Sequence record: SRR22947727_1657
Length of the DNA: 44,219 nucleotides
Strand: one strand, 5' to 3'
In this document: one piece after another, positions 1 to 44,219 of the stretch
Numbering within the stretch: the stretch's first letter is position 1
How the letters are laid out: every line of letters begins with the position of its first letter
Program-made: the position numbers and the translations under genes
The notes under the pieces: generated by a model
Seen by the model: the letters and a program-made list of their open reading frames with translations, nothing else
What the model was told of the DNA's origin: nothing
Database searches by the model: none

Positions 1-321
1 CCCAGCAGGAATGGTTAATTTACCACCGTCTTTAATAATGTATGACCCTGTTAGATTGTATGCTTTAGAAGCGTCTAGTGTTTTAGCTTCTGAAAGTTCC
101 CCTTCTAAATTTTCTGAAGTATTGGCGTTTGTATCGCCGTCACCTTCAGATGGTTCTGAATCAGGACAAGTAACACCTGTAGATCCGCCACAATCTATTC
201 CAGTTTCGTTTCCATTTTGAATACCGTCATTGTCTGTGTTTGGTGTTTCATCCTTAGAACATGATGCCATTAATGTAACTATCGATAAGAACGCTACAGA
301 TTTTAAAATACTTTTTTTCAT
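1..321 (-). CDS. Lipoprotein partner of the TonB-dependent receptor (partial; 3' end runs off the window). Cys-containing DGxxNGxETGxDCGG module followed by a probable beta-helix-like region
   Basis: Not in the ORF track. Manual translation from ATG at 321 is open for 107 codons to base 1: MKKSILKSVAFLSIVTLMAS-CSKDETPNTDNDGIQNGNETGIDCGGSTGVTCPDSEPSEGDGDTNANTSENLEGELSEAKTLDASKAYNLTGSYIIKDGGKLTIPAG. It has an SPII lipobox (LMAS-C), an A-rich upstream region and the same orientation as the TBDR. Confidence 0.9.
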   Translation of the reverse strand, partial: MKKSILKSVAFLSIVTLMASCSKDETPNTDNDGIQNGNETGIDCGGSTGVTCPDSEPSEGDGDTNANTSENLEGELSEAKTLDASKAYNLTGSYIIKDGGKLTIPAG

Positions 322-347
322 TTTTAGATTGTATTAAATTTCTTTAA

Positions 348-413
348 CAAAAGAACGACCACTAGTTAAAGTAGCCGTTAATGTAGTTTTATCAATAAGT
401 AATCCTTGTATTA
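348..413 (-). promoter_or_regulatory. Putative promoter of the lipoprotein gene with Pho-box-like 11-bp-periodic repeats
   Basis: Variant -7 element TTCTTTTG (minus strand, 355-348). TTA cores on + at 378, 389, (400 degenerate) and 411, i.e. 11-bp spacing. The phasing matches the promoter upstream of the TBDR. Confidence 0.5.
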
Positions 414-414
414 A

Positions 415-3246
415 CTAAAAGTTATACGATAGCGATAAATTAACATTGGTTCCTTTTTTGTAAGTAAGTACATCTACATTTTGCACTTCTTGAGATCTTA
501 CTATGTTTGGATTTAGGAGATTCATTCCATTTAGGCCAATGCTTAAGTGTTTGTTAAGGGAAGCTTTAAAAACAACATCTAGCGTGGCGACTGCTTTGTC
601 TACTAAGTTTCCTTTTCCTTCCGTTCCGAGTGCATATATTCTGTCTGAGAAATAGTTGAAAGCTACGGTAGCCATAAGGTCTTTGTCTTCTGCAAATTGT
701 TTAGAGAAACTAAGGTCTCCGTTGATTAATAGGTCAGAGGCTCCTGACAAGCTATCTGATTCGTTAGTGAAATCTATACTAAGGGCCAGAATATCTGCAG
801 CAGTAGTTTCTTCAATAACCTTATCACCATCCAACTCTTGATTGGTGTGAAGGTAAGATACGTTAAGGCCAAAACTTAAATTGGTTTTTAGAAAAGCTTC
901 TGCTGTTTCTTTCTCACTTGAGAATAAACCTTTCCTTAGTTCGAATTCTGCTCCAAATGCTTTAGCGCTGTCCCCTGTGTTTACATAACTAATATCATTG
1001 GTAGCGGAGTTTACAGTTACATCGTTGATTGGATCTTGGATGTATTTACCAAAAATTCCTAATCCAATAACTTCAGAATTAGAAGGGAATAACTCCCATT
1101 TTAAATCTAGATTGTAATCTTTAGAAGCATATAAGCTAGGATTTCCAAAATAAACTTGAGTAACCTCTTCGAATTGAAACAAAGCCCTTTCTTTAAACTG
1201 AGGTAATGTGTATGTTTTACTTGCCGCGAATTTTAAATTTTGGTTTTCAGAAACAGCATATTTAAAACTTAAAGCAGGAAGTATTTCAAAAGTATTTAAT
1301 GTACTGGTGTCTCCATTTGGATCTAGAGAAGTACTCCAGCTTATTTCTTGACTAATGTCTTCTGCCCTTAAACCAAATACAAAGCTAGATTTTTGGTTTA
1401 TGGTTAATTCTAAATTGGCAAACGCCGCATGTATATCTTGTTTCCCAAAATAAGTCTGTGGGTCTAAAGCATTTGGGGTATTTATATTTCCTCTAAATGT
1501 TTCAATTGAAAATAATCCAGCCAATCTATTTTCTAAATTAAAGTAATTGTCAAGATTGTACACATCAGTGATTAAAGGATGAACAATCCTTTTGTTATTG
1601 GCGTCTCTTTTGGTAATTCTGAAGTTAAATTGGGTGGCCCCAAAATCTACTTCTTTCATTTTTCCTTGGTATCCAAAACTCAATTTACCTTCATGTTTTC
1701 CTATGTCTTCATTGTATTTGAATTTATATACTCCGTTTAAATTAGCAGCCATTTCATTTTCATCCAAAGTTTGGTAAAATCTATGGTTGTCTGCACCGTT
1801 TAATGTTTCGGCAAATGATTTTGGTCCTTCTGGAATGTCCCAATTACTTGGGGAAATTGTATTTTGCCTTCTATTGGGTATATTATTTTCAATAAGGTTA
1901 AAGGAGAGTCCCCAATTTAAATCCAGGTTTTCATTTAATTCATGTTTCCCTAATAATTGATTTACCCAAAGAGATGTTCTTTCATAAGAAGCACGTTGAA
2001 CAAAGGCACCACCCTCGGGTGCATAGTCAAATGCATCTATAACCCCGCGATATTCCTGCTGATTTTGAGCAGAGGTGTTTACAAATAAACTATTGTATTG
2101 GATGTAATTTTTCCTGTGTCTGAGTCCAATATTAGCCATGGCCGTACTATTGGTGTTGTACTCATATGTTTGGTAATCATAATCTCTTCTTGCAATACCA
2201 CCTACGGTTACAGAACCCCTAGTAACTCCTTCTTTATAGCTGTATCCATTGTCAAATGAGGCTACACCAAAAACATTCAATTTGGTTTCTTCTCCCAAAA
2301 TATAGGAATCTCCCGCCTTTAAGCTAAAACTAGTGTTAATAGGTTCGTTAGCCTGTGTTCTGTCCCAACTTGTTACAAAATTGTAATTATTTAGCGGGAA
2401 TGCTGGGTAGTTTTTAGTATAAAATCCATGCTGATTTGGACCCTCATTTAAAAAGAATGTGTCTACACCAGATGCCTCTGAATTAATTCCGGTACCAACT
2501 TTTAAGCTAACAAATCCGTCTCCTTTGTAATCCTTGGATACAATATCAATATTTGCGCCCGAAAAATCTCCATAATTTTCAGCACTATAGGTTTTGTCAA
2601 TTCCTATAAATTCTACAATATCTGTAGAAAATAAGCCAAGGTCAATATTTTTTTTTGATGGGTTGTTTGAAGGTAAAGGCAATCCGTTCAGCGTGGTAAT
2701 GTTGTACCTATCTCCAAGACCTCTTACAAAAATATTTCCTGAACCTTCTTGTTTTGAGATACCAGTTGTTTTAGTTACAGCTGTACCTACATCACCTACC
2801 CCTTTTCTAGCCAATTCTTGAGCGCCAATGGAAGTTTTAATTGTAGTGGCTCTTTTCTGATCTAATAAAAGTGCTGTTTCAGAATCTTTTTTAGCACTCA
2901 CTGTAATAACTACTTCATCTAATGCAACCCCTTCAGAAGCCCCCATAGGAACATTAAGAGTGGTTACTTTTCCTTCTGAAACCAAAACATTCTCAACAGT
3001 CACTGTTTCATATCCCAAATAGCTAAATATAATGGTGTAGTTTCCAGGACTGATATTTGGCAACTCATATAAACCGTCAAAATCTGATGTAGTCCCAATG
3101 GTTGTTCCTTGAATAAGGATATTGGCAAAAGCCAATGGTTCGTTATTGTTTTCTTTGTCAGATAGTGCTCCAACAACACTAGCAGTTTGTTGTCCTAAGA
3201 CAACTGAACTTACTAGAAAAAATAACATACTTAATAAGTGCCTCAT
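415..3246 (-). CDS. TonB-dependent outer-membrane receptor (non-SusC type) with N-terminal CarboxypepD_reg-like domain
   Basis: 943 aa. Signal peptide, N-terminal 'GTTSDFDGLYEL...FSYLGYET' domain, plug motif 'VRGLGDRYNITTLNG', beta-barrel-like C-terminus ending in F (LSLSYNF). Confidence 0.93.
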   Translation of the reverse strand: MRHLLSMLFFLVSSVVLGQQTASVVGALSDKENNNEPLAFANILIQGTTIGTTSDFDGLYELPNISPGNYTIIFSYLGYETVTVENVLVSEGKVTTLNVPMGASEGVALDEVVITVSAKKDSETALLLDQKRATTIKTSIGAQELARKGVGDVGTAVTKTTGISKQEGSGNIFVRGLGDRYNITTLNGLPLPSNNPSKKNIDLGLFSTDIVEFIGIDKTYSAENYGDFSGANIDIVSKDYKGDGFVSLKVGTGINSEASGVDTFFLNEGPNQHGFYTKNYPAFPLNNYNFVTSWDRTQANEPINTSFSLKAGDSYILGEETKLNVFGVASFDNGYSYKEGVTRGSVTVGGIARRDYDYQTYEYNTNSTAMANIGLRHRKNYIQYNSLFVNTSAQNQQEYRGVIDAFDYAPEGGAFVQRASYERTSLWVNQLLGKHELNENLDLNWGLSFNLIENNIPNRRQNTISPSNWDIPEGPKSFAETLNGADNHRFYQTLDENEMAANLNGVYKFKYNEDIGKHEGKLSFGYQGKMKEVDFGATQFNFRITKRDANNKRIVHPLITDVYNLDNYFNLENRLAGLFSIETFRGNINTPNALDPQTYFGKQDIHAAFANLELTINQKSSFVFGLRAEDISQEISWSTSLDPNGDTSTLNTFEILPALSFKYAVSENQNLKFAASKTYTLPQFKERALFQFEEVTQVYFGNPSLYASKDYNLDLKWELFPSNSEVIGLGIFGKYIQDPINDVTVNSATNDISYVNTGDSAKAFGAEFELRKGLFSSEKETAEAFLKTNLSFGLNVSYLHTNQELDGDKVIEETTAADILALSIDFTNESDSLSGASDLLINGDLSFSKQFAEDKDLMATVAFNYFSDRIYALGTEGKGNLVDKAVATLDVVFKASLNKHLSIGLNGMNLLNPNIVRSQEVQNVDVLTYKKGTNVNLSLSYNF

Positions 3247-3265
3247 GATGCGTTTAAATTTTGCG

Positions 3266-3361
3266 CAAATAAAGTGATATATGCTTTATTAAAGGTTAGG
3301 ACTAGATTAAGAATTTAAAGGGGAATGGTTATCTAAATGTTAACAGATTAAATCAATGTTA
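3266..3361 (-). promoter_or_regulatory. Putative TBDR promoter with Pho-box-like direct repeats
   Basis: Variant -7 element TTTATTTG (minus, 3273-3266). GGTTA/GATTA/TGTTA repeats with TTA cores at 3296, 3307, 3329, 3340, plus a second pair at 3348 and 3359 (11-bp period). Lies next to an OmpR-family regulator. Confidence 0.6.
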
Positions 3362-3389
3362 AGCCCGTCTGGGATATAAGTATTATATT

Positions 3390-3397
3390 TACTTTTG
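3390..3397 (+). promoter_or_regulatory. Bacteroidota sigma70 -7 element of the phoP-phoR operon
   Basis: TACTTTTG matches TAnnTTTG, 23 nt upstream of the ATG at 3421. Confidence 0.6.
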
Positions 3398-3420
3398 AGC
3401 ACTAACCATGTTTTCAAACC

Positions 3421-4113
3421 ATGAACAACAAAGACATAAAGATTCTTTTAGTAGACGACGAGCCAGATATTTTAGAAATTGTGAGTTACAATTTATCTGC
3501 AGAAGGATACCAAGTGTACACAGCCAGTAATGGTGTTGAAGGGGTGGCTAAAGCAAAGAAGAAACAACCCCATTTAATTATTTTAGATGTAATGATGCCT
3601 GAGATGGATGGTATAGAAGCATGCGAAAAAATTAGAGCAACTTCTGGCCTTGAAAATACCATTGTTGCGTTTCTAACCGCTAGAGGAGAGGATTATTCTC
3701 AGGTGGCTGGTTTTGATGCTGGTGCAGATGATTATATTACCAAACCCATTAAGCCTAAAGTTTTGGTCAGTAAGGTAAAGGCTTTACTCAGAAGATTTAA
3801 TGAAGGAGCTGTAACTGCTGAAGCAGAAGATATTACAAGTGTAGGCGATCTAATCATTAATAGAGAGGAATATAAAATTGTCCACAAAGGCATTGAATTG
3901 GTCCTTCCTAGAAAGGAGTTTGAGCTCCTCGCTTTATTGGCCTCTAAGCCAAATAAAGTATTTAAAAGAGAGGTTATTTTAGATAAGGTTTGGGGCAACG
4001 AGGTGGTTGTAGGTGGCAGAACGATTGATGTTCACATTAGGAAACTCCGAGAGAAAATTGGTGACAACAACTTTAAAACCGTTAAAGGAGTTGGCTATAA
4101 GTTTGTACTTTAG
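3421..4113 (+). CDS. phoP: OmpR/PhoB-family response regulator, PhoP/PhoB-like
   Basis: Receiver domain (LLVDDE, ILDVMMPEMDG, FLTA, YITKP) plus winged helix (RTIDVHIRKLREK, KTVKGVGY). Paired with a PhoR-like kinase. Confidence 0.88.
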   Translation: MNNKDIKILLVDDEPDILEIVSYNLSAEGYQVYTASNGVEGVAKAKKKQPHLIILDVMMPEMDGIEACEKIRATSGLENTIVAFLTARGEDYSQVAGFDAGADDYITKPIKPKVLVSKVKALLRRFNEGAVTAEAEDITSVGDLIINREEYKIVHKGIELVLPRKEFELLALLASKPNKVFKREVILDKVWGNEVVVGGRTIDVHIRKLREKIGDNNFKTVKGVGYKFVL

Positions 4114-4119
4114 CAATCT

Positions 4120-5175
4120 ATGGCAATTAAACTAAAGAAATCTTATCGCTTTGCACTGCGGTCTTCTTTGATCATTTCTATTTTACTCACGCTGGCTTTA
4201 GGGCTACTTCTAGATGCAGTAAATTCATTAGTGTGGGGTGTTTTGGCAGTTTATTTATTGCTTAGTTTTTTCATTTGCTTTGTAGTCATTCAGCTCCGAG
4301 TAGAGCAGTTTATTTACCGTAGGATTAAAAAGATATATGATGAGGTGTCTTTATTAGAGTCTAAATCTTTAGCAAATATTCCTGTAACAACAGACATGAG
4401 AACGCTTACTGAAGAAATTGAGCGTTTTGCGCAAAACAAAAAAGTAGAAATAGACACACTTAAAATTAGAGAAGAATACAGAAAGGATTATTTGGGCAAT
4501 GTGTCTCACGAGTTAAAAACCCCTCTTTTTACGGTGCAAGGTTATATTTTAACCCTCTTAGATGGCGCAATGAGTGACAAAACCCTTTTGAAAAAGTATT
4601 TAGAGCGCGCAGCAAAGGGAGTAGATCGTTTAACCTACATCATTGAAGACTTGGATTTAATCACTAAATTAGAAGTGGGCGATTTAAATTTAGACCCTGT
4701 TGCTTTTGATATTGTAGAATTGGTTCAGCAGGCTTTTGAAATGTTAGAGATTAGGGCAAAAAAAAAGCACATTACCTTGTCTTTTGACAAGGCATATAGC
4801 GCTCCAATTTATGTAAAAGCAGACAAGAATAAGATCCAACAAGTACTTATTAACCTCATTATAAACGCAATTAAGTACGGGCATGAAAATGGGACAACGG
4901 AAGTGTCTATTGAAAACCTGATTAAAAATAAAGTAATCGTGCGTATTACAGACAATGGAGAAGGGATTGAGAAGGCTAATATTCCAAGACTCTTTGAACG
5001 CTTCTTTCGTGTAGACAAGAGTGGTAGCAGGGCAGAAGGAGGTTCAGGTTTGGGTCTCGCCATTGTAAAGCATATTCTAGAAGCCCACGGAGAAAAGATT
5101 TATGTAGAAAGTGTGGTAGATGTAGGTTCAGAGTTTTCTTTTACCTTGGAAAAGACAGAAAATTTCCAGGCCTAA
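4120..5175 (+). CDS. phoR: Sensor histidine kinase, PhoR-like
   Basis: Two N-terminal TM segments. H-box VSHELKTPL, N-box NLIINAIKY, G1 DNGEGI, F-box LFERFFRVDKS, G2 GGSGLGLAIVK. Confidence 0.87.
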   Translation: MAIKLKKSYRFALRSSLIISILLTLALGLLLDAVNSLVWGVLAVYLLLSFFICFVVIQLRVEQFIYRRIKKIYDEVSLLESKSLANIPVTTDMRTLTEEIERFAQNKKVEIDTLKIREEYRKDYLGNVSHELKTPLFTVQGYILTLLDGAMSDKTLLKKYLERAAKGVDRLTYIIEDLDLITKLEVGDLNLDPVAFDIVELVQQAFEMLEIRAKKKHITLSFDKAYSAPIYVKADKNKIQQVLINLIINAIKYGHENGTTEVSIENLIKNKVIVRITDNGEGIEKANIPRLFERFFRVDKSGSRAEGGSGLGLAIVKHILEAHGEKIYVESVVDVGSEFSFTLEKTENFQA

Positions 5176-5204
5176 TTACCAAAAATTTTCACCTTATATT
5201 TTCT

Positions 5205-5212
5205 TAGCTTTG
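5205..5212 (+). promoter_or_regulatory. -7 promoter element of trmB
   Basis: TAGCTTTG matches TAnnTTTG just upstream of trmB. Confidence 0.5.
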
Positions 5213-5224
5213 CCAGATCTTTAA

Positions 5225-5908
5225 ATGATGACTGCTTTGGGAAGTAAAAACAAGTTAAAAAGGTTCAAGGAAAATGAAACATTCACCAATGTGTTTCAAC
5301 CTTCAAGGGAAGAAGTATTAAACAAAAGCTTAGGGAAAGAGGGGCAATGGGCCCATTTTTTTGGAAACAACAATCCAATAGTCTTGGAATTGGGCTGTGG
5401 TAAGGGAGAGTACACAGTTGGTTTGGCCAAGCGGTATCCGAATAAAAATTTTATTGGAATTGACATAAAAGGGGCAAGATTTTGGCGTGGGGCTAAAACA
5501 GCTTTAGAGGAAACGCTCCCTAATGTGGCTTTTATTAGAACCCAAATTGAACTCGTAGAACATTTATTTTTCACCCAGGAAGTGGCAGAGATTTGGATTA
5601 CTTTTCCAGATCCTCAAATAAAATACAAGCGAACCAAACACCGATTGACCAATCCTGTTTTTTTGGATAGGTACAAGCAAATTTTAAGCCCTTCAGGATG
5701 TGTTCACTTAAAAACTGATTCTGAATATATGCATGGCTATACCTTAGGTCTATTACAAGGTATGGGACTTCCAATCGCTTATGCCAATCATGATGTCTAC
5801 AAGAATGAAGGCAGTCCAGAAGAAGTATTGGGTATTCAGACTTTCTATGAAAATCAGTATCTTGCCTTAGGAAAACCCATTACATATTTGCGTTTTAGTT
5901 TTTCCTAA
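5225..5908 (+). CDS. trmB: tRNA (guanine-N7)-methyltransferase (true start may be TTG at 5237)
   Basis: Motifs LELGCGKGEY, FIGIDIK, ITFPDPQ, HRLT and HLKTD are characteristic of TrmB. Confidence 0.95.
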   Translation: MMTALGSKNKLKRFKENETFTNVFQPSREEVLNKSLGKEGQWAHFFGNNNPIVLELGCGKGEYTVGLAKRYPNKNFIGIDIKGARFWRGAKTALEETLPNVAFIRTQIELVEHLFFTQEVAEIWITFPDPQIKYKRTKHRLTNPVFLDRYKQILSPSGCVHLKTDSEYMHGYTLGLLQGMGLPIAYANHDVYKNEGSPEEVLGIQTFYENQYLALGKPITYLRFSFS

Positions 5909-5961
5909 TCTATATATTAGATAACATTTAGTGAAATTCACTAAGCGTTTAAACGTCATTT

Positions 5962-6600
5962 ATGTCTCATTTACTGGTACTTTTTTTTGTTACTTTTTCC
6001 GCTGCTTTTATGGCAACAGTACCTCCTGGTCTCTTAAATATGAGCGCTGCTAAAATTAGTGTAGAAAAAGGGCCCAACAACGCTTATATATTTAGTTTAG
6101 GGGTTGTAGTTGTGGTACTTATTCAAGCTTATGTAGCTGTTTTAATTTCTAAATTTTTATTTAGCCACCCAGAAGTTATTGCCCTTTTAATGAAGGTAGC
6201 TGTAGGTGTTTTTTGTGCTTTTTCAGTATACTTCTTTGTGTCGGCCAGAGGCCAAAAAAAACCCAAGACAGGTTTTTTAAAAGCAAAGAAACGAAGTAGT
6301 TTTTTTAAGGGGATGTTTCTCGCGGCAGTAAATTTATTAAGTATCCCTTATTACAGTGGGCTGAATGCTATGTGGAAAGCCTCTGGATGGATCTCATTTA
6401 CTTTAGAAGACACCCTTGTTTTTATGGTAGCTACTGCAGCAGGCACATTTTCTGTGCTGTATCTATACACAGTGTATTTTAAAAAATTGCAAAAGAAAAA
6501 CAGGGTTTTTTCTTCCAAAGCAAATTATATATTGGCTGGACTGATGTTGTTTTTAGCCTCCGTGACCTTATTTAGGATATACCATGAAACACAGTCCTAA
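5962..6600 (+). CDS. LysE-family translocator-like membrane protein
   Basis: 212 aa, about 6 hydrophobic segments. N-terminal 'PPGLLN' and central 'FFKGMFLAAVN' resemble LysE-family motifs. Confidence 0.7.
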   Translation: MSHLLVLFFVTFSAAFMATVPPGLLNMSAAKISVEKGPNNAYIFSLGVVVVVLIQAYVAVLISKFLFSHPEVIALLMKVAVGVFCAFSVYFFVSARGQKKPKTGFLKAKKRSSFFKGMFLAAVNLLSIPYYSGLNAMWKASGWISFTLEDTLVFMVATAAGTFSVLYLYTVYFKKLQKKNRVFSSKANYILAGLMLFLASVTLFRIYHETQS

Positions 6601-6934
6601 GACCCTTTCATTTTTTGATAAAGTATACGCTGTTGTACGACTCATTCCTTACGGCAGAGTGACCTCTTATGGTGCTATAGCGGCCTATTTAGGCAGTAGG
6701 GGTTCTGCCAGAATTGTCGGTTGGGCCATGAACGCCTCTCATGGAGATATGAGTATTCCTGCGCATAGGGTGGTAAACAGAAATGGCTTACTTACAGGAA
6801 AGCATCATTTTGATGGAACCAATCTCATGCAGCAACTTTTAGAGAGTGAAGGAGTGGTGGTTTTAGAAAATGAAATAGTGGGTCTAGAAAGCTATTTTTG
6901 GGACCCTAATTTGGCTTTAAAATCTGAGGGATAA
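6584..6934 (+). CDS. MGMT-family alkyltransferase-like (ATL) DNA-binding protein
   Basis: IPYGRVTSYGAIA, ARIVGWAMN, PAHRVVN (active-site Cys replaced by Ala), LLESEGV. Confidence 0.88.
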   Translation: MKHSPKTLSFFDKVYAVVRLIPYGRVTSYGAIAAYLGSRGSARIVGWAMNASHGDMSIPAHRVVNRNGLLTGKHHFDGTNLMQQLLESEGVVVLENEIVGLESYFWDPNLALKSEG

Positions 6935-6938
6935 GCTG

Positions 6939-6967
6939 TATCTTTGTAATTTAGAATCAGTTTAATT
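6939..6967 (+). promoter_or_regulatory. -7 element plus Fur-box-like site upstream of mrp
   Basis: TATCTTTG at 6939-6946, then the 9-1-9 imperfect palindrome ATTTAGAATCAGTTTAATT at 6949-6967 overlapping the expected transcription start. Confidence 0.55.
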
Positions 6968-7015
6968 AGGGGAATTCCCCAACAAAATAGGCCCTAGGTC
7001 ACAAGCAAGCGTAGT

Positions 7016-8158
7016 ATGCAAATAAAAAAGGCAGCCGTATTAGAGGCATTATCTAAAATATCTGCACCTGGTGAGGGTGTTAACCTAGTTGAAAGTGGTG
7101 CTGTCACTAATGTCCAGATTTTTGGCGATGAGGTAACAGTAGATATTAGTATTGCTAATCCAAGTTTACAAGCACGTAAAAAGACGGAGGTAGAGGTACT
7201 TAAAATCATTCATTCTGAGGTATATGAAAAGGCTAAAATAACGGTGAACGTTAAGGTCGTTACTCCGCCAAAAGCCGCATCCAATGAAATTAAAGGCAAA
7301 CCCATTCCAGGCATCCAAAATATTGTGGCTATTGCTTCTGGAAAAGGAGGTGTTGGAAAATCTACCGTAACGGCAAATATAGCCGTCACTCTTGCTAAAA
7401 TGGGTTTTAAAGTAGGTGTTTTAGACGCAGATATTTACGGCCCATCCATTCCCTTGATGTTTGACGTTTCTGCAGAAAAGCCATTGGCAGTTAATATAGA
7501 CGGAAAGTCTAAAATGAAACCCGTTGAAAATTATGGTGTTAAAGTACTTTCTATAGGTTTTTTTACGCAACCCAATCAGGCGGTAATTTGGCGTGGTCCT
7601 ATGGCCGCTAAAGCCTTGAATCAAATGATTTTTGACGCCCATTGGGGGGAATTGGATTTCCTATTATTGGATCTTCCGCCAGGTACTGGAGACATTCACC
7701 TCAGTATTATGCAATCCCTACCGGTTACCGGTGCTGTTGTGGTGAGCACGCCTCAAGAGGTGGCCTTGGCCGATGCCAGAAAAGGTGTCGCCATGTTCAT
7801 GCAAGAAGCCATTAATGTGCCTGTATTAGGAGTGGTTGAAAACATGGCTTATTTTACGCCAGAAGAATTACCAGACAATAAGTACTATATTTTTGGAAAA
7901 GAAGGGGCCCAAAATTTGGCCTCAGATTTAAAAATTCCTTTCTTGGGAGAAGTGCCTTTGGTACAGAGCATTAGAGAAGCTGGAGACGTTGGAAGACCTG
8001 CTGCACTTCAAGAAGAAGGGCCTTTAAAAGAAGCCTTTGAGGAGATTACTAGAAATGTAGTGAGGGAATTGGTCGTAAGACACACTGATTTACCGCCTAC
8101 AGAAGCTATAAAAATAACGACTATGGCTGGCTGTTCCGCAGTAAAGCCTAAGAAATAA
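7016..8158 (+). CDS. mrp: Mrp/NBP35 (ApbC) Fe-S cluster carrier ATPase with N-terminal DUF59-like domain
   Basis: Deviant Walker A SGKGGVGKST, DADIYGPS, WRGPM, DLPPGTGD, GVVENMA. Confidence 0.95.
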   Translation: MQIKKAAVLEALSKISAPGEGVNLVESGAVTNVQIFGDEVTVDISIANPSLQARKKTEVEVLKIIHSEVYEKAKITVNVKVVTPPKAASNEIKGKPIPGIQNIVAIASGKGGVGKSTVTANIAVTLAKMGFKVGVLDADIYGPSIPLMFDVSAEKPLAVNIDGKSKMKPVENYGVKVLSIGFFTQPNQAVIWRGPMAAKALNQMIFDAHWGELDFLLLDLPPGTGDIHLSIMQSLPVTGAVVVSTPQEVALADARKGVAMFMQEAINVPVLGVVENMAYFTPEELPDNKYYIFGKEGAQNLASDLKIPFLGEVPLVQSIREAGDVGRPAALQEEGPLKEAFEEITRNVVRELVVRHTDLPPTEAIKITTMAGCSAVKPKK

Positions 8159-8205
8159 AACGCCCCCCTATTGTGGTAGCGACATTGATACTTAAATTTT
8201 AGTCC

Positions 8206-8445
8206 ATGACAGCAGATGAATTGTTACAGCAAGTAGAAAAAGCCCTAGATGAGATTAGGCCTTTTTTACAATCAGATGGAGGAGACATTGCCTTAGAAGG
8301 CATTGAGGGTAACACGGTTAAAGTAAGGTTAATGGGCGCATGCGTAGGCTGCTCAGTAAATCAAATGACCTTAAAAAGTGGGGTAGAACTCACCATTAAA
8401 AAGTATGCCCCTCAGATTGAACAAGTGATTAATCTCGAAGACTAA
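8206..8445 (+). CDS. NifU C-terminal (Nfu)-type Fe-S carrier protein
   Basis: IRPFLQSDGGDI...GACVGC (CxxC)...TLKSGVE. Confidence 0.92.
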   Translation: MTADELLQQVEKALDEIRPFLQSDGGDIALEGIEGNTVKVRLMGACVGCSVNQMTLKSGVELTIKKYAPQIEQVINLED

Positions 8446-8603
8446 GCATTTATTAGGGGCACAAATATCTCAAAATATGGCCTGCTTAGTCCTGAGAGAT
8501 TTGCTGACAAATGTCATGAGATATAACCCCATTAGAGGCTATTTTTGAATTTGAATATTTTAATATAGCGCACTGCATTTTGCAGTACGTTTTTACAATT
8601 GCT

Positions 8604-9662
8604 ATGATAAAGACAGACATACTCATCATTGGCGCGGGACCTACAGGACTTTTCGCTGTATTTGAAGCGGGATTATTACAGCTTAAATGCCATATAATAG
8701 ACGCCCTTCCAATGCCAGGAGGACAACTTTCAGAATTGTACCCCAAGAAACCTATTTATGATATCCCAGGTTTTCCTGAAGTATTGGCGGGAGACTTGGT
8801 GCACAATCTCATGGAACAAATAAAACCTTTTTCTCCAGGTTTTACCCTTGGAGAACGCGCAGAAAAAATTGACAAACAATTGGACGGTAGTTTTATTGTC
8901 ACTACGGATAAAGGGACAGCGCACCACACTAAAGTAGTAGCAATTGCGGGAGGACTCGGAAGTTTTGAGCCCAAAAAACCACTTATAGAAGGAATTGAAT
9001 CCTGGGAAGACAAAGGAGTCTCTTATATGATTAAAGACCCTGAAGTTTATAGAGATAAAAAAGTGCTTATTGCAGGTGGAGGAGATTCAGCATTAGATTG
9101 GAGTATTTTTTTAGCAGAGGTGGCTAGTGAGGTTACGTTGGTACACAGAAGGTCTGAATTTAGAGGTGCTCTAGATTCAGTAGAGAAAGTGCAGGCCCTT
9201 AAAAATTCAGGTAAAATAAATTTAATTACTCCAGCAGAAGTGATTGGTTTAGCGGGAGACACCCACTTAAATAAAGTGTATATTCAAAAAACAGGAGAAG
9301 AAGCCCCTATTGAATTAACAGTAGACGCCTTTATTCCGCTCTTTGGTTTATCTCCTAAGTTAGGGCCTATTGGTGCCTGGGGTCTCGAAATAGAAAAAAA
9401 TGCCATTGTGGTAGACAATACATTGGATTATATGACTAATATACCTGGCGTGTATGCCATTGGAGATGTCAACACCTATCCAGGAAAACTAAAATTAATT
9501 CTCTGTGGTTTTCATGAAGCTACGCTTATGTGTCAAAGTGCTTACGGCCGTATATTTCCCAACAAAAGGTACGTCATGAAATACACTACTGTAGGAGGTG
9601 TTACGGGATTTGACGGAACTAAAAAAGAAGCCCCTAAGGCAGTTGTTAAAAAAATAGAATAA
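8604..9662 (+). CDS. Thioredoxin-reductase-like ferredoxin--NADP(+) reductase
   Basis: Start moved to ATG 8604 (MIKTDILIIGAGPTG). GGQLSELYPKKPIYDIPG, NADPH motif GGGDSALD, HRR, YAIGD. No redox CxxC, which is typical of YumC-type FNR. Adjacent to a ferredoxin. Confidence 0.88.
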   Translation: MIKTDILIIGAGPTGLFAVFEAGLLQLKCHIIDALPMPGGQLSELYPKKPIYDIPGFPEVLAGDLVHNLMEQIKPFSPGFTLGERAEKIDKQLDGSFIVTTDKGTAHHTKVVAIAGGLGSFEPKKPLIEGIESWEDKGVSYMIKDPEVYRDKKVLIAGGGDSALDWSIFLAEVASEVTLVHRRSEFRGALDSVEKVQALKNSGKINLITPAEVIGLAGDTHLNKVYIQKTGEEAPIELTVDAFIPLFGLSPKLGPIGAWGLEIEKNAIVVDNTLDYMTNIPGVYAIGDVNTYPGKLKLILCGFHEATLMCQSAYGRIFPNKRYVMKYTTVGGVTGFDGTKKEAPKAVVKKIE

Positions 9663-9664
9663 GT

Positions 9665-9997
9665 ATGACACAGGATATTCAAGTGACCATTGTAGATAGA
9701 ACAGGCCAATCCCATACAGTGTTGGCACCTACAGATATGAACATGAATCTAATGGAATTGGTGCGATCCTATGAATTGGCTCCAGAGGGAACTATAGGGA
9801 TATGTGGCGGAATGGCCATGTGCGCTTCCTGTCAGTGTTATGTGACCTCCAGCCATCATTTAGAGCCAATGTCTGAGGAAGAAGAAGCCATGTTGTCTGA
9901 AGCATTTCACCTGCAAGACAACAGCCGATTAGGATGTCAAATTCCTATTACAGAAAATTTAGAAGGATTAAAAATAACCTTGGCCCCTGAGGAATAG
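9665..9997 (+). CDS. 2Fe-2S ferredoxin (adrenodoxin-like)
   Basis: CGGMAMCASC...RLGC cysteine pattern, 110 aa. Confidence 0.93.
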   Translation: MTQDIQVTIVDRTGQSHTVLAPTDMNMNLMELVRSYELAPEGTIGICGGMAMCASCQCYVTSSHHLEPMSEEEEAMLSEAFHLQDNSRLGCQIPITENLEGLKITLAPEE

Positions 9998-10127
9998 TTA
10001 GGACTGTTTTAAAAAAAGGGATGTACCATTCGCTGGTCTAAGCTATAGGGGACAATAGTTCAAGTACACAGACAATAAGGTAGTGGGATTTTTTTCTAAG
10101 TGGAACAATTAACGCAACATTGATACG

Positions 10128-11900
10128 TTAAATTTTTGCCTGGTAGGTAAACAGGTCAAAATACCTTCCTTTGGCCTCGATCAGTTGGTCGTGAGTCCCT
10201 TGCTCCGCAATTTTACCTCCCTCAATCACTAGAATTTTATGGGCTTTTCTAATGGTACTTAGCCTGTGAGCAATGACAAAAGTAGTTCTGCCTTCAGTGA
10301 GAGTAGCCAAACTTTTTTGAATAAGCGCCTCACTTTCTGTATCTAAGTTAGAGGTTGCTTCATCTAATATCAAGATAGATGGGTTCGCTAAAATAGCTCT
10401 AGCTATGGCAATTCTCTGTCTTTGACCGCCAGATAATTTCACGCCTCTCTCGCCAATTAAAGTGTCTAAACCAGCGTCAAAACGATCGGTAAATTCATTG
10501 ACATAAGCAGCATTGACTGCTTCTAAAAGACTTTCATTTGAGGCATTAGGTCTGGCATATAAAATATTTTCTTTAATAGTCCCCTCAAAAAGGAATTCAT
10601 CTTGCAATACCACACCCAATTGTTTTCTATAACTCTCTAAGGTCACTTTCCTAAGCGGGTGGCCATCAATGGTAATCTCTCCTTGATCGGGATTAATAAA
10701 AGTAGCCACTAAGCCAGCTATGGTAGATTTTCCAGAACCTGAACTACCCACTAGGGCAATGGTTTCTCCTGCTGCTGCGTTAAAACTAATGCTGTGTAAT
10801 ACATCTTTTTCCTCTTCATAGGCAAAAGACACCTCTTTAAAGCTTAATGCTCCTTGAAGCTTTTTTAGTTGGATGGTACGCAAAGGATCCTCTGCTTCAC
10901 CAGTTTCGTTCATGAGCTCTTCCGTTCGGTCTAGGCCAGCTAAAGCTTCTGTAAGTTGGCTTCCAATATTACTCATTTGAACAATAGGTGCTACCATGAG
11001 CCCTAATAAGAAGGTGAAACTCAGGAATTCTCCTAAGGTCAAGGCTTCCATCATAATTTTGTATCCGCCAATTCCCATGATGCCTGTAGTGGCCAGCCCT
11101 AATAAAAATGTGGCAGATGAGGTCATAAAAGCTGTAGCGGTGAGACTCTTCTTTACATTGACAAACAATTCGTGCACCCCTTTTTCAAAAACCAAGGCCT
11201 CTTGTTCTGCTGCATTAAATCCCTTAATCACTCGAATACCTCCAAGTGTTTCTGTAAGCCTTCCCGTTACTTCTGCATTGATTTTTCCTCTAGCCCTAAA
11301 AATAGGTCTAATTACTTTAAAAGCTTTCAGAGCAATGATGGCGAAAATAGCCAAAGGTATGAGTGTGAATAAGGTCATAGACACACTTATTTGCAGCAAC
11401 AAAATTAGAGAGACTACGGCTGTGATGGTACCACCTACCAATTGCACAAGGCCTGTTCCAATTAAATTTCTAACCCCTTCTACATCGGTCATTATCCGTG
11501 AGACTAAAGCCCCAGATTTGGTGTTGTCAAAAAATCGAATGGGCAGGCCCAGAATTTTCTTTTGCACTTGAGCCCTCAATTCCGCAATAAGGTATTGGGC
11601 CTGTACAGAGAGAATTTTTGTCAGTAAAAATGAAGTGATCGCTTGTACCAGAATGGCTATTATAACAACGGCAATCAATATTTTAAGTCGGTCCAATTCC
11701 TTGTTAGGAATAATTTCATCCATCAAAACTTTTAAAGACAGTGGCGCAACAAAACTGGCTATTTTACTTATGACTATTAGTAATAAACCTACAAAAACCA
11801 TTTTTCTTCTGGGCCAAATAATGGTTGTAAAGGCTTGTAAAATAGAAACTTTGGGTTTGCTTTTGTCTTTTGTTGTATGGCTTTTTTTATTTGGAGTCAT
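10128..11900 (-). CDS. ABC exporter, fused permease/ATPase (MsbA/MdlB-like)
   Basis: N-terminal TM domain. Walker A GSSGSGKST, signature LSGGQRQR, Walker B ILILDEATS, H-loop IAHRLST. Confidence 0.95.
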   Translation of the reverse strand: MTPNKKSHTTKDKSKPKVSILQAFTTIIWPRRKMVFVGLLLIVISKIASFVAPLSLKVLMDEIIPNKELDRLKILIAVVIIAILVQAITSFLLTKILSVQAQYLIAELRAQVQKKILGLPIRFFDNTKSGALVSRIMTDVEGVRNLIGTGLVQLVGGTITAVVSLILLLQISVSMTLFTLIPLAIFAIIALKAFKVIRPIFRARGKINAEVTGRLTETLGGIRVIKGFNAAEQEALVFEKGVHELFVNVKKSLTATAFMTSSATFLLGLATTGIMGIGGYKIMMEALTLGEFLSFTFLLGLMVAPIVQMSNIGSQLTEALAGLDRTEELMNETGEAEDPLRTIQLKKLQGALSFKEVSFAYEEEKDVLHSISFNAAAGETIALVGSSGSGKSTIAGLVATFINPDQGEITIDGHPLRKVTLESYRKQLGVVLQDEFLFEGTIKENILYARPNASNESLLEAVNAAYVNEFTDRFDAGLDTLIGERGVKLSGGQRQRIAIARAILANPSILILDEATSNLDTESEALIQKSLATLTEGRTTFVIAHRLSTIRKAHKILVIEGGKIAEQGTHDQLIEAKGRYFDLFTYQAKI

Positions 11901-12023
11901 TTGTGTTTTTTGATCTATAGGGTAAAGGTACTTTTTTGTACCTTTCTAGCTATTGATTTAGAAAAAAAACCACCACTATCTTCTTGAAGATTAAATAGCT
12001 AACACTTTAAAAAACCCATTGAA

Positions 12024-14195
12024 ATGAAACCTATTTTTGTTTTTTTATTCCTATTGCTTACCGCCTGTTCTGAGCCTCAAGACACTGCCTCCACGCGTCA
12101 GGAGAAGCATGCAGCACAAACCAATATTATCAGGGATTCATTTGGGGTACCCCACATATATGGAAAGACAGACACAGATGCTGTTTTTGGTTTGTTATAC
12201 GCCCAGTGCGAAGATGATTTTCAACGGGTAGAAGACAATTATATATGGGCCATTGGAAGGTTGGCAGAGGTGGAAGGGGAAAGTGCCATCTATTCAGACC
12301 TCAGGGCTAAATTATTTATGACTACAGATGAGGCTAAAGCCATGTACGAAAACGCTCCTGAGGACATTAAAGCCCTTTGTATGGCTTTCGCAGATGGAAT
12401 AAATTTCTATTTAAAAACACATCCAGACGTCCGTCCAAAACTCATTGATCATTTTGAACCATGGATGCCTATGTATTTTTCAGAGGGGTCTATTGGGGGA
12501 GATATTGAACGTATTTCTGAAAAAAAGATACGTGCCTTTTATGAAAATGCTGCTGCCCTTCCAAAAGAAGAAGCCTTAGCTATTGCTCTAGCTGCATCTG
12601 AGGAGGAACCAGCTGGATCAAATGGGATAGCCATTTCTGGATCCCATACAAAAAGCGGAGACGCCATGCTTTTAATTAATCCCCATACCTCATTTTTCTT
12701 TAGGGGAGAAGTGCATGTAAATAGCGAAGAAGGTTTGGCAGCTTATGGTGCAGTTACTTGGGGACAATTTTTTGTATATCAGGGATTTAATGAGAAAACA
12801 GCTTGGATGCATACCTCCACTTATACAGACGTGATGGATGAATACTTGGAGACCATTACTCAAAATGAAGCGGGCTTATTTTATTTATACGGGGAAGAAC
12901 AAAGAGAAGTGTCTGTATCCGAAGTAAGGCTAAAATTCAAAGATTCTTTGGGGATTATTCAAGAAAAATCTTTTCCCAAGTATCGTACCCACCACGGTCC
13001 AATTACCCATATGGAAGCGGGGCAATGGGTTGCCTCTGCTATGATGTGGGACCCTGTGACCGCATTAAAACAATCATTTATCAGAACAAAGCAGAACAAT
13101 TATAAAGGCTTTAAGGCAATGATGGATTTGAGAACCAATTCATCTAACAATACGGTTTATGCAGACGCAGAGGGTAATATTGCTTATTTCCATGGAAATT
13201 TTGTGCCTAAAAGAGATGTAGCTTTTGACTTTTCCCAACCCGTAGATGGTAGTAATCCAGCTACTGATTGGCAGGGGCTACATACTGTTGAAGAGAATAT
13301 ATTGCTTTTAAATCCAGAGAACGGTTGGTTGCAAAATTGTAATTCAACTCCTTATACGGCCGCATTACAATACAGTCCTAAACCTGAGGACTATCCGGTA
13401 TATATGTCTAAAGGCCAAGAAAATTTTAGAGGGGTACACGCCATTTCACTGCTAAGTGAGATAAATAAAATTGATTTGGACGGACTTATCACCCTAGCTC
13501 ATGACCCATTTTTACCTGCATTTGAGGCTTTAATTCCGGGTTTAGTGAAGGCATTTGACCAATGGGGTAGTTCTGTTGGAGAAATGAATGCAGCCATTGA
13601 AATATTGAGGCAATGGGATTTTAAAACTTCTGAAGATTCGGTAGCCATGACTTTGGCTCATTTTTACGGTACCCGCTACGGTCAAAAAGGAGTGCGTCCT
13701 TTTGCCATGTCAGACATGGAACTCATGACCTATTTTGGTAGTGGCTCTCCTGAAAAAGAACGTTTGGCTATTTTTGAGGAAACGCTACAACAGCTCAATG
13801 CAGATTTTGGTACCTGGAATACCCCTTGGGGCAGTGTGAATAGATACCAAAGGCTCAACGGAGACCCCAGACAAGCATTTAATGATTCATTGCCCAGTAC
13901 CCCTATTGGTTTTGCTTCTGGTAGATGGGGTGCCTTGGCAGCTTATGGCGCTAGGTACACCAATAATACAAAGAAGATTTACGGAACCAGAGGGAATAGT
14001 TTTGTTGCAGTAGTTTCTTTTGGAGAAAAACTACAAGCAAAAAGTATTTTAGCTGGCGGGCAGAGTGGCGATCTAAATTCGCCCCATTTTGGAGACCAGC
14101 TGTCTCGTTATGCAGAGGCTAATTTTAAGGAAGTACTTTTTTATAAAGAAGCCGTGTTAAAAGATGCTCAGCGAAGCTACCATCCGGGGGAATAG
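12024..14195 (+). CDS. Penicillin acylase family (peptidase S45, Ntn-hydrolase) lipoprotein; AHL-acylase / glutaryl-7-ACA-acylase-like
   Basis: Lipobox LLTA-C. IIRDSFGVPHIYG, GLLYAQCED. Autocatalytic site G-SNGIAI (Ser199), LLINPH, RTHHGP, NPENGWLQNCN. Confidence 0.9.
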   Translation: MKPIFVFLFLLLTACSEPQDTASTRQEKHAAQTNIIRDSFGVPHIYGKTDTDAVFGLLYAQCEDDFQRVEDNYIWAIGRLAEVEGESAIYSDLRAKLFMTTDEAKAMYENAPEDIKALCMAFADGINFYLKTHPDVRPKLIDHFEPWMPMYFSEGSIGGDIERISEKKIRAFYENAAALPKEEALAIALAASEEEPAGSNGIAISGSHTKSGDAMLLINPHTSFFFRGEVHVNSEEGLAAYGAVTWGQFFVYQGFNEKTAWMHTSTYTDVMDEYLETITQNEAGLFYLYGEEQREVSVSEVRLKFKDSLGIIQEKSFPKYRTHHGPITHMEAGQWVASAMMWDPVTALKQSFIRTKQNNYKGFKAMMDLRTNSSNNTVYADAEGNIAYFHGNFVPKRDVAFDFSQPVDGSNPATDWQGLHTVEENILLLNPENGWLQNCNSTPYTAALQYSPKPEDYPVYMSKGQENFRGVHAISLLSEINKIDLDGLITLAHDPFLPAFEALIPGLVKAFDQWGSSVGEMNAAIEILRQWDFKTSEDSVAMTLAHFYGTRYGQKGVRPFAMSDMELMTYFGSGSPEKERLAIFEETLQQLNADFGTWNTPWGSVNRYQRLNGDPRQAFNDSLPSTPIGFASGRWGALAAYGARYTNNTKKIYGTRGNSFVAVVSFGEKLQAKSILAGGQSGDLNSPHFGDQLSRYAEANFKEVLFYKEAVLKDAQRSYHPGE

Positions 14196-14245
14196 GCTTT
14201 TTTAAAACTTAAAAAGTCGCTACTGATTTACAATTTGGAGGGTTC

Positions 14246-14893
14246 TTATTCTCTCACCAGAACCATAGTAGCTTTAGCCCCAGTGGAAAGGTTCCAGATG
14301 TTTTGGTGTACTAGGTTTCCCTTTTCGTCGTAAACGTCTACCTGAGCGGTATTTGGTCCAGAGGCACCTTGGTTTAAAGCTTCGAAAACTAGGGTGTTTA
14401 CACCTTCTTTGAGGTCTACATTGACTCCTTGAAAACCAGCAGTTAGGAAAAGATTCTGTGCTACAATCTCGCCGTTGAGGTATATTCTTACACGATCTCC
14501 ATCTACGTATTCGTGGTCCCTACACACCACACCAACAAATTTAGACACCGTTTTTACAGCACCTAAATTCACATTGCCAAAGTAATTTTTGGCTTTCTTG
14601 CTTTCTTTTTCTCGTATTTTTGGGTCTATTTTTAAGTAAGCGCCTGCTTGGACCAAAGTTCTGTCAGGAAGCATTTTAATACCGTTTTTTTCTAAGGTTT
14701 CCGCTACAGGATACAAGAGCTTTTCAGGGGTATTTTTGCTGTTTGGAGGGGGCAGTTTAAAAGGTGTTTCCCCTGATTTTTCTTTTTTGTTGTCACCTAT
14801 TTTTACCCGTTTACTGGTGTTTTCTTGTGCCCATAAGGAACCACAGCCTATGAGTAGGAATAGAAAAAAATGGCTTAATTTTTTGTGACCCAT
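14246..14893 (-). CDS. Secreted hypothetical protein (C-terminal DHEYVDGDRV...FEALNQG..GPNTA domain)
   Basis: 215-aa ORF with N-terminal signal-like segment, Lys-rich linker and compact beta-rich C-terminal region. A consensus -7 element TACCTTTG (14905-14898) lies directly upstream. Confidence 0.75.
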   Translation of the reverse strand: MGHKKLSHFFLFLLIGCGSLWAQENTSKRVKIGDNKKEKSGETPFKLPPPNSKNTPEKLLYPVAETLEKNGIKMLPDRTLVQAGAYLKIDPKIREKESKKAKNYFGNVNLGAVKTVSKFVGVVCRDHEYVDGDRVRIYLNGEIVAQNLFLTAGFQGVNVDLKEGVNTLVFEALNQGASGPNTAQVDVYDEKGNLVHQNIWNLSTGAKATMVLVRE

Positions 14894-14941
14894 ACAACAA
14901 AGGTATAAAAGAAGCCGCTCTTAATGTTTTAAAAGGACGTT

Positions 14942-14972
14942 AAAAAAAAGCGCGGCCTAAAGGCCGCGCTTT
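14942..14972 (-). terminator. Rho-independent terminator closing the haloperoxidase/symporter operon
   Basis: Inverted repeat AAAGCGCGGCCT-AA-AGGCCGCGCTTT (14947-14972). A8 run on + gives a U-tract on the minus strand, 30 nt past the symporter stop. Confidence 0.88.
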
Positions 14973-15002
14973 AAATACAGTATCTGAGTGTTTATTAAGC
15001 TG

Positions 15003-16592
15003 TTAGGCAAAGTATAAGTATACGCCAATCACCAAAACACAGATGGCTATTCCAACCTCTTTGACGTATTTAAAAGGAAGGATGTCTACTTGTTTGGTAT
15101 AGCTCAATTCGTAAGGAGTTGCCATAGGCTTTAATTGACCAATCACTAACATTATTGCCGTATTGAGCAAGAATAATATGGCCATAACGTCCAAATAATG
15201 TGGGTAAGTTCCCCCATTGTCTGTTACCATTGGCTGAAGTACAAACTGGCTAATGATATACAATAGTGAGCCTGATACAACACCGACTTTAGCTGCTATT
15301 GCAGGAACCCTTTTAGTGGTGTAACCCACGAAAATAATGGTCAGGATGGGAATACTATAAATTCCGTTCACTTCTTGAAGGTAGTCAAATAATGTTCCGG
15401 CATTAGCAATTAATGGTGCTATAAACATAGCAGCAATCGCTAAAACTAGCCCAAAGCGTTTTCCGTTTTTAACCATTTGAAGCTCACTGGCTTCTGGGTT
15501 AATGTGTTGTTTGTAAATGTCTACACCAAATAGGGTAACGGAGCTATTGAGCACAGAGTTAAAGGAGCTTAAAATGGCCCCAAAGAGTACTGCGGCAAAA
15601 AACCCAACCAAGGCTTCAGGCAATACTTCTGCTACGAGCATAGGGTAGGCGGTATCGGCCTTTTCAAGGCCCCCTTCGAATAAATGATAGGCAATGAGTC
15701 CGGGTAATACCACCAATAAAGGACCCAATACTTTAATAAATGCGGCCAACATAAGTCCTTTCTGGCCCTCCGCTAAGTTTTTGGCTGCGAGTGCTCGTTG
15801 AATAATTTGTTGGTTGGTTCCCCAATAAAATAATTGCACGAGCATCATCCCAGTAAAAATAGTGTGGAAAGGTACTGGGTCGGATTCACTACCCATGGAT
15901 TTAAACTTGTCTGGGTTTTCTTGGACCAAAATATTTAGACCGTCTAAAGCATTTCCGTCTCCAATAGCCATGAGGCCAAAAAGAGGAATCATAAGCCCCC
16001 CAATCAAAAGGCCAATGGCATTTATAGAATCAGATACAGCAACGGCTTTTAAACCACCAAATACCGCATATATTCCACCTGTAATCCCTATGCCCCAGAC
16101 ACAAATCCATAAAGCTTCTGTCTCAGTGACACCTAATAGTTCCGGAATGTTGAACATCCCACTAATGGCTACAGACCCTGAATATAAAATTACAGGCAGT
16201 AAAACCACTACATATCCTGTTAGGAAAAGTACAGAGGTAATTGTTTTTGTAGTGACGTCAAAACGGGTCGCTAAAAATTGCGGAACTGTTGTAAGCCCTC
16301 CTTTTAAATATCTGGGCAATAAAAAAATAGCGGTAACTACCATAGCTATAGCGGCGAGGGTTTCCCAGGCCATTACAGATAAACCACTTTCATAGGCAGA
16401 GCCATTGAGCCCTACGATTTGTTCGGTGGACAAATTGGTGAGTAATAGTGAACCCGCTATTACGCCAGCAGTTAAACTTCTTCCGCCAAGAAAATAGCCA
16501 TCTGAAGATTGTTCGTTGGTTTTTCTAGTGGCAAAATAAGCTACAACGGCTACCAAAAGGGTAAACCCAACAAAAGATAAAATTCCTAACAT
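15003..16592 (-). CDS. Sodium:solute symporter (SSS family, sugar/polyol-type, YidK-like)
   Basis: 529 aa with many TM segments. GYFLGGRSL, SLLLTNLSTEQIVGLNG, YAVFGGLKAVAVSD, FYWGTNQQIIQRALAAK, AILSSFNSVLNS. Confidence 0.92.
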   Translation of the reverse strand: MLGILSFVGFTLLVAVVAYFATRKTNEQSSDGYFLGGRSLTAGVIAGSLLLTNLSTEQIVGLNGSAYESGLSVMAWETLAAIAMVVTAIFLLPRYLKGGLTTVPQFLATRFDVTTKTITSVLFLTGYVVVLLPVILYSGSVAISGMFNIPELLGVTETEALWICVWGIGITGGIYAVFGGLKAVAVSDSINAIGLLIGGLMIPLFGLMAIGDGNALDGLNILVQENPDKFKSMGSESDPVPFHTIFTGMMLVQLFYWGTNQQIIQRALAAKNLAEGQKGLMLAAFIKVLGPLLVVLPGLIAYHLFEGGLEKADTAYPMLVAEVLPEALVGFFAAVLFGAILSSFNSVLNSSVTLFGVDIYKQHINPEASELQMVKNGKRFGLVLAIAAMFIAPLIANAGTLFDYLQEVNGIYSIPILTIIFVGYTTKRVPAIAAKVGVVSGSLLYIISQFVLQPMVTDNGGTYPHYLDVMAILFLLNTAIMLVIGQLKPMATPYELSYTKQVDILPFKYVKEVGIAICVLVIGVYLYFA

Positions 16593-16633
16593 ATGTGATA
16601 ATTTGGTTGATGATTATTTTTGTCTAATATACT

Positions 16634-17968
16634 TTATTTTAAGGTCTTTAATTTCTCTACCAAGAATTTACCTACAGCATTTCCTTGTTTTACCCCTTCG
16701 TCTATAGCCCTTCTATAATGAATCCCTCCATAAAGTCTAGACACAGCAGCCTCTTCTGAGGCCGCAATAAATGAGTCATAAGACCTCACGCCTAATCCAT
16801 AGACCTCTTCTGTGGTGTCTGCAAATGAAAAGGTGTCACCATAAATGTCAGTGAGTGCTACGGCAGAAGCCCTTGAGATTACAGAATGTCCAGAGGTATA
16901 TTCTGGAAAAGGAGGTGTTTGAAGCAAAGGTAACCAAGTTTCATCTAAAAACTCGTTAATAATGGTCTCTGGTCTTACAATTAAAGTATTCCATTTGGTA
17001 TTCCAACATGAAATAAAACCGTCGAATAGGGCAATAGATACCCTAGCATAGGCGTTAATGCTTTCATCCATATTACTTTGTGCCTGTTTGGCAGCAATTT
17101 TAGTAATCCCAATCCAGTGCCCTCCTGGAGTGATTTTTTTTGTAGCAAACATGGCGTGTCCTCTGTGGTGAGATACATAAGGGTTACAGTCCCAGAAGCT
17201 GGCAATTTCTGTAGCTTCTGTGCTTCCATCTATTTTTTCACCCAATTCGTACACCTCCATCAATTCTTTGTAAAATGGGCTGTCTTTACTCATATCTACA
17301 GGATAAGGAGGGGCTGGTTCAAACTGATCCGCCGTATCTAAAACTAGCGTTCTTATTTTATTCCAGTGTGGCTCTATTCCTTCCATATAATCAGGAGGGG
17401 TAGGCTTCCAAAAAGCAGTACCTTCTTGTATGGTATATTTTGGAAAGGTTCTGGTTTGTTTGTAAAAATCAGTGTCTGCCCACGCCAAAATATGCGCAGC
17501 AACTAAGTCCCCATATGCCAATGAAGCTTCTTTTACACTTGAAGGAAGTCCGTCTTGTTCTAGGCTAGCGTAAAGGGAATCTCTGTATTCTATTATTTTA
17601 TTTTCTGAAAAAATTAAGGCAGTACCTACTTTTAAAAAGGCGTGAATGGCAGCCAATTCTGCATGAATGTCTGGGTCGTTTATTTCCGGGATGGTTTTAA
17701 AGTCGCTGAGTTGTCCGGCCATATCCTCATATTTTTTAGGATATTGTTTTTGCATGACAGCATATGCAGCAATAGTAGGATACATATATACCCTAGAAGC
17801 TACAGGAGGAGAAAAAATATCGTACACGATTACATCTGACAGTGCTTGCATGCTATTGTGAAATAGCTGAGGGTCTTTTAAGCGCGCTTTATAGGTGTTG
17901 TTTTCTTCACAGCCCAATAGGCTAAAAAAGACAGCACTACATAAAAGAAGTGATTTGATTACTTTCAT
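16634..17968 (-). CDS. Vanadium-dependent haloperoxidase family lipoprotein (PAP2 superfamily)
   Basis: Lipobox LLG-C. All three vanadate/phosphate-binding motifs are present: KWNTLIVRP (Kx6RP), PPFPEYTSGHS and SRLYGGIHY. Also SPPVASR, FWDCNPY and TPGGHW, which are typical of bacterial VHPOs. Confidence 0.88.
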   Translation of the reverse strand: MKVIKSLLLCSAVFFSLLGCEENNTYKARLKDPQLFHNSMQALSDVIVYDIFSPPVASRVYMYPTIAAYAVMQKQYPKKYEDMAGQLSDFKTIPEINDPDIHAELAAIHAFLKVGTALIFSENKIIEYRDSLYASLEQDGLPSSVKEASLAYGDLVAAHILAWADTDFYKQTRTFPKYTIQEGTAFWKPTPPDYMEGIEPHWNKIRTLVLDTADQFEPAPPYPVDMSKDSPFYKELMEVYELGEKIDGSTEATEIASFWDCNPYVSHHRGHAMFATKKITPGGHWIGITKIAAKQAQSNMDESINAYARVSIALFDGFISCWNTKWNTLIVRPETIINEFLDETWLPLLQTPPFPEYTSGHSVISRASAVALTDIYGDTFSFADTTEEVYGLGVRSYDSFIAASEEAAVSRLYGGIHYRRAIDEGVKQGNAVGKFLVEKLKTLK

Positions 17969-17969
17969 T

Positions 17970-20900
17970 TTACTTATGGTTTAAGTCAATAGTTTTAGCG
18001 CTGTCATTGTTGAAAAGCACCAATAATTTGTTGTTGTTTAAAGGCCCAATTGCCCTTGCTTCCATAAAAGGAGGCAGGGGTAAACTGTTGTTTTTTGTAA
18101 ATGTATTTCCGTTAAATTCGGATAGTATTCCGCCAGTATTTGCAGGTGTATTTCCTAATTCTGTTACAAAACCTTTATAATTCCCAACGTAATACAGTTG
18201 TATAGCGCCGGATTGCTTGTCTAAATAAAAGTCTTCAATACTGCTCATTTGGGCTTCAATGGGTAAAGGCACCCCTTGGAAAGTAGTGTTATTTAGGTAC
18301 ACCATAGAGCGCAGTTCTTTGAGGAATTTGGTTTCTATCTCAGCAGGTGGGTTGCTGTAAAGTTGCCCTATTGCTCTCACCTTAGAAAAGGAGGTGTAGG
18401 AAGTAAACTTCTTTTTGAGCATGGGCATTTGCTTGCTGAGCATATCCTTGGAAGCAAATGGGATGTGCTCCCCTTCGAAAGTGTGAAATATGGTAGGATC
18501 TAGTTGTTCATTTTTGTCAAAATCTTCTAGATATATTTCAATAGGGTTTTTTTCAGAAGCCTTAATTTTCATATTTAAACCAGTGTTTCCTGCAATTATA
18601 TCTGGTTTATTATCCCCATTTAAGTCCTCTAATAAAACAGTATTCCACAAGCCTTGTGTATTAGCCAAGCCCAATGCCTTTGTCTGATTCTCAAAATTTC
18701 TACCATCTTTGTTAATTAAAACAGTAATGGGCATCCAGTCTCCAACCAGCACCAAATCCAATAAACCGTCTTGGTTAAGATCTCCCCAAGCACTGTCAGT
18801 GATCATTCCATAGTCTTTACGGGCCAGAAGCTCAAAATTACCTTTCTGGGTGTTTCTTAAAATAACGCTAGAGGGTGAAATACCATAGGCTCCAGGCACA
18901 GACCTAAATCCTAAAAACAAGTCTGAAAAGCCGTCATTGTCAAAATCTGCCACAGCGATGCTTCCTCCATTGGCCATAGGTAAATTGGCCTTGGATCTCG
19001 TGAAATTTCCTTTTCCGTCGTTTATGTAAAGTCTGTCTACCAATTGAATATCTCCTTCAGGACTGTCATTGCCGCCACTCATTACATAGAGGTCTAAATC
19101 TCCGTCATTGTCAAAATCTATAGCGGCAGCGTCTACGTCTTCATAAAGGGCGTCTTCCGTAATGACTTTTTTAATCTCTGCAGTAAAATCACCTGATTTA
19201 TTTTGAGTATAAAAAGCACTTTCTTGGTATTTAGCACCTCCAATATATAGGTCTTTTAAACCATCTCCATTAAAATCTTCAAATACATAACAAGGCCCTT
19301 CTGTAGAGAGTTTTTCCAACATTAAAGGCTCTCTTTCGTAGTCGTAATATTTATTTTCTAGGTGGGTAAATGGAAAGTCTACAACCGCCCCCGTATTGTT
19401 TTTGTCTGTTTTGGTTGGCGCTATTCTTGAGTTTATAAACGCACTTATTTCTTGATAGGTATTGATAGAAACATTTTTGATGGTTTGTTTTCCACCAATA
19501 GGATAAATTATAGCGATGGAATCAACAGCGGTGTTTTTCCCAATTCCAAAGTGAATATTTTGGCTGGAAGCCGATGCGTAACCCCTAGTAGCACTCAGCT
19601 CTTTATACCATATTTGTTGCCCCGCAAAGAGGGTCACTTTTGCACCACTAGTGTTTGGTATATCCAGTGTTGGAACCAATTGTAGCCCAACAAAATTGTG
19701 TGTGATAGGGTCCTGAGTGTTTTCTAAGATCTCTAAAGGGCTATTGATATTGTTCACCACTAGGTCTATATCTCCATCTAAATCCAAATCTGCATAGGCA
19801 GCACCATTGGAGTAGTTGTTTTTCAGTCCAGCTGCTTCTGTATATTTTTTGAATTTTAGCCCGCCTTCATTATACAGCAGTACGTTGGCAATTTCTAATT
19901 GGGGCATTTCATCAATTAGTTTTTTTTCTAGAAGGTCTTGTTGGTCTTGGTTGTATTGGCTAAAATTTACATTGCTTAGGTAGTTAATATAATCTAAATC
20001 ATTAGGTCTTCTGTATATACCGTTGCTAATAAAAATATCTGAAAGCCCGTCGTTGTCAAAGTCTTCAATAAGCGCAGACCAACTCCAGTCTGTGGCATAA
20101 GTTTCTGTGAGTAGGGCTATTTCTTGAAAAGCCCCTTCTCCGTTGTTTAATTGAAAATTATTTCTGGAATACTGTGGCTGAAATCCAAAACCCTCTTTAA
20201 TTTGAGCCACTTTATCTGAATCTTCACCACCAGATTTTAAGAGTATAGCGGCTTGATCGGGCATCATATCTAATGTAAATACATCAATTAATGCGTCGTT
20301 ATTAAGGTCTGCAGCGTCTAATCCCATGGTAAATCTACTACTATGACTGGTCACTTCCGCACTGGCTTCTCTAAAGGTTTTGTCTCCGTTATTGAGATAG
20401 ATATAATCGTTTTCGTGAAAATCATTTCCAACGTAAATATCAATGAATCCATCTTTATTTAAATCTGCGGTAGCCAATCCCAATCCGTATCCCAATGGGC
20501 TGTTGTATATCCCTGCAGCCTGTGTGACATTCACAAAATTTAAAACACCCGTTTCTAGTGTATTTTCAAATAATAAATCTCCTGAAAGCGCATCTTTCTC
20601 TACCCTTTTCTCCGTCTTTCCATAACTTCTAGGTGTGTGTACGGTATGGTTGAGTAAGTAGAGGTCCAAGTCTCCGTCGTTGTCATAATCAAAGAAACTC
20701 GCTTGGGTACCAAATCCTGAAAAGTCAATATGTACTTCGTTTGAAATTTCTTTAAATTTAAAATCACCTTGGTTTAGGAACAGTTTGTTGTGTCCTTTAA
20801 GTGTTTTATAATTTCCTACAACAGACACATAAACATCTAATAGGCCGTCGTTATTGACATCTGCCAGGGTAACCCCATTTGACCAACTGTTTTGTGTATT

Positions 20901-21245
20901 TATGTCTGCAGTAGCTGTTTGGTCTTTAAATTTAAGCCCTCCCAAGTTTTCATAGACCCTGTCTTGAACCTGATTTCCAGTGACGAACAGGTCTTCTAAT
21001 CCATCATTATTTAAATCTCCAATGGCCACTCCTGCACCGTTGTAGAAATAGAGGTATTCTATAATATTTAAGTCTGCACTGGGCGTTAAAGTATTTTCAA
21101 AATCTACCCCACTTTGTTCTGCTGTAATGGAATTAAAATATACTGGCGAAACTTCTTTTGGAGATTCGCAACTTTGAAGCACAGCAAATAGGGCTGTGAG
21201 CAAAAAAGTGTTTTTGGTGATCTGTAATAATAAGTGTTTTTTCAT
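17970..21245 (-). CDS. FG-GAP/VCBS-repeat + ASPIC/UnbV (CRTAC1-like) lipoprotein, paralog 3
   Basis: Lipobox LQS-C. Seven DxxxDGxxD-type Ca-binding loops, then ASPIC/UnbV-like 'RGYASASSQNIHFGIG...IIYP', then six more loops (seventh degenerate). Confidence 0.9.
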   Translation of the reverse strand: MKKHLLLQITKNTFLLTALFAVLQSCESPKEVSPVYFNSITAEQSGVDFENTLTPSADLNIIEYLYFYNGAGVAIGDLNNDGLEDLFVTGNQVQDRVYENLGGLKFKDQTATADINTQNSWSNGVTLADVNNDGLLDVYVSVVGNYKTLKGHNKLFLNQGDFKFKEISNEVHIDFSGFGTQASFFDYDNDGDLDLYLLNHTVHTPRSYGKTEKRVEKDALSGDLLFENTLETGVLNFVNVTQAAGIYNSPLGYGLGLATADLNKDGFIDIYVGNDFHENDYIYLNNGDKTFREASAEVTSHSSRFTMGLDAADLNNDALIDVFTLDMMPDQAAILLKSGGEDSDKVAQIKEGFGFQPQYSRNNFQLNNGEGAFQEIALLTETYATDWSWSALIEDFDNDGLSDIFISNGIYRRPNDLDYINYLSNVNFSQYNQDQQDLLEKKLIDEMPQLEIANVLLYNEGGLKFKKYTEAAGLKNNYSNGAAYADLDLDGDIDLVVNNINSPLEILENTQDPITHNFVGLQLVPTLDIPNTSGAKVTLFAGQQIWYKELSATRGYASASSQNIHFGIGKNTAVDSIAIIYPIGGKQTIKNVSINTYQEISAFINSRIAPTKTDKNNTGAVVDFPFTHLENKYYDYEREPLMLEKLSTEGPCYVFEDFNGDGLKDLYIGGAKYQESAFYTQNKSGDFTAEIKKVITEDALYEDVDAAAIDFDNDGDLDLYVMSGGNDSPEGDIQLVDRLYINDGKGNFTRSKANLPMANGGSIAVADFDNDGFSDLFLGFRSVPGAYGISPSSVILRNTQKGNFELLARKDYGMITDSAWGDLNQDGLLDLVLVGDWMPITVLINKDGRNFENQTKALGLANTQGLWNTVLLEDLNGDNKPDIIAGNTGLNMKIKASEKNPIEIYLEDFDKNEQLDPTIFHTFEGEHIPFASKDMLSKQMPMLKKKFTSYTSFSKVRAIGQLYSNPPAEIETKFLKELRSMVYLNNTTFQGVPLPIEAQMSSIEDFYLDKQSGAIQLYYVGNYKGFVTELGNTPANTGGILSEFNGNTFTKNNSLPLPPFMEARAIGPLNNNKLLVLFNNDSAKTIDLNHK

Positions 21246-21246
21246 T

Positions 21247-24200
21247 TTAGAATTTATATCTCAAAATAGCATCACTGTTTCTAACAAATAATAGGGTGTT
21301 GTTAGTCTTTTGAATTGACCTCACTTCTCCAGTTACTTTTAACCCCTTGTTTCCTGGAGTGACCTTAAATATGGGTGTTCCTATGGTGTCATTTCCAGTA
21401 TTCTCTAAAAATGTTCCAAAGCTAGCGTCGTACCTGCCCACTTCTGGTTTTACCCTAAATAAGTTTCCCGCAAGGACTATGTCTATGTCACCATCTAAAT
21501 CAAAATCACCAGTTTCAATGGCAAATATTGGTGACATTTGAACTTGCTTTGGAAGTGGGATAGATGTAAACCCTCCATTTCCATCATTGATATAAATAGA
21601 AGTTTTTAATTCAACTGCCGTTGCTTTTGTGCTTAGGTTTAAAGCTTCTTCAGAAAAAATGGTATTTAAATCGGCATTTTTAAAGCTGTTGTAATCTGGA
21701 AACTTCTTTTTAAGTCCCTTCATTTGATCAATTAGATTGTGCCTCAAATTGTAAGGGTACACTTTACCGTCCGTTGCGGTGAAACCCATGACAGGGTCTA
21801 AGGCCCCATTTTGGTCAAAATCCTGAACAAAAAGACAAATTGGTTGTTCTTTACTTGCTTTAAATCTGGAGTTTTCTCCATGATTTCCTACGATTAAATC
21901 AGGAAAACCATCTTGATTTACATCGGCGATTTTTAAGGCACTCCACCAGCCTTTTTCCTGCTGTAATTCGCTGGCTTTTTTTGTGAAAGATCCTTGATCA
22001 TTTAAGAATATCTCTATACCCATAAACTCTCCTATTACCACTAGATCTAGGTCACCATCTGTATCTATGTCATTAAAATTCGCGTCTGTAATCATACCAA
22101 TTTCATTCAATCCTGGTGCAAGTATGGCTGTTTGATCTGCGAATATTCCAGTACCATCATTGCGTAATAAATGGCCATTTACTGGAACGCCATATGCGGC
22201 GGTAATAGACCTTTCGCCTACAAATAAGTCTGTATCTCCATCTTGATCAAAATCTCCTGTACTCACAACAGAAGTATTGAAGTAGCTACTTGCAGTGGGT
22301 AACACATTTGGAGAAGGACTAAATATTCCATCACCATTATTGAGGTATAATTGATCTGCCAATTCAGAGGAAAACTTTGAAAATTCTATGCCCCCATTCC
22401 CCAAATAAATATCTAAATCTCCGTCGCCGTCTGCATCTAATAAAGCTACAGCAGTTACTTCAGCAGCCAAATCCTCTGAAAAGTTAAATTCTTTTGAATG
22501 CTTGTACTGACCTTGTTGGTTCCCAAGCAATACCTCTGATCTAAATCCTTTACTCCCCCCAATAATGACATCCTGAATTCCGTCCTTATTAAGGTCTCCA
22601 ATAGCAGATTTAGGCCCTGGGGTACTCATCATATGATGCAACAGACGGTCTCTGTTAAAATCAATGAAATTATTTTCCTGGTGAACATAAGCGTCTACCG
22701 CATTAATTTCTGAGAAAATAATTGCGTCTGGAGCTTCAGACAAATTAGTATTGACCACTCCATCTAACATCTCCAACTGAAGCAGTTGATTGGTTTGCAC
22801 CTCATCTTTAATAGTGACCATACCATTTGGCCAAGTGACTTTTACTTGAACTGAATTGTCAGAGGGTAAACCAATATGTGGTCTTTGATCCATGCTAGAT
22901 TGAAAGCCTCTAATAGGCTGTTGTGCAACGCTATATGTATTGTCACCTTGAGACACCTCAATTAATGTTCCTACTGCAAATGTGTTCTTTCCAGTTCCTT
23001 TTAGATTAAACTGAATAAAGTTATTGTTGGTTTTGTTCTCACTGGTGTTTTTATAGACAAACAGCGGCATATTTACATTGTTAACGACCAAATCTAAATC
23101 GCCGTCATTGTCTAAATCTCCATAAGCGGCCCCGTTAGAGAACCCTTTAGTCTCCAACCCTAGAGCAGCATCTCTTTTGAATTTTAAATCACCTAAATTT
23201 TTATAAGCCTGATTTTCAATAGGATTAGAAGGTATAATATCTATTAGCCTAGCGTAGTCTACTTGATTGTTAGTCACAATGGAGTTAATGACCTCGTCAC
23301 TGGAAACGTATTGAAGGTAGTCTTGGTCTGTAAGGTCCCTGTAAATTCCGTTGGCAATAAAAAGGTCTTTTAGGCCGTCGTTGTCCATGTCAAAAAACAA
23401 TGCACCCCAACTCCAATCCGAGGCTTCTACACCTGCCAATCTGCCAATCTCACTAAATGTATTGTCTCCGTTATTTAGTTGGAGGGTGTTTCTAGTGTAT
23501 TGGTGGTAATAGCCATTTTTAACGTTGTAAGTGTATTTGTCCCAATTTTCAAAAGTGGTCACTGATTTAAGTCTTTCATAATTGGAAGGAAGCATTTCAG
23601 TAACAAAAATATCTGCTTTTTGATCGTTGTTTATATCTGCCATATCTGCCCCCATAGATGCGCCAGAAATAGAGTTTATTGAAGCGGTAAGGGTCTCTTT
23701 AAAGCTACCATCCCTATTATTGATGTATAAGTAATCTCTTTCAAAAAAATCATTAGACACGTAAATATCTTCCCAACCATCGTTGTTTACATCACCTACA
23801 GTAACGCCCAATCCAAAGCCAATTACTGAACCGTAAATACCCGCTTTCTCACTCACGTCTACAAAAATTCCGTCCTGATTTTCGAGCAGTTTGTCGCCAC
23901 CCAATACATCTCTTTTGGGTCTTTCATTTCTTCTGAGGTCAAAGCTTCCAATCGCTTGATAGGAGTTGTTTAACAGGTATACATCTAGATCTCCGTCTTT
24001 GTCGTAGTCAAAAAAGGAAGCATGGGTAGAAAAGCCTTTGTCTGCTAAGCCATAAGCGGCTGCCTCTTCTTTAAAAGTGTTGTCTTTTTGATTGATGAAT
24101 AATTCATTTTGTTTGCTGTCTCCAGAAACATCACCTGAATTACACACATAAATATCTAAATAGCCGTCTGCGTTAATGTCCACCATAGTCACTCCGGTTG

Positions 24201-24555
24201 ACCATGCTCTATTTCCGCCTATTCCAGCAGATTCCGAAATATTTTCAAATGTAAACCCCCCTTTATTTAAAAACAATTGATTGGGCTTCTGATTTGCGGT
24301 CAAGTAAACATCTGCCCAGCCGTCATTATTAATATCTCCTATGGCTACACCTCCTCCGTTAAAAAAGTTTCGGTAGGTATACACATTAAATTCATTGGAG
24401 AATTCTAAGGTGTTTTCAAAGGCCATACCAATGGAGCGATTGTCCTGAATTTCAAATAAGGTATTGGTCTTCTCTTCACAACTGCTCACCAACATCATGA
24501 CCATGCAGCACAAAGCTATCGTCAAGGGAAGTTTACTAAAAATAGCGTTTTTCAT
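21247..24555 (-). CDS. FG-GAP/VCBS-repeat + ASPIC/UnbV (CRTAC1-like) lipoprotein, paralog 2
   Basis: Lipobox VSS-C. 7+7 DxxxDGxxD-type loops flank 'RGFQSSMDQRPHIGL...VTWPNG'. Confidence 0.9.
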   Translation of the reverse strand: MKNAIFSKLPLTIALCCMVMMLVSSCEEKTNTLFEIQDNRSIGMAFENTLEFSNEFNVYTYRNFFNGGGVAIGDINNDGWADVYLTANQKPNQLFLNKGGFTFENISESAGIGGNRAWSTGVTMVDINADGYLDIYVCNSGDVSGDSKQNELFINQKDNTFKEEAAAYGLADKGFSTHASFFDYDKDGDLDVYLLNNSYQAIGSFDLRRNERPKRDVLGGDKLLENQDGIFVDVSEKAGIYGSVIGFGLGVTVGDVNNDGWEDIYVSNDFFERDYLYINNRDGSFKETLTASINSISGASMGADMADINNDQKADIFVTEMLPSNYERLKSVTTFENWDKYTYNVKNGYYHQYTRNTLQLNNGDNTFSEIGRLAGVEASDWSWGALFFDMDNDGLKDLFIANGIYRDLTDQDYLQYVSSDEVINSIVTNNQVDYARLIDIIPSNPIENQAYKNLGDLKFKRDAALGLETKGFSNGAAYGDLDNDGDLDLVVNNVNMPLFVYKNTSENKTNNNFIQFNLKGTGKNTFAVGTLIEVSQGDNTYSVAQQPIRGFQSSMDQRPHIGLPSDNSVQVKVTWPNGMVTIKDEVQTNQLLQLEMLDGVVNTNLSEAPDAIIFSEINAVDAYVHQENNFIDFNRDRLLHHMMSTPGPKSAIGDLNKDGIQDVIIGGSKGFRSEVLLGNQQGQYKHSKEFNFSEDLAAEVTAVALLDADGDGDLDIYLGNGGIEFSKFSSELADQLYLNNGDGIFSPSPNVLPTASSYFNTSVVSTGDFDQDGDTDLFVGERSITAAYGVPVNGHLLRNDGTGIFADQTAILAPGLNEIGMITDANFNDIDTDGDLDLVVIGEFMGIEIFLNDQGSFTKKASELQQEKGWWSALKIADVNQDGFPDLIVGNHGENSRFKASKEQPICLFVQDFDQNGALDPVMGFTATDGKVYPYNLRHNLIDQMKGLKKKFPDYNSFKNADLNTIFSEEALNLSTKATAVELKTSIYINDGNGGFTSIPLPKQVQMSPIFAIETGDFDLDGDIDIVLAGNLFRVKPEVGRYDASFGTFLENTGNDTIGTPIFKVTPGNKGLKVTGEVRSIQKTNNTLLFVRNSDAILRYKF

Positions 24556-24559
24556 GGGT

Positions 24560-25156
24560 TTATTTTAATGCAGGAAACTTATGTCTGAGGTCTTCTAAAG
24601 TAACCTTTACGTCTTTATCTCCTTGAGCATGAATGATTATCTGTCTGTTTCCGTCAATTTTAACATAGGTAGGCGTGTTTAGTTGTTTATTTTCTAACAA
24701 GAAAAAATCATTTCCAGGATACCATTTTTTGAGGGTATCCATAGCTACAAATAGCAATTTGTCCGATTGAAGTTTTTCTGTCCATGGAGACCATCCGTCA
24801 TAGGTAAATTCCATATCTAGCCCAACCATTTGTTTTTCCTCATTAAAAATTCCATAAAAAAGGTGGGTCATGGAAGTTTCAGAAGTCCCTTTTAGTTCGT
24901 AGGCTACAAACTGGTTTTTTGGTCCCTGTTTAATGAGTCCTTTTTTGTTTAGTTCCCAACACTTGGCAAAAAAGTCTTTTTTACTGTCTCCGAAATACAA
25001 ATTAAATTGGAGGCTGTCTATTCTCTTACCAGAGGCCATTTCTTTTTTTACGATGCGATCGTATTTAGACTGACACGAGCCTAGGCTGATTAAAAGCATT
25101 CCTAAGAGGGCAAAGGTGAAAATACTATTGAATGTTTTTGATTTTAATGCTGTCAT
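24560..25156 (-). CDS. Hypothetical lipoprotein (start uncertain; as called it overlaps the upstream gene by 32 bp)
   Basis: 198-aa ORF with hydrophobic segment and lipobox LGS-C, tightly packed in the operon (4-bp gap to the next gene). No domain recognised. Confidence 0.75.
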   Translation of the reverse strand: MTALKSKTFNSIFTFALLGMLLISLGSCQSKYDRIVKKEMASGKRIDSLQFNLYFGDSKKDFFAKCWELNKKGLIKQGPKNQFVAYELKGTSETSMTHLFYGIFNEEKQMVGLDMEFTYDGWSPWTEKLQSDKLLFVAMDTLKKWYPGNDFFLLENKQLNTPTYVKIDGNRQIIIHAQGDKDVKVTLEDLRHKFPALK

Positions 25157-28100
25157 TGTTTATACCTAAAATTATTGAATATTGGTCTTTATCTTTAAAG
25201 CTTATAATTGATCTAATGTCTCCTTTTATACCCAAAGATTCCGGTTTTTCAAAGATACCGTTCTTTTGTTGTTTTAATATCCAACCATTTGAAGATTCTA
25301 ATGGTCCAAACTGGGGTTTTATTTTAGACTGATTTCCACCTAGTATAATATCTATTTTTCCGTTGTTGTCTAAATCTTCTAAAAGAATACTACCCACATT
25401 CGAGTACTGCACTTCAGGAGCCAGTGCTTTTCTTGTGAAAGTGCTGTCACTGCCCCAGTAAATTGCGCTGCTCATTACATGAAGCTCTTTTATTAAAGCT
25501 GTTTGGTAAACGTCCGCTCCAAACAGATCGGTCATATTTGCATTGGCGTAGTCTTTGTAATAAAGGTATTTTTTCTTTAATGAGGGGATTTGCTTAAAAA
25601 GTTCATCTCGGTCTAAGATGGGATAGTCTGCCCCGTTTTCGTGATAGGTCATGATTTGTTCTGCAGTACCATTTTCATCAAAATCTTTCACAAACATTTT
25701 CATTCCTTTTTTGTAAAAGCTGTTCTCTCCAATATTTCCAATCACAAGATCTTGGTGTCCGTCTGCATTTAAGTCTGCTATCTCTAGGCATGCCCACAAA
25801 CCAGTATCTTTTAATAGTCCATAGCTTTCTTTGGCCTCATTAAATGCACCTTGAACGTTTATAAACACTTTTGGAGACATCCATTCTCCCACTACAATAA
25901 TGTCTTCTAAGCCATCCTTGTTCAAGTCAAAGTGTTTTGCCTCTGTTAGCATACCAATATTTGAAAATACCTCAGGTGCTTCCTCGGTGAAGTTTCCTGC
26001 ACCATCATTTCTTAAAATAAATCCCTGTCCATCTTTGCCATAGGTTTCCACTTGGTATCTTTCTCCTACAAATAAGTCTGTATCTCCATCATTATCAAAG
26101 TCAGCAGCTGTAAGCGCGCCTGTTGAAAATGGTCTTGAAAATAGTGTGTTGGATTGTTTGTTAAAAACACCTTTTCCGTTGTTTACATATATCCTATCAT
26201 GGAGGTTAAATGAAAATTTAGAAAACGCTTTTCCACCACTTCCCACATAGAGGTCTAAGTCTCCATCATTGTCAATATCAATGAAAATGGCCTTAGTGTC
26301 TTCACTCATGGCATCTTTCTCAAATTCAATTTTAGAACTTAATTGATACTCATCTCCATTGCTGAGCCACAATTCTGAGGCTTGGTCTTTGGCTCCACCA
26401 AAAAAGAAGTCTGGCAGCTGATCTCCATTGAGATCTGCTTTTATAATGACAGGCCCTTCATTGCTATGCATTTGCGGTAATAAACGCTCTTGGTTAAAAT
26501 CTACAAAACCGTTTTCTAAATGTTTAAATCCAAAAGGAACCTTGGTGTCCAAAGAATGGGTGTTTTGTATCTTTGATGAAACAAGCGGAATGGATTTTTT
26601 TACGGCCTTATAATCAACATGGATGTGTTGGTTTACAGGCAGTTCGGTTAAAACGGATCGTTGCTGGTCGGGCCAAAATATTTCAATACTGTCAATGCGA
26701 GCGTTTTGCCCTAAGCCAAAGTGAAGCCTATTGCTAATAGCGCTTTGAAAGCCCCTGGAAGGGAATTGTTCGAGCATACTCTTTTGCCCTTCTTGGTAAA
26801 CGATAACTTTGCTCCCTATACCAAAGGTGTTTTTTTCAAAGCCTTTTAAGCTAATTTGCACATAGTTGTTTTCTGTACTGTTGTTTTTGTAAACAAAAGC
26901 AGGCGCATTAATGTTGTTCACCACAAGGTCTAAATCTCCGTCATTATCTAAATCCCCGTAGGCACTTCCATTGCTAAAGCTGGGGGCGTCAAAACCCCAT
27001 AGGTGTCTTATGTTTTCAAATTGAAAATTTCCTTTGTTTTTGTATGCTCCATTAGGCACAGCAGCAGAAGGCATCACATCTATAAGTTTACTCAATACGT
27101 CATTGTCCTCTTCTATGAGTTGGCGGACCTTTTCATCATTGGCCATAAAGGTTAAGTAATCCCTGTCTAGCAGGTCTTTATGAATACCATTACTAATGTA
27201 TAGGTCTTTTAAGCCGTCGTTGTCCATGTCAAAGAACAGGGCAGCCCAACTCCATTCCGAACCGTCCACTCCAGCAATTCTCGAAATTTCAGCAAATGTG
27301 TTTGTCCCCATATTTCTTTGGAGTACATTCCTTGGAAATTGATTGCCGTAGCCTTTGCTTTTTGCCAATTGGTGTTTGTCCCAACTTTCATAAGAGGCTT
27401 TTAGTTTTTTTCTTGACAACTGCTCTGGTAACATTTCTGTGACCATCAGATCTGTTTGAAGGTCATTGTCAATGTCTGCGGCATCGGCTCCCATGGAGCC
27501 CATAGAGGTAGCGTTAAAGTAGCTATCTCCCATTTCATCAAAACCGCCATTTTGATTGTTGATGTACAGGTAATCTTTTTCAAAAAAGTCATTTGAGATA
27601 AAAAGGTCTGGCCATAAATCGTTGTTGAAATCTGATAGGGTAATGCCCAGTCCAAAGCCAATTTTACTGGAATATATACCAGCCTCTTCAGATACATTTA
27701 CAAAATGCCCATTCCTGTTTTCTAAGAGCTTGTTCCCTTCCATGTCTGGAATATTTCTTTGATTTTCTATTAAATCATAGGCACCTACAGAGCGCATAGA
27801 ATTGTTGAGTAGGTAACAGTCAAGGTCTCCGTCTAGGTCATAGTCAAAAAAAGCAGCCTGTACAGATAGTCCAGTAATATCCAAGCCGTATTCTGCCGAA
27901 GCTTCTTTAAATGTATTGTTTTTTTGATTGATAAATAGTTCATTATGCCTGTTTTCTCCGCCTGGCATGCCTGATTTACACACATAGAGGTCTAGCCAAC
28001 CATCTTGATTTATGTCTACAAATGTAGCTCCAGAAGACCATATATTTTTACAAGCGACTCCTGCGGTTTCTGCAATTTCCTCAAATTTAAAATCCCCACG

Positions 28101-28379
28101 GTTTAAATACAATGCATTGTTCACCAAGTTTCCTGTGAAGTAAATATCTATTAATCCGTCGTTATTAATATCTCCTAAAGCCACTCCAGCACCGTTGTAG
28201 AAGTTCCTATATGTATAAGGATTAAATGCCTCGGTATAACTTAATTCATTGTTAAACGCCACACCAGTTGTACTGGGTTTGATGAGTTCAAATCGTGAAC
28301 TAGTATCTTTACAGCTCAAAATAAAGAGTGTGAACAGACCTAGCAAAACAACCTTAGCTATATGGCTTGTTTTTGGCAT
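25125..28379 (-). CDS. FG-GAP/VCBS-repeat + ASPIC/UnbV (CRTAC1-like) lipoprotein, paralog 1
   Basis: Lipobox ILS-C. 7+7 DxxxDGxxD-type loops flank 'RGFQSAISNRLHFGLG...IFWPD'. Confidence 0.9.
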   Translation of the reverse strand: MPKTSHIAKVVLLGLFTLFILSCKDTSSRFELIKPSTTGVAFNNELSYTEAFNPYTYRNFYNGAGVALGDINNDGLIDIYFTGNLVNNALYLNRGDFKFEEIAETAGVACKNIWSSGATFVDINQDGWLDLYVCKSGMPGGENRHNELFINQKNNTFKEASAEYGLDITGLSVQAAFFDYDLDGDLDCYLLNNSMRSVGAYDLIENQRNIPDMEGNKLLENRNGHFVNVSEEAGIYSSKIGFGLGITLSDFNNDLWPDLFISNDFFEKDYLYINNQNGGFDEMGDSYFNATSMGSMGADAADIDNDLQTDLMVTEMLPEQLSRKKLKASYESWDKHQLAKSKGYGNQFPRNVLQRNMGTNTFAEISRIAGVDGSEWSWAALFFDMDNDGLKDLYISNGIHKDLLDRDYLTFMANDEKVRQLIEEDNDVLSKLIDVMPSAAVPNGAYKNKGNFQFENIRHLWGFDAPSFSNGSAYGDLDNDGDLDLVVNNINAPAFVYKNNSTENNYVQISLKGFEKNTFGIGSKVIVYQEGQKSMLEQFPSRGFQSAISNRLHFGLGQNARIDSIEIFWPDQQRSVLTELPVNQHIHVDYKAVKKSIPLVSSKIQNTHSLDTKVPFGFKHLENGFVDFNQERLLPQMHSNEGPVIIKADLNGDQLPDFFFGGAKDQASELWLSNGDEYQLSSKIEFEKDAMSEDTKAIFIDIDNDGDLDLYVGSGGKAFSKFSFNLHDRIYVNNGKGVFNKQSNTLFSRPFSTGALTAADFDNDGDTDLFVGERYQVETYGKDGQGFILRNDGAGNFTEEAPEVFSNIGMLTEAKHFDLNKDGLEDIIVVGEWMSPKVFINVQGAFNEAKESYGLLKDTGLWACLEIADLNADGHQDLVIGNIGENSFYKKGMKMFVKDFDENGTAEQIMTYHENGADYPILDRDELFKQIPSLKKKYLYYKDYANANMTDLFGADVYQTALIKELHVMSSAIYWGSDSTFTRKALAPEVQYSNVGSILLEDLDNNGKIDIILGGNQSKIKPQFGPLESSNGWILKQQKNGIFEKPESLGIKGDIRSIISFKDKDQYSIILGINNDSIKIKNIQ

Positions 28380-28499
28380 GAATTGTATTGTTAATTAAGT
28401 GGTTAAGGGAGGTTGGTTTGAGGGGCAATATACCTAAAATTCTTCTTTATTTCAAGCGGCTAGCCTCCTTAATTTCAGGACTCTTTTTAAAAAATGTTC

Positions 28500-28531
28500 A
28501 AAAAAAAAGCGGCCCTAATGGGCCGCCTTTT
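28500..28531 (-). terminator. Rho-independent terminator after susD
   Basis: Stem GCGGCCC-TAAT-GGGCCGC (28509-28526). A9 run on + gives a U-tract on the minus strand, 24 nt after the susD stop. Confidence 0.85.
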
Positions 28532-28550
28532 ATAAGATATAAACGAAGGA

Positions 28551-30158
28551 TTAGTATCCTTGGTTTTGTGTCAATGCTCCGTTAGAGTTTTGAATAGCAT
28601 CTGCAGGGATAGGCATTACAATTCTGTAAGCATCAGAATTTGTTTTTTCCCACCATGTAGAATTCCATTTTCCAAAACGGATTAAGTCAGATCTTCTAGA
28701 ACTTTCCATAAACATTTCACGTCCTCTTTCTGCTAAGAAAGAATCTGCAGTGATAGATCCAAGTGCAGAAACACCTGCTCTTGCTCTTACTGTGTTTACG
28801 TCTGCTGCAGCCATAGACCAGTCTCCTGCTACTCTAGCTTTTGCTTCTGCTCTCATTAAATAAACATCTCCTAATCTCACGATTGGGTAATCATTATCTA
28901 AGTCAGGTCTCGCAAAGTTTTTAAAGGCAAATTTACCTAATCTTGCACCATCTGTTCTTCCAGCATTTGGCTCTAATTGATTGATAGAAGTAGAATAAGT
29001 TATTGCTGGATCCTGAGTGTCAGAGGCTAAATCTACCACTACACTTCCTCCGAAGTCCGTTTGAGCACCTACAATAAAGTTTGCTTCTTTACGAGCATCT
29101 CCATCTTCATAAGAGTTGTAAAACTCCTCTAAAGCAGAGTATCCATTCCAAGGTTGGTCTTGGAATAAGTAGGTAAATTGAGACGCATAGTGTAAAGACA
29201 TTTGGTGGAAGTTCATTCCTCCTGCAGTTGCCTCGTCGTACTCAACAGACCAGATAATTTCTGGATTGTCATAATTTGCAGGTGAGAATACTGCTGCATA
29301 GCCTGTTAAGCTTTCTTTGTCAGAAGCTACTGCAGGTCTCTTAGATGGATTTGGCACAGATACAGAGCTGTCAGATAATCTATAAGATGAATTAGAGATA
29401 ATATAATCAGCAGCATCATGAGCTTCTTGCCATCTGGCAGTACCTGTGTAAACCTCAGCGTTTAAATATAACTTAGCCAAGATCCCTAAAGCACCAAATT
29501 GGTTAATTCTGTACTTAACGTCTCCTGTAGTTAAAGCAGAACCACTCAAGTCCATTCCAGCAGTTACTGAAGACACTCCTAAGGCAGAAAGAATTTCTCC
29601 TTCAATACGAGCAAAACCAGCAGATCTTGACAATTGTGCAGAAGTACCATTCTCATCTACATAACGAATACGTCCATAAAGGTCTAATAATCTCCAGTGC
29701 AAGTAAGCACGCAAAACTTTAGCTTGCGCAGTTAAGTTAGCGTCTAAACCTCCATTTGCAATAGAGTTGTTCACTTGTGCAATAGCGTTATAACCACCAT
29801 TCCAAGTATCTTTGATAGGTCCGTTAGCAGCTGTTTGTGTGTGTCTGTGAATATCTAACCAGATTCCACCGTCATACCAGTCACCTCCTTTTTGGGTTAC
29901 GGCCATTTCATCTGAAGAAACAGATTGTACAGAGAAGTACCCTCCGTGTCCTGCAGTTCCAGTTCCTCTCAAGGCTCCGAAAGCAGAAGTTAGTCCGTCA
30001 GATACAGTAAAAGCACTACCGCTGAAAGACTGGTTTGTTACCCCGTCTACAGTAAAGTCAGTAGTTAAATCCCCTACCAAATCTTCCTCTAAATCAGTAC
30101 AAGAGTAAGTTAAACTTACGAGTCCTATACCTAAAAGTATTTTGTTAAAAGTTTTCAT
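28551..30158 (-). CDS. susD: RagB/SusD-family nutrient-binding outer-membrane lipoprotein
   Basis: Lipobox TYS-C. 'AKVLRAYLHWRLLDLYG', 'LAKLYLNAEVY', 'RLGDVYLMRAEA', 'ERGREMFMESSRRSDLIRFG'. Directly downstream of SusC. Confidence 0.95.
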   Translation of the reverse strand: MKTFNKILLGIGLVSLTYSCTDLEEDLVGDLTTDFTVDGVTNQSFSGSAFTVSDGLTSAFGALRGTGTAGHGGYFSVQSVSSDEMAVTQKGGDWYDGGIWLDIHRHTQTAANGPIKDTWNGGYNAIAQVNNSIANGGLDANLTAQAKVLRAYLHWRLLDLYGRIRYVDENGTSAQLSRSAGFARIEGEILSALGVSSVTAGMDLSGSALTTGDVKYRINQFGALGILAKLYLNAEVYTGTARWQEAHDAADYIISNSSYRLSDSSVSVPNPSKRPAVASDKESLTGYAAVFSPANYDNPEIIWSVEYDEATAGGMNFHQMSLHYASQFTYLFQDQPWNGYSALEEFYNSYEDGDARKEANFIVGAQTDFGGSVVVDLASDTQDPAITYSTSINQLEPNAGRTDGARLGKFAFKNFARPDLDNDYPIVRLGDVYLMRAEAKARVAGDWSMAAADVNTVRARAGVSALGSITADSFLAERGREMFMESSRRSDLIRFGKWNSTWWEKTNSDAYRIVMPIPADAIQNSNGALTQNQGY

Positions 30159-30171
30159 AATTTTTTTTTTT

Positions 30172-33102
30172 TTAAAAGTTAATGTTAAGTCCTACAGTAA
30201 ATGTACGAGCAGAATAGAAGTTATTTCTTCTGTCCATACCTGGAGCCAACACATTTCCATTGTCTGATAAAGACGGTTCTGGATCAGATCCAGTATACTT
30301 TGTCAAAACAAAAGCATTTTGAACGTTTAAAGATAAAGTAGCTCTGTCTATAAGACTGCTATTTAAGTTTAAGTTTCTTGCTACGGTTAAGTTGTCTAAT
30401 TTAAAGAAATCTGCTTTCTCAACATATAAAGAAGAGAATTGTGCGTTGGTAATTTCTGGGTTAGCTAACTCAGTATTGATGTAGTTATACGATTTTTGTG
30501 AACCAACTCTTGGTTCGTAAAATACACGGAATGTATTTACTAAGCTGTGTCCAAATGCTCCTCTAAAGAATGCATTAATAGACCACTCACCAAAAGTAAT
30601 TTGGTTGGTCCATCCCAATTCAAAATCAGGAGTACCTCTTCCTACTACAGCGAAATCTGCGTCGTCGTTTAACATGTTAGCTTGGTTGGTGTTAATAACA
30701 CCATCTCCGTTAACATCTACGAAATTTTGAGAACCATTAGTCACAGTTCCATCCCATACTGGCGCATAGATCTGTCCAATTTCTTCTCCTACTTTAACAC
30801 GGATGGCATAAGTATCATTTTGACCAGGTGCACCTAAGTTAGCAAAACGCTCTTGTTCAGAAACATATTCATCTAAGATAGTTTGGTTTGTAGACCACAC
30901 AATTCCAGTGTTATAGTTAACACCATCTCCTTTTACTAAGTCGTAGTTAACGGCCAATTCAACTCCTTTAGAAGTCACTTGTCCAGCGTTTTCAAATCTT
31001 CTGTCAAAACCATAAACAGTAGCATCTACTTGTCTGTCTAAGATGAAATCACTAGAAGTTTGCTCGTAGATGTCTAAAGAAGCAGACAATCTGTCTGTGT
31101 TAAAATCTAAACCGAAGTTAATCTCAGATTTTTCTTCCCATTTTAGGTCTGGGTTTGCAGCCCTTACTAGGAAAGTATTTCCTCCAGATGTACCACCACC
31201 GGCCCATCCAAATCCTCTAACTTCTTGAGATAATCCATTTCCTGCAGGTACGTTACCAGTTACCCCGTAAGAAAGTCTAGCTTTTAATTGGTTTACACCT
31301 TCAAGATTTAAGTATTTATTTAAATCAGTTCCTAGTCCAATTGCAGGGAAAGTACCGTATTTGTTACCTTCACCAAATTTAGTAGAACCTTCTCTTCTCA
31401 CAGAAGCATTTACAAATAAATTGTCTCCAATCGTTAAGTTTGCTCTTAAAAAGTATGCTTCAATTTCATTGTCTGGAGCCATATCAGAGTTAGCACCTAC
31501 AAAACCTTGGTTTAATAAATCCTGACCTAACTCAATAGCGTTAATATAGTCAAAATCACCTGTTGGGAAATCTCCAACAGTTACTGAGTGAGAGTTAAAG
31601 TTTTGCTTTTGGTAAGAATACCCTCCAGTTAATACTAAGTTAGAGTTACCGAAAGACTTATTCCAAGTAGCATAAGCTTCGTATAATCTGAAAGTATACT
31701 CATCGTTGTACAATGTAGCAGAACCTTTTCTAGAAGGAGATGCAGCACCACCATTCCAAAGTGAAGTTCCTCTGTAGTACAATCTGTTTCCGTATTTAGA
31801 CAATTGGTTCGCAGCATTGAAATGAACATCAATATCATCCGTTAAGCTGTAGGTGAAGTTTGCAGAGTAGTTGTACTCTACTTTTTTACCATCGTTAATG
31901 TTTTGGTTGGCAATAGAAACAGGGTTGAATGAATCAAACAAACCTAAAGTTTCAAAATAACCACCAAATTGCTCACCGTTAAATGCATAAGGTGCATTTT
32001 CAGCTAAAATAGGTGCAGTTGGGTTATACAAAGTAGCATAACGCAATGCTTCACTGAATCCATTTTGTTGGTTTCTGTCTGTAAAAGAAGAAGAGAACTC
32101 AATTTTTAATTTGTCATTTAAAGTTCTTGTAGAGAAGTTTAAACGCGCATTCATTTGAGTAAACCCGTTGTTTACTAAGATGCCTTCTACATCTCTGTAG
32201 TTGGCAGAAACACGGTAGCTAGTGGAACCATTACCACCTGACATAGAAACGTTGTGGATTGTAGTTGCAGCAGTTCTTGTAACCTCATCCAACCAGCTGG
32301 TTGATGCACCTAAATCACGACCGCCAGCAGCTCTAAACTCATCTGCAGACATAACGTCTATTGTGTTTAATCTTTCAGCAGAAGAATACTGCACATTGTA
32401 AGAAATCTTCGTTTCTCCAGCAACACCAGACTTAGTCGTAACAAGAATAACCCCAGATGAACCACGAGATCCGTAGATTGCAGCTGCAGAAGCATCCTTT
32501 AAAACACTAATGTTAGCAATATCGTTTGGATCTACGTTGGATAAAGACGCCCCAATAACTCCGTCTATAACTACTAATGGAGAAGCATTTGCTCCAACTG
32601 TAGATAGACCTCTCAAACGAATCTGAGCACCAGCGTTAGGGTTTCCTCCTTTGTTGTAGATCTGAAGACCAGCAACTTTACCTTGTAGTAATTGAGAAGG
32701 GTCGTTTACCTGTCCTTGGTTAAACTCTTCTTCTCCTACAGATACAACTGCTGAAGTAATCTCCTTTTCTTTTTGACCTCCATAACCTGTAACGATTACT
32801 TCATCCAATTCATTGTTGGCTACCAATACTACATTAATCGTAGTTTGATTACCTACAGCAACTTCTTGTGCTGTGTACCCTACATAAGAGAACACTAAGA
32901 TGTCGCCGCTTCCAGCTTGAATGGTAAAGTTACCATCAAAATCTGCTGTTGTTCCATTGGCAGTACCTTTAACGACTACAGATGCTCCTAATAAAGGACC
33001 ATTGTCGTCAGAAACATTACCAGATACTGTCTGCGCTTTTGCCAAGCCAAAGCACATAATGGCTCCAACCAACAAAAAGCTTTTGAGTAGCATAATTTTC
33101 AT
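30172..33102 (-). CDS. susC: SusC/RagA-family TonB-linked outer-membrane transporter
   Basis: CarboxypepD_reg-like N-terminus. LLQGKVAGLQI, PLVVIDG, 'ISVLKDASAAAIYGSRGSSGVILVTTK' signature, NPDLKWE, C-terminal 'RTFTVGLNINF'. Confidence 0.96.
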   Translation of the reverse strand: MKIMLLKSFLLVGAIMCFGLAKAQTVSGNVSDDNGPLLGASVVVKGTANGTTADFDGNFTIQAGSGDILVFSYVGYTAQEVAVGNQTTINVVLVANNELDEVIVTGYGGQKEKEITSAVVSVGEEEFNQGQVNDPSQLLQGKVAGLQIYNKGGNPNAGAQIRLRGLSTVGANASPLVVIDGVIGASLSNVDPNDIANISVLKDASAAAIYGSRGSSGVILVTTKSGVAGETKISYNVQYSSAERLNTIDVMSADEFRAAGGRDLGASTSWLDEVTRTAATTIHNVSMSGGNGSTSYRVSANYRDVEGILVNNGFTQMNARLNFSTRTLNDKLKIEFSSSFTDRNQQNGFSEALRYATLYNPTAPILAENAPYAFNGEQFGGYFETLGLFDSFNPVSIANQNINDGKKVEYNYSANFTYSLTDDIDVHFNAANQLSKYGNRLYYRGTSLWNGGAASPSRKGSATLYNDEYTFRLYEAYATWNKSFGNSNLVLTGGYSYQKQNFNSHSVTVGDFPTGDFDYINAIELGQDLLNQGFVGANSDMAPDNEIEAYFLRANLTIGDNLFVNASVRREGSTKFGEGNKYGTFPAIGLGTDLNKYLNLEGVNQLKARLSYGVTGNVPAGNGLSQEVRGFGWAGGGTSGGNTFLVRAANPDLKWEEKSEINFGLDFNTDRLSASLDIYEQTSSDFILDRQVDATVYGFDRRFENAGQVTSKGVELAVNYDLVKGDGVNYNTGIVWSTNQTILDEYVSEQERFANLGAPGQNDTYAIRVKVGEEIGQIYAPVWDGTVTNGSQNFVDVNGDGVINTNQANMLNDDADFAVVGRGTPDFELGWTNQITFGEWSINAFFRGAFGHSLVNTFRVFYEPRVGSQKSYNYINTELANPEITNAQFSSLYVEKADFFKLDNLTVARNLNLNSSLIDRATLSLNVQNAFVLTKYTGSDPEPSLSDNGNVLAPGMDRRNNFYSARTFTVGLNINF

Positions 33103-33197
33103 AAATAGTTAATTTAAAGTTTAGTTAATTTTAGTTTAAGCGTTAAACATATGTAAATTTTCTGTTAAACAGGAAACAAAAACAGGGTAAAAAAGTT

Positions 33198-33213
33198 ACG
33201 AAAACGGTTTCGT
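33198..33213. promoter_or_regulatory. LacI-family operator between susC and the LacI gene
   Basis: 16-bp palindrome ACGAAAAC|GGTTTCGT with 7 of 8 pairs complementary and the central AAACG pattern typical of LacI/GalR operators. Confidence 0.8.
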
Positions 33214-33468
33214 GTTAATAACTATCGCATATTGTCAATGTGGCAATACACTCAGCGTTACTTTATTAAGCTCGTAAAAAATTGGTCTGCAATTGATATT
33301 TTAACATAAAATCTCTTCAAATATAGGAAATTAATGATAATGGTCACTAATTTTCTTGTCATTACCCCTGTTTTTTTTAACCTTTTCTTAACCTATGCCC
33401 CAAAATTGCCTTTGAATTGTTTAACCTTATACATAAGAATATTAACTTGCACTAAATTCTGAAATCTT

Positions 33469-34485
33469 TTGAAACCAAAAATCACCCTCAAGGACATTGC
33501 GATAGAATTAGAAGTGTCTATTTCTACGGTGTCTAAAGCACTTAAAAATAGCGAAGAAATTAGTAGGGATACTAAAGACAAGATTCAAGCCTTTGCCAAG
33601 TTGTATAATTACAAGCCCAATAATATTGCGGTGAGTTTAAAAAATAGGCGCACCAAGAATATTGGGGTGATTATTCCAGATATTGTACACCATTTTTTTA
33701 CGACGGTTATTCTCGGGATAGAAAAGTATGCCAACGCGAAGGGCTATAATGTATTGGTTTGTGTTTCTAACGAGGGCTATGAGCGAGAAGTGATCAATAT
33801 GGAGCTCCTTGCCAATGGGTCAATAGACGGATTTATTATGTCTCTTTCTACAGAAACCCAGCAAAAAAGTGACTACAACCATATTAAAGAAGTTACAGAT
33901 CAGGGTATTCCTATGGTCATGTTTGATCGTGTAACGGAGCGTATTCAATGTGACAAAGTGGTTATAGACGACGCTCAAGGGGCTTTTTTAGCGGTTAAAA
34001 AGTTTGTAGAGAGCGGCAAGAAAAAGATTGCTTTAATCACCACAGATGACTATTTAAGCGTAGGAAAGGCTAGGACGGATGGCTATAAAAAGGCCTTGGC
34101 CCATTACAATATTCCCTTAGAAGAGTCTTTGATCCTAAAGATGCCTTCCATGGAGGTAGAGGCTACCGCGTTTGATTCTTTTTTTAAGACCCAAGAGGTC
34201 GATGCCGTTCTTTGCGTCAACGAAATATTCGCCATGCACGCTATGAGATTGGTACATGGAATGAACAAACGCATTCCTGAAGACATCTCATTTATTGGTT
34301 TTACAGATGGATTGCTCTCTAAATTTGCCATGCCTTCACTCACCGCTATAGCCCAACACGGTGAATTGATGGGAGAAGAAGCAGCTAGAATGCTTATCGA
34401 AAAAGTAGAGACGGAATCTGATGAAGCCACTTTTACCACCACAGTGTTACAACCCACTTTAATAGAACGCGCCTCTACCTTATAG
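33469..34485 (+). CDS. LacI-family transcriptional regulator (MalR-like by context), TTG start
   Basis: HTH ITLKDIAIELEVSISTVSKAL, hinge YKPNNIAVSL, sugar-binding domain (IGVIIP, MFDRV, IPEDISFIGF, PSLTAI, LIERAST). Confidence 0.93.
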   Translation: MKPKITLKDIAIELEVSISTVSKALKNSEEISRDTKDKIQAFAKLYNYKPNNIAVSLKNRRTKNIGVIIPDIVHHFFTTVILGIEKYANAKGYNVLVCVSNEGYEREVINMELLANGSIDGFIMSLSTETQQKSDYNHIKEVTDQGIPMVMFDRVTERIQCDKVVIDDAQGAFLAVKKFVESGKKKIALITTDDYLSVGKARTDGYKKALAHYNIPLEESLILKMPSMEVEATAFDSFFKTQEVDAVLCVNEIFAMHAMRLVHGMNKRIPEDISFIGFTDGLLSKFAMPSLTAIAQHGELMGEEAARMLIEKVETESDEATFTTTVLQPTLIERASTL

Positions 34486-34555
34486 CTCAGCAGCCCAAAA
34501 AGATTTATTTCATATAGCAGAATAAAGAAAAGCTAACAGTATAAAGAACAGCATA

Positions 34556-35206
34556 ATGCCTAAAGGATTTATATTCGATTTAGACGGAGTCATAGTAGAC
34601 ACAGCCAAGTATCATTTTAAAGCCTGGCAGTCATTGGCCAAAAACCTCCAATACAATTTCACAGAACAAGACAACGAGCAATTTAAAGGAGTGTCTAGAG
34701 TCCGCTCTTTAGAACTGCTTTTAGAAATGGCCCAATACAAGGCTACACAAGAGGAAAAGGAACATTGGCTTACAGAAAAAAATGACCACTATTTAAGCCT
34801 TATTTCAAATATGAATGCCAGTGAAATTCTTCCAGGTATAACAGAAATACTAACTGCTTTAAAGGCGCAAAAAATACCTATTGCTTTAGGGTCAGCCAGT
34901 AAAAATGCTAAGCCCATTTTGGAAAAGGTAGGGCTTTTGTCTTACTTTGATGTGCTGGTAGACGGTAATGAGGTAGCTAAAGCCAAACCAGATCCAGAGG
35001 TCTTTCTCACAGCAGCCAAAGGATTGGGAGTGGCCCCTGAGAACTGTGTGGTTTTTGAAGACGCTCTGGCAGGTGTGGCTGCTGCAAAAGCAGCCCAAAT
35101 GGTCTGCGTCGCTATTGGAGACCCAGCAATATTGTTTAAAGCAGACCATTGTTTTGCTTCTACTGCTGAAATTACCCCATCATTTGTTCAATCATTAATC
35201 GCTTAA
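34556..35206 (+). CDS. pgmB: Beta-phosphoglucomutase
   Basis: HAD motif FDLDGVIVDTAKYHFKAW, KGVSR, GSASKNA, KPDPEVF, FEDA. Adjacent to a GH65 phosphorylase. Confidence 0.95.
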   Translation: MPKGFIFDLDGVIVDTAKYHFKAWQSLAKNLQYNFTEQDNEQFKGVSRVRSLELLLEMAQYKATQEEKEHWLTEKNDHYLSLISNMNASEILPGITEILTALKAQKIPIALGSASKNAKPILEKVGLLSYFDVLVDGNEVAKAKPDPEVFLTAAKGLGVAPENCVVFEDALAGVAAAKAAQMVCVAIGDPAILFKADHCFASTAEITPSFVQSLIA

Positions 35207-35213
35207 AATTACC

Positions 35214-37526
35214 ATGAATCAATCTTATATCCTTCCAAATGCTTGGTCCTTAATCGAAGAGGGTTTTGATCCAAGTCGTGTAAAATCTTCTGAAAGTCTT
35301 TTTAGTATTGGTAATGGCGCTATGGGCCAAAGAGCCAATTTTGAAGAGTATTATTCAGGCCCAACTTTTCAGGGTAGTTATATGGGTGGGGTGTATTATC
35401 CAGATAAGACTAGGGTAGGATGGTGGAAAAATGGCTATCCAGAGTATTTTGCCAAGGTACTGAATGCGCCTAGTTGGATTGGTATTTACATTAAAGTTAA
35501 CGGCCAGGATTTAGACTTATATACCGCTAAAGAAGTGCACTCATTTAGAAGAGAACTTCAGATGCAAACAGGCCTATTATTGCGCTATTTTGAAGTCACA
35601 CTAGCAGACGGAATTCGTCTGAGTATAGAAAGCAGTCGTTTTTTAAGTTTGGCTCAAGATACTATTGGCGCCATTGAATATAAAGTCACCTTATTGGAAG
35701 GTGTTGCAGACATTGAGGTCAAAAGTTTTCTGGATAGTGGTGTGAAGAATGAAGATTCCAATTGGGACGACGCCTTTTGGCAAACCACTTCGGTAAATGC
35801 AAAAGAAAACACCGCTTTTATAGCAGCCCAGACCAATAAAACAAACTTTAAAACAGCGACCTACCAAGCCACAGAAGTTTATTTAAATACCGCTAAAAGA
35901 ATACAGCCCACCCAGACCATGGAGGGTGAATTGGCCGTGGGACACCTTTATAAAGCAAGCTTGACAAGTGGAGATACGCTCACTACCTATAAATACGGGG
36001 GTTATATTTTAGATCGTAAAGTGACAGGCACTTTGGAAGCAGCTGTTTTTGAGGTTGTTGGCAGAGCGACATCGGCCGGTTTTGAGGCCTTAAAAACAGC
36101 CCATGCAAATGCATGGAAAGCTATTTGGGATAGGGCAGACATTGTCATAGAAGGAGATGTAAAAGCCCAACAAGGGATTCGGTTTAATATATTCCAACTC
36201 AATCAGACCTATACTGGAAAAGACGCCACTTTAAATATAGGTCCGAAAGGATTTACTGGGGAGAAATACGGGGGGAGCACTTATTGGGATACGGAAGCCT
36301 ATTGCATTCCTTTTTATATGGCTACAAAAGACCAAAAAGTAGCTAGGAACCTACTTCAGTATAGGTACAATCAACTGGATAAAGCCATTGAAAATGCCGC
36401 TAAATTAGGGTTTTCTAATGGTGCAGCACTGTATCCTATGGTGACAATGAATGGAGAAGAATGCCACAATGAGTGGGAAATTACTTTTGAGGAGATTCAT
36501 AGAAATGGCGCTATAGCTTTTGCTATTTTTAATTATTATAGGTACACAGGGGACTATAGTTATATTCCAGAGATGGGATTGGAAGTGCTGATAGGAATTG
36601 CCAGATTTTGGCACCAAAGGGCTACCTTTTCAACTGCTAAAAATGCCTATGTAATTCTTGGGGTTACAGGTCCAAATGAATATGAAAATAATGTCAATAA
36701 CAACTGGTACACCAATTACTTGGCGCGCTGGTGTATTGCTTATGCGACCACTCAAATTCAAAAGGTCAAAGACGGATATCCTGAAGATTACAACAGGATT
36801 ATGGGCATCACTAAGTTGAAAAGTGCTGAGGTGGATCAGTGGCAGAAAGTCTCTAAAAACATGTATTTTCCTAAAGACCAGACTTTGGATGTATTTTTAC
36901 AACAAGATGGTTTCCTAGATAAGGAGTTACTTCCTGTAACTGAATTGAGCAAATTAGACCGACCCATCAATCAAAAGTGGAGTTGGGACAGGATTTTAAG
37001 GTCACCCTACATAAAGCAGGCAGACGTACTTCAAGGGTTCTATTTTTTTGAAGACCAATTTAGTTTGGACGCTCTGGAGCGACATTTTGATTTTTATGAA
37101 CCATTTACGGTACATGAATCTTCACTTTCTCCTTGTGTGCATTCCATTCAAGCAGCTAAGTTAGGGCGCATGGAACAGGCCTATAATTTTTATCTCAGAA
37201 CGTCTAGATTGGATTTAGACGATTATAATAAGGAGGTAGAGGAAGGACTTCACATTACTTCCATGGCGGGTACTTGGATGAGTATAGTAGAGGGTTTTGC
37301 TGGAATGAGGATTGTAGAAGACAAACTCTCTTTTACCCCTAGAATCCCAAAGCAGTGGAAGAACTATTCCTTTAAACTCAATTTTAGAAATAGAATCATT
37401 CAGGTTAGTGTTGGCCCTGATAAAACTATTTTTGAACTCAATGGAGACACTGAAATGTCTATTAGGGTTTCTGGAAGCAGACAGGTGCTTTATCCTGGAA
37501 CACCTTGTGAAGTAGTACGGTCATGA
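35214..37526 (+). CDS. Glycoside hydrolase family 65 phosphorylase, probably maltose phosphorylase
   Basis: ESLFSIGNG, IGPKGFTGEKYGGSTYWDTE, CHNEWEITFEEIHRNG, catalytic-acid region VTGPNEYENN, IKQAD, HESSLS. Confidence 0.92.
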   Translation: MNQSYILPNAWSLIEEGFDPSRVKSSESLFSIGNGAMGQRANFEEYYSGPTFQGSYMGGVYYPDKTRVGWWKNGYPEYFAKVLNAPSWIGIYIKVNGQDLDLYTAKEVHSFRRELQMQTGLLLRYFEVTLADGIRLSIESSRFLSLAQDTIGAIEYKVTLLEGVADIEVKSFLDSGVKNEDSNWDDAFWQTTSVNAKENTAFIAAQTNKTNFKTATYQATEVYLNTAKRIQPTQTMEGELAVGHLYKASLTSGDTLTTYKYGGYILDRKVTGTLEAAVFEVVGRATSAGFEALKTAHANAWKAIWDRADIVIEGDVKAQQGIRFNIFQLNQTYTGKDATLNIGPKGFTGEKYGGSTYWDTEAYCIPFYMATKDQKVARNLLQYRYNQLDKAIENAAKLGFSNGAALYPMVTMNGEECHNEWEITFEEIHRNGAIAFAIFNYYRYTGDYSYIPEMGLEVLIGIARFWHQRATFSTAKNAYVILGVTGPNEYENNVNNNWYTNYLARWCIAYATTQIQKVKDGYPEDYNRIMGITKLKSAEVDQWQKVSKNMYFPKDQTLDVFLQQDGFLDKELLPVTELSKLDRPINQKWSWDRILRSPYIKQADVLQGFYFFEDQFSLDALERHFDFYEPFTVHESSLSPCVHSIQAAKLGRMEQAYNFYLRTSRLDLDDYNKEVEEGLHITSMAGTWMSIVEGFAGMRIVEDKLSFTPRIPKQWKNYSFKLNFRNRIIQVSVGPDKTIFELNGDTEMSIRVSGSRQVLYPGTPCEVVRS

Positions 37527-38302
37527 AAAAGCAATTTTTAAGCCATATACTGATCAATAGGTTTTTATGGGTTTTTTTGTTGGTGTTAATACATGCGTGT
37601 AATATGGAAAAAGTAGAAAATCCTATGATGATTGGACACAGGGGTGCCATGGGTTATGAAACTGAAAATACGTTGGCCTCTATTAATAAAGCGGTAGCGC
37701 TAGGCGCAGCTATGATAGAAATAGATGTTTTTCAGATTGCTAGTGGAGAATTGGTTGTGTTTCACGACAATGAATTGGATCGCTTGTCTAATGCTACGGG
37801 ACCTATTACTTCCTTTACCTGGGAAGCACTGCAAGAAGTGGTTTTAGAAGGAGGACATAGCATACCACTTTTAAAAACTGTTCTAGATCAATTGGCGGGA
37901 AAAGCTGCTTTAAACATTGAGCTTAAGGGTCCAAATACAGCAGCTCCTGTTGCTAGTTTGCTAAAATCGTATCTTTCGCACGGCACTTGGGAAGAAGAAG
38001 GTCTTTTGATTTCTAGTTTTGATTGGGCACTATTGTTCGAAACAAGGAAATTGCTCCCGAAAATTTCCATTGGAGTACTTACAGAGGGACCACCTTTAGA
38101 AGCCATACCTGTGGCTAAACAACTGAGCGCGGTGGCGATTAATCCTTATTACAAAGACTTGGATGCCACTATTGTGGCTCAAATTCATGCAGCCGGTTTT
38201 AAGGTATATACCTGGACGGTGAATACTCCAGAAGATTTAAAAAACACAAAGACACTTGGCGTAGACGCTGTTTTTACCAACTATCCTGACCGTACTTTTT
38301 AA
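37523..38302 (+). CDS. Glycerophosphodiester phosphodiesterase (GDPD family), possibly a lipoprotein
   Basis: IGHRGA, ENTLAS, IEIDV, VVFHD, NIELK, ISSF, WTVN, FTNYP. ATGA overlap with the GH65 stop. N-terminal hydrophobic stretch ending LIHA-C. Confidence 0.9.
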   Translation: MKKQFLSHILINRFLWVFLLVLIHACNMEKVENPMMIGHRGAMGYETENTLASINKAVALGAAMIEIDVFQIASGELVVFHDNELDRLSNATGPITSFTWEALQEVVLEGGHSIPLLKTVLDQLAGKAALNIELKGPNTAAPVASLLKSYLSHGTWEEEGLLISSFDWALLFETRKLLPKISIGVLTEGPPLEAIPVAKQLSAVAINPYYKDLDATIVAQIHAAGFKVYTWTVNTPEDLKNTKTLGVDAVFTNYPDRTF

Positions 38303-39549
38303 TGGTAGACGTGGCCATTATAGGAGGGGGTGCAGCGGGGTATTATGCGGCCATTCAGACCGCATTGCTGAACCCTACTTTGCGAATTGCCCTTTTTGAA
38401 AAAGGAGCTATGGGCCTAGAGAAAGTAAAAATTTCAGGTGGGGGTAGGTGCAATGTCACCCACGACGCCTTGGAACCAGATTTTTTAGCGTCCCATTACC
38501 CCAGAGGTGAAAAAGCCCTACTGGGACCATTTCATCATTATGGTCCAAAAGAAGTGATTGCTTTTTTTGAATCACAGGGGGTTCCTTTAAAAATTGAATC
38601 AGATGGAAGAATGTTTCCTGTAGCCAATACTTCTTCAGCAATCATAGATTGTTTTACTTCTTTGAGAGAAAAACTGGGCATTGCCTTACAGTCAAAAACA
38701 GTGGTTAAAGCCATTGAACCCATAGTTGGGTCTGGTTGGAATATTCTCACTGCAACAGAAACTTTTTCTGCAAAAAAGGTGTTAATGGCTACCGGGAGTA
38801 GTCCCAAAATGACACGCATGCTCGAGGAATTGGGACATGGGGTAGAACTTGCAGTGCCCTCTTTGTTTACTTTTAATATAAAAGATCCAAGAATCGAAGG
38901 TTTGGCTGGTTTAAGTACCCCTGCACTGGTGCATTTAAAACTGCCCGGCCTAAAGCAGAAAAAAGCCCTTTATGCAAAGGGTCCCTTACTAATTACCCAT
39001 TGGGGACTGAGCGGTCCGGCTATTTTAAAGCTTTCTGCTTGGGGTGCGCGTTTGTTATATGGATTGGATTACAACTTTACTATAAGTGTCAATTTCTTAC
39101 CCCAATATAAACATGCGCAAGAGGTCCTTGAAGCACTGCATGCTTTAAAGAAAAAAGACCCTAAAAAAACCCTGTTCAAATGGGTCCCTTTTGGACTTCC
39201 CAAACGTTTGTGGCAAAGCTTGTTAATGCATCTAGAAATTCCTTCGGATTTAATTTGGGCCAATATCACTAAAAGCCAACTTCAATCCTTGTCAGAAGGC
39301 CTAAGTACTTCGGAATTCGAAGTGAATGGGAAGAGTACTTTTAAAGAGGAGTTTGTGACTGCTGGTGGAATTAATTTAAAAGAAGTCTCATTTACAGATG
39401 CTCAAAGCAAAAAATTCCCAGGCTTATATTTTGCAGGGGAGCTTTTAAATATAGACGCCATTACAGGAGGGTTTAATTTTCAGAACGCTTGGACCACTGC
39501 TTATTTAGCCGCTAAAGGAATGGTGCAAAGCCTAAAAGAATCTAATTAA
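38302..39549 (+). CDS. HI0933/BaiN-family flavoprotein
   Basis: IIGGGAAG, KVKISGGGRCNVT, GRMFP, LLITHWGLSGPAIL, VTAGG, FAGELLNIDAITGGFNFQNAW. Confidence 0.93.
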   Translation: MVDVAIIGGGAAGYYAAIQTALLNPTLRIALFEKGAMGLEKVKISGGGRCNVTHDALEPDFLASHYPRGEKALLGPFHHYGPKEVIAFFESQGVPLKIESDGRMFPVANTSSAIIDCFTSLREKLGIALQSKTVVKAIEPIVGSGWNILTATETFSAKKVLMATGSSPKMTRMLEELGHGVELAVPSLFTFNIKDPRIEGLAGLSTPALVHLKLPGLKQKKALYAKGPLLITHWGLSGPAILKLSAWGARLLYGLDYNFTISVNFLPQYKHAQEVLEALHALKKKDPKKTLFKWVPFGLPKRLWQSLLMHLEIPSDLIWANITKSQLQSLSEGLSTSEFEVNGKSTFKEEFVTAGGINLKEVSFTDAQSKKFPGLYFAGELLNIDAITGGFNFQNAWTTAYLAAKGMVQSLKESN

Positions 39550-40015
39550 GCCACCAAATAGCGGCGTTTAAGGCAGTGGCAAAACCCACCCAAGCCATGT
39601 ATGGAAGGAGTAAATAGGCCGCTTTTGGAAGGACTATTTTAAACCATTTAAAAGTAAACAGCAGCAACACATTGAGTCCTAAGATTACTACCAAGGCCAT
39701 TAAAGGATTTTTTAATCCGAAAAATGTAATGGACCAGAGTGCATTGAGTAAGAGCTGGAATAAAAAATGGTAGAGGGCTGTCTTTACCCATACATGGTAA
39801 TATCCTTTTGCCCAAACCAATCCTGCGGCTACACCCATCATAATATACAACAAGCTCCATACCGGTGCAAATACCCAATTGGGTGGGTTAAAAAAAGGCT
39901 TTTCAAGGCCTAGATACCAACCATTCACAGAACTTTGGGTAGCAAAACTAGATAAAAAGCCCACCAAAAGACAGATCGTTACGGAGATGAAGATGTAGTA
40001 GATGGTTTTTTTCAA
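39542..40015 (-). CDS. tspO: TspO/MBR-family tryptophan-rich sensory protein (TTG start)
   Basis: WYLGLEKPFFNPPNWVFAPVW, QLLLNALWSITFF, LLPYMAWVGFATALN. Confidence 0.95.
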   Translation of the reverse strand: MKKTIYYIFISVTICLLVGFLSSFATQSSVNGWYLGLEKPFFNPPNWVFAPVWSLLYIMMGVAAGLVWAKGYYHVWVKTALYHFLFQLLLNALWSITFFGLKNPLMALVVILGLNVLLLFTFKWFKIVLPKAAYLLLPYMAWVGFATALNAAIWWLN

Positions 40016-40112
40016 TTTCTCATATTTTATAAGAACACTAAAATACCAAAAATATGGACGCTTTGTTTATTTATATTGATTAATAGCTTCCACATAATAG
40101 ATTCATATACCC

Positions 40113-40120
40113 TATATTTG
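40113..40120 (+). promoter_or_regulatory. -7 promoter element of the mvaD operon
   Basis: TATATTTG, 15 nt upstream of the ATG at 40136. Confidence 0.6.
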
Positions 40121-40135
40121 CTTTAAAATATTTTT

Positions 40136-41251
40136 ATGGAAGCTGTTGGCTTTATACCTTCATCGCAACACCTTGTTCAGACCAATAAAACAGTGACTTG
40201 GGCGTCTCCAAGCAACATAGCTTTGGTTAAATATTGGGGAAAATACGACCCTCAGATTCCAGCCAATCCATCAATTAGTTTTACCCTAAATCACTGTAAT
40301 ACCAAAACATCAGTGACCTTGGTTGATCAAAGCATGCTTAGTGATAAAAGCACTGGGGCCTTCTCTTTTGAATTTTCTTTTGAGGGGGCTCCCAAACCAG
40401 ATTTTCATCCAAAAATAGCCTCTTTTTTTGCAAGGGTTTTTGATTATTTACCCTTTTTAAAAACATATCATTTGGTGATTAACAGTGAAAACACCTTTCC
40501 CCATTCAAGTGGAATAGCTTCATCTGCAAGTGCTATGGCAGCACTTTCACTTTGTTTGTTAGAATTGTCGGATGAGTTTCCTCCCAATGATCAAAACGTT
40601 TTTTCAGAAGCCTTTTATGCAAAAGCATCCTTTTTGGCAAGATTGGGATCAGGAAGTGCTGCGAGAAGCATTAGCGGCCCGCTCATGCAATGGGGTAAAA
40701 CACCAGGCTTTAAAGCCAGTCAAGACTTAGTTGCTGTGCCATTCAATAAAGTATTAGCCCCTATTTTTAAGAACTTTCAGGATACTATTTTACTGGTAGA
40801 CAAAGGAGAGAAAGTAGTGAGTAGTACTGTGGGCCATGGTTTAATGAAAGACCATCCCTTCGCTAAAGCTAGGTTTCAACAGGCCCATGATCAATTGGCT
40901 CTATTGACTGAGGCTTTGGTCTCAGGAGATATGGAAACTTTTATAAGTGTAGTGGAGTCAGAGGCATTAACACTTCATGCTATGATGCTGACCAGTAGTC
41001 CTTATTTTATATTGATGAAGCCTGGCACTTTATCTATCATTGAAAAAATTTGGAATTTTAGAAAAAACACTGCTTTGCCTGTTTGTTTCACACTAGACGC
41101 AGGTGCAAATGTACATTTGCTGTATCCAGAAATACATAAAGTTCAAGTGCTTCAATTTATTGAAAACGAATTAGTTGCCTATTGTCAAAATGGACAGTAT
41201 ATTTGTGACCAGGTTGGAAGTGGAAGCATATCTCACACCGTACAACCTTAA
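40136..41251 (+). CDS. mvaD: Diphosphomevalonate (or mevalonate-phosphate) decarboxylase
   Basis: SNIALVKYWGK, PANPSISFTL, FPHSSGIASSAS, RLGSGSAARS, FTLDAGANVH. Confidence 0.92.
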   Translation: MEAVGFIPSSQHLVQTNKTVTWASPSNIALVKYWGKYDPQIPANPSISFTLNHCNTKTSVTLVDQSMLSDKSTGAFSFEFSFEGAPKPDFHPKIASFFARVFDYLPFLKTYHLVINSENTFPHSSGIASSASAMAALSLCLLELSDEFPPNDQNVFSEAFYAKASFLARLGSGSAARSISGPLMQWGKTPGFKASQDLVAVPFNKVLAPIFKNFQDTILLVDKGEKVVSSTVGHGLMKDHPFAKARFQQAHDQLALLTEALVSGDMETFISVVESEALTLHAMMLTSSPYFILMKPGTLSIIEKIWNFRKNTALPVCFTLDAGANVHLLYPEIHKVQVLQFIENELVAYCQNGQYICDQVGSGSISHTVQP

Positions 41252-41264
41252 AAAATAACACCCT

Positions 41265-42203
41265 ATGAAAGGTCCCCTTTTTTACGCAAAGATTTTACTT
41301 TTTGGAGAGTATGGGATTATCAAAGACTCTAAAGGCCTTTCAATACCCTATAATGCTGCAATGGGAGCGCTAATCATTCCCAAGAATTCTGAAGAAGGGA
41401 ACCCCAGCTCAAATTCCAGCTTAGCAGGTTTTGCAGTACATTTAGCAGATTTGCAATCAAAGAACCCTGAGTTGTTTTCTTTTGATTTAAAACAACTAAA
41501 AGCAGATATTTCCAATGGATTGTATTTTGACTCCACCATTCCTCAGGGATACGGTATTGGAAGTAGTGGCGCACTAGTTGCTGCTATTTATGACAACTAT
41601 GCGCAGCATAAAATAACGGTTTTAGAGAATTTAACCCGAGAAAAATTACTGCAATTAAAACAACTTTTTGGGACCATGGAATCTTTTTTTCACGGAAAAT
41701 CTTCCGGCTTAGATCCATTGAATTCTTATTTGAGCTTGCCCATATTAATACACGCTCAAGACCATATAGCTTCTACAGCCATTCCATCTCAGCACACGGC
41801 TGGAAAGGGTGCTGTATTCTTATTAGATTCAGGCCAGGTTGGAGAAACAGCCCCCATGGTTCAATTGTTTATGGAACAAATGAAGCAGGAAGGTTTTAGA
41901 AACATGCTTAAAGACCAATTTATTAAGCATACAGATGCTTGTGTGGATGATTTTGTGAATGGAAATGTTCATTCCTTATTTTCTAATATGCGCCAATTGT
42001 CTAAGGTTGTATTAGACCATTTTAAACCAATGATTCCTACTGAATTTCACGAACTGTGGCGAGAGGGATTAAAAACGAATGATTACTACTTAAAACTTTG
42101 TGGTTCTGGAGGTGGAGGTTACATCTTAGGTTTTGCACCAGATCTTGAAAAAGCCCAAAAGGCTTTAAAGGATTACCACTTAGAAGTTGTTTATAATTTT
42201 TAA
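41265..42203 (+). CDS. mvk: Mevalonate kinase family (GHMP kinase)
   Basis: KILLFGEY, IPQGYGIGSSGA, FHGKSSGLD, KLCGSGGGG. Adjacent to mvaD. Confidence 0.88.
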   Translation: MKGPLFYAKILLFGEYGIIKDSKGLSIPYNAAMGALIIPKNSEEGNPSSNSSLAGFAVHLADLQSKNPELFSFDLKQLKADISNGLYFDSTIPQGYGIGSSGALVAAIYDNYAQHKITVLENLTREKLLQLKQLFGTMESFFHGKSSGLDPLNSYLSLPILIHAQDHIASTAIPSQHTAGKGAVFLLDSGQVGETAPMVQLFMEQMKQEGFRNMLKDQFIKHTDACVDDFVNGNVHSLFSNMRQLSKVVLDHFKPMIPTEFHELWREGLKTNDYYLKLCGSGGGGYILGFAPDLEKAQKALKDYHLEVVYNF

Positions 42204-42212
42204 TTCTAAGCT

Positions 42213-43118
42213 ATGTCTCAAAGTCCTCTATCGCGATTCGCTTTAAAGGGACTCGCATTCTTTTCTGTACTTAGGGGGTATAACATAGCCCTAATTGTGC
42301 TGGCACAATACCTATGTTCAATATTTATTCTAGCGCCAAATAAATCTTTAAAAGAAATTATTTTAGATCCTCATTTGGCATTATTAGTACTTTCCACAGC
42401 TATTGTGATAGGCAGTGGTTATATTATCAATAGCTTTTATGACGCAGAAAAGGACCTGATCAATAGACCTAGGAAAACACTCTTAGACCGACACATATCA
42501 CAACGCGCTAAAATTACCGCTTATTTTACGGGTAATTTTTTGGCTGTCTTTATGGCCAGTGCAGTCTCCTTTAGAGCGGTGGTTTTTTTTTCTGCTTATA
42601 TTTTTGGTATTTGGCTGTATTCTCACAAACTAAAGAGAATGGCTTTTTTGGGTAATGTTGTTTCTGCCTGTCTGGCGATTACGCCTTTTTTCACGGTGTT
42701 TGTATACCATAAAAATTTAGCTCCGGTGATCTTTGTCCAAGCAATTTTTCTATTCTTATTAGTGCTTGCCAGAGATATGGTGAAAGATTTAGAAAACCTT
42801 ACAGGAGACCTCACCCAAGATTATAAGACTGTGGCGGTTACTTATGGGACTAGATTTTCTAAGTATTGCGTGAGTATATTACTTGTAGCTACGGTATTTC
42901 CCACCTATTTATTAATCACTAAATTCAATGTGGGTTATATGGACTGGTATTTTAAAGGCGTATTTGTTTTACTGATTGCCGCAATTGTTGGCCTGTGGTT
43001 GGCCAAAGAAAAAAAGCAGTATTTGAACATTCACAACCTTTTAAAATTCATCATTGTTGGGGGCGTATTCGGTATTTTACTCATAGATCCAGAGCTGTTG
43101 CTGGGCAGGTTTATTTAA
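42213..43118 (+). CDS. UbiA-superfamily prenyltransferase, DGGGP-synthase-like
   Basis: Multi-TM protein. First motif GYIINSFYDAEKDLINRP, LYSHKLK, GNVVSA, second motif RDMVKDLENLTGD. Confidence 0.85.
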   Translation: MSQSPLSRFALKGLAFFSVLRGYNIALIVLAQYLCSIFILAPNKSLKEIILDPHLALLVLSTAIVIGSGYIINSFYDAEKDLINRPRKTLLDRHISQRAKITAYFTGNFLAVFMASAVSFRAVVFFSAYIFGIWLYSHKLKRMAFLGNVVSACLAITPFFTVFVYHKNLAPVIFVQAIFLFLLVLARDMVKDLENLTGDLTQDYKTVAVTYGTRFSKYCVSILLVATVFPTYLLITKFNVGYMDWYFKGVFVLLIAAIVGLWLAKEKKQYLNIHNLLKFIIVGGVFGILLIDPELLLGRFI

Positions 43119-43142
43119 TCGCTCCAATCTAAAACAATACAC

Positions 43143-43150
43143 TACCTTTG
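43143..43150 (+). promoter_or_regulatory. -7 promoter element of the pseudouridine synthase gene
   Basis: TACCTTTG, 16 nt upstream of the ATG at 43167. Confidence 0.6.
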
Positions 43151-43166
43151 CACAAAATAACAACAA

Positions 43167-44171
43167 ATGGGGCGTAATAATTTTGACGGCGATAAAAAAG
43201 CATCTGGACGCGGATCTGGAACTTTTAAAAAAACGAGTGGTGCTAGGGGAAATTCCCCTTCTCATAAAGGGAACAATAGTTCATTGGGTAAAAGCAGTTC
43301 TGAGGATTCTTCTCCTAATGCACGTTTAAAGCCTAGCGGGTCAAATAAAAAAGGCTACAGAAAAACAGTCAATAGAGATACATTTGGAGCTGGCTCACAA
43401 GCAAAAGGACCACAATTAGCAACTAAAACACCCGCTAAACCTGCCAAAAAAGGAGACGACAATTCGATCCGTTTAAATAGATACATTTCTAATTCTGGGG
43501 TTTGTTCTAGAAGAGAGGCAGATATTTTTATAGCTGCTGGAAGTGTAAAAGTCAATGGAAAAGCAGTGGTTGAAATGGGTTATAAAGTAGCGCTTTCAGA
43601 TGTGGTTAGTTTTGACGGAGTTGTTTTGAACCCAGAAAAGAGAGCCTATATTTTATTAAACAAGCCCAAAGATTTTGATAGCTCCGCCACGGATGCTTCT
43701 CAACCAAAATCTGCCTTAGGACTTGTTGCAAATGCCACTAAGTCTAAAATTAAGCCAGTGGGTCGTTTAGATAAATCAGCCTCTGGATTGTTGCTTTTTA
43801 CCAACGATGGGGAATTACAAACCAAATTGACAAAACCAAAAAATGGTTTTAGAAAAATATACCATGCTACTTTAAGTAAATCACTTAAAGCGGACGATTT
43901 AGAGAAGGTAAGGAAAGGAATTGTGCTTGAAGATGGACCCGTTCGTGTTCATGAAATTTCAAATATTGAGGGATCTCCAGCTACTGAAGTAGGTATTGAA
44001 ATTTTAAGCGCAAAAAATAACATCATCAAAAGATTGTTCGATCACTTGGGTTATGAGCTCATTAAATTAGACAGAGTTGTCTATGCTGGTCTTACCAAAA
44101 AAGACCTACCTAGAGGACAATGGCGCACCCTTACAGAACAAGAAATTATCAACTTAAAAATGATACAATAA
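43167..44171 (+). CDS. rRNA pseudouridine synthase, RsuA/RluB family, with S4 domain and disordered basic N-terminal extension
   Basis: S4 domain IRLNRYISNSGVCSRREAD, LLNKPK, catalytic PVGRLDKSASGLLLFTNDG, LPRGQWRTL. Confidence 0.93.
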   Translation: MGRNNFDGDKKASGRGSGTFKKTSGARGNSPSHKGNNSSLGKSSSEDSSPNARLKPSGSNKKGYRKTVNRDTFGAGSQAKGPQLATKTPAKPAKKGDDNSIRLNRYISNSGVCSRREADIFIAAGSVKVNGKAVVEMGYKVALSDVVSFDGVVLNPEKRAYILLNKPKDFDSSATDASQPKSALGLVANATKSKIKPVGRLDKSASGLLLFTNDGELQTKLTKPKNGFRKIYHATLSKSLKADDLEKVRKGIVLEDGPVRVHEISNIEGSPATEVGIEILSAKNNIIKRLFDHLGYELIKLDRVVYAGLTKKDLPRGQWRTLTEQEIINLKMIQ

Positions 44172-44189
44172 GCCTCATTTTTAACCCAT

Positions 44190-44219
44190 AAAAAGAGCGG
44201 CCTTTTATATAAAAGGCCG
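44190..44219. terminator. Hairpin, probable (bidirectional) terminator, truncated by the window end
   Basis: Perfect palindrome CGGCCTTTTATATAAAAGGCCG at 44198-44219 preceded by an A-run, 26 nt after the stop codon. Confidence 0.7.

Follow-up and report, generated by a model that had tools for sequence, protein, structure and literature searches.

The starch utilisation system of Bacteroides thetaiotaomicron, SusCDEFG, is regulated by SusR and places surface lipoproteins after a SusC/SusD pair. Zg-VIPO1 of Zobellia galactanivorans is a vanadium-dependent iodoperoxidase, for which Fournier et al. 2014 is said to be the original paper; vanadate-free (apo-) haloperoxidases can show phosphatase activity. 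CRTAC1 (cartilage acidic protein 1), composed of an FG-GAP propeller and an ASPIC domain, is to our knowledge a non-enzymatic matrix protein, and we know of no enzyme activity for it. Propeller folds include some polysaccharide lyases.

Kappelmann et al. 2019 (PMC6298971) drew a predicted "trehalose" PUL (PUL103/116) in Suppl. Fig. S2J with the order lacI, SusC, SusD, ASPIC, hypothetical, ASPIC, ASPIC, PAP2, followed by GH13, an MFS permease and GH37. The trehalose assignment is a prediction from GH37 and GH13, and the ASPIC and PAP2 proteins were given no role (PMC6298971). Table S3 of that study gives Arenibacter palladensis PUL30 as HI0933::GDPD::GH13::GH65::bPGM::LacI::SusC::SusD::SSS, lists ASPIC-PAP2-SusC-SusD for Zobellia amurskyensis PUL363, and places lone ASPIC genes in PULs whose predicted substrates are xylan, beta-glucosides, and galactans, indicating that ASPIC proteins are not alpha-glucoside-specific. 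Another study took Zg-VIPO1 as its positive control for iodoperoxidase activity (PMC10427571).

The window studied here is the whole stretch of 44,219 nucleotides from sequence record SRR22947727_1657. According to the open reading frames and their translations, eight co-oriented genes occupy its minus strand from 15003 to 33102, in the order susC, susD, ASPIC-1, small lipoprotein, ASPIC-2, ASPIC-3, VHPO, SSS. The family names come from Pfam and NCBIfam searches of the eight products, and the features are as follows.

33198..33213, no strand: 16-bp palindrome ACGAAACCGTTTTCGT with a CG centre, candidate operator of the LacI family, roughly 100 bp ahead of susC
30172..33102, minus strand: susC, SusC/RagA-type TonB-dependent transporter, 976 aa (TIGR04056, 607 bits vs cut-off 368)
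28551..30158, minus strand: susD, SusD-family lipoprotein, 535 aa (Pfam SusD_RagB, E = 1.5e-23)
28498..28530, minus strand: intrinsic terminator/attenuator in the susD–ASPIC-1 intergenic region (GC-rich hairpin, then U9)
25125..28379, minus strand: ASPIC-1, 1084-aa lipoprotein with an FG-GAP/VCBS propeller, a UnbV_ASPIC domain, and a second propeller (Pfam)
24560..25156, minus strand: small conserved lipoprotein, 198 aa, of no named family, overlapping the ASPIC-1 gene by 32 bp
21247..24555, minus strand: ASPIC-2, 1102-aa lipoprotein, CRTAC1-like double propeller (Pfam; AF2 model)
17970..21245, minus strand: ASPIC-3, 1091-aa lipoprotein paralogue (Pfam FG-GAP_3, E = 3.1e-69; UnbV_ASPIC, E = 3e-16)
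16634..17968, minus strand: VHPO-family lipoprotein, 444 aa, Zobellia Zg-VIPO1 orthologue (phmmer against 4CIT/4USZ)
15003..16592, minus strand: SSS, SGLT-type Na+/sugar symporter, 529 aa (NF007790 (PRK10484), 774 bits vs cut-off 401)
14947..14972, minus strand: closing intrinsic terminator of the lipoprotein–SSS unit (stem of 11 bp including 8 GC pairs, loop of 4 nt, then a T-run)

From susC to SSS the intergenic gaps are 13, 171, −32, 4, 1, 1, and 41 bp, so that susC and susD form the adjacent pair typical of a PUL. Lipoboxes read by eye, with a Cys closing the hydrophobic stretch, are present at six N-termini (SusD, the three ASPIC proteins, the small lipoprotein, and VHPO). The gene orientation, gaps, six lipoboxes, and closing terminator described in the initial annotation were all found again in the reading frames, translations, and sequence. 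The susC ATG lies at 33102, and 33103–33213 is upstream DNA with no translatable reading frame that ends in the operator-like palindrome. None of the eight products matched a GH, PL, sulfatase, or SusE/F family in Pfam or NCBIfam. The initial annotation had called the locus hydrolase-free, a label that holds for the eight-gene frame and depends on that choice of frame, since a divergent operon starting 366 bp upstream, from the same intergenic region, encodes a GH65 enzyme. This CAZyme is co-localised with the pair, at a distance of 2.1 kb from where susC starts. The operon reads as follows.

33469..34485, plus strand: LacI-family regulator, divergent from susC (Pfam LacI and Peripla_BP)
34556..35206, plus strand: beta-phosphoglucomutase, bPGM (TIGR01990 equivalog, 244.8 bits vs cut-off 189.4)
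35214..37526, plus strand: GH65 glycoside phosphorylase, maltose-phosphorylase-like (Pfam GH65 N, middle, and C domains)
37523..38302, plus strand: glycerophosphodiester phosphodiesterase, GDPD (Pfam GDPD, E = 1.4e-39), overlapping GH65 by 4 bp

The GH65 product scored 1142 bits against NF010380 (cut-off 838), and among solved relatives it was closer to maltose phosphorylase 1H54 (747 bits) than to kojibiose phosphorylase (391 bits). With three GH65 domains and an adjacent bPGM gene, it is predicted to be a maltose phosphorylase. The LacI regulator scored below all NCBIfam equivalog cut-offs, which gave no indication of its effector. The order GDPD-GH65-bPGM-LacI is also present in two related loci (L081 and L082) and in PULs 30 and 38 of Kappelmann et al. 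(PMC6298971). Judged by this analogy, the divergent operon represents the back end that flavobacterial alpha-glucan loci usually have.

The window thus combines parts of several described systems. Its order from lacI to PAP2 is identical to that of PULs 103/116 in Suppl. Fig. S2J, whereas an SGLT-type SSS takes the place of GH13, MFS permease, and GH37 after PAP2, and bPGM, GH65, and GDPD follow beyond the regulator. GH37 (PF01204) and GH13 (PF00128), the basis of the published substrate call, gave no match among the 30 window reading frames scanned; GH65 and bPGM are present instead. Like the alpha-glucan PULs of Arenibacter (PUL30) and Cellulophaga (PUL38), the window has an HI0933 flavoprotein, GDPD, GH65, beta-PGM, and LacI genes divergent from SusC-SusD, and it shares the terminal SSS transporter with PUL30; however, those PULs contain GH13 and no ASPIC/lipoprotein/PAP2 insert between SusD and the transporter, and the reverse holds for the window. 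Compared with SusCDEFG, it lacks SusE/F and SusG and has a LacI-type regulator instead of SusR. As the same architecture appears in Suppl. Fig. S2J, the locus type is catalogued, though not characterised. The initial annotation, which proposed an uncharacterised candidate system, consequently overstated its novelty, since the exact order is published as a predicted trehalose PUL (PMC6298971), and was right in that we found no demonstrated function for the arrangement in the literature searched. The type is widespread, and its catalogue entry is that of a predicted trehalose or alpha-glucan locus.

SusC carries a signal peptide, Pfam CarboxypepD_reg, Plug, and beta-barrel domains, and the SusC signature, with no STN/anti-sigma domain. 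An acidic stretch follows the lipobox Cys of SusD (C-TDLEEDL). The best NCBIfam match of SusD was the starch SusD model (117 bits, below the cut-off), and B. thetaiotaomicron SusD (3CK7) was its second-best solved relative, with the similarity limited to the C-terminal 115 residues. The symporter exceeded its equivalog cut-off and was nearest to sugar-transporting members: among solved structures, Vibrio vSGLT scored 232 bits and the Na/I symporter (NIS) 66 bits. By these comparisons SSS is SGLT-like, not iodide-symporter-like, and the earlier suggestion that it imports halide or vanadate is unlikely.

All three ASPIC proteins combine propeller repeats with a UnbV_ASPIC domain according to Pfam, which places them in the ASPIC/UnbV (CRTAC1) family; in ASPIC-1, FG-GAP_3 matched eight stretches (E = 1.2e-72) and UnbV_ASPIC matched with E = 4.3e-21. 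The AF2 model of ASPIC-2 (pLDDT 89.2, pTM 0.89), used whole as the Foldseek query, had murine CRTAC1 (9ETN) as its top match (E = 1.3e-25, with a TM of 0.69 on the target and 603 columns at 20% identity). No GH or PL among the top 50 matches exceeded TM 0.28, nor did any other non-CRTAC1 row. A PDB sequence search with ASPIC returned only CRTAC1 and integrin alpha-6. The bacterial proteins differ from CRTAC1 in being lipoproteins, in having a second propeller and about twice the length, and in lying in sugar-uptake operons. Across families they keep more than 100 invariant columns, including the non-calcium motifs W381-S382-W383 and E272/D274/Y275/Y277. The small lipoprotein had no Pfam or NCBIfam match, and its 143 related clusters were all unnamed or "hypothetical". 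Its AF2 model was confident (pLDDT 90.4) and showed no clear fold match (best Foldseek TM 0.33/0.41; best VIA Z 6.5).

The VHPO product matched Zg-VIPO1 (4CIT/4USZ) over residues 7–443 with E = 1.6e-141 and 475 bits in phmmer, a full-length homology to a characterised VHPO. The vanadate motifs K-x6-RP, SGH, and R-x5-H are present, their residues (K325, R332, P333, S359, G360, H361, R411, and H417) do not vary among 53 orthologues, and in the alignment they are identical to those of 4CIT. The protein can thus be recognised from its sequence as a clear Zg-VIPO1 orthologue, with the peroxidase activity, metal dependence, and halide range remaining predictions. These residues are also the defining set of PAP2 acid phosphatases, and PAP2 was the only Pfam match (27.3 bits); the motif is therefore no proof of peroxidase chemistry, and because the phosphate/vanadate-binding residues are common to both activities, sequence cannot tell peroxidase from phosphatase. 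Given this orthology, the initial pointer to a similar neighbourhood near the Zobellia iodoperoxidase was a fair lead, as PUL363 of Z. amurskyensis (PMC6298971) also suggests.

The core susC-susD-ASPIC-lipoprotein-ASPIC-ASPIC-VHPO recurs across Bacteroidota, and the same order was found in records of Flavobacteriaceae, Cyclobacteriaceae, Flammeovirgaceae, Saprospiraceae, and Lewinellaceae. In 78 VHPO loci the DNA extended 1.5 kb or more upstream; ASPIC was directly upstream of VHPO in 49 of these and no further than 3.5 kb away in another 10, and SusD orthologues of 49–89% identity lay upstream of ASPIC-1 in all five genomes tested, as expected of the conserved module proposed at the outset. 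VHPO occurred without ASPIC in the other 19 of the 78 loci, indicating that the two are separable, and the small lipoprotein was present in 36 of 80. Recognisable CAZyme neighbours belonged mostly to the alpha-glucoside set of GH37, GH13, GH65, GH97, and SusE/F, and many loci showed none within reach. The first gene downstream of VHPO, counted in 70 loci, was MFS in 15, GH37 trehalase in 13, SSS in 8, and GH65, GH97, GH13, or GH100-like in one each. GH65 and bPGM adjoined susC in two of five extended loci. L033 and L052 had a SusG-like GH13 between ASPIC and VHPO, and L024, L011, and L070 had a SusE/F gene next to VHPO; genes of these kinds thus occur within or next to the module in relatives, which counts against the hydrolase-free label. 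Alpha-glucoside markers were within 10 kb of VHPO in only 23 of 80 loci, or 14 of 45 among those of at least 18 kb, a sample in which three-ASPIC loci end before passing susC. Other neighbours were sulfatases and a GH78 fusion after VHPO (L013 and L014), GH32 and fructokinase flanking susC (L083), and a GMC oxidoreductase with 3-keto-disaccharide hydrolases (L039).

Downstream of susD, the terminator, with its GC stem at 28509–28526, sits 22 nt past the stop codon. The hairpin folds with −21.6 kcal/mol (z = −3.8), and none of 200 shuffles folded as well. A hairpin with a T-run, differing in sequence, follows susD in all five orthologous loci (L081–L085), hence in six of six with the window. 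Given this strong terminator here and in the related loci, the eight-gene block is probably two transcription units. The initial annotation had not recorded this element. Upstream of susC, the CG-centred palindrome is the only such site in the intergenic region, and chance would yield 0.22 matches in the window. At up to two mismatches it occurred only twice in 1.41 Mb of relatives' loci, both times upstream of susC (L081 and L083); L053 and L082 have forms with three mismatches upstream of susC as well, and the palindrome was not found in L084 or L085. Its symmetry and position make it a candidate LacI operator.

On balance, we consider it fairly probable that this marine flavobacterial locus is a LacI-controlled PUL-type locus for small alpha-glucosides or alpha-glucan fragments (maltose/trehalose class), with an ASPIC/VIPO accessory set. 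We infer this substrate class from the GH65/bPGM/LacI operon, which resembles published alpha-glucan PULs, from synteny, from GH37/GH13-type neighbours, and from the conserved palindrome. SusC/SusD would carry the sugar across the outer membrane, and the SGLT-type SSS would carry it, or derived glucose, across the inner membrane. In the cytoplasm, the GH65 phosphorylase would yield beta-glucose-1-phosphate, which beta-phosphoglucomutase would convert to glucose-6-phosphate. The place of SusE/F/G in classical starch loci is occupied in this type by three CRTAC1-like, calcium-binding double propellers, the small lipoprotein, and the Zg-VIPO1 orthologue, a conserved accessory set which is transcribed downstream of the terminator/attenuator after susD and would be co-regulated with the pair. 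The propellers may act in binding or scaffolding at the cell surface and not in catalysis, and the VIPO orthologue may be a working vanadium iodoperoxidase that consumes H2O2 and iodide at the envelope during feeding on algal or cyanobacterial exudates. Several observations count against the alpha-glucoside reading: SusC/D plus three 1100-aa lipoproteins are not readily accounted for in disaccharide uptake, the CAZyme partners are variable and alpha-glucoside markers are seen in a minority of loci, ASPIC genes also occur in PULs for other glycans, VHPO is separable from ASPIC, and GH13 and GH37 are absent from the window.

The three ASPIC paralogues occupy the usual surface-enzyme place of PULs and could be new calcium-dependent glycan-cleaving lyases or hydrolases replacing SusG, in which case the locus would not be enzyme-free even in its own frame. 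Conserved columns outside the calcium motifs and the polysaccharide lyases known among propeller folds fit this view, yet CRTAC1 was the sole convincing Foldseek match of the whole ASPIC-2 model, with GH and PL folds staying at low TM, and no enzyme appeared in the PDB sequence search. Moreover, the SusG-like GH13 of L033 and L052 coexists with two ASPIC genes, indicating that ASPIC proteins are not simple SusG substitutes, and we regard an enzymatic role as quite improbable. That the PAP2-fold lipoprotein is a phosphatase in vivo, the module handling phosphorylated or glycerophospho-linked glycosides with GDPD (and glycerol kinase and glycerol-3-phosphate dehydrogenase in relatives) finishing the process, also seems unlikely. 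Its sole Pfam family, the phosphatase activity of apo-haloperoxidases, and the overlap of GDPD with GH65 in the window would suit such a role, as would an FGGY kinase in 15 and a glycerol-3-phosphate-dehydrogenase-like DAO in 8 of 80 loci, GDPD-like genes after the VHPO-SSS pair in L010, L024, and L060, and PUL47 (PAP2::glycerol kinase::SSS::GH36; PMC6298971). However, the protein is far closer to Zg-VIPO1 than to any named phosphatase, and GDPD is paired with GH65 in alpha-glucan PULs that lack PAP2 as well (PULs 30 and 38; PMC6298971).

The accessory set might instead be an envelope oxidative-stress or iodine-chemistry module that merely shares the promoter region, with SusC/D importing something other than an alpha-glucoside. 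For an iodine-accumulating Arenibacter with at least five Zg-VIPO homologues in its genome, a glucose oxidase plus haloperoxidase model has been proposed, and iodine uptake needs glucose, O2, and Ca2+ (PMC5064120); in addition, VHPO lacks ASPIC in some loci and stands beside many unrelated genes, and the terminator splits susCD from the module in every locus compared. Against this, the order susD-ASPIC...VHPO-sugar transporter is kept across Bacteroidota families, GH37 trehalase directly follows VHPO even where ASPIC is missing, and SSS resembles SGLT rather than the iodide symporter, so that we hold this explanation to be rather unlikely. Chance adjacency of neighbours with no functional link has the variable flanks in its favour and nothing more; with gaps of −32 to 41 bp and an order shared by five families, synteny already contradicts it, and its probability is close to negligible.

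For the LacI-controlled alpha-glucoside locus that we favour, RNA evidence came from four metatranscriptomic libraries, each from a different study, whose contigs covered the locus at ≥95% identity. Because contig depth is a poor measure, we take it as a weak hint only. Two libraries were flat over the region including neighbouring genes, as expected of DNA carry-over, and in the other two (X14 and X19) the susC-susD bins were far deeper than the flanks.

The minus-strand block at 15003-33102 comprises eight co-oriented open reading frames, as had been annotated initially, which encode SusC (976 aa), SusD (535 aa), the propeller lipoprotein ASPIC-1, a 198-aa small lipoprotein without a family match, ASPIC-2, ASPIC-3, a 444-aa PAP2-superfamily protein (VHPO), and a 529-aa sodium:solute symporter (SSS). 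The three ASPIC products are paralogues, lipoproteins 1084 to 1102 aa long that each combine FG-GAP/VCBS repeats with an UnbV_ASPIC domain. The reported close spacing was reproduced, with gaps of 13, 171, -32, 4, 1, 1, and 41 bp from susC to SSS, and six N-termini, read by eye, had a Cys closing the hydrophobic stretch of the signal peptide, in agreement with the six lipoboxes proposed. The strong closing terminator was likewise recovered at 14972-14947 (11-bp stem with 8 GC pairs, and a T-run). The block had been drawn as far as 33213, but translation of susC starts at 33102, leaving 33103-33213 untranslated. None of the eight products matched a glycoside hydrolase, lyase, sulfatase, or SusE/F model, so the description of the block as hydrolase-free stands for these genes; it does not extend to the divergent plus-strand gene set, with which susC shares its 366-bp upstream region. 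As this set is a GH65 operon, the locus is free of CAZymes solely inside the frame of the initial annotation. The divergent genes are as follows.

33469-34485, plus strand, LacI-family regulator
plus strand, beta-phosphoglucomutase (bPGM; TIGR01990, 244.8 bits against a cut-off of 189.4)
plus strand, GH65 enzyme (best solved relative 1H54, Lactobacillus maltose phosphorylase, 747 bits; kojibiose phosphorylase, 391)
within 37523-39549, plus strand, GDPD phosphodiesterase, overlapping the GH65 gene by 4 bp
within 37523-39549, plus strand, HI0933-type flavoprotein gene, abutting the GDPD gene

About 100 bp before susC, at 33198-33213, there is a 16-bp palindrome with a CG centre, for which the chance expectation in the window is 0.22. 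Allowing up to two mismatches, it occurred only twice in 1.41 Mb of fetched loci, both times upstream of an orthologous susC (L081 and L083), and three-mismatch forms precede susC in L053 and L082. It was not seen in L084 and L085, loci with a different regulator or a longer distance. The palindrome has the form expected of a LacI-family operator and is a candidate for one. No second copy was found upstream of the bPGM gene, and LacI-bPGM-GH65 may thus form a single unit transcribed from the intergenic region that it shares with susC. The nearest of the genomes compared, itself 64% complete, had two PF00128 matches, both away from this locus.

A second canonical intrinsic terminator lies on the minus strand at 28498-28530, 22 nt past the susD stop codon, with a GC-rich stem, a 4-nt loop, and nine U (z = -3.8; none of 200 shuffles was equally stable). 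All five orthologous loci (L081-L085) had a GC-rich hairpin and T-run after susD, differing in sequence but the same in structure, indicating that the terminator or attenuator is a conserved feature and that the block is probably split into two units, one of susCD and one running from ASPIC-1 to SSS. The terminator probably sets a high ratio of susCD to accessory-gene transcripts. In public data, 19 runs shared half or more of the words sampled from 24000-33400; six of these were metatranscriptomic libraries, drawn from four studies. The contigs of four metatranscriptomic libraries covered 29-30 of the 30 bins into which 14800-34700 was divided, at an identity of 95% or more.

Contig depth along the region in the four metatranscriptomic libraries (depth is per contig and unfit for ranking genes)
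X14: susC-susD bins 80-160; ASPIC-1 to SSS bins 0-23
X19: susC-susD bins 160-666; ASPIC-1 to SSS bins 5-44
X16 and X18: flat throughout

The step in X14 and X19 coincides with the susD terminator, a weak hint, from RNA libraries that may contain DNA by carry-over, that susCD RNA is plentiful in situ and the terminator effective. Contig ends near 28570-28577 carry adapter and were excluded as transcript ends.

When the VHPO protein was scanned against one genome per species, at least 597 relatives were confirmed among 600 candidate stretches, and this type of polysaccharide utilization locus (PUL) is widespread in marine Bacteroidota. The best 80 of these loci, at 55-94% identity, served as the neighbourhood sample and came from records labelled Flavobacteriaceae, Cyclobacteriaceae, Flammeovirgaceae, Saprospiraceae, Lewinellaceae, and others. 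Among the 78 whose upstream DNA reached 1.5 kb or more (the other two were too short), an ASPIC gene was directly upstream of VHPO in 49 and 0.8-3.5 kb upstream with an intervening gene in 10, and no ASPIC gene was found upstream in 19. The small lipoprotein was present upstream in 36 of the 80 loci, always behind the first ASPIC gene; contig ends truncate many of the loci that lack it. As the 10-kb flanks ended inside ASPIC-1, five source genomes were searched with the SusD of the window. A SusD orthologue (49-89% identity) was immediately upstream in all five, and the fetched DNA contained susC-susD in each. The divergent LacI gene was kept in two of these extended loci (L081, L085) and bPGM-GH65-GDPD in two (L081 and L082, the latter with an additional GH13). 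L083 carried GH32, fructokinase, and a sugar transporter, and L084 an ECF sigma/FecR pair with an N-terminally extended SusC.

Downstream of VHPO, the first gene was scanned in the 70 loci that had one.

First gene after VHPO in 70 loci, from the best 80
MFS transporter: 15
GH37 trehalase: 13
SSS: 8 (4 co-oriented, 4 opposite)
FGGY kinase: 4
Cys/Met PLP enzyme, opposite strand: 4
malic enzyme: 3
sulfatase: 2
ECF sigma: 2
GH65, GH97, GH13, GH100-like: 1 each
other single families: 8
no family: 7

Behind the trehalases were SSS transporters, or an FGGY kinase with a glycerol-3-phosphate-dehydrogenase-like gene, in a scan that took in 28 of 60 second genes and 7 other ORFs. VHPO-trehalase pairs in L011 and L070 were flanked by a SusE/F gene and a T9SS-tailed GH13. 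A SusG-like GH13 was placed between ASPIC and VHPO in L033 and L052, and a GyrI-like protein in L036, L060, and L067, a pairing also listed for PULs 122 and 345 in Kappelmann et al. 2019 (PMC6298971). By BLASTP to exemplars, an alpha-glucoside marker was within reach in 23 of the 80 loci, and in 14 of the 45 that were 18 kb or longer; the other loci had sugar transporters only, or a GMC oxidoreductase with 3-keto-disaccharide hydrolases, or sulfatases with a GH78 fusion. These counts show that enzymes for small alpha-glucosides are the commonest recognisable partners, though not universal ones. Glycerol-kinase-like FGGY and glycerol-3-phosphate-dehydrogenase-like genes were also noted beside VHPO-trehalase pairs, downstream of VHPO, in L011, L015, L027, L054, and L006, from Cytophagia-type records, and their recurrence hints at glycosyl-glycerol substrates.

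The gene architecture is already published, in Suppl. Fig. S2J of Kappelmann et al. 2019 (PMC6298971), and the window is a further instance. The supplementary text of that paper predicts trehalose from GH37 and GH13 genes, and related sets appear in Table S3 as PUL62 (Dokdonia, alpha-glucan), PUL122, PUL183, PUL345, PUL272, PUL363 (Zobellia amurskyensis), and PUL47 with GH36 and glycerol kinase. The alpha-glucan PULs 30 and 38 of the same table have the same HI0933-GDPD-GH13-GH65-bPGM-LacI / SusC-SusD(-SSS) frame, including the pairing of GDPD and HI0933 with GH65, but lack the ASPIC-VHPO insert. Lone ASPIC genes are also listed there in PULs predicted for xylan, beta-glucosides, and galactans, and SusC/D-like proteins assigned to the 'trehalose' PUL type are described as detected in North Sea bloom metaproteomes. 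A literature search for the ASPIC/PAP2 module found no functional study and no function assigned to either gene. The present analysis contributes the GH65/bPGM/SSS form of the back end, the conservation of both the post-susD terminator and the operator-like palindrome, a comparison of sugar and iodide symporters, and quantified neighbourhood counts.

On the best-supported reading, the locus serves the uptake of small alpha-glucosides or alpha-glucan fragments under LacI control, and a conserved set of CRTAC1-like propellers, small lipoprotein, and iodoperoxidase would replace the usual SusE/F/G lipoproteins. The proposed substrate class draws on the GH65/bPGM operon and the sugar-type inner-membrane transporter of the window, on the GH37, GH13, GH65, GH97, and SusE/F partners that recur elsewhere, and on the published catalogue. 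The propellers would serve in binding or scaffolding. The ASPIC-2 model, built with 40 sequences, was confident and compact (pLDDT 89.2, pTM 0.89), and its sole convincing Foldseek match was murine CRTAC1 (TM 0.69 on target), the remaining rows being generic multi-propeller proteins at TM 0.28 or less; that the propeller lipoproteins are themselves enzymatic seems improbable. VHPO, in turn, would perform iodide-dependent peroxide chemistry. It matched Zg-VIPO1 (4CIT/4USZ) over its whole length (E = 1.6e-141), a protein that serves as an iodoperoxidase positive control in PMC10427571, and its K-x6-RP, SGH, and R-x5-H residues were invariant across 53 orthologues. As these residues are common to PAP2 acid phosphatases, the sequence alone is also compatible with phosphatase chemistry, and a phosphatase tied to the GDPD and glycerol genes is conceivable, if unlikely.

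The ASPIC/VHPO set might instead be an independent iodine or oxidative-stress module. Iodine uptake by Arenibacter C-21 requires glucose, oxygen, and calcium, and that strain has at least five Zg-VIPO homologues (PMC5064120); the SSS of the window has its nearest solved relative in the Vibrio Na+/sugar transporter vSGLT (232 bits), with the Na+/iodide symporter NIS distant (66 bits). We consider such a module a poor bet. A bolder form of the alpha-glucoside reading, to which we give little credence, joins the propellers, the small lipoprotein, and the iodoperoxidase into one conserved extracytoplasmic machine that would act at algal surfaces, before SusC/D import and without a glycosidase, with peroxide/iodide (HOI) chemistry or calcium-dependent capture freeing or conditioning material that bears alpha-glucosides. 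If true, the PUL would have a non-CAZyme front end, and nutrient acquisition would be a physiological role for bacterial vanadium iodoperoxidases. For a complex prediction, the N-terminal half of ASPIC-1 (residues 24-600) was used because 11 of the 13 ASPIC-1-specific conserved positions are at residues 144-413; with small lipoprotein residues 29-198, and with controls absent, the score was 0.00, which is no answer and weighs neither way. The locus is a compact, genetically tractable setting for the bacterial role of CRTAC1-like propellers, and suits asking whether halide/peroxide chemistry couples to sugar scavenging.

The small lipoprotein was modelled as an alpha+beta domain (pLDDT 90.4). 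No named sequence relative was found among 143 clusters, and the ESM Atlas returned only unnamed Bacteroidota clusters. The best Foldseek PDB match, 4YGT (DUF4309), was weak (E = 8.7e-4, TM 0.33/0.41) and no fold was assigned; the wide VIA comparison gave a best Z of 6.5, under the Z of 7-8 typical of models without a clear match.

Several further genes surround the locus.

12024-14195, plus strand, penicillin-amidase-family protein (Pfam E = 2.1e-117; weak similarity to PvdQ acylase)
14246-14893, minus strand, 215-aa ORF just past the closing terminator, with a lipoprotein-like N-terminus and no Pfam/NCBIfam family
39542-40015, minus strand, TspO gene
40136-42203, plus strand, mevalonate-pathway genes (diphosphomevalonate-decarboxylase-like, GHMP kinase), then UbiA prenyltransferase

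The position of the 215-aa ORF was kept in L001, L002, L008, L009, and L047. The penicillin-amidase-family protein, possibly an acyl-homoserine-lactone or beta-lactam acylase, was also next to the locus in L001, L008, L009, and L047.
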